Below are positions 1 to 64,000 of a stretch of DNA of 64,000 nt, in pieces; the stretch's first letter is position 1; each line of letters starts with the position of its first letter. Source of the stretch: Glaucostegus cemiculus (lineage: Eukaryota); NCBI GenBank assembly GCA_976551045.1, contig CDPCPM010000196.1:4650001-4714000 (forward strand). Reading direction: 5' to 3'. The notes beneath the pieces were generated by a model that was not told the DNA's origin, did no database searches, and saw only the letters and a program-made list of their open reading frames with translations. Position numbers and translations under genes: made by a program.

Positions 1-825
1 GGTAAATGGAGTTTAATACGCATAAGAGAGCGATTTTGCATTTTGGAAAGACACATCCAAATAGGAATTTCACAGTGAACGGTATGGCCCTGGGGAGTGC
101 TGTGGAACAGAAAGACTTCGGAGTGCAAGTGTATGATCTATTGGAAGTTGACTCACAGGTAGGCAGGGTAATGAAGAAGTCTTTTGGCATGCTTGTCTTC
201 AAAAGTGACGGCACTGAGAAAAAAACGTCAAGCGATCATAGCGGTACCGGAAGCTGCTGAGGCCACATTTGGTGAATTCTGTTCAGCTTTGATTGCGCAG
301 CGAAAGGAAAGGTGATATTAAATTAGAAGGTGTACAGTAATAATTTATAAGAATGCTGCCAGGACTCGAGGGACGAGTTATAGCGAGAGTTTTGACAAGA
401 CTTAGACTAAGACTTTGTTTCTTACAGCACAGGAAACTTATAGAGATAATCTTATAGAAGTTTATTAAATCATAAAGGGTAGAGAAAGGGTGAATGCACT
501 TAGACTTTTGGCTAGAATTGGGGAATCAAGAGCCAGAGGGCATGGGGTGAATTTTAGAGGGGTAAAGATTTAGGAGGAGCTCGAGGGGCAACTTTTTTAA
601 CAAAAGGAATGACGTCTATATGGAATCAGCTGCCAACGTTGTTGATAGAGGCACAATAACACATTTTAAAAGGCAATTGTACGGGTATATCGATTGGAAA
701 TGTTCAGAAGTTTATGGGCTAAACAATAACAAATGGGACTAGATAGGATAGGGCATATCGGACAAAATGGACCTATGGGCACGAATGGCTTGTTTCCATC
801 ATAGATAATTCTATGAATCTATGAA
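1..825 (+). mobile_element. CR1-clade LINE, 3' end of ORF2 plus 3' UTR (degenerate)
   Basis: Translates to a CR1 RT C-terminal-like peptide (MEFN..LHFGK..NRNFTVNGMALGSAVEQKDFGVQV). It ends in the CR1-type terminal repeat ttctatgaatctatgaa at about 809-825. Confidence 0.85.
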
Positions 826-1129
826 ATAGATGATGATTACTTCCTTCCAAGTCAACATCAACAATGTGGATGGGTACTTATTTCCCCCAGAGTGGAATTC
901 AGAAAACAAAACCAAGATCGAGATTTCAAATATCCATGATGATAATTTCATGGTTATCACACGTGCGGACCAAGGATCAAAGCAAAGTTTAGGAACGGAG
1001 ATGAATTAGTTTCAGGCCGTGTGATTTAATTGTCCATTAAAAACAATTTCACCACAACATTTTTTTCTGGACGAAATTCGTGATAATTATAAAATATAGC
1101 TGATCACAAAACAAAGAAAACCTTGTCAC

Positions 1130-1755
1130 TCAGATCTTCTTGAAATTTCACCCCTTTGATATTAAACATATGACTTCTAATTTGAGACTCACAGACCCAA
1201 AGAAAGAGGCTATCTGATCTATCTCTGCCCCTCACAATCATATAAACTTCTGTACATTGCTCTTCAAACCTCGACGTTCAAGTTAGATTAACTGGACTTC
1301 ATATCAACAACTTTCATAACAGGCAACATGCCAGTGAATCTGTGCAACAGTGTTTCCATTGCCACACCATTCTTCCTGCAGTATGGCTGTTAGAACTGCA
1401 CAAAATTGTCATAGCGAGGTCTGGTTAATGTTTTGTAGAGCTGCGATAGCAACTTCAAACTCTCATGATGAATGTTTCAGAATATGAAGCTAAACATGCC
1501 ATATGAGAAGAGTATGCCATATTTTCCAAGCATTATCATATTCACCTACGTGCCCATAAATTAAGCTTTGAGCTATGGACTTCCACCCAAGGTTTCTCGG
1601 GACAACAATACTCCCGATATGCTTGAAATCACTGTAGATGTATTATTTTTTTTTAATCTCAAAGTGCATTAATGCACACTAGTCTAGATTAAATTCCATT
1701 TGCCATCGCCTCCCCCAGTTTTTCAATGATCCATGTCATTTTTCATCCTTTCAAA
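1130..1755 (-). mobile_element. Old CR1-type LINE remnant upstream of GPCR copy 1
   Basis: The reverse complement resembles the 3' part of CR1 ORF2 (e.g. tccatttgcca = WQME antisense). Homologous remnants precede other GPCR copies (about 5510-6480, 17960-18280, 33000-33400). Confidence 0.55.
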
Positions 1756-2139
1756 AAGTTTGTGCTCTTTATCCTCCACCAATGTAATTTACCCTTTCTT
1801 TTGATTTAGTACTTAGCATAGAAGGTTCTTAAGACCAATCACAAATAGCAAAGAAAGTACGAAAGGATATTACTGATTACATTAACATTTTCAAACGCAA
1901 CTATGCGTATTCTTTTTTAATGCTAGCTATAACTATATGCCCATTAAATCAGTAAATAAATTACCAAAGTTCGAAAACGGTCCTACGATTGAGGGTAAAA
2001 TGAGGATACCACTTTATTTATGTGTGATAACAGGGAACTTGTTTGTCACTTCCCTTTGCACTGGCAGCACAGTCGCAAAATGTCGACAATTGGTAGCAAT
2101 AAGTGTGCTCTTCCTAATCTATACATCGTTTCACAATGT

Positions 2140-2245
2140 TCATGTGCCACTTGGGATTTCAATCCGTTATAAATAAGATGTTATTCTGAGAAGAGCATAT
2201 CATCTTTTCCATTGCTCTCGAAGTCAACGACCATTCTTTCTGAAA
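2140..2245 (+). promoter_or_regulatory. Putative proximal promoter of GPCR copy 1 (CACTTG box plus TATAAATA)
   Basis: TATAAATA at 2168-2175 lies 78 nt upstream of the ATG. The same block and spacing recur before the other copies. Confidence 0.55.
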
Positions 2246-5112
2246 ATGGAACTCCCGGTAATCGTATAAGTTGAAAGCATTTACTATCTTATACTGGCCA
2301 TAGTTGGCGTTCCTGCTAAGTTTATTATTATCAGATGTTCACATATTTCGAATGTCACAGTGGCATCTATATCTTCAGCTCAGTGTGAGCACTGCGCCGA
2401 CGATTTCCCACAGCTGGTTGGAATGACGCAATGACAGTATATCTTTGCCAATGCGCTGAATTTACTAATTGCAAGACACAACTCCGTTGAATTTATATTT
2501 ATGTCATGTTGTTTAAATCAGTGTTCAACACAATTTATTCAGGTATTCTTTTGCAGCCATGAAATGTGCGTCCCATTGCTTTCATCAAAAAATTGTAGTT
2601 TAGTTTATGGACAGATTTAGGCATCGTTTTGGAAACTAAACTGCCATACGGGTAAAGATTCGCTCTAAATGAATATATTCAGGAAACTTTTATTGAAATG
2701 TCTTTTTTGTTTTTTGTTCCCTACCCATTTTGAGTCCTGCAAAGGGAGCGTATAGTTTTCGGGTGGAATCCAATTGACGAATAGTTTGTAATTAATTAGC
2801 AGGTAAACATTCTTGCACTAGTTTGTGCGCCTGCCAGTAACCAAGACTCCGTCAGCAGTGTCTTATTTCACCAATGTCTTTTTTTTCTTGTGGGTCTTTG
2901 TGTGGGAAATTCATGGTCCTGTGGACCCAGTGCAATTAATCCATGCTTTCCCATGAAAGAATAATTTCAACTGTGCCAATTATTTCGTTTGGAATTCCAA
3001 AGTAATATCGTCGCGTATTGTTTGAATCTGGGTGAAACAGACGAGAGTTTGGTTATCACCTCAGATGTTCGACATATTCCGTACTAAATTATGTTCCCTA
3101 TAACTATAAACACCCCAAGAATCACACAGTTAAAAATATAAATTTCTTTCTCAACAGAAATTAATGTTACCCTGACTAACCATGGCTATCATCCTGTTAT
3201 CCACTCAGTGGAAATATTTGACCTCTTCTTTCCATGTCCGTTCTGTCCAATAAATCATGCAATTTGCAAACATTTCAGGCCAAGTGTGATTTGTTTCAAG
3301 GTATTTGCATATACAGCGACCCCGCAGAGTCATAATTCTGTTTGAAAAGTGTGCAATCCCCAAAATCTGAGATTTTGTTTGACTTGGATTTGAACGCAAG
3401 TAAGAAAAAGGGATTTAATTTTGCATAAGTCACTGAGACTAGTTGTCAAACAACTTCTTTTTCTTGACTTACTTATGAGGGTAAAATTAGGAGTTGGAGT
3501 TGAAGTCTCGGGCATTCGAGGCTTCAGCTCGTTAGCTCATTTGATTGCAAATGAGCCATTCGATTCGGCAATCCAGTCTAACAACGGCTACATTTCACCT
3601 GTTGGCCATTCAAAATCTATCCACTCAGTCTCAAAAATATTCTGATTTTCTGCGACCACAAGTTTATACGAAGAGAATTCGAAAGATTCACAACCGTCTG
3701 GACGACCATATAAACAACACTTATTGTCTTAAGTGTCGGAGATTGATTTTAAATTGAAAACAAGTTCTGGATTCTCCGCCTAGAGGTAATATACTTTGCA
3801 TATCCACTGTGTCAAGACACTTCGAGCTCATAGATATTGCAAGCAAGACACAGCTGATACTCCTAACTTCTGTGATACAATGCCAGTCCATCCAGGTTTA
3901 ATCATATGATAGTTAAATGTACTCCAATGCATGCCTTGAGTTATATCTAGCTCTGCTAAAATGTCGTTGACGGGAGTTTTTTTTCTGTCCTTCCAACAAC
4001 CACTCCATCCCAGAAATAGCAAATGTTCCGCAATCTTACCTCACCCGACATGGCGAAAAGTAATTGGATGAGAAAATAGTTCAATCATGCGAACAAAATG
4101 CAATTCTTTACATATTTTAATGTAACATGACTGCGAAATGACGTCTTTGTTATCACTTGCTGAATGAAAGCACAGGGATCATATCTGATGCAAATTTCCA
4201 CCCGCCTGCGGTGGAAAATATGAGAGAATATTGAAGGTGGAATCTTCTATTATTTTTAAAAAAATGCGTGATTAGTAAGGACAAAGAAGATAAGAAAAGA
4301 GGAATATCTGGTAAATTTCTGGAGGGTATGGTCTCTTATTCATTTTTGTGTAAAGGATTCTAACAATTCAAAACCAATCCCATAATGTTTTGGCAAATGT
4401 ATTTGTTCCAATCTCACTCGAAATGAATTGATGAGACAATAGAAAATTTCATTCTGATCATCATTCAGTTAAGCAAACAGTACAGCGAAACATTTTGCTC
4501 TATCATCACTGCTGGACGTTGATCGTCCAACATGTTAACGTGTACAGCATGCAAAAGATTTGTATAATTGGTGACTTTATAATCAGAATGGTGGCGCAAT
4601 CTAAAAGTTAAGAATACTTTATTATCCTTGCAAGGAAATTTCAGTCTGTTTAATTCTACTTTGTCTTTTGCAGCGAACATGATGGCAATTCTCATTATCT
4701 GCCGTGGAAATTGCGGTCTCTCAAAATGCATCAACTGGTATCTGCTGTCCATGGCTGTTGCTGACCTAATGGTTCTGATATTTGAAGTTATTCTCTATGT
4801 CAACGATAGTTATTTCCCGTATTCAACAACACTCCAATTTGTCGTGTTAATATGACTCTGCTTTTCATTTCCCTTGATTGTTCAGTCTGGTTAACCGTCG
4901 CGTTTACCTTTGACGGATTAATTGTTATTCGTTGCCAAAAGATACGAGCAAGATATTGCACCGAAAAAAGTGGCTGCTGTGGTAGTTGCCGTGGCATGCC
5001 TGTTAAGCGTTTCACAAAATGCTCTGTCACACTTTATATATGAACCTCGGGAAATAATTGACAATGTAGCTTGGTCCTGCCTTTTAAAGGCTAGTTTCTA
5101 TATATTGCCTAA
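2246..5112 (+). pseudogene. GPR139-like GPCR pseudogene, copy 1 (3'-truncated)
   Basis: Exon 1 (2246-2315) reads MELPVIV*VESIYYLILAIVGVP, with an in-frame TAA and the donor GT mutated to CT. Exon 2 starts at 4674 after ttttgcag (ANMMAILIICRGNCGLSKC..MAVADLMVLIFEVILY), contains frameshifts, and ends abruptly at about 5112 in ECL2. Confidence 0.88.
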
Positions 5113-5695
5113 GATACCACACTAACCAGAATTTAGCACATTTTCTCTTTTCGTTCCTGAATTTGCTGAGTAAATTGAGGGCTCAAATTTCCGAACACGT
5201 CAGCAGAAATTCCGTGTGAAAACGTGATGATTATTTCCCTCCAAATCATCCTCAACAATGCCGACAGTATATTTCTTTCAACAGAGTACAATTCTGAAAC
5301 AAACAGGCAATACAGAAATTATATCTGTCCAGGATGACAGCTCCGTGATCATCACATAAAGAGACCAAGGATTAAAATAAATTTTATGAACGGTGATAAA
5401 TAAATTGCATGTAGTGTGATTTAATGTTCCAATAGACACAATTTCAGCTAAACATTTTCAAGACGGAATAATTTTCAAATATTATTCATCATAAAACAAA
5501 GAAAAAACTTGCCCTTCAGATCTCCTTGAACATTCTCCCCTATCACCTTAAACCTGTGGCCCCTAGATTTAGACTTGCACATCAAAGAAAAAGGACGATC
5601 TGATCTAACTAAGCCCCTCATAGTTTTATAAACCTCCATACGATCATCCTTAGTGCCTTACGTCAAAGTACGATTAACCAGCCTTCTGAATGTTT

Positions 5696-5987
5696 AAGAT
5701 ATCTTTATTTGTACATGTACATCGAAACACACAGTGAAATGCACATTTTGCAAAGAACTTTCGGGGGGCAGCCAACAATTTTCACCACGCTTCCCGTTCC
5801 AACATAGCATGCCCACAACTTACGAACCCGTGCGCCTTTGAATGTGGGAGGGAACCTGAGCACCTTGACGAAACCCACATAGACACGAGGAGAACGATTA
5901 AACTCCTTACAGATATTGCTTGGAATTGCACCTGGGTTGTTGGCGCTGTAATAGTGTTACGCTAACACTACGCTAACGTGCCTGCCC
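5696..5987 (-). mobile_element. tRNA-derived V-type SINE, full length
   Basis: The minus strand has a tRNA-like head (degenerate A/B boxes), a V-SINE-like core and a LINE-derived tail ending ataaagatatctt. Related copies occur at 29506, 34546, 49368 and 63281. Confidence 0.8.
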
Positions 5988-7681
5988 TCTACACGACCGT
6001 GCCTGCCCAATCAACCGTGTCTGCCCGGTATATGTTATTATAACTTGCAATTTATTGCCAAACAAAATTCTGGAAAGTTTGTTCCACACGTTAGTATTAC
6101 TACCACATTCTTCCTTCAGTGCAGCGAACAGAACTGCATAAAATACTGGGTGTGGACTGAACAATGTTTCCTTCAGCTACAGCATGAACACCCATCTCTC
6201 ATGCTATATGTCTGAGACTATGAACGCAAGTATGCCGCGTGCTTCTTCATTGTGTTATCCATCGACATCACCATGTTCGTTGAGGTATGAACATCCACTC
6301 AGGTTTCCTCCTGATATCAACATTCCTGAACTTTTGCCATCTACGCAATACATCATGTTGGTATTTGATATTACAGTGTCTTATTTCACACTAGTCTGAA
6401 TTAAATGCCATCTACTTCGCCTTCCCTCACCAGCCCGATTTTCTAACTGATCCATGTTCCTTGTGTATCCTTTCAAAGCATTATTCTTAGTCCATTTGCC
6501 ACCACTGTTCTTTATCTTTCTTTTTTTCGCATTTGGCATTGAAACCCATTAGGACCAATCGCAAAGAAGAGAATAATATTAATATGATCATGAAATTCTA
6601 CCGCAAATGTGGTTTAAACATTGCAAGCTGTACCGATTTAAGGAGTACATCTATAAATATTTGACCAATGTTTTAAAATGTTTCTAACATTGGGGATGGC
6701 GAGAAAAGCACGATCTATTTCGGGGAATGTGTGATGACAGTAATATTTGTCATTCTCCTTTTCACTGGCAGTTTAACAACAAAATGTGGACGATTGTTAA
6801 CAACACATGTAATTCTTCTCACTCCGTTTGTTCAAATAAATGTAACGAATGCAAATCGTTTCGGAATGCAAATTTTCCTCTTGGGATTTCAATCCGCTCT
6901 GAATAAGGTTTTATTTTGAGAAAAGAAAGCTATAATTTCCACTGCTATTGAAGGCGGCGGCGCTTCTCTCTAAATATGGAACAGCCGGAGACCTTACAAG
7001 TGGAAGCGATTGACATCTTGAAATAGTTGTAATAGCAACTATTGTTGCAATAGTTACTATGCCTTATTAAGCTTTTTATTATCAGATGTTTCCATCTCAG
7101 GAAGGACGCTGTGGCATCCATATCTTCAGTGCAGTATGACGACTGCGCCAACGATGTCCCACAGTAACAATCGACACAATGACATTATCAATTTGACAAT
7201 GCTGAATTTACAAATAACTGTAAGACACGACTCCGCTGACATAAACATGTTTATGTCATGTTTCTGATATCACTGTTCACAATAATATAGACGAATGTTT
7301 CTTTCTGGCCATGTAATTAGGGCCACATTGCTTTCATCAACAATGTTTTGGATTTATGTACGGACAGATTTCACATCGTTTAAGAAGCTGAGTGGCCAAT
7401 CAGGGAAAAGATTATGCACTGGTATTCTAAATGGCTGCGGACAGGAATCATTAGAGAAATGCTTTTCTTTGTTACCTCATCAGGTCCAACGCTTAATCAG
7501 AGGCCTCAAGTCGTCGTGTGGAATTCAATTAAAGAATAAATTTGGAAAATCCAGCAGGCAAATTCGCTTGCAACAGATTTTAACATTGCCAGAAACCAAT
7601 TTTCCGTCTGGCGGATACTATTACGCCAGTTCGGTTTTTTATTAATTGACGTATTGTCTGTGGAAACCCCACTGGAAATAG

Positions 7682-7990
7682 AATTGGTTTATCACTCTCA
7701 CATATACTGGGATACAGTGAAATAGTCTTGCATAGCGTTCATACAGATCAGACCGTGCATTGAGATAGTACAAGAGGAGACGATGCAGTTTACAGAATAA
7801 AGTGTAGCAGCTGCAGAGAAAGTGCAGTGCAGGTAGACCTTGAGACGCAAGGTCATGACATGATTGTGAGGTCACTGGACCATCTTATCATACTACGAAC
7901 CGCTGAATAGTCTTATAACTGTGGGTCGAAACCGACCATGAGCCTGTTGCTTCGTACTTTCAGGGTTTTGTACTTTCTTCTCAATTGACA
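7682..7990 (-). mobile_element. Rex1/Babar-like LINE 3' fragment
   Basis: Begins aattggttttatcactctcacatatactgggatacagtgaa, the antisense of a LINE 3' tail. The remainder resembles the antisense end of a Rex-type RT. Confidence 0.55.
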
Positions 7991-8447
7991 ACGCTCTGGT
8001 CGAACAAAAAGGCACTTCACTTCTCTCTTTAGTGTCTGAGATTGATAGTACGTTGTAAACTAGTTTGTCAAGGCACATCGGCAACGGGAAATAACGCTTT
8101 CACATCCTCTGCGTCAAGACCACTCAGGATTATATATCTTTCAAGCAAGAGATATCCTGTTCTCTAAATAACTGAGATTAAAAGGCTGGTTCATATAGAT
8201 TTTGTCAGACAATACTGAAATAAATCCAAGTTCATGCTGAGAGGTATATGCTGGGTCATCTAAAACGATACTGAGGGGAATTCTTCCCTCCATCCAACCA
8301 ATACTCACAACTCCGAACCGTTAATTTCGTCTCCATGCTTTGCTCACACGGTCACAGCCACACGACATGACATATACAGAAAAAATTAGAATTGAGAATA
8401 CTTGAAGCATGCGTACGCAATGCAATTCGTGATTAACGTTAATGTAA

Positions 8448-11400
8448 CATAGAAGCATAGAACTATAGAACATTACAGCACAATAAATGGGCATTCGGTC
8501 CTGCCAGTCTGCCGAAACATTATTCCGTTACTCCCATTCACCTGCACCAACTCCTTAACCCTCCAGACTTCTCTCACCCATGTATCTATCCCAGTTATTC
8601 ACCTACAACTTAAGAGTGAGCCGCAATTACCACGTCAGATGGAAGCTCGTTCCACACTCTCATCACTCTCTGAATGAAGACGTTCCCCCTAATATTCCCC
8701 TTTTCACCGTAAAGCAATATTATATCTTACTTATCTCTCCTAATCTTGGTGGAAAGAGCCTGCTCGCATTTGCTCTGTCCATAGCCCTCACAGCCGCATT
8801 CAAATTGCCCCTCAGTTCTTCAACGCTCTTGGGAATAAAGTCCTACCGTGCTCAATCTTTCCCTGTAATCAACTACGGAAGACGCGGTAACATTCTAGTA
8901 AATTTTATTTGCACTCTTTCAATCTTACTGATACACTTCCTATAATTAGGTGACGAGAACTACACACAATACTCAAAATATGGTCTCACCAATTTCTTAT
9001 ACAACCTCGTCATAACAGGCCAACTCCTATACTCAATATTTTGATTTCTGAATGTCAGTATGCCAAAAGCCTTCTTTACACCCTTGCCTAATTGTGACGC
9101 CACTTTCTGGAAATTATGTATCTGAACTCCTAAATCACTTTGTTTCTCCGCGCTCCTCAGTGCCCTACCATTTACTGTGTATGTTCTGCCTTGATATGTT
9201 GTTCCAAAATGCAGCACCTGTCTGATTAAAATTCCACCTGACATTTTCCAACACATTTTTCCAGTTGGTCTATATCACTCTGCAAGCTTTGAAATCTTCC
9301 TCGCTCTCCACACTGCTTCCAATCTTAGTATCATCACCAAACTTGCTGATCCAATTTACCATATTATTATCTGGGGCACTGATACAGACAACAAACCACA
9401 ATGGGCGCAGAACAGATCCCTGAGGCACACCACTAGTCACAGGCCTCCAATCCGAGAAACAATCATTCACTACCACTCTCTGTCTTCCCCACAAAGTCAA
9501 TTTGGAATCCAGTTTACAACCTCTCCATGGATACCGACTTCCTGAACCCTCTGAACTAACCTCCCATGTGGGACCTTTTGAATGTACCTACTGAAGTCCG
9601 TGTAGACAACATCCACAGCCTTTTCTTCATATACTTTCTTTGTAACCTTATCGAAAAACTCTACAATATTCGTTAAACAGGGTCCGCTGCACACAAAGCC
9701 ATTGTGACGATCCTCAATCAGCCCTTGGCTGTATAAATACTTGTATATTCGATCTCTCCGAACATCTTTTAATTATTTACATACAACTGATGTCATGTTC
9801 ACCGGCCTGTAATTACCTGGTTTTCTTATAGAGCCTTTTTAAAACAACGGAACAACATGAGCTACCCTCCAGTCCTCTGGAACCGCAATCGCGGTTAAGG
9901 ACGTTTTAAATATATCTCCCAGGGCCCCTGCAATTTCCACACTCTCTCAAGGTCCAAGAAAATTTCATGTCAGGCCCGGGGGATTTATCTACCTTTCTTC
10001 GCTGTAAAGCAGAAAACATTTCCTCCTCGTTATTATCGATATGCTCCATCACACCACTGATATGTTTCCTTACATTCCATATATACTGTGCCAGTTTTCT
10101 GAGTAAATGCTGATGCAAAACAACTGCATAAGATTTCCCCTACCTCCTTAGGCTCCACACATCGACGACCACTATGATCTTCAGTCGGGCCCATTGTGTC
10201 TATTATTATCGTTCTACTCTTAATGTGAAAACCCTTCCAGTTTACCTTCACATTTTCTGCCAAAGCAAACTCATGTCTTCTTTTTGCCTTCCTGATTTCC
10301 TTCTTTAATATATTTCTTACATTTTTAATACTCTTCAAGGACCTCATTTGTTTCTAGTTTCCTCTACCTGCTGTACACCTCTCTCATTTTCTGAACCAGA
10401 CCGCCACTAACCCTTGAAAACAAAGGTTCTCTACGCCTATTAACTTTGCCTTGAATCACGGCAGGAACATGTAAACCCTGCACTCTCAAAATTTCTCCTT
10501 TGTAGGCCTTCCACTTACTGAACACATCCTTACCAGAAAATAGCTTATCCCAATCCACTCTTCCTCGTTCCTTTCTCATTTCCACGAAATTGGCCTTTCT
10601 CCAAATTAGAACCTCAGCTCGAGGACCAGACCTATCCCTATCCATAATTAACTTGAAACTAATAACATAATGGTCATTGGACACAAAACTGTTCACCTAC
10701 ACATACTTCTGTCAGCTGACTTTCCTGGTTCCCTAATAGGATATCAAGAATTGCATTCTCTCTCGTTGGTAACTCTCTATACTGATTTTAAAAGACTATC
10801 CTGAACACATCTGACAAACTCCAAGCCATCCAGCTCTTTTACAGTGCTGGAGTCCCAGACAATAAGTGGAAAGTTAAAACCCCTACTATTACAAGCTTCT
10901 GTTTCATACATCGGTCTGCGATCTCTCCACAGATTTGTTCCTCCTCTTTTCTCTGACTATTGGCCGGTCGATAATACAATAATATTCGGGTGGTCACACC
11001 TATCCCGTTCCTCAGCTCCATCCATATGCCTTCTGTAGATGAGCATTCCGGGCTGTCCTGTCTACCCACAGCTCTGATATTCTTCCTGACTAGTAAGGCC
11101 ACCCCTCCCCCTTTCATCCACCTCTCTCTCTCTCACGTCTCAACAACGGAACCCTGGAATATTAAGCTGACAATCCTGCCCCTCCTGCAACCAGGTCTCA
11201 CTAATAGCAATAATGTAGTAATCCCACGTGCTAATCCACGACCTAAACTCATCTGCTTTACCGACAATACTCCTTCAATTGAAATAGATGCAGCTGAGAA
11301 CACTTCTGTCACGGACAAACCTTGCTTTCTGTCTATACATGAAGTCCCAAAACTGTATTCTTATTGTCCATGGGAACGCCACAGGGATGCTCTGCTCTTT

Positions 11401-11630
11401 CTTTCTCAACCCTCTTCCCTCACCTGACAGTCTCCCAGCTACCTGCCTCATGACTTCTCGGGGTGACTATCTCCCTGAAACTCCAGTCTATTTCTGCCTC
11501 TGCCTCACGTATAAGCCAAAGTTCATCCAGCTCCTGATCTAGTTTCATAACTCAGTTTGTCAGAAGCTGCAGCTGGATGCACCTTTTACATATGCAGTCA
11601 TCAGGGACAAGTGTCCCTGATGATGCCCCA
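8448..11630 (-). mobile_element. CR1-clade LINE, near full length with internal deletions (ORF1 N-terminus, endonuclease, RT)
   Basis: Minus-strand ORFs give endonuclease motifs (KGGGVALLVR, YYRPANS) and RT motifs (CLTNIVEFFD, VDVVYTDFS, GVPQGSVL, KFGDDTKIG). An ORF1 zinc-finger/leucine-zipper remnant (DDCICKRCIQLQLL) lies at about 11540-11620, and the 3' (ttctatg/ttctata) repeats are at about 8448-8470. Confidence 0.92.
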
Positions 11631-12705
11631 GAATGCTAAAATTTAAAACAACAGATTTTTTTTTTTATCACTGCAGGTTTTACAGTCAGAATAAATGCCA
11701 ATTGAAAAATGTAAGAACATTGTCATAGATATTTTGAATTCATTTCACCATTTACATACTTGCACTATTTTGCATGTGCAGCTGACTTAATGGCAATTCT
11801 CATTCTCTGTCTTGGAAAATGCGATCTCAAAATCATTACCCGCTACTTGCTGTACATTGCAATGGATGACCTAATGCTTCTGTCATTTTAAGTAATTCTC
11901 TATAAGATTAACGATAGTTACTTCCCATATTCATTCCTGAACTGCACTCCAATCCGTCGTATAAACACGACTGTGCTATTTATTTCCCTTGATTGCTCAG
12001 TCTCGTTAACCGTGGAGTATACCTTTTACCGATTCGTTGCTATTCGTTCCCAAAGGTTACATTCAGGATATTGCACCAAGTAAAGAGCTGCTGTAGTAGT
12101 GGCTGTGGTATGCCTCTTCAGTGTTTCGTACAATTCTCCACAATACTTAATGAATGAACATCCGGAAATAATTGACAAAATACCTTGCTCCTCCGTTGCT
12201 GCATTCAGCTTCCATACTTTGCGTATATGAGGAACAATTTTGTGACTGGATACAATTTTAACTCCGATTTTGCCGTTTGTTTTGATTGTCATGGTCAATG
12301 GTCTGATAATTGTGCACAATTTACGAGCCAATATAGCGAAATAACGGACTCCGAGGAGGAGATATCTTTCAGAATGTAATGAACCAGAGAAGGCAAATCA
12401 AAGACAATCAATTAACTATGAATGTTATTTTCGTCTGTTCCTAATCCTTGGAGTTCACCTATACCCAATTTTCAGGAGTGAATAACAACGTTCCGTTCCC
12501 CAATGCTGACCTATCAGGTTACGTGGTGTAGTGTCTATGATATTGCACAAATACTTATTTATTTCATGTCCCAGAGAAAATTTAGAAATGATCTGAAGAA
12601 GGGAATAAAACATCGGCAGGAAATCTTTGCTTATATAATAAAATAAAGAAAGAATATTCGCTTCAGCAGATTAAAATATGGAACGTCGATATTCAGATGG
12701 ATATA

Positions 12706-12760
12706 GAGACAAACAGACAAGCAAGCAGACAGACAGGCAGATAGATAGACAGACAGGCAT
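12706..12760. repeat. (AGAC/AGAT)n tetranucleotide microsatellite
   Basis: agacaaacagacaagcaagcagacagacaggcagatagatagacagacagg. Confidence 0.8.
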
Positions 12761-13374
12761 AAATATAACACGATGTTCAAATCGTCTGTAATTTAGATGA
12801 GCGTACACGGATCTTCAAAAGATGTCAGAACGGAACCGTTTCTCGAAGTTATATAGAACTGCGGCAAATGAAACGCTGATAAATCATTTCACTGCAATAT
12901 ACTTCTCGGTTGAAATTCCTTCGTAGGTAATGTGCATGATATTTTGATACCATGATTTTTTTTTAATGCTCAATATTCAAGAGTGAGAGAAGGTTGTAAT
13001 TTCATTGTTTTTAACTGCCCCTCTTTTCCCTCCAAACGCTGCTGCAATTTATCCTTCCTATTATCTTCTTGCTCCAGTAATTCCTCAACTAGACCTTTGT
13101 ATTTCCCTTTAAATTAAAGATTGTCCTTACTTCAATAATGGATGGCATTAGGGCGGGTAACGTTCAGACTTGGGATGCTATATTTCTATGTTTTCTTCGT
13201 CTAACTCTTCTTTCTTGCAACAAAAAAAAATCTCGAATGCTTGCCATACTAAAATTGTGGTGCACAGGTATTTTTTTTATCAGATAATGGTGATTGCTTG
13301 GAATTCTCTGTCCCGGAGCCTGGCGAAGGGCAGATCATTAGATATACTTCAAGAGGAGATCGATTTAAAAACAT

Positions 13375-14130
13375 GAAACATCTGCTGGAGGAAGTCGGAA
13401 GGTAAAGAAGCAACTAACTGTGGTATCCAGGTGATATTCGACGTTGCGGATCGAGACCCGAAAAGTAAATAAGAGCAAAAATAAGTGGTCGGGAGGGTTG
13501 AGACACGGGCTAGTTGGTGATAGGTGGACTGAAGTGAGATGTAGACTAAAAAAACAGATGGAACCAGTTGGGTAAGGATGAACTGAAAGACAGAGGCTGA
13601 TGACTAATTGGATTCCGATAAGACCAACAAAGCAGATGGAGCCAACAAGGGGTCGTGGAAGTGAAGGGAATATTAGACGCTAGAAGATAATAAGTGGAAC
13701 CAGAGATAGACTGATGATGAACAGGTGGAATCCAATGGTGCAGGTAAGGGGAAGTGTAGGCCAGTTGGATTGGTGTGCGGGTGATGGCCAAATGGAAATG
13801 AGGAACCTGAGTAAAAGTGGATCTGGTAGAAGAGGGAAATGAGCACGGTGTCTGTTGGTTACCGGACACTGGAAACCACAATGTGAATTCTATCCGTTTG
13901 AAATCTACCCAATTGGTATACGAGATATTGTTCTTCGTGATTGCATTTGGCCTTATCGTGGCAGTGGACAAATAACAGACAGGTGGTCGTGTGAATACGA
14001 CCGGGTGCTGTTGGTTAGATTGTCTCCTGACAAGGACACAGAGAGATCCAGAAAAGGGAAAGAACTGCCAGAAATGTTGCAAGTGAATTTGAGGGCAGGG
14101 TGGAAGTCTGGATTCTTGATAGCAAGTTAT
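13375..14130 (-). mobile_element. Penelope-like element 3' fragment
   Basis: The antisense encodes HCHDKAKCNHEEQYLVYQLG, similar to the C-terminus of the Penelope GIY-YIG domain. The terminal sequence tgctggaggaag...gacgttgcggatcgagaccc is typical of these elements. Confidence 0.7.
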
Positions 14131-14680
14131 CAAATGCTTTGTAGTATTTATTCAAGCCGCATTCGATGAAACAAAACACACTTTTGTAACTGCCAATCTC
14201 TCTCCAGTTGAGTTAATTTCCTTTTCTGGTTTCACAGTGAACATTGAAACCCTTTACTAATCGCAAATATCAAAATAAATGCAAGAGAACGTTACTGACA
14301 TAATCAAGATTGCAAATACTCTTGATTTCCTCAACACAAGCTGGAAAAATATAATCATTATATCTCAATGTCACTGATGTAAGAACACTTTACTGTCATT
14401 GTGGAGAGAATAAGAATGACGATGCATTTGTGGGATTGTGTAACAGTGCCATTCGATAGCTTTATCTTTTCATTTGCAAATTAATCGCAATTTGTGGAGA
14501 CATTCTAAGAATAACTGTGAACCTTCCGAATTTGTTTCTTAAAATAAATATAGCTAACGAAAATCGTTTCGCAATGTTCACGTCCCACTTGGGGTTTCAA
14601 TTAGCATAAATAAGATTTTATTCTGAGAAGAAGACCTTCTTCTCCACTGGTCTCGAAGACAGTGGTGCTTCTCTCTGAAT

Positions 14681-15780
14681 ACCGAACAGCTGGTAATCAC
14701 ACGTAGAACACATCTACTATCTTATTTTGACCAATTGGTATGCCTGGAAAGTTGATTATTATCAGACGTCGGTATTGTGGCGACGTCACCGTGTTATCCC
14801 CACCGTCAGCATGGTGTGAACACCCAAATAATAATTTCGCACAATCAGTGTCGACAACATGGCACTGCAGATATCCTAACCGGCTGTAGTTGCTTATATT
14901 TACATGAAAGGCACAATTCAAATGCCTTTATATTCGTGATGTATTTCTGATATCCCCATTCAGCAAAATTTAATCTGAGTATTGCTTTTCAACAAATTTA
15001 ATTAATGCTTCTTTGCTTTGATGGACAATGTTGCAGGTTTGTTTTAGCCAAAGTAAGACAAAAGTTGCAATTTGCAGAAATCGCCCAGATACTTGCCAAA
15101 GAGTTGTTTCTATTCCTTGATTTATACTTGCGGAGTTAGAGTTAGAATGAGGAATTGACCTTCTGGCCATTCGATATTCCTCCGCAATGGTTCCTTTGAT
15201 TGCAAACCGAACTCCTTAATATTTTCTAGAAATGGCAAAGAATTATTCTCAATAAATCAATCAAGAACCTACAATTTCTGCCTCAAAAATAATCAAAGAC
15301 TTTACTTTTGCCAGTCTAATGGAAGAAATTTCCGAAGACCTACAGTCCTCGGAGGAACAAATACGCTTCATCTCTCTCTTAGGTGTCTGACAACTATCTT
15401 ACAAGTGAAAAATATTTCTGGTTGGACGCCATGAGGGAAGAACATTGGGAATCGTACTGATGCAGAGATGGCGAATCGAAGTATAGCAATTAAGTTATTA
15501 CTCTCTTTTTCGGCTTCTTTTATCCTGCGGGAGATGATGCATCCCGTTTGTTACTTATCCACGTACTTTACAGATTCCCAGTTTTCAGCAGTGAATGGCA
15601 ACGACCTGTTCACCATTGTAATGAAATCTCGTCATTTGTTGTAAACATTTACGTTCTGACGTAAACAAATTTATTCGTGCAGCATCCAAGAGCAAATTTG
15701 GAAGTGAACTGAAGAATGTAATTAACCGTCCGCTGATAACGAAAGGAAATGATAATTACTTCACAAATTAAATACTGTAC
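14681..15780 (+). pseudogene. GPR139-like GPCR pseudogene, copy 3 (large internal deletion)
   Basis: Exon 1 homolog at 14681-14746 has the start changed to ACC and the donor GT changed to GA. Only the ICL3-TM6-TM7 part of exon 2 survives, from about 15420 (..DAEMANRSIAIKLLLSFSASFIL..NDLFTI..AASKSKFGSELK). Confidence 0.8.
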
Positions 15781-15844
15781 AATTGTCGATGTTCAAATGA
15801 TCAGTAATTTAGATGTGCAGACGGAACTTCAAAAGAAAATCGAG

Positions 15845-17010
15845 ATACTTTTGTGTGTCAATGACGTTATAGTGATATTGGTGGATAGTGTGACTTTCGA
15901 GATGAATACAGAGAGATATAGAAGAAGGAGTGCAGTGCCAAAAATGACCCAAGTGAATTTAAGGACGATGTCCGAAGCAAAGGTGAAAAAAAGGACGAGT
16001 TTCGCAACAGTGCAGGAAACGGCACTATTACTGCCGTCGATGTCGCGGAGATGGAGTTGCGGAGGAGTGCTCGAGTCGATTAAGGAGATGCCTTTTTCCA
16101 CTTTGCCAATGGAAACACAGACTTAGCCAAGATCCATGAGTATGACTACAAGTTTGTTTTATGAAAGTGAAGGATAGAACGAAAAGTGATTCATGGTATG
16201 TACAAGTTCTGCTCAGTAGATGAGAGTGTTTATAGAGGGAAACTATTTGTTTATTTGCTGTCGAAGGAAGCGGAGGATCCTGATGCCTACCTACTGAGGG
16301 TTAGAGAAGTATAAAGACTGGACGTCATTGAAGAAAACGTGACAGTTCCAGCCCAAGGACTGGAATATCCTAAAATGATCGAAGCATCGGAGTATACCGG
16401 ACGTAGACTAAAAGGAGACAGTACAGAATCAAGGCAAAAAGGAATATATGTTCTATGGGGAAAGATCAGGAAGAAATGCTGGGTATTCCAGAATCATTTT
16501 GCTTATTGCTCTTCAGTAAGAAATATTAGAGGTAAATACCGTGTTGCGGCACCACCATGTTGGACGTTGTGCTGTGGAGATCTCCTGATGTATTGACATG
16601 TCTTATGCTCAGGGAAACAGTGTTTTGGAGTTCATATGTGAGAACATACCTGGACTGGTGTATGAGGATGTGTCCAAGAACTACCGAAAGGCCCTTGCAC
16701 ATGTGCCAGACCACGCTTCTCTGCCGAATTGATGACGCCGTCGGTATTGTTGTGAAGTGAGTGGAGAGCTGCACATTTAGGATGGTACGTGTTGCACTTC
16801 AATGAGTGAAGAAATCATGGCGATTGATGATGCGTTGCCAAATGAAAATAAGAATGTCCATAAAGAATCAACGGGCAAAAGAAACTGTTCAAAGGGATTG
16901 AACTGGATGGAGTCGTAAGAATGGGTCGCCATTGGTGTAGCGCACCACTTTCCAAGTAAATAGGCACGGAGTGAGAAGGACAAAAGAAAAACTCGACATC
17001 ACTTCAGTCC
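15845..17010 (-). mobile_element. Penelope-like element RT remnant
   Basis: ORF 15829-16101(-) PQLHLRDIDGSNSAVSCTVAKLVLFFTFASDIVLKFTWVIF..LYLSVFISKVTLSTNI matches the Penelope RT segment (RYIDD..SCT..LKFTW..FLDLSVSIS). Confidence 0.75.
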
Positions 17011-18841
17011 TGGATCTCTATGACGTTCACGCACAGGTGTCCAAAGGTGAGAGCTATGCTGACGACAGACCTCTCGGTTGGAGAGGGAAGGTCGGGTGAA
17101 TGTAAAAGCATGACAGGGTTAGAGCTGTGGTCAGAAGGAGGTAATTCAAGAAAGGTTTCGATGAATATCTGTTTGGGATAGGGTTGTTGTTAGGGAATAG
17201 AGGGGAGTGTGAAAGGAAGAGGGTGGCATTTGTATGGGGCTTGGTTAAGAGAGTAGTCGAGGATGAGCCGCTGTGGAGTACTCGGAAAGGAAAGACCACG
17301 TGGAGCGCGGAGTGGCGCGGAATGGATCTGCAACCGGGCGGGAGATAGTTCCCTCCTTGCGAGGTATTGAGGGCCTTGACGGCTAAGTCACTGTTCATAA
17401 TCCCAAGAACACTTGTGCCGTGTAATTTTAACCGGGCAAAATCGTCTGCAATCTTATTTAGCAATTCCAAATCCCTCACATCAATTGCATCCCCACAAAT
17501 ATATCTGAATAACGCAACCTGAGAATTTTACATTTACCAATTGTGTCAGAATTCCACTTTTTTTCTGGACGACTTTGTATTTTGCTGGTAATCTATGCTT
17601 TACTGTTCCGACAGCTTCAGACGCAAAACTTAACAGAATTAAGCACATTTTATTTTCCAATACCCTCATTATTTTCCTGAGTAAATTTAGAAACGTGTCA
17701 GGCTGAGTGTCAAATGAAGGCACAAAGATAATCCCCTGCAACTCATCCCCAGAAATGACGGCAAGACATATTTTTCCCTGAAGGACAATACTGAGAAAAA
17801 TGAAATATCAAAATTATATCTATCCAAGCTGATGATTTTCAGTTTATCACACAAATAGACCAAGGTTTCAAGCAAGGTTTGGGAACGGTGTTAAATGCTT
17901 GCATGAAGTGTGAATTAATGGCCCCTGAAAACAATTTTGAAATGGATTTGAACAATAGTTTTGAACAAAATGTTTTTAGCTGCAACATGAACTCCCAACC
18001 CTGATGCTGAGTTTTTCAGACTGTGATTGCAAGCATGCCTTCTGCTTCTTTCTTACCCTATCCACCGACGTCGCTATGAAATTAGTTGTGAGCTGTGAAC
18101 TTCCACCCTAGTTTCCTCTGCATATAAACACTGCCGATAGCCTTGCCATTCAAGAGAAGTCATGCTTGTATTTGATATCTCGGTGCATTACCCCACACCA
18201 ATGCGGATTAAAGTCCATCTGCCACCACCTCCCCCAATATTTTAAATGAGACGTCGTTTTGTCACCTTTCAAAATATTCTTCCTTATTAAAACTCCACCA
18301 GTATAATTTACTTCTTTTCTTTTGGCTTTGCACTTGACGTTGAAACCCCTTGAGACTAATCGCAAATACCAGAAAAGGTACAAGGCGATATGATTCGTGG
18401 ATACGCTAGTAGAAGAGGTTAAGGCAAGAGGATATTATTATTACTGATATTATAAATAACTTTTTGCGAAGCAGATACGCGAATGTTATTCAATACAGGC
18501 AGTAAATATGCAAATATTCTATCTGTAAATATACATTGAAAGTTCGAAAGTGCTTCTGCCATTGAGGACAGAGCGAAAACAACGATTTATTTATGTGTGA
18601 TGACAGTGAACTTCAATGTCAGACTCTTTTTCACTGGGAGCACAATAGCAGTGTGTCAACAAATGTTCACAAAAAGTGTGACTCTTCCTGACCAGTTTGT
18701 TCAGATAATTGTAACAAATGACAATGGTTTAGCAATCTTCATGAGTCACTTGAAGTCAATCCTGATAAATAAGATTTTATTTTGAGAAGAAGAGACATAG
18801 TTTCTACTGCTTTCGAAGGCAGTGGTGGCCTCTCTCATAAT

Positions 18842-21800
18842 ATGGAACAACCCATAATCATACAAGTGGAAAGTATTTACTATCCTCTGCTTGCAATAGT
18901 TGGCGTTCCTGGTAAGCTTATATTTATGTTAACGTCTTTGAACCGCCACTGTGTCATTCGTATCATCTGCGCAGTGTTACCACTGCATCAATTATTTCGC
19001 ACAGTTGCTGTTGGCACAGTGATAGTATCTCTTTGCCAATGCACTGAATTTCCTAATAACTGCTTGACACTGCACTGTTAACTTTATATTTGTGTCATGT
19101 TGCTGATGTAACTGTTCAGCAAATTTAGTCGGATTATTTATAACAGCCATAAAATGAGGGTCCCATTGCTTCTATCAACAATGTTGTGGACTTGTTTATG
19201 GGCAGATTTACATATCATTTAATAAGCGGAACTGTTGACCGGGAAGAGGTTCGCTCTAAACGCGTGTGCTCAGGAAACGGTGATCGGGTAAACGGTTTAT
19301 CTGTCCATTTTGAGTCCTCCAACTGGGTCGTAAAGTCGTCAAGTGGAATTAAACAGAAAATGCAATCGGTTTAATTAGTAGGCACGTGTGCTTCACAAGG
19401 TTGTGCCACTGCCAGAAATTAATTTTTCTTCAGCTGGGTACTATTCCACGAAAGTTTTTTTTTTAGGTTGTCTTACTCTGTGTAAGAAGTCCATGGCGCA
19501 ATGGTCCCAATGCGTTTAATCCATGCTTTACCATGAAAAACTAATCCCAGCTAAGCGAATTGCATTTAGACGTCGAAAGTATTTTTTTCGAGCATTCCTT
19601 AAATCGAGTATAAACGGTCCATTGTTTAGCCGTCACCAGAGATGATCGGCATAGCCCATCACCAAATGATGCTTCCTGTAGCTTTCAACGCTCTCATCAA
19701 CCGCACAGATGAAAGTATGATTTTCTTTCTCCAACGATATTAATGCCAGGCATAGATAACCAAGGCCAAATCTCTACCATCGTGTTATACATACTGTGGC
19801 AGAACTCGCTATCTTCTTTTCATGTCTCTTCTTTGCAACAAATCGTAGAAACAGTGCAATTTCGTAAGACATTTGAATCCAAATGTGATTGTTGAAATAT
19901 TTTTTTTTAACCTGAGGAGAATCAGGATGAACTGCACTAAAACTAAAACGAGTGATAGAACTGTTAATCAGCCCTAAAAGAGAATGGATTTGCATGCACA
20001 GAGTAGCCGCAGAATCATAGTTCTGTTTGAAAATGGCACAGTTGCAATATGTGAAGTTTTGTGTTTGAAGTAGATTTAAGCGTAAATGAGAAGAGAAAGT
20101 TGTCATTGGTACAATTCACTCGGACTAATTGCTAAACAACTTTCTATTTGTTGGCATAATTACGGAGCTATAGCTAGGAGTTGCGGTTGATCCCTTGGAC
20201 CCTCGAGGCGATGTCACATATGATTGTCTAACAACGGGAAACATTCAACCCAACCCATTCAGAACATATCCACTCGGTAACAAAACAAATTCAAATTATC
20301 TGCGACGATCAACTTATGCAATGAGAAATCCAAAGATTCACAGCCCACTGTGAAAAAAAAAAATCTCTTGTAAATGTCCGGGATTGATTTTGAAGTTAAA
20401 GCGAATTCTGGATTCTCCGCCAAGTGGTTATATTCTTTCCACATTCACTGTGTAAAGACCACTTTGGGTCATATATAATGCAAGTAAGGAACCTCTGACC
20501 CTCTTATCTTCTATGCAAGCAACCCGAGACTGCCCAGATCTATTCACATGAAAGTAAAATCGAATCAATTGCATACCGTGAGCTACATCCATTCTCAGCT
20601 GAAACGTCTTTGAGGGGAATTCTTCAAATTCTTCCCAGCACCACCCTCGTCCCGAACCAACAACCCCCCCCACGCTTCCTTCACACGTACGTAGCCTCGA
20701 TACCCGACATTTCGAATAAGAACTAGATGAGAAAACAGTTGAAACATTCGAACGAAATAACCATATACAATTCGATATATTTTTAATGCAACAAACTCAA
20801 GAAATATTATTCGAGTGGACTTGCTGAAGCAAATCTCAGTGAACGTTGCTGAAGGGAATTTTCCCCCGTTTGCGGTGGACAAAATCAGAGAATATTAAAC
20901 GCCGTCTTCAATTAGGAGGTGGGGGGGGGAAACTTCCTGATGACCAAAGACAAAAAGAAAAGGAGAACCCTTCCGAAGAGGCGGCAGTGACTTAATCATT
21001 TGTTCTTGTTAATGTATAGAGCAGTTCAAAATCAAATGTTGATCGACGTTCTTGTTCCAATTGCAGTTAAAGTAAATTTGTCAGATTTGACATGCAACAT
21101 CAATCATATAAGTAGGTTGGAAAGAGAAACATCTTGATAGTTCATCAAGTCCAGACTTTGATCCTCCAGACTGTTAAAGTTTAGAACATACACAAGACTT
21201 TTTTCATCATTTGCAACTTTATAATCAGAATAATTGTCAACTGTAAGCATTAAGGGTGCATTCACATTTTATTTAAATAAATCCCAAAGCTCACCATTCT
21301 ACTTTGCCTTTTCAGCAAACTATGGCAATTATCGTTCTCTGTCGTGGAAACTGCGGTCTCTCAAAATACATCACCCGGTACCTGCTGTCCATGGCACTGG
21401 CTGACCTCATGGTTCTGATATTTGAAGTAATTCTCTATGAGATAAAGGATAGTTACTTCCCACATTCATTCCTGAACTACACGCCAATCTGTCGTCTAAA
21501 TCTGACACTTCTCTTTATTTGCCTTGATTACTCTGTCTGGTTAACCGTAGCATTTACCTTTGATCGATTTGTTGCAATCTGATGTCAAACATTACGAGCA
21601 AGATAATGTACCGAGAAAACAGTCTGTTTAATAGTGGTCGTGGTGTGTCTGTTTCGTCTTTCACAAAATGCTCCGGCATTCATCATGTATCAACTTCTGG
21701 AAATTATTGACAACATGCCTTGGTCCTGTGTCATAAAATACAGCTTCTATTCTTTGCCGATATGGGGAATTATACTGTGGTTAGATACAATTTTAACACC

Positions 21801-22218
21801 AATTCTGCCGTTTGTTTTGATTGTGCCGCTCAATGGCCTGACAATTAAGTACATTTCATTCGCCAACAGAGAGAGGCGCGGTCTCCGAGAAGGAAATGCC
21901 ATTGGGAATAATAATGATCCAGAGTTGGCAAATCGAAGGAAATAGATGACTTTACTACTCTCTATATCTGGTTCTTTTGTCGTGCTCTGGATGGTAATTT
22001 TCAGTTGTTACATATGCGTGCAGTTAACAGGTGCCCAATTTTTCGGAGTTAATTACAACGACCCGTTCACCATTGCAGAACAGTCTGGTTATATGTTGAG
22101 GTGTTTGAGTTCTTGCACAAACACCTTTATTTATGCAGTGTCTCAGGGCAAATTCAGAAATGAACTGAGGAAGCTCATACAACATCCGCTGGAACTATTT
22201 GGTAATATAATAAATTAA
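18842..22218 (+). pseudogene. GPR139-like GPCR pseudogene, copy 4 (full length)
   Basis: Intact exon 1 at 18842-18911 (MEQPIIIQVESIYYPLLAIVGVP-G|gtaag). Exon 2 runs 21316-22218 with a frameshift just after the acceptor (caaactatggca) and in-frame stops at 21580, 21604 and 21943. All seven TM segments, FTFDRF and NTFIY are recognisable. Confidence 0.93.
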
Positions 22219-22609
22219 AAATAATTGCTTCACACATTGAAAAAAAAAGTCTGTAACATAGATATTTAGATGCAAAGGTACAGATAGATGGCCAGAAGTC
22301 TGTATTTTATACGTGCATAGAAGCATATTCAAAATATTTCTGAAAGGAACTGCTTCTCAAAGTTACAAAAAATTGCAGCGGATAGAAACTAGACATTACA
22401 CTTCAATTAACTTCTCGACTCGAATGCATTCATTTATATGTGCATGATATTTTTTAATGCTGGATATAGAAGTGTGTGAGATGGTTGTCAGGTTATTGTT
22501 TTAAACTTCTCCTCTAAGCCATCCAAATGTGGTAGTAATTTATTCTCGCAATTGTCTTCTTGGTCCAGCAATTATTCTGCTTATCCACTTTATTTCACTC
22601 CCATTAAAT

Positions 22610-23560
22610 ATCTGCTGGAGGACCTCAAGAAGATAGACCATTAACTGTTGTATTAACTGTTGTATTCGACCTTCTGAATCCTGATATGATAAAAACTTTA
22701 AGGAGGTGAACGGTAGGGTTGAATAACTGACTTTTAGGCCAGAGGTAGAACCACGTGAGGTGGATACTAAACGGTTGATGGAACCAGTTTCATAAGGGAG
22801 AATTTCGAGACAGAGACTAATGTGTGATTGGAAATAGATAAGGAAACAGGGTAGATGTTGCCGGTAGTGTAGGGAACGGTAAGGCCATGTTACAGGCTGG
22901 AAGGTAATAAATGGAACCGGAGATGGGTTGATAATGGACAGGAGGAAGGGCAGGTTAGGTTGACAGGTCTGTTGGTGATGTACAGATGCAAATGGGAATT
23001 TTGATCAAAAGAGGGAACATAGGAGTGTGAGTGGAACACAGTGCGTGTTTGGGTTAACTGACATCGCATACCTCAATGTAAATACATTGACTTGAAAGAC
23101 ACCCAAATGAAATACGAGGCGTTGATCTTCGTGTGTTCATTTGGCCTCCTGGGGGCCGTGGAGAAGGCAAAGAGCAGAAGATCGTTGGGCGAATGCTTAG
23201 GTGTGTTGGTGAATATATTGTCACCTGAGATGGACACAGAGAGATCCAGAAAAAGGAGAGCAATGCCAGAGAAGTCCAATTGAATTTGAGGGCATTGGTG
23301 GAAGTTAGAAGCAAAGGTGATATAACTGACATTTCCACACAGCTAGAGGAGACGGCACCAATTCAGTGGTCGATATAGCGGACAAAGAGTGTTGAGGGGG
23401 GATTCAGAGCAGGTTTGTAACACGGAGTGTTCCACATGGCCTCTGTTAAAACTGCCTTAACAGACTTACGCCTGTCCATGGCAGCCTTTTAATTTCCAGA
23501 AATTGAAGAAATCGTAGAAGTTATTGAGGAGGAGGACAAGTTCAGCTGGTCAGATTGAAG
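22610..23560 (-). mobile_element. Penelope-like element, 3' part (interrupted by the LTR-derived insertion)
   Basis: Antisense RYID at about 23370-23381 and ALLFLDLSVSISGDNIFT (ORF 23073-23279). The element resumes at 26090. Confidence 0.8.
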
Positions 23561-24389
23561 TGTTACGAAGTAGCTTACTTAGGCAAATATCCCTTTTAGA
23601 TGGGACATTGTGTGTGTGTGCAACGTATTATGTCAGCAGAAGACTAACGTGGTGACATCATTACAAGAGAGAAAAAGATAAGAGAGAGAGACAGACAGAC
23701 AGATGGAAAGAGAGAAGAAGGAGAGACGGCAGCTTGTTTTGTTTCTGTCGTTGGATGAAGGACAGTAACTGTGTTTGTCACTAAAATCCGTGGATGGATT
23801 TCTGGAGTAGTCCAGTGGAGTTCACTTTGTCGGTAACCTGTAGAAGGACACAGGTGTTTGCGTGAACAACCACATTTTGGATGCTCTTCAGAGTGGCAGA
23901 TACTGTGGAACAAAGTGATGGAATTCACTTTGCTGCTAACCTGTAGAAGAACACAGGTATTTGCATGGACAGTCACGATCAAGGAGTTTTCAGTGTGAGA
24001 AAGTCACAACTGAGTAAGCCCTGAAGTGTCGTTTGAGTTTCGAGTGGAACATTTGGATTTCGTGATTCCTCTCTAATCTCTCTCTATATCTATGTTTTGT
24101 CTTCGGTGGACAGTGCTTGTGAAGAAGCCTTTATTCGTGTCATCTTACGGCTTATTGAACTGAACTTTAAGAACTAATTCCTGGACTTGGAGTTTAGGAA
24201 CTTGCCGCACACACATGACGAGTAGTTTTGGGGTTATAGTTTTGGGGTTAAGATTCTAACATTATATTGTGTACTAATATACTAACTTTTTATTCTTATT
24301 TTACGTATTATCAGATATAGTTATTAATAAAGTAGTTTTAACACTGAAGTATGAATTGGTGTGCTTCTTTTGTTGCTGGTTTCGTAACA
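23561..24389 (+). repeat. 5' LTR (829 bp)
   Basis: Starts TGTTACGAA and ends TTCGTAACA, with AATAAA at 24326-24331 and an internal direct repeat of about 57 bp (23817-23875 / 23920-23977). The PBS follows 4 nt later. Confidence 0.9.
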
Positions 24390-24393
24390 AAAT

Positions 24394-24411
24394 TGGGGGC
24401 TCGTCCGGGAT
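24394..24411 (+). promoter_or_regulatory. tRNA-Pro primer binding site
   Basis: TGGGGGCTCGTCCGGGAT is the canonical 18-nt complement of the tRNA-Pro 3' end and sits directly after the LTR. Confidence 0.93.
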
Positions 24412-24561
24412 CTTCCCAAGATTAATGAGTGTCGTTCTGGGATCCAGTCCAAAGATTTGGCTTGCAGTCAAACTTAAGACTGGTACTGGAGGTCTGAGTT
24501 TGGACATTGGGGTTGGTCCAATACATTTTCTTAATTGGCGTGTGTGTGGAAACCAGTAGCA

Positions 24562-25560
24562 ATGGATGCGTTTATGAAAAAACCCACACCAAGTGGATTG
24601 CAGAGAATGAAGAAGTCTGAATTATTAATTCTTGCTACAGAGCTAAAACTTACGACAGTAACACAATCTATGAGAAAAGCAGATATCCAGAAAATAATAG
24701 CTGGTCATTATGTAAAGATGCAAGTGTTTGAAGAGGGAGTAGTAAAACAATTTCCTGGCAGTGAACAAATGATTTCTGATGCCCAAATTCAGTTAGCAAA
24801 GATAGAGGCTGAAAGGGAACAAAGAAAGATAGATGCTGAGTTAGAAAGGGACAGATTGAAATTTGAGGCTGAGGCAGAACAAAGAAAGATAGATTCTGAA
24901 CGAGAACGATTGAAATTTGAGGCTGAGGCAGAGCAAAGGAAACTAGAATCTGAAAGAGAGCAAAGGAAACTAGAGGCAGAGGAAAAGAGATTGAAATTTG
25001 AGGCTGAGGCAGAGCAAAGGAAACTAGAGGTAGAGGAAAAGAGGATGGAATTGAGGAGGATGGAGCTGGAAGGTAAGGAAAGGGAGAAACAAAGGAAATA
25101 TGATTTAAGACTGAAGAGACAGAGTTCAGATTCTGATTCTGATGATGAGTTTTCAGCCAGTAGGGAGGTTAGGTTAGTCCCTCCTTTTGATGAAGATCAG
25201 GTTGAACAGTATTTCCAACATTTTGAAAAGGTTGCTACGAGTCTAAGTTGGCCAAAGAGGAGATGGGCTCTTATGTTACAGAGTGTGATTAAAGGCAAAG
25301 CTCAAAAAGCTTATTCTGCTTTGTCTGTGGAGGAGGCAGCTGATTATGAAAAAGTAAAACAAGCAATCTTGAAAGTGTATGAGTTGGTACCAGAAGCGTA
25401 CAGACAAAAGTTTAGAGACTTGAAGAAAACTTCAGATCAAACATACATGGAGTTTGCCAATGGAAAGAGAATATGTTTTGAACGATGGTGTATGGCGAAA
25501 GATGTAGTTGATGATTATAACAAATTGACAGAATTAGTTTTAATAGAAGACAAAACATAG
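24562..25560 (+). CDS. gag: Gypsy/Gmr1-like Gag, C-terminally truncated (332 aa)
   Basis: Open frame from ATG 24562. It has a coiled-coil repeat region, then capsid-like VRLVPPFDEDQVEQYFQHFEKVATSLSWP..GKAQKAYSAL..YELVPEAYRQKFR (SCAN-related motif). The final codons and TAG come from the inverted LTR copy. No zinc knuckle or pol. Confidence 0.88.
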   Translation: MDAFMKKPTPSGLQRMKKSELLILATELKLTTVTQSMRKADIQKIIAGHYVKMQVFEEGVVKQFPGSEQMISDAQIQLAKIEAEREQRKIDAELERDRLKFEAEAEQRKIDSERERLKFEAEAEQRKLESEREQRKLEAEEKRLKFEAEAEQRKLEVEEKRMELRRMELEGKEREKQRKYDLRLKRQSSDSDSDDEFSASREVRLVPPFDEDQVEQYFQHFEKVATSLSWPKRRWALMLQSVIKGKAQKAYSALSVEEAADYEKVKQAILKVYELVPEAYRQKFRDLKKTSDQTYMEFANGKRICFERWCMAKDVVDDYNKLTELVLIEDKT

Positions 25561-26089
25561 ATATAGAGAGAGATTAGAGAGGAATCACGAAATCCAAATG
25601 TTCCACTCGAAACTCAAACGACACTTCAGGGCTTACTCAGTTGTGACTTTCTCACACTGAAAACTCCTTGATCGTGACTGTCCATGCAAATACCTGTGTT
25701 CTTCTACAGGTTAGCAGCAAAGTGAATTCCATCACTTTGTTCCACAGTATCTGCCACTCTGAAGAGCATCCAAAATGTGGTTGTTCACGCAAACACCTGT
25801 GTCCTTCTACAGGTTACCGACAAAGTGAACTCCACTGGACTACTCCAGAAATCCATCCACGGATTTTAGTGACAAACACAGTTACTGTCCTTCATCCAAC
25901 GACAGAAACAAAACAAGCTGCCGTCTCTCCTTCTTCTCTCTTTCCATCTGTCTGTCTGTCTCTCTCTCTTATCTTTTTCTCTCTTGTAATGATGTCACCA
26001 CGTTAGTCTTCTGCTGACATAATACGTTGCACACACACACAATGTCCCATCTAAAAGGGATATTTGCCTAAGTAAGCTACTTCGTAACA
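25546..26089 (-). repeat. Inverted 544-bp copy of LTR positions 23561-24104
   Basis: Reverse complement of 23561-24104. The ORF track gives identical 112-aa peptides at 23644-23982(-) and 25668-26006(+), and I saw no mismatch in the parts compared by eye. Confidence 0.95.
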
Positions 26090-26915
26090 GAAGTGTTAGT
26101 ACAGGGAAACAACATGAGTTTTTGTTCTAGGATGAAGACGACTGTTCTAAGGGATTCATTGTGGGACCTGGTTTATAAAGATTGCATTTTGATTATGAAA
26201 ATATGGCGGTTTGTGCCAGGGAATGGGAAGACATCAAAACGGTGTAGCGCCTGAGATGGAAGTCAGAGGATAACAGGAAAGAGCATCGATTCGATGTTTA
26301 AAGACTTAAATCTAGTTGGGCAAGGACAGGTAAGTATTATGAGTCCGACACGATAGTGCTGCAAGTCATTTTTGGCTAATAGACAGAAGTGGGCTGTGCG
26401 GGATTGTGTCACCATCATCCTGGAGGCTGTCGGGTGGAGATCTCCTCATGTGAGGAGATCTGTAGTGGTCCGTGTACATTGCCCTGTTGTTCAATGGTGT
26501 GCATGCTGACCACGGGCGTATTGGGAAGCTGTCAAGAAGCTGCCTGCCCTCTGGCTACTGCAAATTAGAGGTCGGTTCGCCAGAGAACAACCGCATCATA
26601 TTTGTCTACCGAATTGACGATGCTGTCAGGATTGGTGTGAATGATTGTAGTGATGCACGTTGAGAGCAGGTGATATTAGAGTGGGTGAGGGGAGTGGAAA
26701 AATCAAGGAGGAGGATGTTTCTTTGTCAATTTGAAACGGTAAGGTCTGCAGAGGATGAATGGCAATAAGGGAGTATTCAAGAGGAAATAATGAAGTTGGA
26801 AGCGCAAGGCTGGGTTGTCACGGGAAATACAGGTGCTGGGTGGGCTCTTTGCCAAAAACAGAAGGCACAGAGGCGAAAGTGATATCATATCGAACAGGAA
26901 CTCGATGAGTTGCGG
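26090..26915 (-). mobile_element. Penelope-like element, 5' part (continuation)
   Basis: Continues the Penelope sequence across the TSD and is homologous to 41913-42545 and 55122-55750. Confidence 0.75.
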
Positions 26916-27439
26916 CAAATGAAGATTACTTCCATCGAAGTCATTCAAAGGAATACAGAGAAGAATTTTTTTTTTTCCCCAGAAGGACAATTCTGAATAC
27001 CAAACGAATATCGAAATAAAATCGACAATTCTCTTTGTATCACATTGGTCGGCCAAGTTTTAAACCAACGTTTCGGAACGGCATATATGTGTTGCATGCT
27101 GTGTGATTTAAGGTTCCATTAAAAATAATTTGAATATTATCTTATCAAAGTGTTAGTATATTGCTGAACAGAAAGCAAAGATAGAAGGTATGATTGTAAT
27201 ACAAGACACACGCGGCAATAGAATGTATTCACGTCATGAAACAACTTTATAAACTCTTTTACATTTCGTGGTTTCCGGTTGAAATACAGGGTGAGAACCA
27301 ACGTATTAAAAAGGATAGAATTCTGAAAACTCGTTTGTCTCATTTCCATTGTTCGGGAACATCTCTGACTCTGGGTCAGACAGAAGCTTTTATTTTAGCC
27401 TTTGACAGCCACGATGCTACACTCCAGATTTCAGTGATT

Positions 27440-29420
27440 GATTAATATTCTGTCATTATTTAAGAAAGGTTGCATGAGAAATACGAGGAACGACAGACCA
27501 GTGACTCCAAAGTCAGAGCTCGCTAATTCATTCGGAGAGGATTTTGATAAGCCATGCATCTGTAATGGCAAGGACTGATAAGCGTTAGACAGCATGGCTT
27601 TGGGAAATACTGTCTGAGGAATTATTGTCCAAAGTGCTAGACGAAGGAAGCGCGGTAGACGTTATCTACATTGTTTCAGCAAGGTCGCTGATAATGCACC
27701 GCGTTATCGGCTAGCCCAGAAAGCTGGAACACATCAGGTCCAGGGAGTAACAGCCAAATGAATACATCATTGGCTTGAATATAGAAGGTCGTGGTGGGTA
27801 GTTGTTTACAAACTGTAGGACTGACCAGCAGTGTGTTGCAGTGATCGGCGCTGCGTTCGCGTTCGTTCATCATTTATATGAATGATTTGTATGAGAATGC
27901 AAGTGGCATGGCAAGTAGGTTTGCGGATGACACTGACGTTGATGGTATAGCGAAGAGTGAAAAACATTATCTGAAAGTACAACATGATCTCTATCACCTT
28001 GACCAGTTGGCCGATGAATGGCAGATGGAGTTTACTTCAATAAATGGAAGCTATTTCATTTTGGTAACATAAACTATGGCAAGTCTTACAGACGAAATAG
28101 GAGGTCCCTGGGGAGTATGATATAACAAGTTGCCACGGAGGTGGACATGTTACTGAAGAAGATATCTGTAACGCTGGATTTCGTTGGGCAGAATACAGCG
28201 TACAGCTGTTGGAACGTTAGATTGTAGCTGTTAAATACAATGATAATGCCACATTTGTAGTGCTATGTATAGTTCGGTTCGCCTTTATTTTTAAAGGATG
28301 TCATTGAACTGGCGATAGTGCTAAAAGATCTAAAATAATGGTATTGGTATTTTTACGCTTGAGTTCTGAGAAGAAAGTAGATGTTTGGACATTTTTTTTC
28401 ACTGTAATGCTGAATACTGACGGATGATCCAATAGAGATCTATGGAATCATGAGGGACACAGGTCAGATAAACATCCAAAAGGCTTCTGCCCAGTTTAGG
28501 GGAGTCGAATACAAGAGGACAGTGTTTTAAAGCGAGAGGGGAATGCTTTAAAGGGAACCGAAGCTATTTTTTTTTTTCCGCAAAGGTAGTGAGTCTTCCT
28601 GCGGAGACTGAGAAAAGTAAACTCCCCTCCATCCATCATGAAAAAGTTTTACAAAGGAACCGTGGAGAGTATCCTGACACACTGCATCACCATCTGGTAT
28701 TGGAACTGTTCAGCCACTGGGCGAAAGTCACTGCAGAGAATAGTGAGGGCTGCAGAGAAGATTACAGGTATCGCTCTACCCGATATTGCGTATATGTATA
28801 GGACCGCTGTGTCATAAAGGCCACAAGCATAATACCTGACACTCCTCACCCCTACCACCAGCTCCGTGCACTCTTGCCATCCGAAAGGAGGCTCCAGTAC
28901 ATCCGGGCAAGATCCAACAGACTGTGCAATTGCTTTTTCCCACAAGCCATCAGAACCATGAACTACCTCAAAATGCTGCTCTCTGTCCCTCTATCCCTCC
29001 CTCCAAAACCAAAGGATGCGAGGCACACAAAAATGCACCAGAACATTAAGTGTCCAATGACTGCTGCGTCAGCACGTTCATTTGAAGCTGTTTTTATTCG
29101 AGTCTCTTTTTATTGCGGCTCCGATGTCTATGATGTCTTTCTGGCTTAGTGTCTCTTATTGTTTTTAATGTGACCGCACCTTGATCTGTAGAGTACGGTA
29201 TTTCGCTCCCATGCGTGCTGAATGTGTACATGGAAGTGACCATGAAATTGATTCTGATTCTGATTCTGATTCGAAAACGAGAGACCACAGTAAGTGATAC
29301 AGTCAGGTACTACGGAATTCAACGCATTCAAAAGATACAATCTAATTTAGGGACTTTTACCTGCGCGGCCGAGTTGGAATGAAGGGCCGCTTTTCCGTGC
29401 TGTATACCCAATGCTCCTGT
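27440..29420 (+). mobile_element. Degenerate CR1 LINE RT and 3' end (unit A), interrupted by a Rex1-like insertion
   Basis: MNDLYENASGMASRFADDTDVDG..LQ-type..WQMEF (ORF 27878-28072), with a CR1-like 3' UTR (ggaatgaagggccgcttttccgtgctgta) at about 29375-29405. Confidence 0.8.
28595..29272 (+). mobile_element. Rex1/Babar-like LINE, 5'-truncated 3' end
   Basis: Encodes FLRRLRK..FYKGTVESILTHCITIWY..LQRIVRAAEKITG..LLPSERR..RSNRLCNCFFPQAIR and ends in an (ATTCTG)n tail. Absent from units B and C. Confidence 0.88.
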
Positions 29421-29505
29421 GATTTGCTTAGCATTAGACGAGGTAAATCCCGCGAACGGATTGCATGGAGATCTGAAAAGCGAGTTGAAATTAGGCGAAA
29501 TCTTT

Positions 29506-29811
29506 AAGATAAGATAAGATCTTTATACGTCAAATGTATATCAAAACACAAGATGAAATACATCTTTTGCGTTGTGACTTTATTTTGGGGTACAGCCCGG
29601 AAGTGTCGCCACGCTTTCGGCGCCAAAATAGCATGCCCATAACTTCCTAACATGTGCGTCTTTGGAATGTGGGAAGAGACCGGATCACCCAGAGAAAGCC
29701 CACACAGACACGGGGAGTACGTATAAACTGCTTATGGACAGTGGCGGGAATTGAACACGTGTCGCTGGCGCTACAAAGCATTGTGTGATCCATGATGGTA
29801 CAGTGCGTCCC
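29506..29811 (-). mobile_element. V-type tRNA SINE (specific to unit A)
   Basis: Same family as 5696-5987, with an (aagat)n tail. Absent at the homologous positions near 45140 and 58420. Confidence 0.82.
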
Positions 29812-32449
29812 ATGATAACGTCAGTTTTATTAACGGAATAAAGGTTTCTATTTGTTGGCCTGTGGGTGGAGGAGGTGCGTGGAGCTTAACTTCATCATAA
29901 ACGAACGATATGTTCAGCGATATTCGGCCAAATATTCTCAGATTTCTTCAGATCTTTACACATGCACGTGCGGATCGCAGATAGAAATGCTGAAAATATT
30001 GTTGGCTGACATAATATCGGACGAAACGTTCTCTCCCGGAGTCTTTTTTCTCTGTATTTCAGCGGGAAACCACCATTCCACCTTCGAGCTGCTTAGGATA
30101 GTCCAAATTTTTCAACACCCAGCTTTCAAAGCGAACGTTTGCTGACTCGATAACAGCCAGAAAGATCGAGGTTCCTGTAACCCCAAAGGTCCAGGCGCTC
30201 AAAGAACATGGTTCATGAACTTGAAGTTAAAATAAGCTCTCTGTGTATTTCCATTTGACATGCCGGTTGTTCCATAGGTACCAGCGCAGAACTCTTAGTA
30301 CAAGTAAGGCACTGTGAGAATATCATTGCTTGCTCCAGAATATAACAGAAAAATACGCGACACTTAATTTCACTCACGATGAACTCTTTTCAGAATGGTG
30401 ATGTGTGCTCAGAGTGATGTTGATCTCAGTCATTGGTACCATTTTTTAACCAAGCCAATTGATCTCAGTGCGCTTCTTTTCCTCTTCCGTTCGCCACAGA
30501 AGGAAGGACGTCAGAGTGTTGAAAAGCGAGTTGTGCACTTGTTTTGAGCCTAAGTGATGCAGCCTATGCAGTTCCATTTCAGAACTTGCAACGTTGACAA
30601 TTGCTTTCATTGAACTTGGTAAGTGGGCAGAATGGATCAGCATGAATCCTGACCAACAACTAATTAACTGAATGAATGGATACAGTGCCAAGAAGATGCA
30701 GTGCACTAGCACTGGACGCGAACCGCGCTGTCGTGTGACCAGTGAGGCAGAACGCTGATGGCGGTTAGTAGTGCTCCATTGGAAAGGCAGAATAAAATGA
30801 TGATAATATGCTACACCAATATCGCTGATCAATAGAAATATTCACTGTTAGTAACTTCCATTTTGTAAACCAATTATAGGAAAAAATTCTGAAAGTTTAC
30901 TATCTGCAGGATTAAACGTTGTTCCAAACGGAGTGAGAGAGAATGCATTCATTCTATGAGGTCTGTGGCCGTTTGGTATTTATATCAATGGGGAAACAGC
31001 ATGTGAGATACTAATTATAATCATGAAATAAACATATTATATCTCTTTAAAACGACAAATTGTTGGGAATCTTCTCTGTGTCAGGTGGCATAAGTGAAGA
31101 AAGAAACGCAGTTAACATTCCAGTTCTCTGACACCTCATCGAAATGAAGCACTGTTCATCGATGCACGAGGAGATTTTGTAATGATCAGAATTCAAATTG
31201 TATCATAAATCATATTCAGCTAAATCTCAGATTCTGAAATTTGAAAATATTGAATTAAAAATCATGAAGGTATTTGAAGTATAAAAAGATGTGTATGTAC
31301 TATAGACTGATTCCTTCAGACCTCCGTGGAGTGACATACGCTGTCCTTCTTCTTTCGTTGGAAATAAATACAATTAATACCAAAGATATTCAATTCCTCT
31401 GGAATGCACTGAACATTCAGATATACGGAGGATAACGAATGGATGTTAAATGTAATGATGCGGGAAATAATTGGAATTGGCTAGAACATAAAATGTACGT
31501 GCAGATTAGTGAACTCAACAGAAGTTACAAGAGCCGACTGCACTGAAAACTGCGAATATACAAGGAGACACGGAAAGAATGACGTCACCTGGTATGAGTT
31601 AAGGTTTTAGCCACATTTTGACAAGTCCAATGGGAAAAGTCAGAATGTACTCGAAATTCTAAAATCTATTGTGAGACTGAGGAGCCAACGGCAAAAATGC
31701 ATATGTGGCTGTCCTAAATCAGTTTACCTTTCCTGAGATGCAGACTGGGTGATGAATTAATCACACCATTCTCCACGTTTAATCTGAAGTGGATGGTACA
31801 ACATCATGTGCTGAAAAAATGTATAAACGTTTGTGAATATGCTTGCACGTGGACAAAAATGAATGATGAGTTGGTTGATATGGTTCCAATAATGTCCTGG
31901 ATGACATCGGCCTTATTTTCTTTTAAAACTGCAGTTAGCTAGGTAAGTGGAGGGTGTCCATCCTACTCGTCCGTTGTGCCTTGTTGAAGCTAGAAGTAGA
32001 TTGTCAGCAGTGCGTGTGTGTCTGCAGGATTCCAGGCACCTGTCAACCATGTGAAGGCACAATATTTATAAGGCTAATCACGATGCATCTGTTTGAATTT
32101 GAGTCTCACGAAGCTCACGGTTGCATTCTTTTTGATAACAATGGCAATAAATTTCAAATGTAGGATTTCCAATTCTTTTCCTTTCGACTTCATCAGTTTC
32201 AGGCACTACTGTGGCTCTGACATTGCTACTGAGATACGAGTCCACGACTGAACGTTGTACAGGTCTATAGGCTGCTTCCTTTGTTGACAAGTTTCATTGG
32301 AATTGAACTTTGCTGGCTCTTCCTCAAACTTCATGATACTTGAAGCAGATGATCAGGATTTGGGCGAAAAATAATTCCTTCCGTGATAACCTGCGGTTGG
32401 GCTTATTCACACGACACAACTATGGCGCACCGTAGGTCAGAGGCTTTCA

Positions 32450-33400
32450 ATAATAAACAACAGTCAATTATCACCGATTGCTTTTTATCAACGTACCAAT
32501 TGTGGATCCACTTTACCAATTTGCTTTCATTCCCACCGGGTTCTACCCTTTCAAACACTTGACCATAATTATATTTGCCTCAGGTCTTTTCCAAGACAAT
32601 ATAGATTACATCAGCTGCACCGCTCCATCAACATATTTCATTACCACTTCGAAACAAATCAGTTAAACCGATCAGACAGGTGCTCCCCATAACAAAGCTA
32701 TAGTGACTCCCTTTGACCTTCCCCTGCTCTGCGCAAGTGATGACATATCCCGTCCCTCCATAATATTTGAAATAAAACTTCTTTACTTTCCGTCATAATG
32801 TACCACATTTGATATCCTCCACTCTTCTGGCATTTCACCTTGTGGCTGTAGCAGATGTATTGGTCTCCGTGAGCGCTTCAGGATGCTCCACCGTTACCAA
32901 CACTACTAACAACCCCACAGAAGCTCTGGATACCTCTCAGACCCTCTGTTCCATGAGAATATATCATCCTATCCAATGTTTCCTTATGGCAACATCATGG
33001 TGTATCTCTTCTGCACTGTCTCTATTATTATCACTTTGGTCCTGTGGCGTTGCGACTAGAATTGCGCAAGGTACTCCAAGTTCGACTGGAAAAAGTCTTG
33101 TTACATCCTAACCCGTGCGCTCAGTGTCTCGGACGAAGAAAGCAAGCACGCACAGTGCTTTTTCACCACGCTATCAGCCTGCATCGCCATTCCTTAAGAA
33201 CTATCAACTGCCATCCATTTGTCCTTTATACATTAACACTTCTGAAGCCCTTAATATTTACTCTGTATTCTATGTTTCTATTCGATGTAACAAAGTGCAG
33301 TACTTCTCACTGATCTGCATTACATTTATCACCAACCTCCGCCTTCGCCAACTTTCTAATAGATCCTTGCCCACTTTACCATTTCAAGAGCTTCTTCGCT
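32450..33400 (-). mobile_element. Old CR1 LINE remnant (unit A)
   Basis: Antisense RT-like segments (VKGSHYSFVMGSTCLIGL is similar to the CR1 SQHGFVKGRSCLTNL motif). Paralogs at about 47250-48220 and 61240-62130. Confidence 0.6.
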
Positions 33401-33878
33401 ACGTATGTTCCACGTATTGTAATTAACATTTCTTTTAATTTCCATGTAACATTGAAAATCTTCAAGAATAATAGCAAACATGAAAAAGGTACAGCATGTT
33501 AGTAGTTAAATTTTGTACAGCCAGTGTTTGTATTTTCTTCATTTCATATATAATCTATATTCTCTATATAACCGAATTTCCAACAAACGTCTGCCTTGGC
33601 TGATGGGATGAAAATATCGTTCTATTAGTGGGAATGTATGAGGACAGTGATATTTGATGTAGTTTACTTTTCAATAATATATTAATCACGAAATGTCAAA
33701 AATTGGTAACAATAAAGGCGTCGCTTCCTGATCTGTTTATACTAAATATAGTTGATGAGAATTTCGCTATGTTCATGTGCCACTTGGGTTTTCAATCTAA
33801 TATAAATACGATTTTACCGTCAGAAGAGGAGAACATCGTTACTATTATCGTCGAAGTTAGTGGCGCTTCTCTCAGAAT

Positions 33879-36800
33879 ATAGAAACACTGGTAATCATAC
33901 AAGTGAAAAATATTTATTACCCTGTTCTTGCAATCGTTGGCGTTCCTGGTAAGTTCGTTATTAGAAGATGTTTACATTGTTGCACCTTCACCGTGTCATC
34001 TGTACATTCCGTACAGTGTGACAACCGCTTCAATGATTTTGCACAGTCACTGTCCACACAAAGGCGGTTCCTGTTTGCCAGTTAGATGCACTTATTAATA
34101 ACTGCACGTCAGACATAACTCCGATGAATTTATATTTATTCCTCATTGTTGACATTGCTATACAGAAAATTTATCTGTACAGTCATTTTCCGCAAAATAA
34201 AAGTTTAGACAACCCTAAGCCTCAAATGTCATGTTTCATCTTTCATTCTGGGTAAGTATCGTCCTAATATCAAGAAGAGTCGCCAATCGGAGAACAGATT
34301 CTATGGAACTCCAAATGTAAAAGCACACAAAACAATTTTGGAAATTCCGTTCTTTGTTGTTCGTCCATTTTGAACCCTCCAATTGTGACAGTAGGTAACC
34401 GGATGGAAAAAAAAAATCCATATATCAGCGATGAATTAAGCTTGCAAAATGCGAAGCCACAACTGGAAAATAAATTGTGTGCTCTTGCACCAACAATGTA
34501 TATTTTTAATTTGCATATTCTCTGTGGGAAGTCCTTAAACTATCCGATAAGATAAGATATTAATTTATTAGTCACATGTCCATCAAAACGTACAACGAAA
34601 TGCAACTTTACGTTCAGTTTTCTGGGGCAGCCCGCAAGTGTCACCATGCTCCCAGAGCCAACATAGCATCCCCAAAATTCTTAATCTGTACGACTTTGGA
34701 ATGACGGTGAAAACCGGTGCAACCGGAGGAAACCCTCGCTGACACACGGAGAGGACGTATAAACTCCTGCCGCTGTCTGATTGAATTCATACTGCGGCCG
34801 GAATTAAATCCGGGTCGCTGGCGCTGTGATAATGCTACGTAAAACGCTATTTTACCGTGCCGCCCATCCCAAATACGTTGAAGTCATGCTTCCAGGTATA
34901 CTTCCAAGATGTGAAATTTCATTTGAAATTAGAGACTTAGTGTCCCGATATATTTACTGTTGTGGGATACATTCAGGACTTCTGAGATCATTCAGATGAT
35001 CAGATATATAAGTTCCTTGTAGCAGAAACCACTCAGCTAACAATGTAATTTCAATTCTCAACATGCAATAATGAAAATTTGGATTATTCAGGTGTTCGCA
35101 ATATTGTAAAATTACCCGTCTTTGTCCCATGTCCACTCTGTGGAACAGATAATGCAATTTGGTAAGACATTTGTTACCAAATGTGATGATATCAATGAGA
35201 TAACTTGTTTTTGTCGTTCGAGATGAATGCATTAAGGGAAAAAGAAGAATTTGCACTGTTGCACTGCATTGAACATTAACGTTTAAACATACAGTGCACG
35301 TAAAGTCACAATTCTGATTGGAAAGAGTGCACTTGTCAACTTTTGCTATGCTATCATTAACTTAAACGAGCTGAAGTAAGAAATGGTAGGTTGTATTTTG
35401 CAGAATTCACTCGAATTAGTTTCCAGAGAACTGTTTGGAGTTCATTATTTGCACTGCAAGGATGTTATTCGGAACAGCCTCTTGGCCAATCGAGTCTGCT
35501 CTGATTTTCACCTCGGTGCTGCAATACTTTCTCACAACAGTAAACTTTTATTCCTGATCAAGCAAAATCATTTTTTTTGCCTAAAATATATTTAAAAAAA
35601 CACAGTTTCACCAATACAGCGGAAGAGATGTCCATAGATCAATGATCCACCGAATAACAAAAATTGTTAATTTCTCTTCGGTGTGTGAGAACATTTTCTA
35701 AAGTGCCAACCAGCTGTGGATAGATGCTTGGAGTCAATAACTACTCCCAATTCACGGTAACAAGCGTCTTATATGTTTAAAAAAACCACATACCTTAATC
35801 TTGTAAAGTATTGAGAATACCACACTTATCCGTCCAGCCTTCCGTCATCAGATATTAAAAGGAATTAAAAAATGGCACGAGGTATATCCAGTCTCAGCAA
35901 AAATATCGGTGAAAGAAGGCTTTGGTAACATGCTGCTCAAAACGATATCATTCAGACCACAAAAGCAAATGAACTTCCGAAATCAGACGAATTCGGCATC
36001 TTTGACAACATTAATATTCTCTCCGTTGCAAGGCTTACCAATCTCTTTTGTGTTTTGCAGCTAACATAATTACAATTCTCGTTCTCTGTCTTGGAAACTG
36101 CGGTCTCTCCAAATGCATCATCCGCAACCTGATGTCGATGGCTTTCGCTGACCTGATGGTTCTGGTATTTGATGTAATTATCAGATTAATGACAGTTACT
36201 TCCCATATTCAATCACGAACTATACTCCGGTGTGTAGTCTTAACCTGACTCTATTTTTTGTTTCCCTTGATTGCTCTGTCTGGTTAACCGTGACGTTTAC
36301 CTTTGATCGATTTGTTGTGATACGGTGTCAAACATGACGGGTAAGATATTGTACAGAAAAAGCCGCTGCTGTGGTGGTGGCCTTGGTGTGCTTCTCAAGT
36401 GTTTTTCAAAATGCTCCCACGTATTTTATATATGAACCTCTGCAAATAATTGACAAAATGCCATGGTCCTGCGTATTAAAATCGAGATTATATACTATGA
36501 CATTATGGATAACACATTTGTGGCTGGATACAATTTTATCCCCGGCTTTGCCACTTACTTTGATCGTCCTGCTCAATGGACTGACAATTAGACATATTGT
36601 ACTGGCGAACAGAGTGAGACGTGGTCTTCGAGTAGAGAAGAACCTTGAGAATAGCACTGATACAGAAATGGCGAATCGAAGGAAATCAATTACATTACTA
36701 CTCTCCATATCTGACACTTTTATCTTGTTTTGGATGGTAAATTCTGTTTGTTATTTGTGCGTGCATTTCACAGGTAGTCAGTTTTTAGGAATTAATAACA

Positions 36801-36979
36801 ATGACCCGTTCACCATTGCAGAACCGTCTGGATATATGCTGCAAAGTTTGAGTTCTTGCTCAAATACCTTTATTTATGCAGCCTCCCAGTCCAAATTCAG
36901 AAATGAAATAAAGAAGGAAATTAAACGTCCGCTCGAGCTCTTTGGCAATATAATAAGGACAATAAAGGTTAATTTCTAA
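33879..36979 (+). pseudogene. GPR139-like GPCR pseudogene, copy 5 (full length)
   Basis: Exon 1 (33879-33948) has the start changed to ATA but an intact gtaag donor. Exon 2 (36061-36979) has a 4-nt deletion at about 36180 relative to copy 6 and a TGA at 36335-36337. TM4-TM7 are open (ORF 36371-36979). Confidence 0.93.
34546..34865 (-). mobile_element. V-type tRNA SINE in the intron of copy 5
   Basis: Same family as 5696-5987, at the same intron position as the SINEs in copies 6 and 7. Confidence 0.82.
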
Positions 36980-37574
36980 ATAAGATGCAACATAAACATC
37001 CGTCGAATTTCAGATGTTCTCTAATTTATATGCATGCTCAGACCTTAAAAGGAACTTTGAACTGTTCTGTTTGCCGAAGGTGTGCAGAATTGCAGCAGAT
37101 AGATCCTTCTCGTCCGGTCATTTCACGTCAATACATTTCGAGGCTACTATTGTCACTTATATAATCGGCAAGACATTTTAATACTCTGACTTTGTTGATG
37201 TTCGGTTTTCAAGAGTAAAGAGAAGTGGGCATTAGAAATTTTACATATCTCCTTTCATCCCTCACTCTCAACTGCCTGTCCCAGCAATTATCCTGCTGTA
37301 CCTCTTCATTCATCCCGTTAACATTCAGCGTGATGTTATTTAAATAAACAAAGGCAAAGTTATGCATGATTTCGGCCTAACCTGGCAATGTTCCGATTGA
37401 TTCTTGATCCAAACCTCTTTCTTTGGAAAACAAAAATGCATCCTTATTGAGTGTTACTTCAAAGTGTCGGTGCATGGAAACTTACTCTCCCAGATTCCAG
37501 TGCAAATATGAAACAGTTTGTCCATGAATGATGGATGGCAGGTCATTTAATGTTGAGAAATACGACAAAATGAA

Positions 37575-38255
37575 ATTGCTTCTGGAGAATATCAGCATTT
37601 GAAGCGGCATCTGTGGAGGCGAGGGGATATTTGACGTTGCGGGTCGTGAGTCTGTATCACGACTGAAGATGTGATCGAAGATTTCCAATACAATGTGTAA
37701 AGGGAGTAGTGAGAGAAGGGCTAGTAAAAACAACCATGTCAGATGGAGACGAATGTGCAGATGAAACCAGGTGTTTATGTGGTCGTTGGAGATAGAGGCT
37801 GATGCCTGATAGGGAAATACAGATTGGCAAAGTGGCAGCAGGAGCCGAATGAATGCAGGGCATGACGAAAGTAGTGTTTGATGCTGGAAGGCGATGTGGA
37901 ACAAGAAATGGGGATGAGGCTGTGTAGATGGAACAAGATGGTGCAAGGAATCGGAAGGACAGGCCCAGAAGAGCAAACGTGAGTGATTAGTTGAGTGGGC
38001 GACAGGCAGATGGAAATGAGAAAAAAAGGAAGAATTGTAGTCCTGTTGGAGTGGTAAAAGAAAGGAAGGTGTTTGGGTTATCCCTATTTGGATATTTGAT
38101 TGTTAATAGCATTGGTTTGCAAGTTCCTCATTTGGAATATCAGGCGTTGTTCTTCCAGTTTGCGTTTTGTTTCACCGTGGCAGTGGAGAAGGCCGAGGGC
38201 AGGCAGGTTAGTGTGTGAATGTTAAAAACTGTTAAAGTGACAAGCACGCTGAATC
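37575..38255 (-). mobile_element. Penelope-like 3' fragment (unit A)
   Basis: The antisense of 38110-38190 gives LHCHGETKRKLEEQRLIFQMRNLQTNA (GIY-YIG C-terminus). A Penelope terminal motif is at about 37580-37665. Confidence 0.75.
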
Positions 38256-38705
38256 TAGACCAAGGAGTAAAGCTAATATTTGGAACGGCATTAAGTACCT
38301 TGCTTGCTGTTTGATTTAATATCCCATTGCTTATCAGACAATAGATAAATATTTGTCCCTCAGATCACTTTGAAATTCCTCCCCGTCACGTAAAGCTTGT
38401 CCTCTAATTTTAAACACACACGTCCAAGAAAAAAAGAGTATCTACAATGTTTTTTTGGTGCTTCAACATGACTTCACAACTCTTATGTTCAATGTTTCAG
38501 AGGATGAGGGAAAGCATTCTTTCTCATTAGCTATACAATTCCTTGGCTATTTTCATGGAGCTATGAACTTCCACCCACATTGTATTTGCCAGTGAAATGC
38601 GTAGCGGTCGTAGAGGGGGAAATAAGTTTGGGACTAATAATGATCGAGAGTTGGAGAATCAAAGGAAATAAATTACTCTGTTTCTTTCCGTATTAGCTTA
38701 TTTCG

Positions 38706-38787
38706 TAAGATAAGATTATGATTTCTTTATTAGTCACATGTACATCAACCACACAGTGAAATGATTCATTTGTGTCGAGTGTTCTGC
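38706..38787 (-). mobile_element. SINE 3' tail fragment
   Basis: taagataagattatgatttctttattagtcacatgtacatc..cacagtgaaatg. Paralog at about 53499-53577. Confidence 0.7.
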
Positions 38788-39089
38788 TGTGGACGGTAAT
38801 TGGCATTTGTTACTGGTCCGTGTAATTTGCAAATCACCATTTTTCAAAAGTGAGTTCCAGCGACTCAATCACCGTTGCTGAACAATGAGCTTTTCTGCTG
38901 ATCAGTTTCAGTTCTTAAACAAAATCCTTTATGCAGTGAACCAGATCAAAAACAGATATAAACTGAAGAATGTCATTAACGTCCACCGGAAATCTTTATT
39001 AACAAAACCAAAAAATGTGAAGAAAGGTTAATGTTGAAACGTTCAGTAATTTAAATATGCATACCGGGATCTTCAAAGGAAATCTAAAC

Positions 39090-39606
39090 TAACGCAAAAA
39101 CAAAAAAAGAAACTGCTGGAAGCACTCAGCAGACCAGGCATCATTTAATTCTCCGCCCTACTCCACTGCTATACGTCCAGACGCAAACTCGAAGAACAAC
39201 ACCTCAATTTATGCCTTGAGACCTTACAGCCTAATGGCTTGAACGTAGATTCCCCCCACTTTAAGTAACCCAAAACAACCCCTGCACAATCCACCTTTTA
39301 TTTCCTTTTACAGCCCATCTCCCTGTTTCTCACCTCGCCGATATTTTATCTCCCGTTCCCCCAAAAGTTACCTAGCTCTCCACTTTTGACTCATCTCCTG
39401 GGAGATATGCTCTCCCCTTCTCCCACGATTCTGCCTTTCACTACTTCTATCTCTTACTTACATCTGCCAATTACGGCATTGTGCCCACACCTCTTCCGCT
39501 CTTTTGTCCACCGGTCACTTGCTCTTTTCATCACCCTCTCTCATATATTGGGCGTACCGTTTCCCTTTCATTGTTGCTGAAGGAGGGGACTAACCCAAAG
39601 CGTGCC
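39090..39606 (+). mobile_element. Penelope-like 3' fragment, plus strand
   Basis: RRKLEEQHLNLCLETLQPNGLNVDSP at about 39178-39255, followed by a pyrimidine-rich 3' region. Paralog at 53880-54295. Confidence 0.78.
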
Positions 39607-41912
39607 AAGAACACGTGGCACATTTGCGGTAGATCTGCCAGCGCCTATGCGACTACGGAATGGCAATCAACCCGGCGAAGTGCCAGTCCGGCTGACGGAG
39701 ATCGACTTCTTGGGCCACAGGATTAACTAACATGGCGCAGCCCCCTACCAAACAAGGTCCTCGCCATCCGCCAGTTCCCCAAGCCCCGTACCGGCAAGGG
39801 CCTGCAGGAGTTCGGAGGGAAGGTCAATTTTTTATCATCGGCTCATGCCTGAGACAGCAATCATCTGAGACCCTTGTTCAGCCTGATGGCCAGCAAGGCC
39901 AAAGAGGTTCACGGGACGCGAAGTCCACGGAGGCGTTCGAGCAAGCCAAGGAGGAGCTGACGAAGGCGACCGTCCTAGTACACCCGAGAGTCGATGTACT
40001 CACAGCACTCACCGTCGACGGTACTGACACGGCTGTCGGCGGAGTCCTGGAGCAGCTCGTCGAGGGCCAGTGACGACCACTCGCTTTCTTCAGCACGGCA
40101 GCTACGGCAACCAAACGTGAAGTACAGCGCTTTTGACTGAGAGTTGCTAGCGCTCCACCTGGTGTCCGGCATTTCCGGTATTTACTCGAGGGAAGGAAGT
40201 TCGCCGTGTTTCCGGGCCAAAAACACCATCACCTTCGCACTGAAGAAGATATTGGATCCATGGTCATCTCGGCAGCAGAGGCACATGCCCTTTATTTCAG
40301 ATTTCACCACGGACGTCCGCCACATCGCGGGGAAGAACGATGTCGTCGCAGACAACCTATCTTCCCCCTGCCACCGCTCAGTATGTATATCTTCCTCAAG
40401 CATCGACTGCAAGCACTGGCGGAAGCACAACAGTCAGACATCGAGATCTCGGCGTACCGCACCGCCGTTTTGACACTCTAGCTGGAGGACGTCCCCATCG
40501 GCCTGGCAGCAATTCGACTCCTGTGAGATGTGTCTACCTGCAGATCCCCGCCCCCGATACCAGCAGCATGGAGGTGCCGGGTGTTCGACGCGCTGCACGA
40601 CCTGCCCCATCCGTCCATGGGAGGGTCCATCAAGCTTGTTGCGGACCGATTTGTCTGGCACGGTTTGCGCAACCAGGTCGGGCACTGGACCAGGACCTGC
40701 GGACACTAACATACCGCCAAAGTCCAGTGGCACCTGAAGGCTCCCCTACAGCAATTTCAGCCTACGCACTGTAGGTTCCAACAATTCCACATGGCTTTCA
40801 TTGCCCACCTGCCGTATCCCGGGGCGCCACGTATATCTTTACCATGGTAGACAGGATCACCAGGTGGCCAAAAGCCGTACTGCTGGCAGACATGTCCACT
40901 GATTCCTGCGCCAGGACGCTCATTGCGAACTTGGTCGCCAGGTTCGGTATCGCTACGGACATCACCTCAGTCAGGGGAAATCAGTTCAAATATGGTTTCT
41001 GGACAGCACCTGCACAGCTCTTGTGCAGCCAGCTGCATTAGATCACAGCGTACTATCCCCAGTCCAACGGTTTGGTGGAGCGGTTCCATCGGCATCTCAA
41101 GACGACCTTGATGGCTCGTCTCAAGAGACCTAACTGGACAGACGAGCTTCCTTATGTCTTGCTAGGCATTCACACATTCTCCAGGGAAGACATGGGCCGC
41201 TCCTCGGCGGAGTTGGTTAACGGCGCTGCCCTGACGGTTGCAAGCAAATTCGTACCGGGGTCCCGTGGTGAGGAAGAAACTCCTGCAGAGGTGCACATGG
41301 GCTGCGGGACAAGGTAGGTACCGCGGCACCTGTCTCTCCTCCAGGCATGATCCCACGCCGTCCTTCACTCCTAAAGGCCCCTGGACTGTGAGTCTGTTTT
41401 TATTCGCAGGGGCCTGTGCAAGTCATATCAACAGCGACCTACGAAGGACACTTAAAATTGATCCGGCACAATGGATCTACGTGTGCTCTAGAGGTGGGTG
41501 GCCGGAAAGAGACTTTTACAATATAAACCTCAAACAGACACACCTGACACTGAGCAGCCAGTGAGGGTACCCACAACCGGTCAGCGTGGCCGGCCATCTC
41601 AGACAGCCTCACGAATTGGGGCCTCCACTTCCGCGATTGACGTTTCTGAGGGGTGACCGTGTGGCGGCCCTCACCCGCCGGAACCATAATAGCCATTAAG
41701 AGCCGCGTGCGCATTCGCGGAAGTGCGTCTTGAACTATCTCCCGTGGGCGGACCTTCCAGGAACGTCTGACGTGGTCGGAGCCCGCGTGGTGGCGGAGTG
41801 TTGTGGGTAGAGCTTTTTGGAATGCTTTTGTATGGTTGAAGTAAAGTTTCTGTAGATCTCGCTCTCTCTCTCGCCGCGTCGGTTCTCCTTTAGAGCTCAG
41901 CAATCTGCTACA
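39607..41912 (+). mobile_element. Gypsy LTR retrotransposon 3' half (RT end, RNase H, integrase, PPT, 3' LTR), decayed
   Basis: Motifs INPAKC, IDFLGH, TVDGTDTAVGGVLEQ, FTTDVRHIAGKNDVVADNLS, MVDRITRWP and GLVERFHRHLK. A G-rich PPT at about 41648-41656 precedes an LTR at 41660-41912 (TGTGGCG...GCTACA). Multiple stops and frameshifts. Confidence 0.92.
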
Positions 41913-43030
41913 AGAGGATGGATTCGAGGTTTAGAGAGATATGTCTTGTGGGGTAAGGATCGGCAAGGATTTTGAGTCTGACACGGTAGTTCTGCATGTA
42001 GTTCTAGGGTAAAAGATAGAATCGGGCTGTGTGGGATTGTATCGCTATCAGCTTGGAAGTTGTCGGGAGGAGATCTCCTGATGTGAGGAGATCTATCATG
42101 GTCTGGGTACATTGTCTTACTATACAATAGTGAGCTTATTGTCCAAGGGCGTAGGAGGAAGCTGTCAAGAGCTGCCTGCCCTCTGGCCTCTGCAGGTTGG
42201 AGGACGGTTCGCCAGAGCACAACCAGGTCAGATTTGTCTGCTGCATTTCTAATGAGGTCCGGATTGGTGTGAAATGACTGGGGTGATGCACGTAGAGAGC
42301 GGGTGATATTAGAGTGAGTGAGGGGAGAGGAGAAATTTAGGACGATTCTGGTTCTTTGTCAATTGGGAATGGTCAGGTCTGCAGAGGATTAACGGCCAAA
42401 AGGGAGCATTCAAGAGGAGAGGACGAGTTGGAATCACAAGGCTTGGTCGTCACGGGAAATGCAGGTGCTGGGTGGATTCCTCGCCAAAAATAAAAGACAC
42501 AGAGGCGAAAGGAATATCATATCGTATAGTAACTCGATGAGTTGCGGGCGTATGAGTGCATTGGTGAGTCCTTTGATGAGAAAAAAAAAACGCTCAGCGT
42601 CATAGATGTTGACATCGCGGAGATGTTGAGCTCTGGCATAAAGAGGTCATGGGAAAGAGGGTTCCGTCGAAAACTGGTCATAAGAGAGATGGAAGCCTCT
42701 AATGGTTCGAGATTGATCTTGGTTCAGCTCTTAGCCTTGTACCTTGAGGATAGCGGGGCCGCGTTAGCGTGGTGGTGCCCACCGCATGGTGGCGGTCTGG
42801 TGGAGCATCGATTCTCGGGGTCTCAGTCTGCGCCCGTCTGCCCTCTCAGAGAACCAACGTTTTGAACCGCTCAAACCATGAGCATAATTCCAAGAACTTG
42901 AGTCATTTGCTTTCTTGAGTAATTTGCTTCTGGTATAATCCTTCTGTAATCGTCTTTGGGAATTCCATAGCCATTATGCCCATTAAATGGACTCCTCTTC
43001 TTCTGATCGATATAATTCGAGAAATGAAGA
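41913..43030 (-). mobile_element. Penelope-like element 5' region (unit A/B boundary)
   Basis: Homologous to 26090-26915 and 55122-56230. It includes the antisense PHIRRSPPD motif region shared with 26440-26470. Confidence 0.72.
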
Positions 43031-43759
43031 ATGATAGTTAGTGGCATCAATCTGCTTTGGATATGGGCCTATTTGTTTTCCTATTTGCCTCTTTGTTTAC
43101 ATTTTGCTCAGAATATGTACTCTGGTCTTCTGAGTATTTCTGATGCCACACTGACCTAACTTCAGCCATTCTTTTTTTCTTCTTTCTATTTTCTGGACGG
43201 ACTTCCTAAATTGCATAACAGATTGATTTGTGTAGCAAATGAAAATTACTTCCATCGAAGGCATCCAAAGGAATACCGAGATGATTTTTCCCCAGTAGGA
43301 CAATTCTGAACACCAAACAAATATCGAAATTATATCGACAATTCTCTTTGTATCACATTAGTCGGCCAAGGCTTAAACCAATGTTTCCGGACGGCATAAG
43401 ATGTGTTATATGCTGTGTGATTTAAGGTTCCATGAAAAACAATTTGTATATAGCCTTCTTAAAGTTTTAATATATTGCTGAACATTAAGCAAATATAGAA
43501 GCTATGATTATATTGCAGGGCACACGCGGCAAAAAGAATGTATTCACGTCATCAAACAGCTTTACAAGCTCTTTTATATTTGTGGTTTCCAGTTGGAATA
43601 CAGGGTCAGAACCAACGTATTGATAGGGATAGAATTCTGAAATCTTGTTCGCCTCATCTGGTTCATTTTTCGAGAAAGTCTGTGACTCTGCTTCAGGCAG
43701 AAGCCTTTATTTTAGCATTTGTCAGCCACCATGCTACATTCTAGATTTCAATGATTGAT

Positions 43760-45060
43760 TCATGTTCTACCATTGTTTAAGAAAGGCCGCATGACAAAGC
43801 CGAGAAACGACAGACCAGTGACTCCAATTGCAGAGATAGGTAATGCATACGGAGATGATTCTGATAGGCCAGATGTACATGCATCTGAAATGGCAAGGAC
43901 TGACCAGCGATACACAGCGTGGCTTTGGGTAATACTGTCTAAAATCTTGACTAAAGTGATAGATGAGGGAAGTCAAGTAGACGTTATCTACATTACGTTA
44001 GCAAGATTTCTGTCAATGTACCGCGCGTTAGGCCAAACAAGAAAGTTAAATGGCATGAGGTCCAGGGTGTGGAAGCATAATGGATACAAGATTGGTTTGA
44101 CTATAGAAGAAGAAGGTTTATGGTGGGTAGTTGTTTCCAGACTGGAGGACCGATCAGCGGTGTACCACAGGGATCAGCGCTTGGTTGGCTTTTGTGTATC
44201 ATTTATATGAACCAATTGTATGAGAATGCAGGTGCAATGACTGGATTTGCGGATGACGCTGACGTTGGGAGTAGAGCGAAGCGTGAAAAACATCTGAAGC
44301 TACAACGTGATCTTCATCAACTGAGCCAGTGTATCGATGAATGACAGATGGAGTTTAGTTCTATAAATATTAGCTGTTTCATTTTGGTATGACAAACTAT
44401 GCTATGTCTTACAGTCTAACTGGGAGGTCCCGGGAATATTGCAGAATACGTTGCGACGGAGGTGGACATATTACCGAAGAAGATTTTTATTACGCTGGAT
44501 TTCTTTGGCCAGAATACAGCGTACAGCATTTGGAACGTTAGGTTGCAGCTGTAAAATACATCGATAATTCCGCATTTGTAGTACTATGTACAATTCGGTT
44601 CGCTTTTATTTTGCAAGTATATCAGTGAACTGGGATGGTGCAAAAAGAAGATCTACAATGTTATTGGTATTTTTGTTCTTGGATTCTGAGAAGAAGCGAG
44701 ATATCAGGTATTTTTTCAACGTAATGTACGGAATCATGAGGGGCACAGATAAGATGAACATCCAAAAGGCTTCTGCCCAGTGTGGGGGAGTCCGAAACAA
44801 AAGGACATTGTTTTAAAGCGAGAGTGGAATTCTTTAAAGGGCACGGAAACTGACTTTTTTTTTACACAACGAGCTACCAGAGTAAGTGATACAGGCAGGT
44901 ACCACGGAATCCAGAAAATTACCTGTATCAGAAAGGTTTAAACGGATAAAGGGTAAGCGCAATCAGATGGGACTACCAAAGATAGGGACTTTGATTTGCA
45001 CGGCCGAGTTGGACTGAAAGGCCGATTTTCCGTCCTGTACAGCCGAATGAACCTGTGGTT
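43760..45060 (+). mobile_element. Degenerate CR1 LINE (unit B)
   Basis: HVLPLFKKGRMTKPRNDRPVT and SGVPQGSALG..GFADDADVG..LQRDL. Paralog of 27440-29420 without the Rex insertion. Confidence 0.83.
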
Positions 45061-48000
45061 TGCTTAAGCACTAGACGAGGAAAACGCCGGCAACGCATTG
45101 CATGGCGATCTGACAAAGGTGCAGGAATTAGGCGAAAACATTGACAGCAGAATAAAAAAAATGGTTCCTATTTTCTGGACTGTACAGAAGGAGGTGCATG
45201 GAATTTAACTTTAACATAAACGAACCAAATGCTCACCGATATTCGGCCAAATATTCTCAAATTTCTTTCGATATTCACACATCCACGTGCGGCTCGCAGG
45301 TAGAAATCATGAAAATATTTTTGGCTGATATATTTTTGGACGAACAGTTCTCTTGCCGGATTCCTTTTCTCTCTAATTTCAGCCGAAAAACACCAGGTGA
45401 TTCCACCTTCAAACGGCGTAAGGTCGTCCAATATCTGAAAATCTCGCTTTAAACGCTAACATTTGCTGACTCGAAGCCTGCCATAAAGATGTAGGTTGCT
45501 GCAATCCCAGAGGTACAGGCGCTCAACGAACAAGATCCAGGAACCTGAAGTTAAAATAAGCTCTTTGTGTATTTCCATTTGACATGACGGTTGTTCCATT
45601 GATTCCATCGCAGAACCTTGAGCACTATTAAGGTACTGTGTTTAATATCGTTGCCTGCCCAAGAATATATCAGAAAAATACGTGGCACTTCAATTCCACT
45701 CAAAATGAACAGTTTCAAGATTGGTAATGTGTGCACAGAATGATGTTGATCTCAGTTAATGGTGCCAATTGTTAACTTAGCCTGTTGATCTCAGTGCGCT
45801 TCTTTTCCTCTTCTGTTCCCCTCAAAAGAAAGATCGTCAGAGTGTTTGAAAAGCGAGTTATGCACTTTCTTTGAGCCTGTGTGACGCAGCTGACGCAGGG
45901 CCATATCAGATCTTGCAACGTTGACAACTACTTTCATTGAACTTGGCAAGTCGCAGAATGAATCAGTATAAAGCCTGCAAACACTTAATTAACTGACTCG
46001 ACTGGATACAGTGCCCCGAAGATGCAGTGCACTAACACTGGACGGGAACAGCGTTGTGCTGTGGCGAATGGGGCGGAGTCCTGATGGCGGTCATCAGGGC
46101 CTCCATTCGAAATGCAGAAAAATTGATGAAAATATGCTACACCAACTTCACTGATCAATAGAAGTATTCACTGTTCATGTTCTTTCTTGTTAAGTCAATT
46201 ACAGGAAAGTATTGTGAATGTTTTCTATCTGCATGATAGCGCTGTTCCATACTTGGAAGGAGAGAGAATGTATTCATTCTATGGGATATGCGGCATTTTG
46301 GCATTTATATCAGTGGGGAAATCTCATGTGAGATACCAGTTATAATCGTGAAATAAACATATTAACTCCCGATAAACAAAACGGCAAATTGTTGGGAATC
46401 CTCCCTGTGTCAAATGGCATAAGTGGAGAAGGAAACGCAGTTAATCTTCCAGTTCGCTGACGTCTCATCAAGATGAAGCTCTGTTTATCGATGCAGGAGA
46501 TTTTGTAATGATCTGAATAAAACTTAAACCATAAATCCTTTTCAGATAAATCTCAGATTCTGAAATATGACAATATTTAATTCGAAAGTCATAAAATCAT
46601 TTGAAGAATAAAAGACGTGTATGTACAATAGACTGATTTCCCCAGACCGCAGTGGAGTGCCATCCGCTGTGCTTCTTCTTCCCTTGGAAATAAATAAAAT
46701 TAATACCAAAGACTTTCAGTTCCTCTGGAATGCAGAAAAAAATCTGATAGGTAATGATGGGGGAAATAATTGGAAATGGCTAGAAAATAAATGTACGTGC
46801 AGATTGGTGAACTCAGCAGAAGTAACAAGAGCGGACTGCACTGAAAACCGCGAACATACGAGGCGAAGCGGCAAGAATGACGTCGTCTGGTATGATTTAC
46901 GGAGTGTGCATCATGTTTGGCAAGTCCAACCGGAAAAGTCAGTATGTACTCGAAAACTAAACTCCACTGTGAAGCTGAGGATCCAACGACAAAAACCATA
47001 TGTCGCAGTCCTAAATCAGGTTCTCTCTCCTGAAATGCAGACTAGATGGTGAATTAATCAAACCATACTCCACCTTTAATCTGGAGTGGATGGTAACACA
47101 TCATATGCTGAAAAAATACATAAACGTTTGTGAATGTACCCGGTGCTTGCATTGGTGGATGAAAATGGATGTTGAGCTGGTTGATATAGTTCCAATAACG
47201 TCCTGGATGACACAACTACGGTGCACCACAGGTCAGAGGCTTTCAATCATTAACAATAGTCAATTATCACAGATTGCCTTCGATCACTGTGCCAGTTTTG
47301 TATCCACTTTATCAATTTCCTTTCAATCACACCGGGTTCTATGCTTTTAAACACTTGTGCAAATGCATATTTGCCTCAGGCCTTTTGCAAGACAACATAG
47401 ATAATATCGGCTGCACCTCTTCATCAACGTATTTCATTGTCACTTTGAAACATATCAGTTAAACCGGTCAGACAGGATCTGCCCATAACAAAGCTATGGT
47501 GACTCCCTTTGACCTTCCCCTGTTCTGTGGATGTAATGAGATATCCCGACCCTCCGTAATTTTTGAAATAAATCTTCCTTTATTTCAGTCATAATATACC
47601 ACATTTTATATCCTCCACTCGTCTGGCATATCACCTTGTGACTATTGCTGATGTACTGGTCTCCGTGTGTGCTTCATGGGTCTCCACCGTTACCCACGTT
47701 ACTAGAAACCTCATAAAAGCTCTGGATACCTCTCACGCGCTCTGTTCCAATGAGAATAAAACATCCTATCCAATGTGTCCTTCTGGCAACATCGTGCTGA
47801 ATCTCTTCTTCACTCTCTGTATTGTTATCACTTTGGTCCTGTGGCGTTACAACTGGAACTGCCCATAATACTCCAAGTTCGACCTGAAAAAGTCTTGTAT
47901 AGCTGAAACTTTACATTTCAACTCGTGTGCTCAGTGCTTCGGAAGAAGAAAGCAAGCATGCACATTGCTTTTTTACCACCCTCTAAGCCGACATTGCCAT

Positions 48001-48697
48001 TCCTTATGAACTATGAACTTCCATCCAAGTTTCCGTTAAACATTAACACGTCTGAACCCCTTAATAATTAATCTATATTGTTTCCATTCAATGTCCCAAA
48101 GAGCAATACCTCACACTGATCTGTATTACATCTATCAACTACCTCCGCCTTCGCCAACTTTCTAACCGATCCATGCCCACTCTACCATTTCAAGAGAGTC
48201 TTCGCTACATAGGTTCCACTAATTGTAATTACCATTTCTTTTGATTTCCCTTCAACACTGAAAATCCTCAAGAATAATAGCAAATAGTAAAAAAAAAATA
48301 AAGTTGCACACGAACAGTACTGTTAGAAGTAGGATTTTGTACAGCCAATGATTGTATATTCTCCAGTACAAGCTGTATATCAATAATCTATATTCTTTAT
48401 ATAAGATTTTTCTGCCTTGGCTGATGGGGTGTAAATAACGATGCATTAACGGAATGTGTGAGGACAGTGATATTTGATGTAGTTTAATTTTCACTGATAA
48501 ATTAATCTCAAAATGTCAAAATTGGTAACAATAAAGGTGTCGCTTCCTGTTCTGTTTATTCTAAATATAGTTAATGAGTATTTCGCAATGTTCATGTGCC
48601 ACTTGTGTTTTCAATCCAATATAAGCAAGATTTTGCTGTGAGGATAAGATAACATTGTTTCTATTATCCTCGAAGTCAGCGGCGCTTCTCTCAGAAT

Positions 48698-51600
48698 ATG
48701 GAACAACCGTTAATCATACAAGTTAAAAACATTTATTACCCTGTTCTTGCAATCGTTGTCTTTCCTGGTAAGTTGGATATTATAAGATGTTTGCATTGTT
48801 GCACCTTCACCGTGTCAACCGTACATTCCGTACAGTGTGCCCACTGCTCAAATGATTTTGCACAGTTGCTGTGGACACAAAGGCAGTTCTTGTTTGCCAG
48901 TCAGATGCATTTATTAATGACTGCACGTCAGACATATTTATATGTTTTTCCCCATTGCTGTTATCTCTGTTCAGCAAATTTACCTGGACAGCCATTTTCC
49001 GGAAAAACGAATAGACTTCACTTAGCTTCAAATGGACAATGTTCCATCTTTCATTCTGGGTAACTATCATCTTCATATCAAGAAGGCGAGTCGTCAAACG
49101 GGGAAGAGATTGTATGGAACTAAAACTGAACATGCACAGAAAACTATTTTGGAAATTCCGTTCTTTGTTGTTTGCCCATTTTAAACCCTGTCATTGTGGC
49201 AGAAGGTAATCGGGTGGAACTCAGTTAAAAATACTGTTCATATATATCAGCGATGAAATGAGTTTGCAAAATGCGATGCTACAACTGGAAAATAAATTGT
49301 GCGCTCTTGCACCAACAATGTTTATTTTTTAATTTGCATACCCTCTGTTGGAAATCCTTAACCCAGCAGATAAGATACGATATTTATTAATCACATGTCC
49401 ATCGAAACACAAAATGAAATGCATATTTTTAAGTTCAGTTGCCTGGAACAGCCTGCAAGTGTCTCCTTAGGGTCAGGGTTATCATGACCAAAATTCCTAA
49501 TCTTTTCGACTTTGGAATGTCGGACAAAACCGGTGGGACATGGAGAGGACATCCAACCTCCTTACCGAGAGAGGTCAGAATTCATTCCAGATCGCTGGTG
49601 CTGTGATAGTGCTACGTAAACCGCTATTCAACCTTGCTGCCCATCCCAAATACGTTGAAGGTGTGTTTCCAGATACACTTCCAAACTGTGTCATTTCCTT
49701 TGAAAATAGAGACTAAGTGTCCTGATATGCTTACCGTTGTGGAGAAACATTCAAGACCTGTGAGATGACCGAGAGGATGGGATAAATAAGTTCCTTGCAG
49801 CGGCAACCACCCAGCTAACAATATATTTTCAATTCTCAGCATAGAATCATGACAAGTTTAGTTAATCACAGGTGAAATTTGATCATTCAGGTGTTCACAA
49901 TATTGTAAAATTACCGTTCTATGTCCCATGTCAGTTCTGTGGAAAAGATAATGCAATTTGGTAAGACACTTGAAACCAAATGTGATCATATCAATGAGAT
50001 AACTTGATTTTGTCACGAAGATTCGAGTTAACTGCATTAATGGAAAAAAGAGAATTTGCACAGTTCAGCTGCATTGAACATTAACGTTTACACATACACA
50101 GTGCAAGTAAAGTCACAACACTGTTTGGAAAATCTGCACGTCAAATTTTACGATGTTATCATTGACATAGATTTGAGCAGAAGAAATAAAAGTGTGTGTT
50201 TTGCAGAATTCATTCGGACTAGTTGCCAGAGAACTGTTTCGAGTTCATTATTTACTCTTGGTCAATCGAGGCTGCTCCGATTTTCTCCTCGGTTCTGCAA
50301 TACTTTGTAACTTGGTAAACTTTCATTCCTCATCAAGCAAAAGCCTATCAATTATGCCTAAAAATATTCAAATATTTAAAGACACTTTCTTTTCACCAAT
50401 ATAGCGCAAGAGAGTTTCAAAGATCAATGATCCACCGAGTAACAAAACAGGTTAATCCCTCTTCGGTGTGTGAGAACATTTTCTAATATGCCATCCAGTT
50501 GTGGATAAATGCTTGGAGGCAATATCTACTCCAAATTCACCGTAACAAGTGTCTTACATGTTTCAAAAAGCACTAATTTTATTCTTGTAAAGTATTGAGA
50601 ATACAAGCCCTGGCCGTCCAGCCTTCCATCATCAGATATTAAAACGAATACAAAAGAATGGCACGAAGTGTATCCAGTCTCGGCTAAAATATCTTTGAAA
50701 GAAGGCTTTGGTAACATTCCGCTACAAAGGATGTCGTCCAGTCCCCAAATGAAAATGAATCTCCATAATAAGACGAATCCAGAATCGTCGAAAAAAAGTG
50801 AATATCCTCTCCGTTGCAAGGCTTACCAATCTCCTTTGCGTTTTGCAGCAAACATGATGACAATTCTCGTTCTCTGTCTTGGAAACTGCGGTCTCTCCAA
50901 ATGCATCATCCGGTACCTGCTGTCGATGGCTGTCGCTGACCTCATGGTTCTGGTATTTGACGTAATTATCTATCAGATTAAAGATAGTTACTTCCCATAT
51001 TCAATCACGAACTCTCCGCCGGTGTGTAGTCTTAACCTGACTCTATTTTATGTTTCCCTTGATTGCTCTGTCTGGTTAACCGTGATGTTTACCTTTGATC
51101 GATTTGTTGTGATACGGTGCCAAACGTTACGGGCAAGATATTGTACAGAAAATGCCGCTGCTGTGATGGTGGCCCTGGTGTACCTCTCAAGTATTTCACA
51201 GAATGCTCCAGCGTATTTTATATATGAACCTCTGCAAATAATTGACAAAATACCATGGTCCTGCGTTGTAGAATCAAGATTCTATATCGTGACATTATGG
51301 ATAACACTTTTGTGGCTAGATACAATTTTAATCCCGGTTTTGCCATTTACTTTAATCGTCGTGCTCAATGGACTGACAATTAGACATATTGTACTGGCTA
51401 ACAGATTGAGGCGTGGTCTTCGAGTCGGGATGAAATTTGAGAATAACACTGATACAGAGATGGCGAATTGAAGGAAATCAATCACGTTGCTACTCTCCAT
51501 ATCTGGCTCTTTTATCCAGCTTTGGATGGTAAAATTTGTTTGTTATTTATCCGTGCACTTCACAGATAGTCAGTTTTTAGGAATTAATTACAATGACCCG

Positions 51601-51771
51601 TTCACCATTGCATAACAGTCTGGATATATGCTGCAAAGTTTGATTTCTTGCACAAATACCTTCATTTATGCAGCCTCCCAGTCCAAATTCAGAAATGAAT
51701 TAAAGAAGGAAATTAAACGTCCGCTCGAGCTGTTTGGTAATATAATAAGGAAAATAAAGATTAATTTCTAA
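48698..51771 (+). pseudogene. GPR139-like GPCR, copy 6: frame intact but with two nonsense codons
   Basis: Exon 1 is 48698-48767 (ATG, gtaag donor) and exon 2 is 50849-51771 (ttttgcag acceptor). The spliced frame is 330 codons plus stop, interrupted by TGA at 51469-51471 (CGA in copies 4 and 5) and TAA at 51613-51615 (GAA in copies 4 and 5). Confidence 0.94.
49368..49642 (-). mobile_element. V-type tRNA SINE in the intron of copy 6 (internally deleted)
   Basis: Positional paralog of 34546-34865. Confidence 0.75.
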
Positions 51772-52364
51772 ATAAGATAAAACATAAACATCTATCGATG
51801 TTCAGGTGTTATGTAATTTATGTGGATGCTGAAAATTTCAAAGGAAATTTGATCTGTTCTGTTTGCCGAAGGTGTGCAGAATTGCAGCAGATAGTGCCTT
51901 CCTGTCCGGTCATTTCACGTCAATACGCGTCGAGGCTACTATTCTCACATATATAATGGTCATGACATTTTAATACTCTGGCTTTGTTGATGTTCGGTTT
52001 TCAAGAGTAAAGAGAAGTGTGCATTAGAAATTTTACGTATCTCCTCTCATCGCATCACTGTCGCCTGCCTGTCCTCGCAATTATCCTGCTGTACCTCTTC
52101 TTTCACCCCTTTTACATTCAGCGTGATGTTATTTAAATAAACAAAGGCAAAGGTGTGGATGCTTTTTGGCCTAATTAGGAAATTTTCCGACTGGTTCTTG
52201 ATATAAACCCCCTTCTTTGGATAAAAAAATGCATCCTTATTATATTGTTACCTTAAAATGTCAGTGCATGGAAACTTAATCTCTCAGATTCCAGTGAAAA
52301 TATGTAACTGTTTGTCCAGGAATGATGGAGGCCATGTCATTTAATGCTGAGATATATGATAAAA

Positions 52365-53055
52365 TGAATGGCATCTGGAGGAACTTAGCTTATGAAGCGG
52401 CATCTGTGGATGTGAGAGCCTTCACAGATTGACGCTGCGGGCCGTGAGTCTGCATCACGACTGAGAATGTGATCGAACATTACCAATAGAATGTGTAACG
52501 GAAGTAGTGAGAGAAGGTTAGTAAGTGCAGCCATGTCAGATGGAGACGAAGAGGCAGACGAATCCAGACGTGTCGGTGGTGGTTGACGGTAGAGGCTGAT
52601 GCGTGATAGGGAAATACAGATTTATGAAATGGCTGCAGGAGCCGAATGGGGGTGAGGGGCTGAGGACAGTAGTGTTTGAGGCTGGAAGGTGATAAGTTGA
52701 ACACGAAATTTGTGGGATGAAGGGCAGATCGAAAAAGATGGTGCAAGGAATAGGAAGGACAGTCCCAGAAGAGCAAAAGTGGGTGGTTAGTGGAGTGGGC
52801 AACAGGCAGATGGAAATGAGAAAAAAAGAAGAACTGTTGTCCTGTCGGAGTGGGAAAGGAAAGGAAGATGTCTGGGTTACCTTAAGTTGGAAATTTCTGT
52901 GTTAATGCCATTGGGTTGGAAGTTCCTCAAGAATACTATCAGGTGATGTTTGTCAGTTTACGTTTTGCTTCACCGTGGCAGTGTAGAAGGCAAAGGACAG
53001 GCTGGTCAGTGCTTGAATGGTAAAGAGAGTTGAAGTGACATGCAACCTGAAGCTA
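52365..53055 (-). mobile_element. Penelope-like 3' fragment (unit B)
   Basis: Paralog of 37575-38255. Confidence 0.72.
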
Positions 53056-53879
53056 GACCAATGATTAAAGCTAAGTTTTGGAACGGCAGTAAATACCTTA
53101 GGTGCAGTTGGCGTTAATGTCCTGTTGCTTACCAGGAAAGAAAGAAATATTTGCCCCTCAGATCACTTTGAACTTCCTCCCCTTGGCTTCTAATTTTAGA
53201 CACGCACATACAAAGAAAGAGAGTATCTACGATGCTTTTTGGAGCTGCAACATGGCCTCAAAACTATTATGTTCAATGTTTTAGACTATGAGGGAAATCA
53301 TGCCGAGGCCTTTCTCATTCGCCATACGCTTAGTTCGCCATTTTCATGGAGCAATGAACTTCCACCCACATTGTATTTGTCAATGGAATGTGGAGCGGTC
53401 ACAGAGGAGGAACCAAGTTTGGGAATAATAATGATCCAGAGTTGGAGAATCAAATGACATAAATTACTCTCCTTCTTTCTATATTAGCTTCTTTCGTAAA
53501 ATAAGATTAAGATTTGTTTATTAGTTACGTGTCCATCAACAACGCAGTGAAACGATTCATTTGAGTAGAGTGTTCCGCTGTGGATGGAAATTTGTATTTT
53601 TTACTGATCCGTGCAATTTACAAATCACCGATTTTCAAAAGTGAGTTCCAGCGACCCGACCACCATTGCTGAACAATGCTGTTATGCGTCAAAAGGTTTC
53701 AGTTCTTGAACAAAAACCTTTGCTGCAGTGTCCATGCTCAAATGCAGATATAAACTCAGAAGGTAATTAACGTCTACCGGATCGCTTTATTAACAAAAAA
53801 TGTTCAGAAAGATTATTGTTGAAATGTTCAGTAATTTACATATAAATACCGGAATATTCAAAGGAAATCTGAACTAACA

Positions 53880-54295
53880 CAGAAAGAACAAGATGCTGGA
53901 AGCACTCAGTGGACCATGCATCATATCATTCTCCGCCCTCCTGCATGCTATAAGTTCAAACGAAAACTCGAAGAACATCACCTCCTTTTTGCCTTGGGAC
54001 CTTATAACCTAATGACATGAACATCGAATTCCCCCACTTTAAGAAACCGAAAACAACCCCTGCACAATCCACCTTTTATTTCCTTTTCCATCCTGTCACT
54101 CTTTTTTCACCTCACCGATCTTTTATCTCCAGTCTCTCCAAGAGTCACCTCCCTCTCCATCTATCACCCATCTCCTGAGATATATGTTCTCCCTTCTCCC
54201 TTTCATCTGCCTTTCACTCTATTTCTCACTTGCAACTGCCTATTACGACATTGTGCCCACCCCTCATCCGCTCTTCTGTTCATCTGTCACTGCTC
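53880..54295 (+). mobile_element. Penelope-like 3' fragment, plus strand (unit B)
   Basis: KRKLEEHHLLFCLGTL*PNDMNIEFP at about 53958-54035. Confidence 0.75.
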
Positions 54296-55121
54296 TGCGG
54301 GTTTGTGTCGAGCGACTCCATCGGCATCTCAAATCGGCCTTGATGGTGCAGCTCAAGGGCCCAAACTGAGCATCCACAAAGGCCCGAAGGAAGATTTGTA
54401 GACCTCCTAGGAGCAGTTAGTCCACAGCGCTGCCCTTACGTTCCCAAGCAATTTCGTACTGTGGTCCCGCGTTCCCGAAGAAACACTGGCAGAGGTGCTG
54501 ATAACGCTGCGGGACAAGTGAGGGACCCTGTCACCGACCCGACCTCCAGGCATGGTACCACGCCACCCATCGCCCCTAAAGACCTCCGGGACTGTAAGTA
54601 TGCTGTTATTTTCTGGAGACTGAACAAATAGTCACCTCTACAGCCACCGTACGAAGGACCCTTCAAAGTGACCGGGCACAATGGATCTACGTGTGTCGTG
54701 GAAGTGGGTGGCTGGGAAGAGCATTTTACAGTAGACCGGGTCAGACCGGTACACCTGGACATTGAGCAGCCAGTGAGGCTACCCATACGCCGCCGGCGCG
54801 GACGGCCACCTCAGTCAGCCACACGTATTCGGGGCTTCTCTTGACTTTTCTGGGGGTCGTGTGTGTGGTGTGGCGGGCCGCACATGCGGAACTCGAACCG
54901 CTATCGGGCGCCCCGGGCGCATACATGGAAGTTCATCTTGAACTATCTCGCGGGGGCGAACATTCCGGGGACATTCAGACGTGGTCAGCGTCCGAGCGGA
55001 GTCGGGGGCTTGTGGGTAGAGCTCTTAGGCGCAATTTTGTGTGGTTGAAGTCAAGTTTATGGAGCTCTTGCTCTCTCGATCTCTGCATCGTTTCTCCCGG
55101 AGCGCGCTGATATCGGCTACA
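54296..55121 (+). mobile_element. Gypsy integrase C-terminus plus 3' LTR (unit B paralog)
   Basis: VERLHRHLKSALMVQLKGPN and LQPPYEGPFKV. The LTR spans about 54869-55121 and ends GGCTACA, with the same 3' junction (agag(g/a)atggattcga) as at 41912. Confidence 0.88.
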
Positions 55122-56230
55122 AGAGAATGGATTCGAAGTTTAAAGAGATAAGTCCCGTGGGGCGGGGACAGGCGAGTATTCTGAGTCTGACACGATAATT
55201 CTGCATGACGTTTTTGGGCAAAAGACAGAAGCGGGCTGTGCGGGATTGTGTCGCTATCATCTTGGAAGCTGTCGGGAGGAGATCGCCTGATGTGAGGAGA
55301 TCTGTAACGGTTGCGTACATTGCCTTGCTGTTTAATAGTGAGCATATTGTCCATGGGTGTAGGAGGAAGCTGTCAAGAGCTGCCTGCCCTCTTCCTCTGC
55401 AAGTTGGAGATGGTTTGCAAGAGCACAACCGCTTCATATTTGTCTGTCGCATTGATAATGAGGTCAGAATTGATTTTGTAATGACTGGAGTGATGCACGT
55501 TGAGAGCGGGTGATATTAGAGTGGGTGAGGTGAGTGGAGATATCAGGAAGGATGCTGGGTCTTTGGAAACTGGAAATGGTAAGGTCTGCAGAGTATCAAC
55601 GGCCACAAGGGAGTTTTCAAGAGGAAAGGACGAGTTGGAATCGCAAGGCCGTGTTGTCACGGGAGATGCAGGTGCTGGGTGGACTCCTTGCCAAAAATAA
55701 AAGGCACAGAGCCGAAAGGGATATCATATCGAACAGGACTCAATGAGTTGCGTGAGTATCAGTGAGAAAGTGAGATCTCTGCTGAGAAAACAGAAACGCT
55801 CAGCGTCATAGATGTGCAGGTCGGGGAAATATTGAGATCTGCCATAAATTGGCAATGAGAAAGAGGGATCCGTGGATAATTGGTCAGAAGCGAGGTGCAA
55901 GACTCTAAGGGGTCGACAGTGATCTTGGTACAGATCTTGGCTCTGGAACTTGAGGATGATGTGGCTGCGTTAGATTGCTGGTATCTGCAGCATGGTGGCA
56001 GTCTGGTGTTGTGTCGAGTATCGGGGTCTGGGCCTGCGCAAGTGTGCCCCTTCAGAAATCCAACGTTTTGAACCGCTGAATCCATGATCATAAGCCCAAG
56101 AACTCCTTTCTTGAGTAATTTGCTTCAGGTATAACCTTCTGTAATCGTCTTTGGGAATCCCATAATCATTATGCCTTTTGATTAGACACCACTTATTCTC
56201 ATCAATATAACACGAGAAATTAAAAAAAAA
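55122..56230 (-). mobile_element. Penelope-like element 5' region (unit B/C boundary)
   Basis: Paralog of 41913-43030. Confidence 0.72.
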
Positions 56231-56959
56231 GATAGTTTGTGGCATCAATTCACTTTGTAGATGACCAGCTTTGTTTTAGTATTTGCCTCTTTGTTTACGT
56301 TTTGCTTTGAATATATACTCTGGTCTTCTGGGTATTTCTGATACCACACTAACCAAATTTCAGCCACTATTTTTTTTTTTGTTTTTCATGTTGTCTGGGT
56401 AAAGTTCCCAAATTGCAGAACAGATTAATGTGTACTGCAAACGAAGATTACTTACATCGAAGTCATCCAAAGCAATAACGAGATAATTTTCTTTTCCCAG
56501 AAGGGCAATTCTGAACACCAAACGAATATCGAAGTTTATCGACAATTCTTTTCGCATCATATTAGTCAGACAATGTTTAAACTAATATTTAGGAACGGCA
56601 TTAAATGTTTTACAGGCTGTGTGATTCAAGGTTCCATTAAAACAATTAGAATATAGCCTTTTCAGAATCTTAGTACACTGTTGAACATAAAGCAAAGATA
56701 GAAGCTATGATTTTAATACAAGGCCAAAGCGGCAAAAGAAAGTATTCGCGTCATTCAACAGCTTTGCAAGCTCTCTTACGTTTCGTGGTTTCCGATTGGA
56801 ATACAGGCTGAGAATCAACATATTAAGAAGGATTGAATTCTGAAAACTTGCTTGGCTCACCTCGTCCATTGTTCGAAATATGTCTGTGACCCTGGTTCAG
56901 TCAGAAGCCTTTATTTTAGCCTTTGACAATCTCTATGCTGCACTCTAGATTTTAGTGAT

Positions 56960-58335
56960 TGATTAATGTTCTGTCATAATTTAAGAAAGGATACAAATAA
57001 AAGCCGTGGAACGACATAGCAGTGAGTCCAACGTCAGAGTTCAGTAATCCGTTTGGAGAGATTCCGGAAGGCCACATTTACATGGATCTCTAATGGCAAG
57101 AACTGATTAGGGAGAGACAGCACGCCTTTGGGAAACACTGTCTGAGGAATTATTGACCAAAGTTATAGACGAGGGACGTGAGGTCGACGCTATCTACATT
57201 ATGTTAGCAAGATCTCTGTCAGTGTATCGCGTGTTAGGCCAGTCCAAAAAGTTAAATCGCATGATGTCCAGTGTGTAGAAGTCTAATGGATACATGATTG
57301 GTTTGACGACAGAAGACGAAATGTTGTGGAGAGTAGTTATTTACAGACTGGAGGACTGACCAGCGGTGTGCCGCAGGAATCGGCGCTGGTTTTATGTTGT
57401 TTTATCATTTATATGAACGATTTGTATGAGAATGCAGGTGCCATGACTTGAAGGTCCGCGGGTGACACTGACGTTGGTGGTACAGCGAAGAGTGAAAAAC
57501 ATTATCTGAAACTACAACGCGATTTTCATACCGTTGTCCGTGTGCTGAGGAATGGCAGATGGAGTTTAGTTCAATGAATAGAAGTTGTTTCTTTTTGGTA
57601 ATACAAACTAAGGTAAGTCTTACAGTCTAAATAGGGGTTCCTTGTGGAGTATTGCAGAATACGTTGCAACAGAGGTGGAGAAGTTACTGAAGAAGATGCT
57701 TGTAACGCTGGATTTTGTTGATCAAATTACAGAATACAAGAGTTGGAACCTAAGGTTGTAGCTACAGAAGACCTTCGTAAGGCTGCATTTGTAGTGGTCT
57801 GCACAGTTCAGTTTGCCCAAATTTTTCAAGGGTGTCATAGATCAGGGAATAGTGCAAAAGAAGATCTGCAATAAATGTTATTGGTAATTTTGGGCTTGAG
57901 TTCTGAGAAGAGGCAGGATAAGTTATGTTTTTTTTTCCCACTCTAGCCGAGAATGCTGCCGGATGATTCAATAGATATCGATTCAATTATGAGGGATACA
58001 GAGAAGGTAACCAGCCAAAAGCATTCTGCCCGGTGTAGGGAAGTCCAAAACAAGAGGGCATTAGTTTAAATCAAGGGGAAGAAATGCTCTAAAAGGGTCA
58101 AAATCTGAAAACATTATTTTTCACAAATGTGATGAGCAGGTGGATCGAGCCACCAGAATAAGTGATAGAGGCGGGTACCATGGCAGTCAGACAATTGCCT
58201 AGATCGGAAAGGTTCATACGGATACAGTCTAAACGCGATCAATTGGCACGAGCTCAGTTAGGGACTTGGAACTGCACGGCAGACTGGGTCGAAAGACCAA
58301 TTTTCTGTCCTGTGTAGCCCAATGACACTGTGGCT
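56960..58335 (+). mobile_element. Degenerate CR1 LINE (unit C)
   Basis: Paralog of 43760-45060 (GVPQES, MNDLYENAG, WQMEF). Confidence 0.8.
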
Positions 58336-59533
58336 TGCTTTCACAGAAGGTGAAGTAAACCCTGGGAACGAATTGCATGGAGATCTGACAGAAAAGCTGA
58401 AACTATGCGAGGACTTTGATAACGAAATGAAGAAAATGATTTCTAGTCATTGGCCTGTGGGTGGAGGAGGTGCAGAGAGTTTAAATTCATCATAAATGAA
58501 GTAAATGTTCAGAGATATTCGGGCAAATAATCTCAAATTTCTTTAGATATTCACACATTCATGTGTGGCCCGCACATAGAAAAGGTGAAAATATTTTTGT
58601 CTGATATATTTTTGAACGAACAGTTCTCCCAGCCGGATTCTTTTCTTTTTATTTTTAGCCTGGAAAGAACAGGTGATTCCACCACCAAACAGCGTAAGAT
58701 AGTCCAAGGTTTCAGCATCCAGCTTGAAACATGAATCTTTGCTGATTCATAAAGATGTAGGTTGCTGCAATGCCAGAAGGTCAGGCGCTCGAAGAAGGTT
58801 CATGAACTTGAAGTTAAAATACGCTCTCTGTGAATTTTCATTTAACATGGCGGCAGTACTATTGATTCCACCGCAGAACTCTGAGCACCAGTAAGGTCCG
58901 ATGTTGAATGTCATTGCCTACCTCAGAATATATCAGAAAAATACGCGGCACTTGAATTCCACTCACAATGGACTGTTTTCAGATTGGTGATGTGTGCACA
59001 GAATGATATTGATCTCATTCAGTGGTACAGATTGTTAACTTAACCCATATATCTCAGTTCGCTTCTTTTCCTCTTCCGTTCCCCACAAAGGAAAGCCCGT
59101 CAGAGTGGTTGAACAGTGAGTTGTGCGCTTGCTTCGAGGCTGTATGTTGCAGCTGATGGCTGAACATTTTAGAACTTGCAAGCTTGACAACTGTTTTTAT
59201 TGGACTTGGCAAGTGGACAGAATTGATCAGGATCAATCCAGATCTACAACTAATTAACTCAACCAACTGGATGCAGTGCCCTGCAGATGCAGTGCACTAG
59301 CACTGGACGGGAACAGCGCTGTCGTGTGGCGAATTGGGCAGAGCCCTGATGGCCATCATCAGTGCCTCCATTCGAAACGCAGAAAAAATGATGATAACAT
59401 GCGACACCAACATCACTGATCAATCGAAATATTCACTGTAAGTAACTTCTTTATTGGAATGCCAATTATTGAAGGAAAGGACTGTGATTTTTTTTTTAAT
59501 CTGCCGGATTAAACGCTGTTTCAAACTTTTGGG

Positions 59534-59575
59534 TTGAGCGGGAGAGTGGCAGAGTGAGAGAGTGAATGAGAGAGT

Positions 59576-59612
<37 letters not shown>
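59534..59612. repeat. (GA)n/(GAGT)n microsatellite
   Basis: gagagtgagtgagagagagagagagagagagagagagagg. Only a short gagaga is present at the homologous sites in units A and B. Confidence 0.9.
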
Positions 59613-59613
<1 letters not shown>

Positions 59614-60332
59614 ATTCATTTTGTGGGATATATGGTTGTTTGACATTTATATCAGTGGGAGAAGCTCATGCGAGATACCAATTATAAATAAACATAATAA
59701 GTGAAATAAACATATTAAGTCGCAATGAAAAACGACAGACTTCCAGGAATCTTCCCTGTGTCAGGTGACACAAGTGCAGAACGAAGCGCAGTCAACATTC
59801 CAGTTCGCTGGCCTTCATTAAAATGAAATTCTGTTATGTCGATGCACGAGGAGATTTTGAAATGATCGGAACGCAAATTACATCATAAATCCCATTCAGA
59901 TGAATCTCAGATTCTGAAATGTGACAAATTTAATTCGAAAGTCATGAAACCATTTGAAGAATAGAAAATATGCATGTATAATGGACTGATTTTCTCCAGC
60001 TCTCAGTAGACTGACATACGCTGTGCTTCTTCTTTGTTGTAAATAAATGCAATTAATGCAGTAAGTATTCAGATATATACACAATATTGAATAGATAAGT
60101 TAAATGTAATGGTGCGGCAAGTAACTGGAAATGGTTAGAACATAAAGTGTACGGTCAGTTTAGTGAACTCAACTGGAGTTACAAGAGCCGCCCTCACTGA
60201 AAGCTGCAAACACCACAAGGCGACACGGCAAGAAAGACATCACCTGGTATGAGCTGCGGATTTACTGTCATTTTTCACAAGCCCCATGGAAAAAGTCAGA
60301 ATGTACTCAAAAACTAAAATCCACTGTGATCC

Positions 60333-60449
60333 AAGATAAGATAAGATCCTTATTAGTCACATGTACATCGAAACACACAGTGACATATATCTTTTGCGTA
60401 GAGTGTTCTGGAGGGCAGCCGCAAGTGTCGCCACACTTCCGGCGCCAAC
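60333..60449 (-). mobile_element. 5'-truncated SINE (specific to unit C)
   Basis: A tail of about 115 nt inserted between actgtga and ctgagga, which are near-contiguous at about 31670 and 46966. Confidence 0.82.
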
Positions 60450-62509
60450 TGAGGATGTCCACAACTTTCAATGTTGCTGTACTAAATCAGTTTCTCGCTC
60501 TTGAGATAGCGACTGAATGGTGAATTAATCAGACCATTCTACACGTTTAATTGAAGTGGATGGTAAAAAATTATGTGCTGAAAAATACGTAAAAAATTGT
60601 GAATATATCTGGTGCTTCCACCGGTGAAGGAAAATGAATGTTGAGCTGGTGTATATAGTTCCAATAACGTCCTGGATGGATTCGGCCTTATGTTTTATTG
60701 TAAATGCACTTATCTAGGCAAGTGGAGTGTGTCTATCATACTCGTCCCTTATGCCTTGTCGAAGGTAGAAAGAGTTTGGATTGTCAGCAGTGCGTGAATG
60801 CCTGCAGGATTCCAGGCATCTGGTATCCATGTGAAAGCACAATATTTATATGGCTAATCATCATGTACCTGGTCAAATTTGAGTGTCAGGATGCTCACAG
60901 TTGCATTCTTTGTGATAACAACGGCAATGAATTTCAAAGGTAGGATTTCCAATTCTTCTCATTTTCAGATCGTCACTTGCAGGCAATAATGTGGCTCCAA
61001 CATTACTTCTTAGATACGAGTCTATGACTGAATGTTGTACAGGTTTATAGACTGCTTCCTTTGTTGAAAAGTTTCAGAGGAATTGACTTCGCTGGATCTT
61101 CATCTATCTTCATGATACTTGAAGCAGATGATCAGGAGTTCGGCTAAATTAACTCTTGAGATAAGCTGTTGTTGGGGTCTTTGATATCCGACGCAACTAT
61201 GGTGCACCGTAGGTCAGAGGCCTTCGTTTATAAACAACATTAAATTATCACTGATTGTCATGAGATCACCATGCCAGTTTTGGATCAATTTTAGCAAGTT
61301 GCTGTCAATCCCACCGGGTTCTACCATTTTAAGATTCATCCATCTGCATATTTGCCAAAGGCCTTATGGAAGACAACGTATATTACATCATCTGCACCGC
61401 CTCATCAACGTATTTCATTGTCACTTCATAACAAATCCTGTCCCTCCGTAATTTTTGAGAAAAAAACACTTGATTTTCCGTCAAACTGTACCACATTTGC
61501 TATCCTCCAATCATCTGGCATGTCACTTCGTGACTAGAACAAATCTGTTGGCCTCTGTGAGTACTTCATGGTTCTCCACCGTTACTCTCACTCGTTACCA
61601 GCAGCCCTGTAGATGCTCTGGATACCTCTCAGGCCTCAGTGTTCCAATGAGAATAAAACATCCTATCCAATGTTTCCTAATATCTAAACCCATCCATTCC
61701 AGGCAACATCGTGTTGCATCTTTTCTACCCTACCCTTGTTACCACTTCCGCCCTGTGGCATTGCGACCAGAATTTCAGGAGATACCCCAAGTGAGACCAG
61801 AAAAAAGTCTTCTACAGCTGAAACTTTACATCCTAACTCATGTGCTCAGTGCCTCGGATGAAGAAAGCAAGCATGCACAGTGCTTCTTCACCACCACAAC
61901 AGTCTGCATCGCCATTCCTAATGAATTATGAACTTCCATCCAAGTTTTCGTTATACATTAACACTTCTGAATCTCTTACCATGTACTCCATGGGTTATGT
62001 TTATACTCGATGCCCCGAAGTGCATTACTTCATAATGATCTGCATTACCTCTATCACCTCCCACCGCCTTCACCGACTTTCGAAATGGTCCATGCTTGTC
62101 TGTACCATTTCAATGGCTTCTTTGCTACATAGGTTCCACTAATTGCAATTACTATTTCCTTTGATTCCCCTTCTACTTTGAAAATCCTCTAGAATAATCG
62201 AAAATAGGAAAAAAGATAAAGGTGCACCAGAACAGTACTGTTAAAAGTAGGATTTTGTACCGCCAATGTTTCTATTTGCTTCATTGCAAACTGTAAATAT
62301 ATAATATATCTTCTCTATGTAACCGAAGTTTTTTTGCCTTTGCGAAAATTTAAAAAAAACGTGTTTATGTGAATGCGTGATGACAGTGATATTTGATGTA
62401 ATTTACTCTTCACTGATAAATAAATCCAAAAATGTCAATAATTGGGAACAATAAGGTTGTCGCTTCCTGTTCTGTTCCTACTAAATATAGTTGATAAAAG
62501 TTTCGCAAT

Positions 62510-62617
62510 GTCCATGTGCCACTTGGGTTTTCAATCCAATATAAATAAGATCTTACTGTCAGAAGAAGAGAACATCGTTTCTATTATCCTCGAAGTTAGC
62601 GGCGCTTCTCTTAGAAC
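62510..62617 (+). promoter_or_regulatory. Putative proximal promoter of GPCR copy 7
   Basis: catgtgccacttggg followed by TATAAATA at 62540-62547, 78 nt before the ATG. Confidence 0.55.
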
Positions 62618-62687
62618 ATGGAACAGCCGGTAATCATACAAGTGAAGACCATTTATTACCCTGTTCTTGCAATCGTTGGCGTTCCTG
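62618..62687 (+). CDS. GPR139-like GPCR copy 7, coding exon 1 (exon 2 lies beyond the window)
   Basis: MEQPVIIQVKTIYYPVLAIVGVP-G|gtaag, intact. Downstream intron sequence is colinear with copies 5 and 6 up to the window end. Confidence 0.85.
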
Positions 62688-63280
62688 GTAAGTTGATTAT
62701 TATAAGATGTTAACATTGTTGCACCTCCACCGTGTCATTGTCCATTCCGTGCAGTGCGACCACCGCTTCAATTATTTTGCACAGTCGCTGTCGAGACAAA
62801 GGCAGTTCCTGTTGACCAGTCAGATGCATTTTTAATAACTGAACGTCAGACATAACTCCAACAAGTTGATATTTATGTCTTATTGCTGATATCGCTATTT
62901 AGCAAATTTAAGCTGTGCATTCCTTTTCGGCAAAAATGGATGTCTCTTATCTTTAGTGGATAATGTTTCAGCTTTCGTTATGGGTATATATCGTCTTCTT
63001 ATCAAGAAGCCGAGTCGCCAATCGAGGAAGAAGTTTTATGAAGCTCCGAACTTAAATGCACAGAAAACTATTTTGGAAATTCTGTTCTTTATTGTTTGTC
63101 CATTTTAAGTCCTCTAATTGTGGCAGAAAGGAACCGGGCGGAACTCAGTGGTAAAAAAAAATGCTATCCATACAATCAGCGATCAAATAAACTTGCAATA
63201 TGCGATGCACACAGAAAAGTAAATTGTGTGCTCCTGCACCAACGATAGTTTTTCCCTCCGTGGGAAATCCTGAACCATTC

Positions 63281-63580
63281 AGATAGGATAAAGATATTTA
63301 TTTATTAGTTACATCGAAACACACAGTGAAATGCATCTTCTTTTATGTTGATTGTTCTGCGAACAGCCCGCAAGTGCCACCATGCTCCCAGCGCCAACAT
63401 AGTATGCCCAGGATCACGAAACTGCACGAGTTCTTAATGTTAGGAAAAACTGGTGCACCCGGAGTAAACCTGCGCTGACACAAGGAGAGGACGAACTAAC
63501 TCCTTACATACTGTGGCCTGAATTCAACCCGGGGCGCTGGCGTTGTAAGAGTGCTATGTCAGCCGCTATTCCACCGTACC
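63281..63580 (-). mobile_element. V-type tRNA SINE in the intron of copy 7
   Basis: Positional paralog of the SINEs at 34546 and 49368. Confidence 0.8.
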
Positions 63581-64000
63581 ATACATCCCAAATACGTTGA
63601 AGCTATGCCTCCAAGTGTACCTTCAAGCGGTGTCATTTCTTTTGAAAGTAGAGACTAAGTGTCCTGATATAGGTCCCGCTGTGGAGAAACAGTCAGGACT
63701 TCTGAGGTCACTCAGAGGATCAGATTAATACGTTCCTTGTAGCAGCAACCATACAGCTAACAATTTAATTTTAATTCTCAGCATACAATAACAATAAGCT
63801 TAGTTAATTTCATGTAGTTGTTTTTATAAACCTGGTGTTCTCAATATGGTATAATTACGTCTCTATGTTCCATATCAATTCTACGGAACGGATATTGCAA
63901 GTTGTTAAGGCAGTTAAATCCAGTTATGATCGTGTCAATGAGATAACGATTTTCTCACGAAGATTAGTGTCAAATGCATTAAGGGTAAAAGTGGTAATTG

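What the first reader, a model, noticed from the sequence alone, without database searches (positions are those of the whole stretch)
2246..62687. Birth-and-death tandem array of GPR139-like receptors: candidate unrecognised chemosensory family
Seen: seven same-strand two-exon GPCR copies in 64 kb, with an extracellular N-terminus of only about 10 residues, YYPxLAIVGVPAN in TM1, DRF instead of DRY, NTFIY instead of NPxxY, and heavy pseudogenisation. Established: mammalian GPR139 and GPR142 are single-copy sensors of aromatic amino acids. GPR139 has YYSLLLCLGLPAN and NFFLY and, from recollection, an intron in the same Ala codon. Cartilaginous fishes have very few classical OR genes. Inference: tandem expansion with rapid gene death is the pattern of OR/TAAR/V2R clusters, so this may be a lineage-specific amino-acid or small-molecule sensing repertoire. 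Its function is not shown by the sequence.
Basis: partly seen in the sequence, partly recalled or inferred. Interest (0 to 1): 0.8.

Follow-up and report, generated by a model that had tools for sequence, protein, structure and literature searches.

The report
Thousands of orphan receptors in elasmobranch
This shark-or-ray genome holds thousands of copies of an unstudied cell-surface receptor whose ligand-facing side is diversifying under selection, which suggests a large, overlooked sensing system in animals thought to have few smell receptors.

Summary
The window has seven same-strand two-exon class A GPCR copies: six broken, one intact. It lies in an array of over 4 Mb. Two independent 33-base motifs match 5,581 and 6,618 places in this elasmobranch assembly, controls 0. 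All 60 sampled hits were family exons and 25-32 were open: roughly 2,300-3,000 open exon-2 frames before removing near-identical copies, which are common. The copies are not GPR139/142 paralogs. Both genes exist separately, a joint clade is rejected (p=0.002) and the amino-acid-binding residues are lost. They descend from an orphan sister lineage that is low-copy in bony vertebrates. The window's clade is under purifying selection (dN/dS 0.25). A larger clade shows positive selection with 15 of 15 sites on the outward face. Promoters keep a TATA box and an O/E-like site. Best reading: a diversifying sensor repertoire, probably chemosensory (0.5), possibly immune (0.25). Expression and ligands are untested. 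Ten literature searches found no description.

The parts
2246..5110 (+). Copy A, pseudogene (exon 1 2246-2315; exon 2 4674 to about 5110, truncated)
6976..12650 (+). Copy B, pseudogene (degraded exon 1 from 6976; exon 2 11782 to about 12650)
14681..15735 (+). Copy C, pseudogene (exon 1 without ATG; only the 3' part of exon 2, 15435-15735)
18842..22218 (+). Copy D, pseudogene (exon 1 18842-18911 intact; exon 2 21316-22218 with a frameshift and 3 stops)
33879..36979 (+). Copy E, pseudogene (start codon lost; exon 2 36061-36979 with a frameshift and 1 stop)
38430..38997 (+). Extra degraded exon-2 3' remnant
48698..51771 (+). Copy F, pseudogene (exon 1 48698-48767; exon 2 50849-51771 with 2 stops)
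   Evidence: Pfam 7tm_1 E=7.6e-14
53358..53763 (+). Extra degraded exon-2 3' remnant, duplicated with the E/F unit
62520..62546 (+). Copy G proximal promoter: O/E-like element (62520-62527) and TATA box (62540-62546), conserved at the same spacing in most neighbouring copies
62618..62687 (+). Copy G exon 1 of an intact 329-aa receptor; intron about 2.68 kb; exon 2 at G000:C196:4715366-4716285, beyond the window
32413..63991 (+). Tandem segmental units of about 14.8 kb carrying E, F and G with shared repeat remnants (74-81% DNA identity)

Best explanation
An orphan chordate GPCR lineage, sister to GPR139/GPR142 and low-copy in bony vertebrates, was amplified in sharks and rays by unequal crossing-over and segmental duplication into arrays of hundreds to thousands of two-exon genes under birth-and-death evolution (shown for this genome; inferred for other species from annotation). 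Intact members keep a conserved G-protein side and vary the extracellular loops and upper pocket, so different paralogs most likely bind different external ligands, probably peptides or other larger polar molecules (inferred). They are most likely expressed in sensory cells (olfactory epithelium, or skin, gill, gut or ganglion chemosensory cells) as a chemoreceptor repertoire separate from OR, TAAR, V1R and V2R (inferred, untested). The window is part of an older, purifying-selected array; a younger-looking clade elsewhere in the genome is the actively diversifying one.
For: Scale: 5,581 and 6,618 motif matches, controls 0; 60 of 60 sampled hits are family exons; 110 of the 150 listed best protein hits lie on the window's contig between 1.45 and 5.57 Mb. 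Range: 114 of 120 and 120 of 120 top homologs are named elasmobranch proteins, 18 species in all. Function: dN/dS 0.25 (34 sequences of the window's array) and 0.51 (20 sequences of the other clade). Diversification: M8 vs M8a 2dL=145, omega 3.5, 15 of 15 sites outward-facing against 115 of 277 columns (p=1e-6). It holds in two subclades separately (2dL 160 and 36; sites include 3.29, 3.32, 3.33, 6.51, 6.58, 7.32, 7.35), and 10 null simulations gave at most 6.8. Pairwise loop dN/dS 1.37 against 0.30 for inner helix halves. [quoted passage not shown] Precedent: invertebrate relatives carry the Srw chemoreceptor domain.
Against: No expression or ligand data. The window's own clade shows no positive selection (2dL=0.45). 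In catshark nearly all olfactory neurons are Go/TRPC2-positive and V2Rs already supply sparse olfactory expression (PMC10116579). The 50 most specific brain-plus-olfactory genes include no GPCR (PMC11979771), though V2Rs are absent from that list too. Selection on extracellular loops also fits immune or pathogen-driven receptors. The O/E consensus was recalled, not retrieved; the promoters share ancestry; the element also reads as an E-box in most copies; EBF also acts in B cells; only 3 of 5 TATA-bearing promoters outside the array had it (of 13 loci scanned). Gene conversion can inflate M8, and synonymous divergence is higher on the outward side (0.26 vs 0.155). Near-identical copies are common: 25 of 40 sampled loci had a partner of at least 96.8%.
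Confidence: 0.5

Rival explanations
1. Immune sensor repertoire: leukocyte or epithelial GPCRs that detect microbial or damage peptides, in the manner of formyl-peptide receptors or MRGPRs, or receptors in an arms race with pathogens.
For: Selected sites cluster in extracellular loops and the vestibule; very recent amplification (36 copies at 96-99% of one exon); cartilaginous fishes are reported to lack MAS1-related receptors (PMC8455134); C/EBP-like and ETS-like words appear upstream of the window's copies (identification recalled, not tested).
Against: Those words are confined to closely related copies; deep pocket positions are selected too; thousands of copies exceed the immune GPCR families I recall.
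Confidence: 0.25
2. Ampliconic reproductive family expressed in testis, sperm or oviduct and amplified by sexual selection or drive.
For: Blocks at 99.9-100% identity on 3-4 contigs, a near-identical duplicate about 975 kb apart on C196, rapid surface evolution.
Against: Subfamilies are shared with sharks and skates at 64-72% identity and spread over at least 41 contigs totalling 190 Mb; no sex-linkage data.
Confidence: 0.1
3. A modest functional family inflated by neutral segmental duplication and by unpurged haplotypes in a contig-level assembly.
For: About half of the motif-bearing copies are broken; heavy near-identity; copies lie among LINE and LTR remnants.
Against: GPR139, GPR142 and two orphan relatives each appear once; sets of 3-4 near-identical copies exceed two haplotypes; intact copies are diverse (median 52-64% amino-acid identity within clades); dN/dS is well below 1 inside and above 1 outside; 1,905 clusters at 90% identity in public data.
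Confidence: 0.1
4. GPR139-type sensors of aromatic amino acids.
For: GPR139 is the nearest solved structure by profile; W6.48 is invariant and 3.33 is mostly F or Y.
Against: N7.39 is Y or F in 34 of 34 array sequences, R6.51 is absent in 54 of 54, H5.42 is absent in 34 of 34 (present in 10 of 20 of the other clade); these residues form the Trp/Phe site (PMC5430874); a joint clade is rejected.
Confidence: 0.05

Closest known systems
GPR139 / GPR142
   Same: Best solved-structure match by profile; same phase-1 acceptor in the TM1 Ala codon; W6.48; no Pro at 7.50.
   Different: Only 21-26% identical; both genes exist separately and once in this genome; the family has C3.25, lacks P6.50 in 53 of 54 and R6.51 in 54 of 54; thousands of copies.
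Low-copy orphan receptors of coelacanth, fishes, salamanders and amphioxus (probably the GPR210A/GPR210B sets of Rinne et al. 2019, PMC6504862)
   Same: The family nests among them; the salamander gene is its sister at 100/100; two such genes occur once each in this genome.
   Different: They are low-copy and most keep R or K at 6.51. Identity with GPR210A/B is inferred from the taxon pattern; accessions could not be matched.
OR, TAAR, V1R and V2R chemoreceptor arrays
   Same: Tandem birth-and-death arrays, many pseudogenes, compact genes, O/E-like site plus TATA box.
   Different: Separate origin (no 7tm_4 match). Cartilaginous fishes have 20-62 such genes in all and the largest complete OR counts are about 2,300-2,400 (PMC10869828); this family's open exon-2 estimate is of that order before deduplication.
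MRGPRs and formyl-peptide receptors (recalled)
   Same: Class A peptide-type receptors expanded in single lineages, with selection on extracellular parts, used by nociceptors, mast cells, leukocytes or vomeronasal neurons.
   Different: No special sequence relationship seen; far fewer copies; MAS1 relatives reported absent from cartilaginous fishes.
Nematode srw and other invertebrate FMRFamide/MIP-receptor-like expansions
   Same: Same wider receptor group: protostome W/Y/Famide receptors are sister to GPR139/142 (PMC8557429); invertebrate relatives hit Pfam Srw.
   Different: Independent vertebrate expansion; family members themselves do not hit Srw.

Membership tests
Class A (rhodopsin-like) GPCR | 7tm_1 domain and seven-helix fold | tested here: met
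   Pfam 7tm_1 in copy G (E=3e-18) and in 42 of 42 homologs; model of a 68%-identical relative has 7 long helices plus helix 8, pLDDT 77.6, and matches peptide GPCR structures at TM about 0.7
GPR139/GPR142 subfamily | One clade with GPR139 and GPR142, excluding other orphan lineages | tested here: not met
   AU p=0.002 on 35 sequences; trees
GPR139/GPR142 subfamily | Trp/Phe site F3.33, H5.42, W6.48, R6.51, N7.39 | tested here: not met
   W kept in 54 of 54; R in 0 of 54; N in 0 of 54
GPR139/GPR142 subfamily | Phase-1 intron in the TM1 Ala codon | tested here: met
   Acceptor side checked for the genome's own GPR139; its exon 1 and GPR142's intron were not examined
Wider GPR139 / GPR210-like / W-Y-Famide receptor group | Nearest named relatives are GPR139/142 and FMRFamide or sex-peptide-receptor-like proteins | tested here: inconclusive
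   Profile ranks GPR139 first; group against outgroup 100/99, but the outgroup lacked TRH, NMU and ghrelin receptors; GPR139/142 as sister only 96/74 and 83/51; Foldseek did not rank GPR139 first (rank 23)
Vertebrate chemosensory receptor family | Large tandem birth-and-death repertoire with diversified ligand side | tested here: met
Vertebrate chemosensory receptor family | Sparse expression in sensory neurons | not testable with these tools
   No RNA run could be laid on the gene; catshark expression supplement unreadable
Vertebrate chemosensory receptor family | Activation by external ligands | not testable with these tools
   Needs a receptor assay
Odorant receptors (OR) | 7tm_4 domain | tested here: not met
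   No 7tm_4 hit in copy G or 42 homologs

The most novel reading that the evidence does not exclude
Sharks and rays have a further, undescribed olfactory receptor family co-opted from an orphan peptide-receptor lineage. In this genome it reaches a thousand or more functional genes, rivalling the largest mammalian OR repertoires, and is expressed one or a few per neuron under O/E control. That would overturn the view that cartilaginous fishes smell with a few dozen receptors.
Probability: 0.3. Interest if true: 0.95.

Novelty: new variant of a known kind. Interest (0 to 1): 0.83.

Why it matters
Published surveys count 20-62 olfactory-type receptors in cartilaginous fishes and describe a paucity of GPCRs, despite their reputation for smell. 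A family of hundreds to thousands of intact, diversifying GPCRs has been sitting under the automatic label 'probable GPR139'. Whatever tissue uses it, it is one of the largest receptor families seen in a vertebrate assembly; the 41 sampled contigs that carry it total 190 Mb, 6.7% of the assembly. Existing catshark, skate and bamboo shark RNA-seq could decide between smell, immunity and reproduction at once.

Tried and rejected
RNA runs for copy G: no RNA holder listed, so no reads were laid; this is not evidence either way. Catshark tissue-expression supplement not readable; bioRxiv supplements of 10.1101/2025.06.08.657570 are closed; either may list these genes. Marra et al. 2019 is not held. 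Ten literature searches found no description of the expansion; the library lacks most subscription journals. Earlier scan findings: none. Single-sequence PDB search could not place the family (muscarinic M4 31.7 bits, GPR139 29); only the profile did. Foldseek did not discriminate among peptide GPCRs. A motif carried by a transposon was rejected: 60 of 60 sampled hits were GPCR exons, and 200 kb of C1 held 10 copies among ordinary repeat remnants with no shared large unit. A whole diploid assembly was rejected because four single-copy relatives appear once. A first promoter scan over 500 bases showed no clear O/E (4 vs 1.6 expected, p=0.09) or homeodomain enrichment; only the later TATA-anchored test, chosen after seeing the alignment, was positive. 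dN/dS by pocket list did not separate pocket from non-pocket helix sites (0.19 vs 0.23 and 0.46 vs 0.42). An OR family search gave one strong hit, a lower bound. A second batch of 20 array loci could not be fetched, so the array selection test rests on 34 sequences chosen among best-scoring hits. No complex prediction was run.
Full report
Observation. Translated and DNA self-searches find seven + strand copies of a two-exon GPCR gene and two extra exon-2 remnants. Exon 1 is 70 bases and ends inside the Ala codon of the TM1 P-A-N motif. Copies A to F are broken by stops, frameshifts, a lost start, a lost donor or deletions. Copy G is intact: its exon 2 lies 2.68 kb downstream, just outside the window, giving 329 aa with a 7tm_1 domain. 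E, F and G sit in repeated units of about 14.8 kb at 74-81% identity that include repeat remnants, which points to unequal crossing-over. In 260 kb around the window, 4 of 18 copies have a full open exon 2.

Scale. The window is G000:C196:4.65-4.71 Mb of a 2.85 Gb, 1,511-contig assembly. Of the 150 best protein hits listed (a cap), 110 lie on C196 between 1.45 and 5.57 Mb. An 11-codon TM3 motif matches 5,581 places and an independent TM7 motif 6,618, with reversed-pattern controls of 0. In the first 5.1 Mb of contig C1, 87 TM3 and 100 TM7 hits overlap in 52, a union of 135; scaling this one contig gives about 8,800 loci, or about 11,000 by capture-recapture, fragments included. All 20 sampled C1 hits and all 40 hits from 40 other contigs were family exons. 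A strict test passed 7 of 20 and 18 of 40; an acceptor plus an open frame of at least 285 codons was seen in 32 of 60. That gives roughly 2,300-3,000 open exon-2 frames (my arithmetic on 25-32 of 60; interval 1,700-3,700). An exon 1 was found for only 13 of the 25 strict cases within the fetched flanks, so whole-gene integrity is not shown for all.

Redundancy. Of the 40-contig sample, 25 had a partner at 96.8% or more, with sets of 3-4 contigs at 99.9-100%. That sample was drawn on a rare codon variant (40 of 73 hits) and so favours close kin. One C1 exon has 36 copies at 96-99% among 40 scored. C196 carries near-identical copies about 975 kb apart. Unpurged haplotypes could halve the count, but four single-copy relatives appear once and sets of more than two copies need real recent duplication. 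In 200 kb of C1 there are 10 copies in both orientations among LINE and LTR remnants.

Range. The top homologs of copy G (114 of 120 named) and of a C1 copy (120 of 120) are shark, ray and skate proteins, mostly auto-named 'probable G-protein coupled receptor 139', from 18 species, with 1,325 and 1,905 clusters passing E 0.001, a total that includes more distant GPCRs. No chimaera protein was among those listed. The window's clade groups with a skate protein, so the host is an elasmobranch, probably a batoid.

Affinity. A 42-sequence profile ranks human GPR139 first among solved structures, 65.7 bits against 48.3; a single sequence could not place it, nor could Foldseek. The genome has its own GPR139 and GPR142, once each, and GPR139's exon starts in the same Ala codon. 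The profile search of cluster representatives reached low-copy relatives in salamanders, coelacanth, teleosts, bichirs and amphioxus, two of which have single orthologs here. In trees of 58 and 35 sequences (subsets of 93 assembled; near-duplicates and some outgroups left out for run time) the family plus the salamander gene form a clade (100/100, 100/99), nested among those orphans, then amphioxus. GPR139/142 are sister to all of these with weak support (96/74, 83/51). A clade of the family with GPR139/142 alone is rejected (p=0.002). Rinne et al. (PMC6504862; passages and one supplement searched) named such low-copy sets GPR210A/B; the match is inferred, not checked by accession. Thiel et al. 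(PMC8557429; passages) place GPR139/142 as sister to protostome W/Y/Famide peptide receptors.

Pocket. Nohr et al. (PMC5430874; abstract and passages) assign the Trp/Phe site to F3.33, H5.43, W6.48, N7.38/39 and R6.51. In 54 intact exons W6.48 is invariant, N7.39 and R6.51 never occur, P6.50 occurs once, and C3.25, absent from GPR139, is invariant (numbering set by me on the alignment). The same amino-acid sensing is therefore unlikely. A model of a full-length relative shows seven helices with helix 1 starting at residue 5.

Selection. After removing copies above 97% identity, 34 exons of the window's array give dN/dS 0.25 and 20 exons from other contigs 0.51. With my own M8/M8a code the array shows no positive selection (2dL 0.45). 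The other clade shows 2dL 145, omega 3.5, and 15 of 15 sites in extracellular loops or the tops of TM2, TM6 and TM7, against 115 of 277 columns (p=1e-6). The signal stays when columns near gaps are dropped and in two subclades separately, and 10 null simulations reached at most 6.8. Eight disjoint close pairs give dN/dS 1.37 in loops (p=0.026) and 0.30 in inner helix halves. Recombination was not screened, synonymous divergence is uneven along the gene, and a predefined pocket list did not stand out.

Promoter. Thirteen array promoters share a TATA-like box about 77 bases upstream of the ATG and a conserved element just before it. A near-match to the O/E (EBF) palindrome lies there in 9 of the 12 with a detected TATA box, against 1 of 139 background windows, and in 3 of 5 TATA-bearing promoters among 13 loci from the other clade. 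The consensus is recalled, the test was chosen after seeing the alignment, the copies are related, and an E-box reading is possible. Young et al. (PMC3247239; passages) report O/E and TATA enrichment in mouse OR promoters. This is a lead only.

Mechanism. Shown: a very large, partly intact GPCR family with a conserved signalling side and, in one clade, a diversifying ligand side. Inferred: paralogs bind different external ligands, likely peptides or larger polar molecules given the loop and vestibule sites and the ancestry, and are used by sensory cells (0.5). Rivals: immune sensing (0.25), reproductive amplicon (0.1), neutral or artefactual inflation (0.1), GPR139-type amino-acid sensing (0.05).

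Context and novelty. Policarpo et al. (PMC10869828; passages) count 20-62 olfactory-type receptors in cartilaginous fishes and at most about 2,400 complete ORs in any vertebrate. Syed et al. (PMC10116579; abstract and passages) find the shark nose V2R-dominated. Tan et al. (PMC8455134; passages) describe a paucity of GPCRs and no MAS1 relatives. The passages I read of a batoid tandem-cluster survey (10.1101/2025.06.08.657570), the catshark genome paper (PMC11979771), PMC10468316 and PMC12294341 do not describe this family; their supplements were not seen and may list it. PMC3963977 (abstract) and PMC11682238 (passages) cover the srw precedent. Ten searches found no report of the expansion. The genes exist in public annotation under a misleading name. 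The kind of system is known; this family, its origin and its scale appear undescribed in the library searched.

Noticed in passing
window 23561-26089: A 2.5-kb element with perfect 544-bp terminal inverted repeats, TG...CA ends and matching 4-base flanks, holding a 341-aa gag-like ORF (24535-25560; the gag label is my recollection) with no Pfam hit. LTR-like ends in inverted orientation are odd.
   Followed up: partly
window 39696-41100: LTR-retrotransposon remnant with an RT_RNaseH_2 hit, inserted in unit E only.
   Followed up: no
G000:C196 about 2.08-2.77 Mb and 3.06-3.73 Mb: Near-identical copies about 975 kb apart (97.9-100% in four locus pairs): a recent segmental duplication or an assembly artefact.
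   Followed up: partly
L061 (C233:9998639-9999610) and L062 (C46:20060578-20061465): Two single-copy orphan GPCRs orthologous to coelacanth, teleost and bichir genes: unnamed vertebrate receptor subtypes beside GPR139/142.
   Followed up: partly
L104, L115, L133, L143, L147, L152 upstream of exon 2: One subclade has an exon 1 of about 60 codons giving a longer, variable extracellular N-terminus, and mostly no TATA box nearby.
   Followed up: partly
L168 (G000:C1 about 2.05 Mb): Retrovirus-like gag and pol remnants among the receptor copies (label by inspection).
   Followed up: no
G000:C196:4743000-4810000: A gap of 67 kb without any receptor copy inside the array.
   Followed up: no
exon-2 sets: Third-position GC is 0.45 in the window's array and 0.62 in the diversifying clade.
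   Followed up: no
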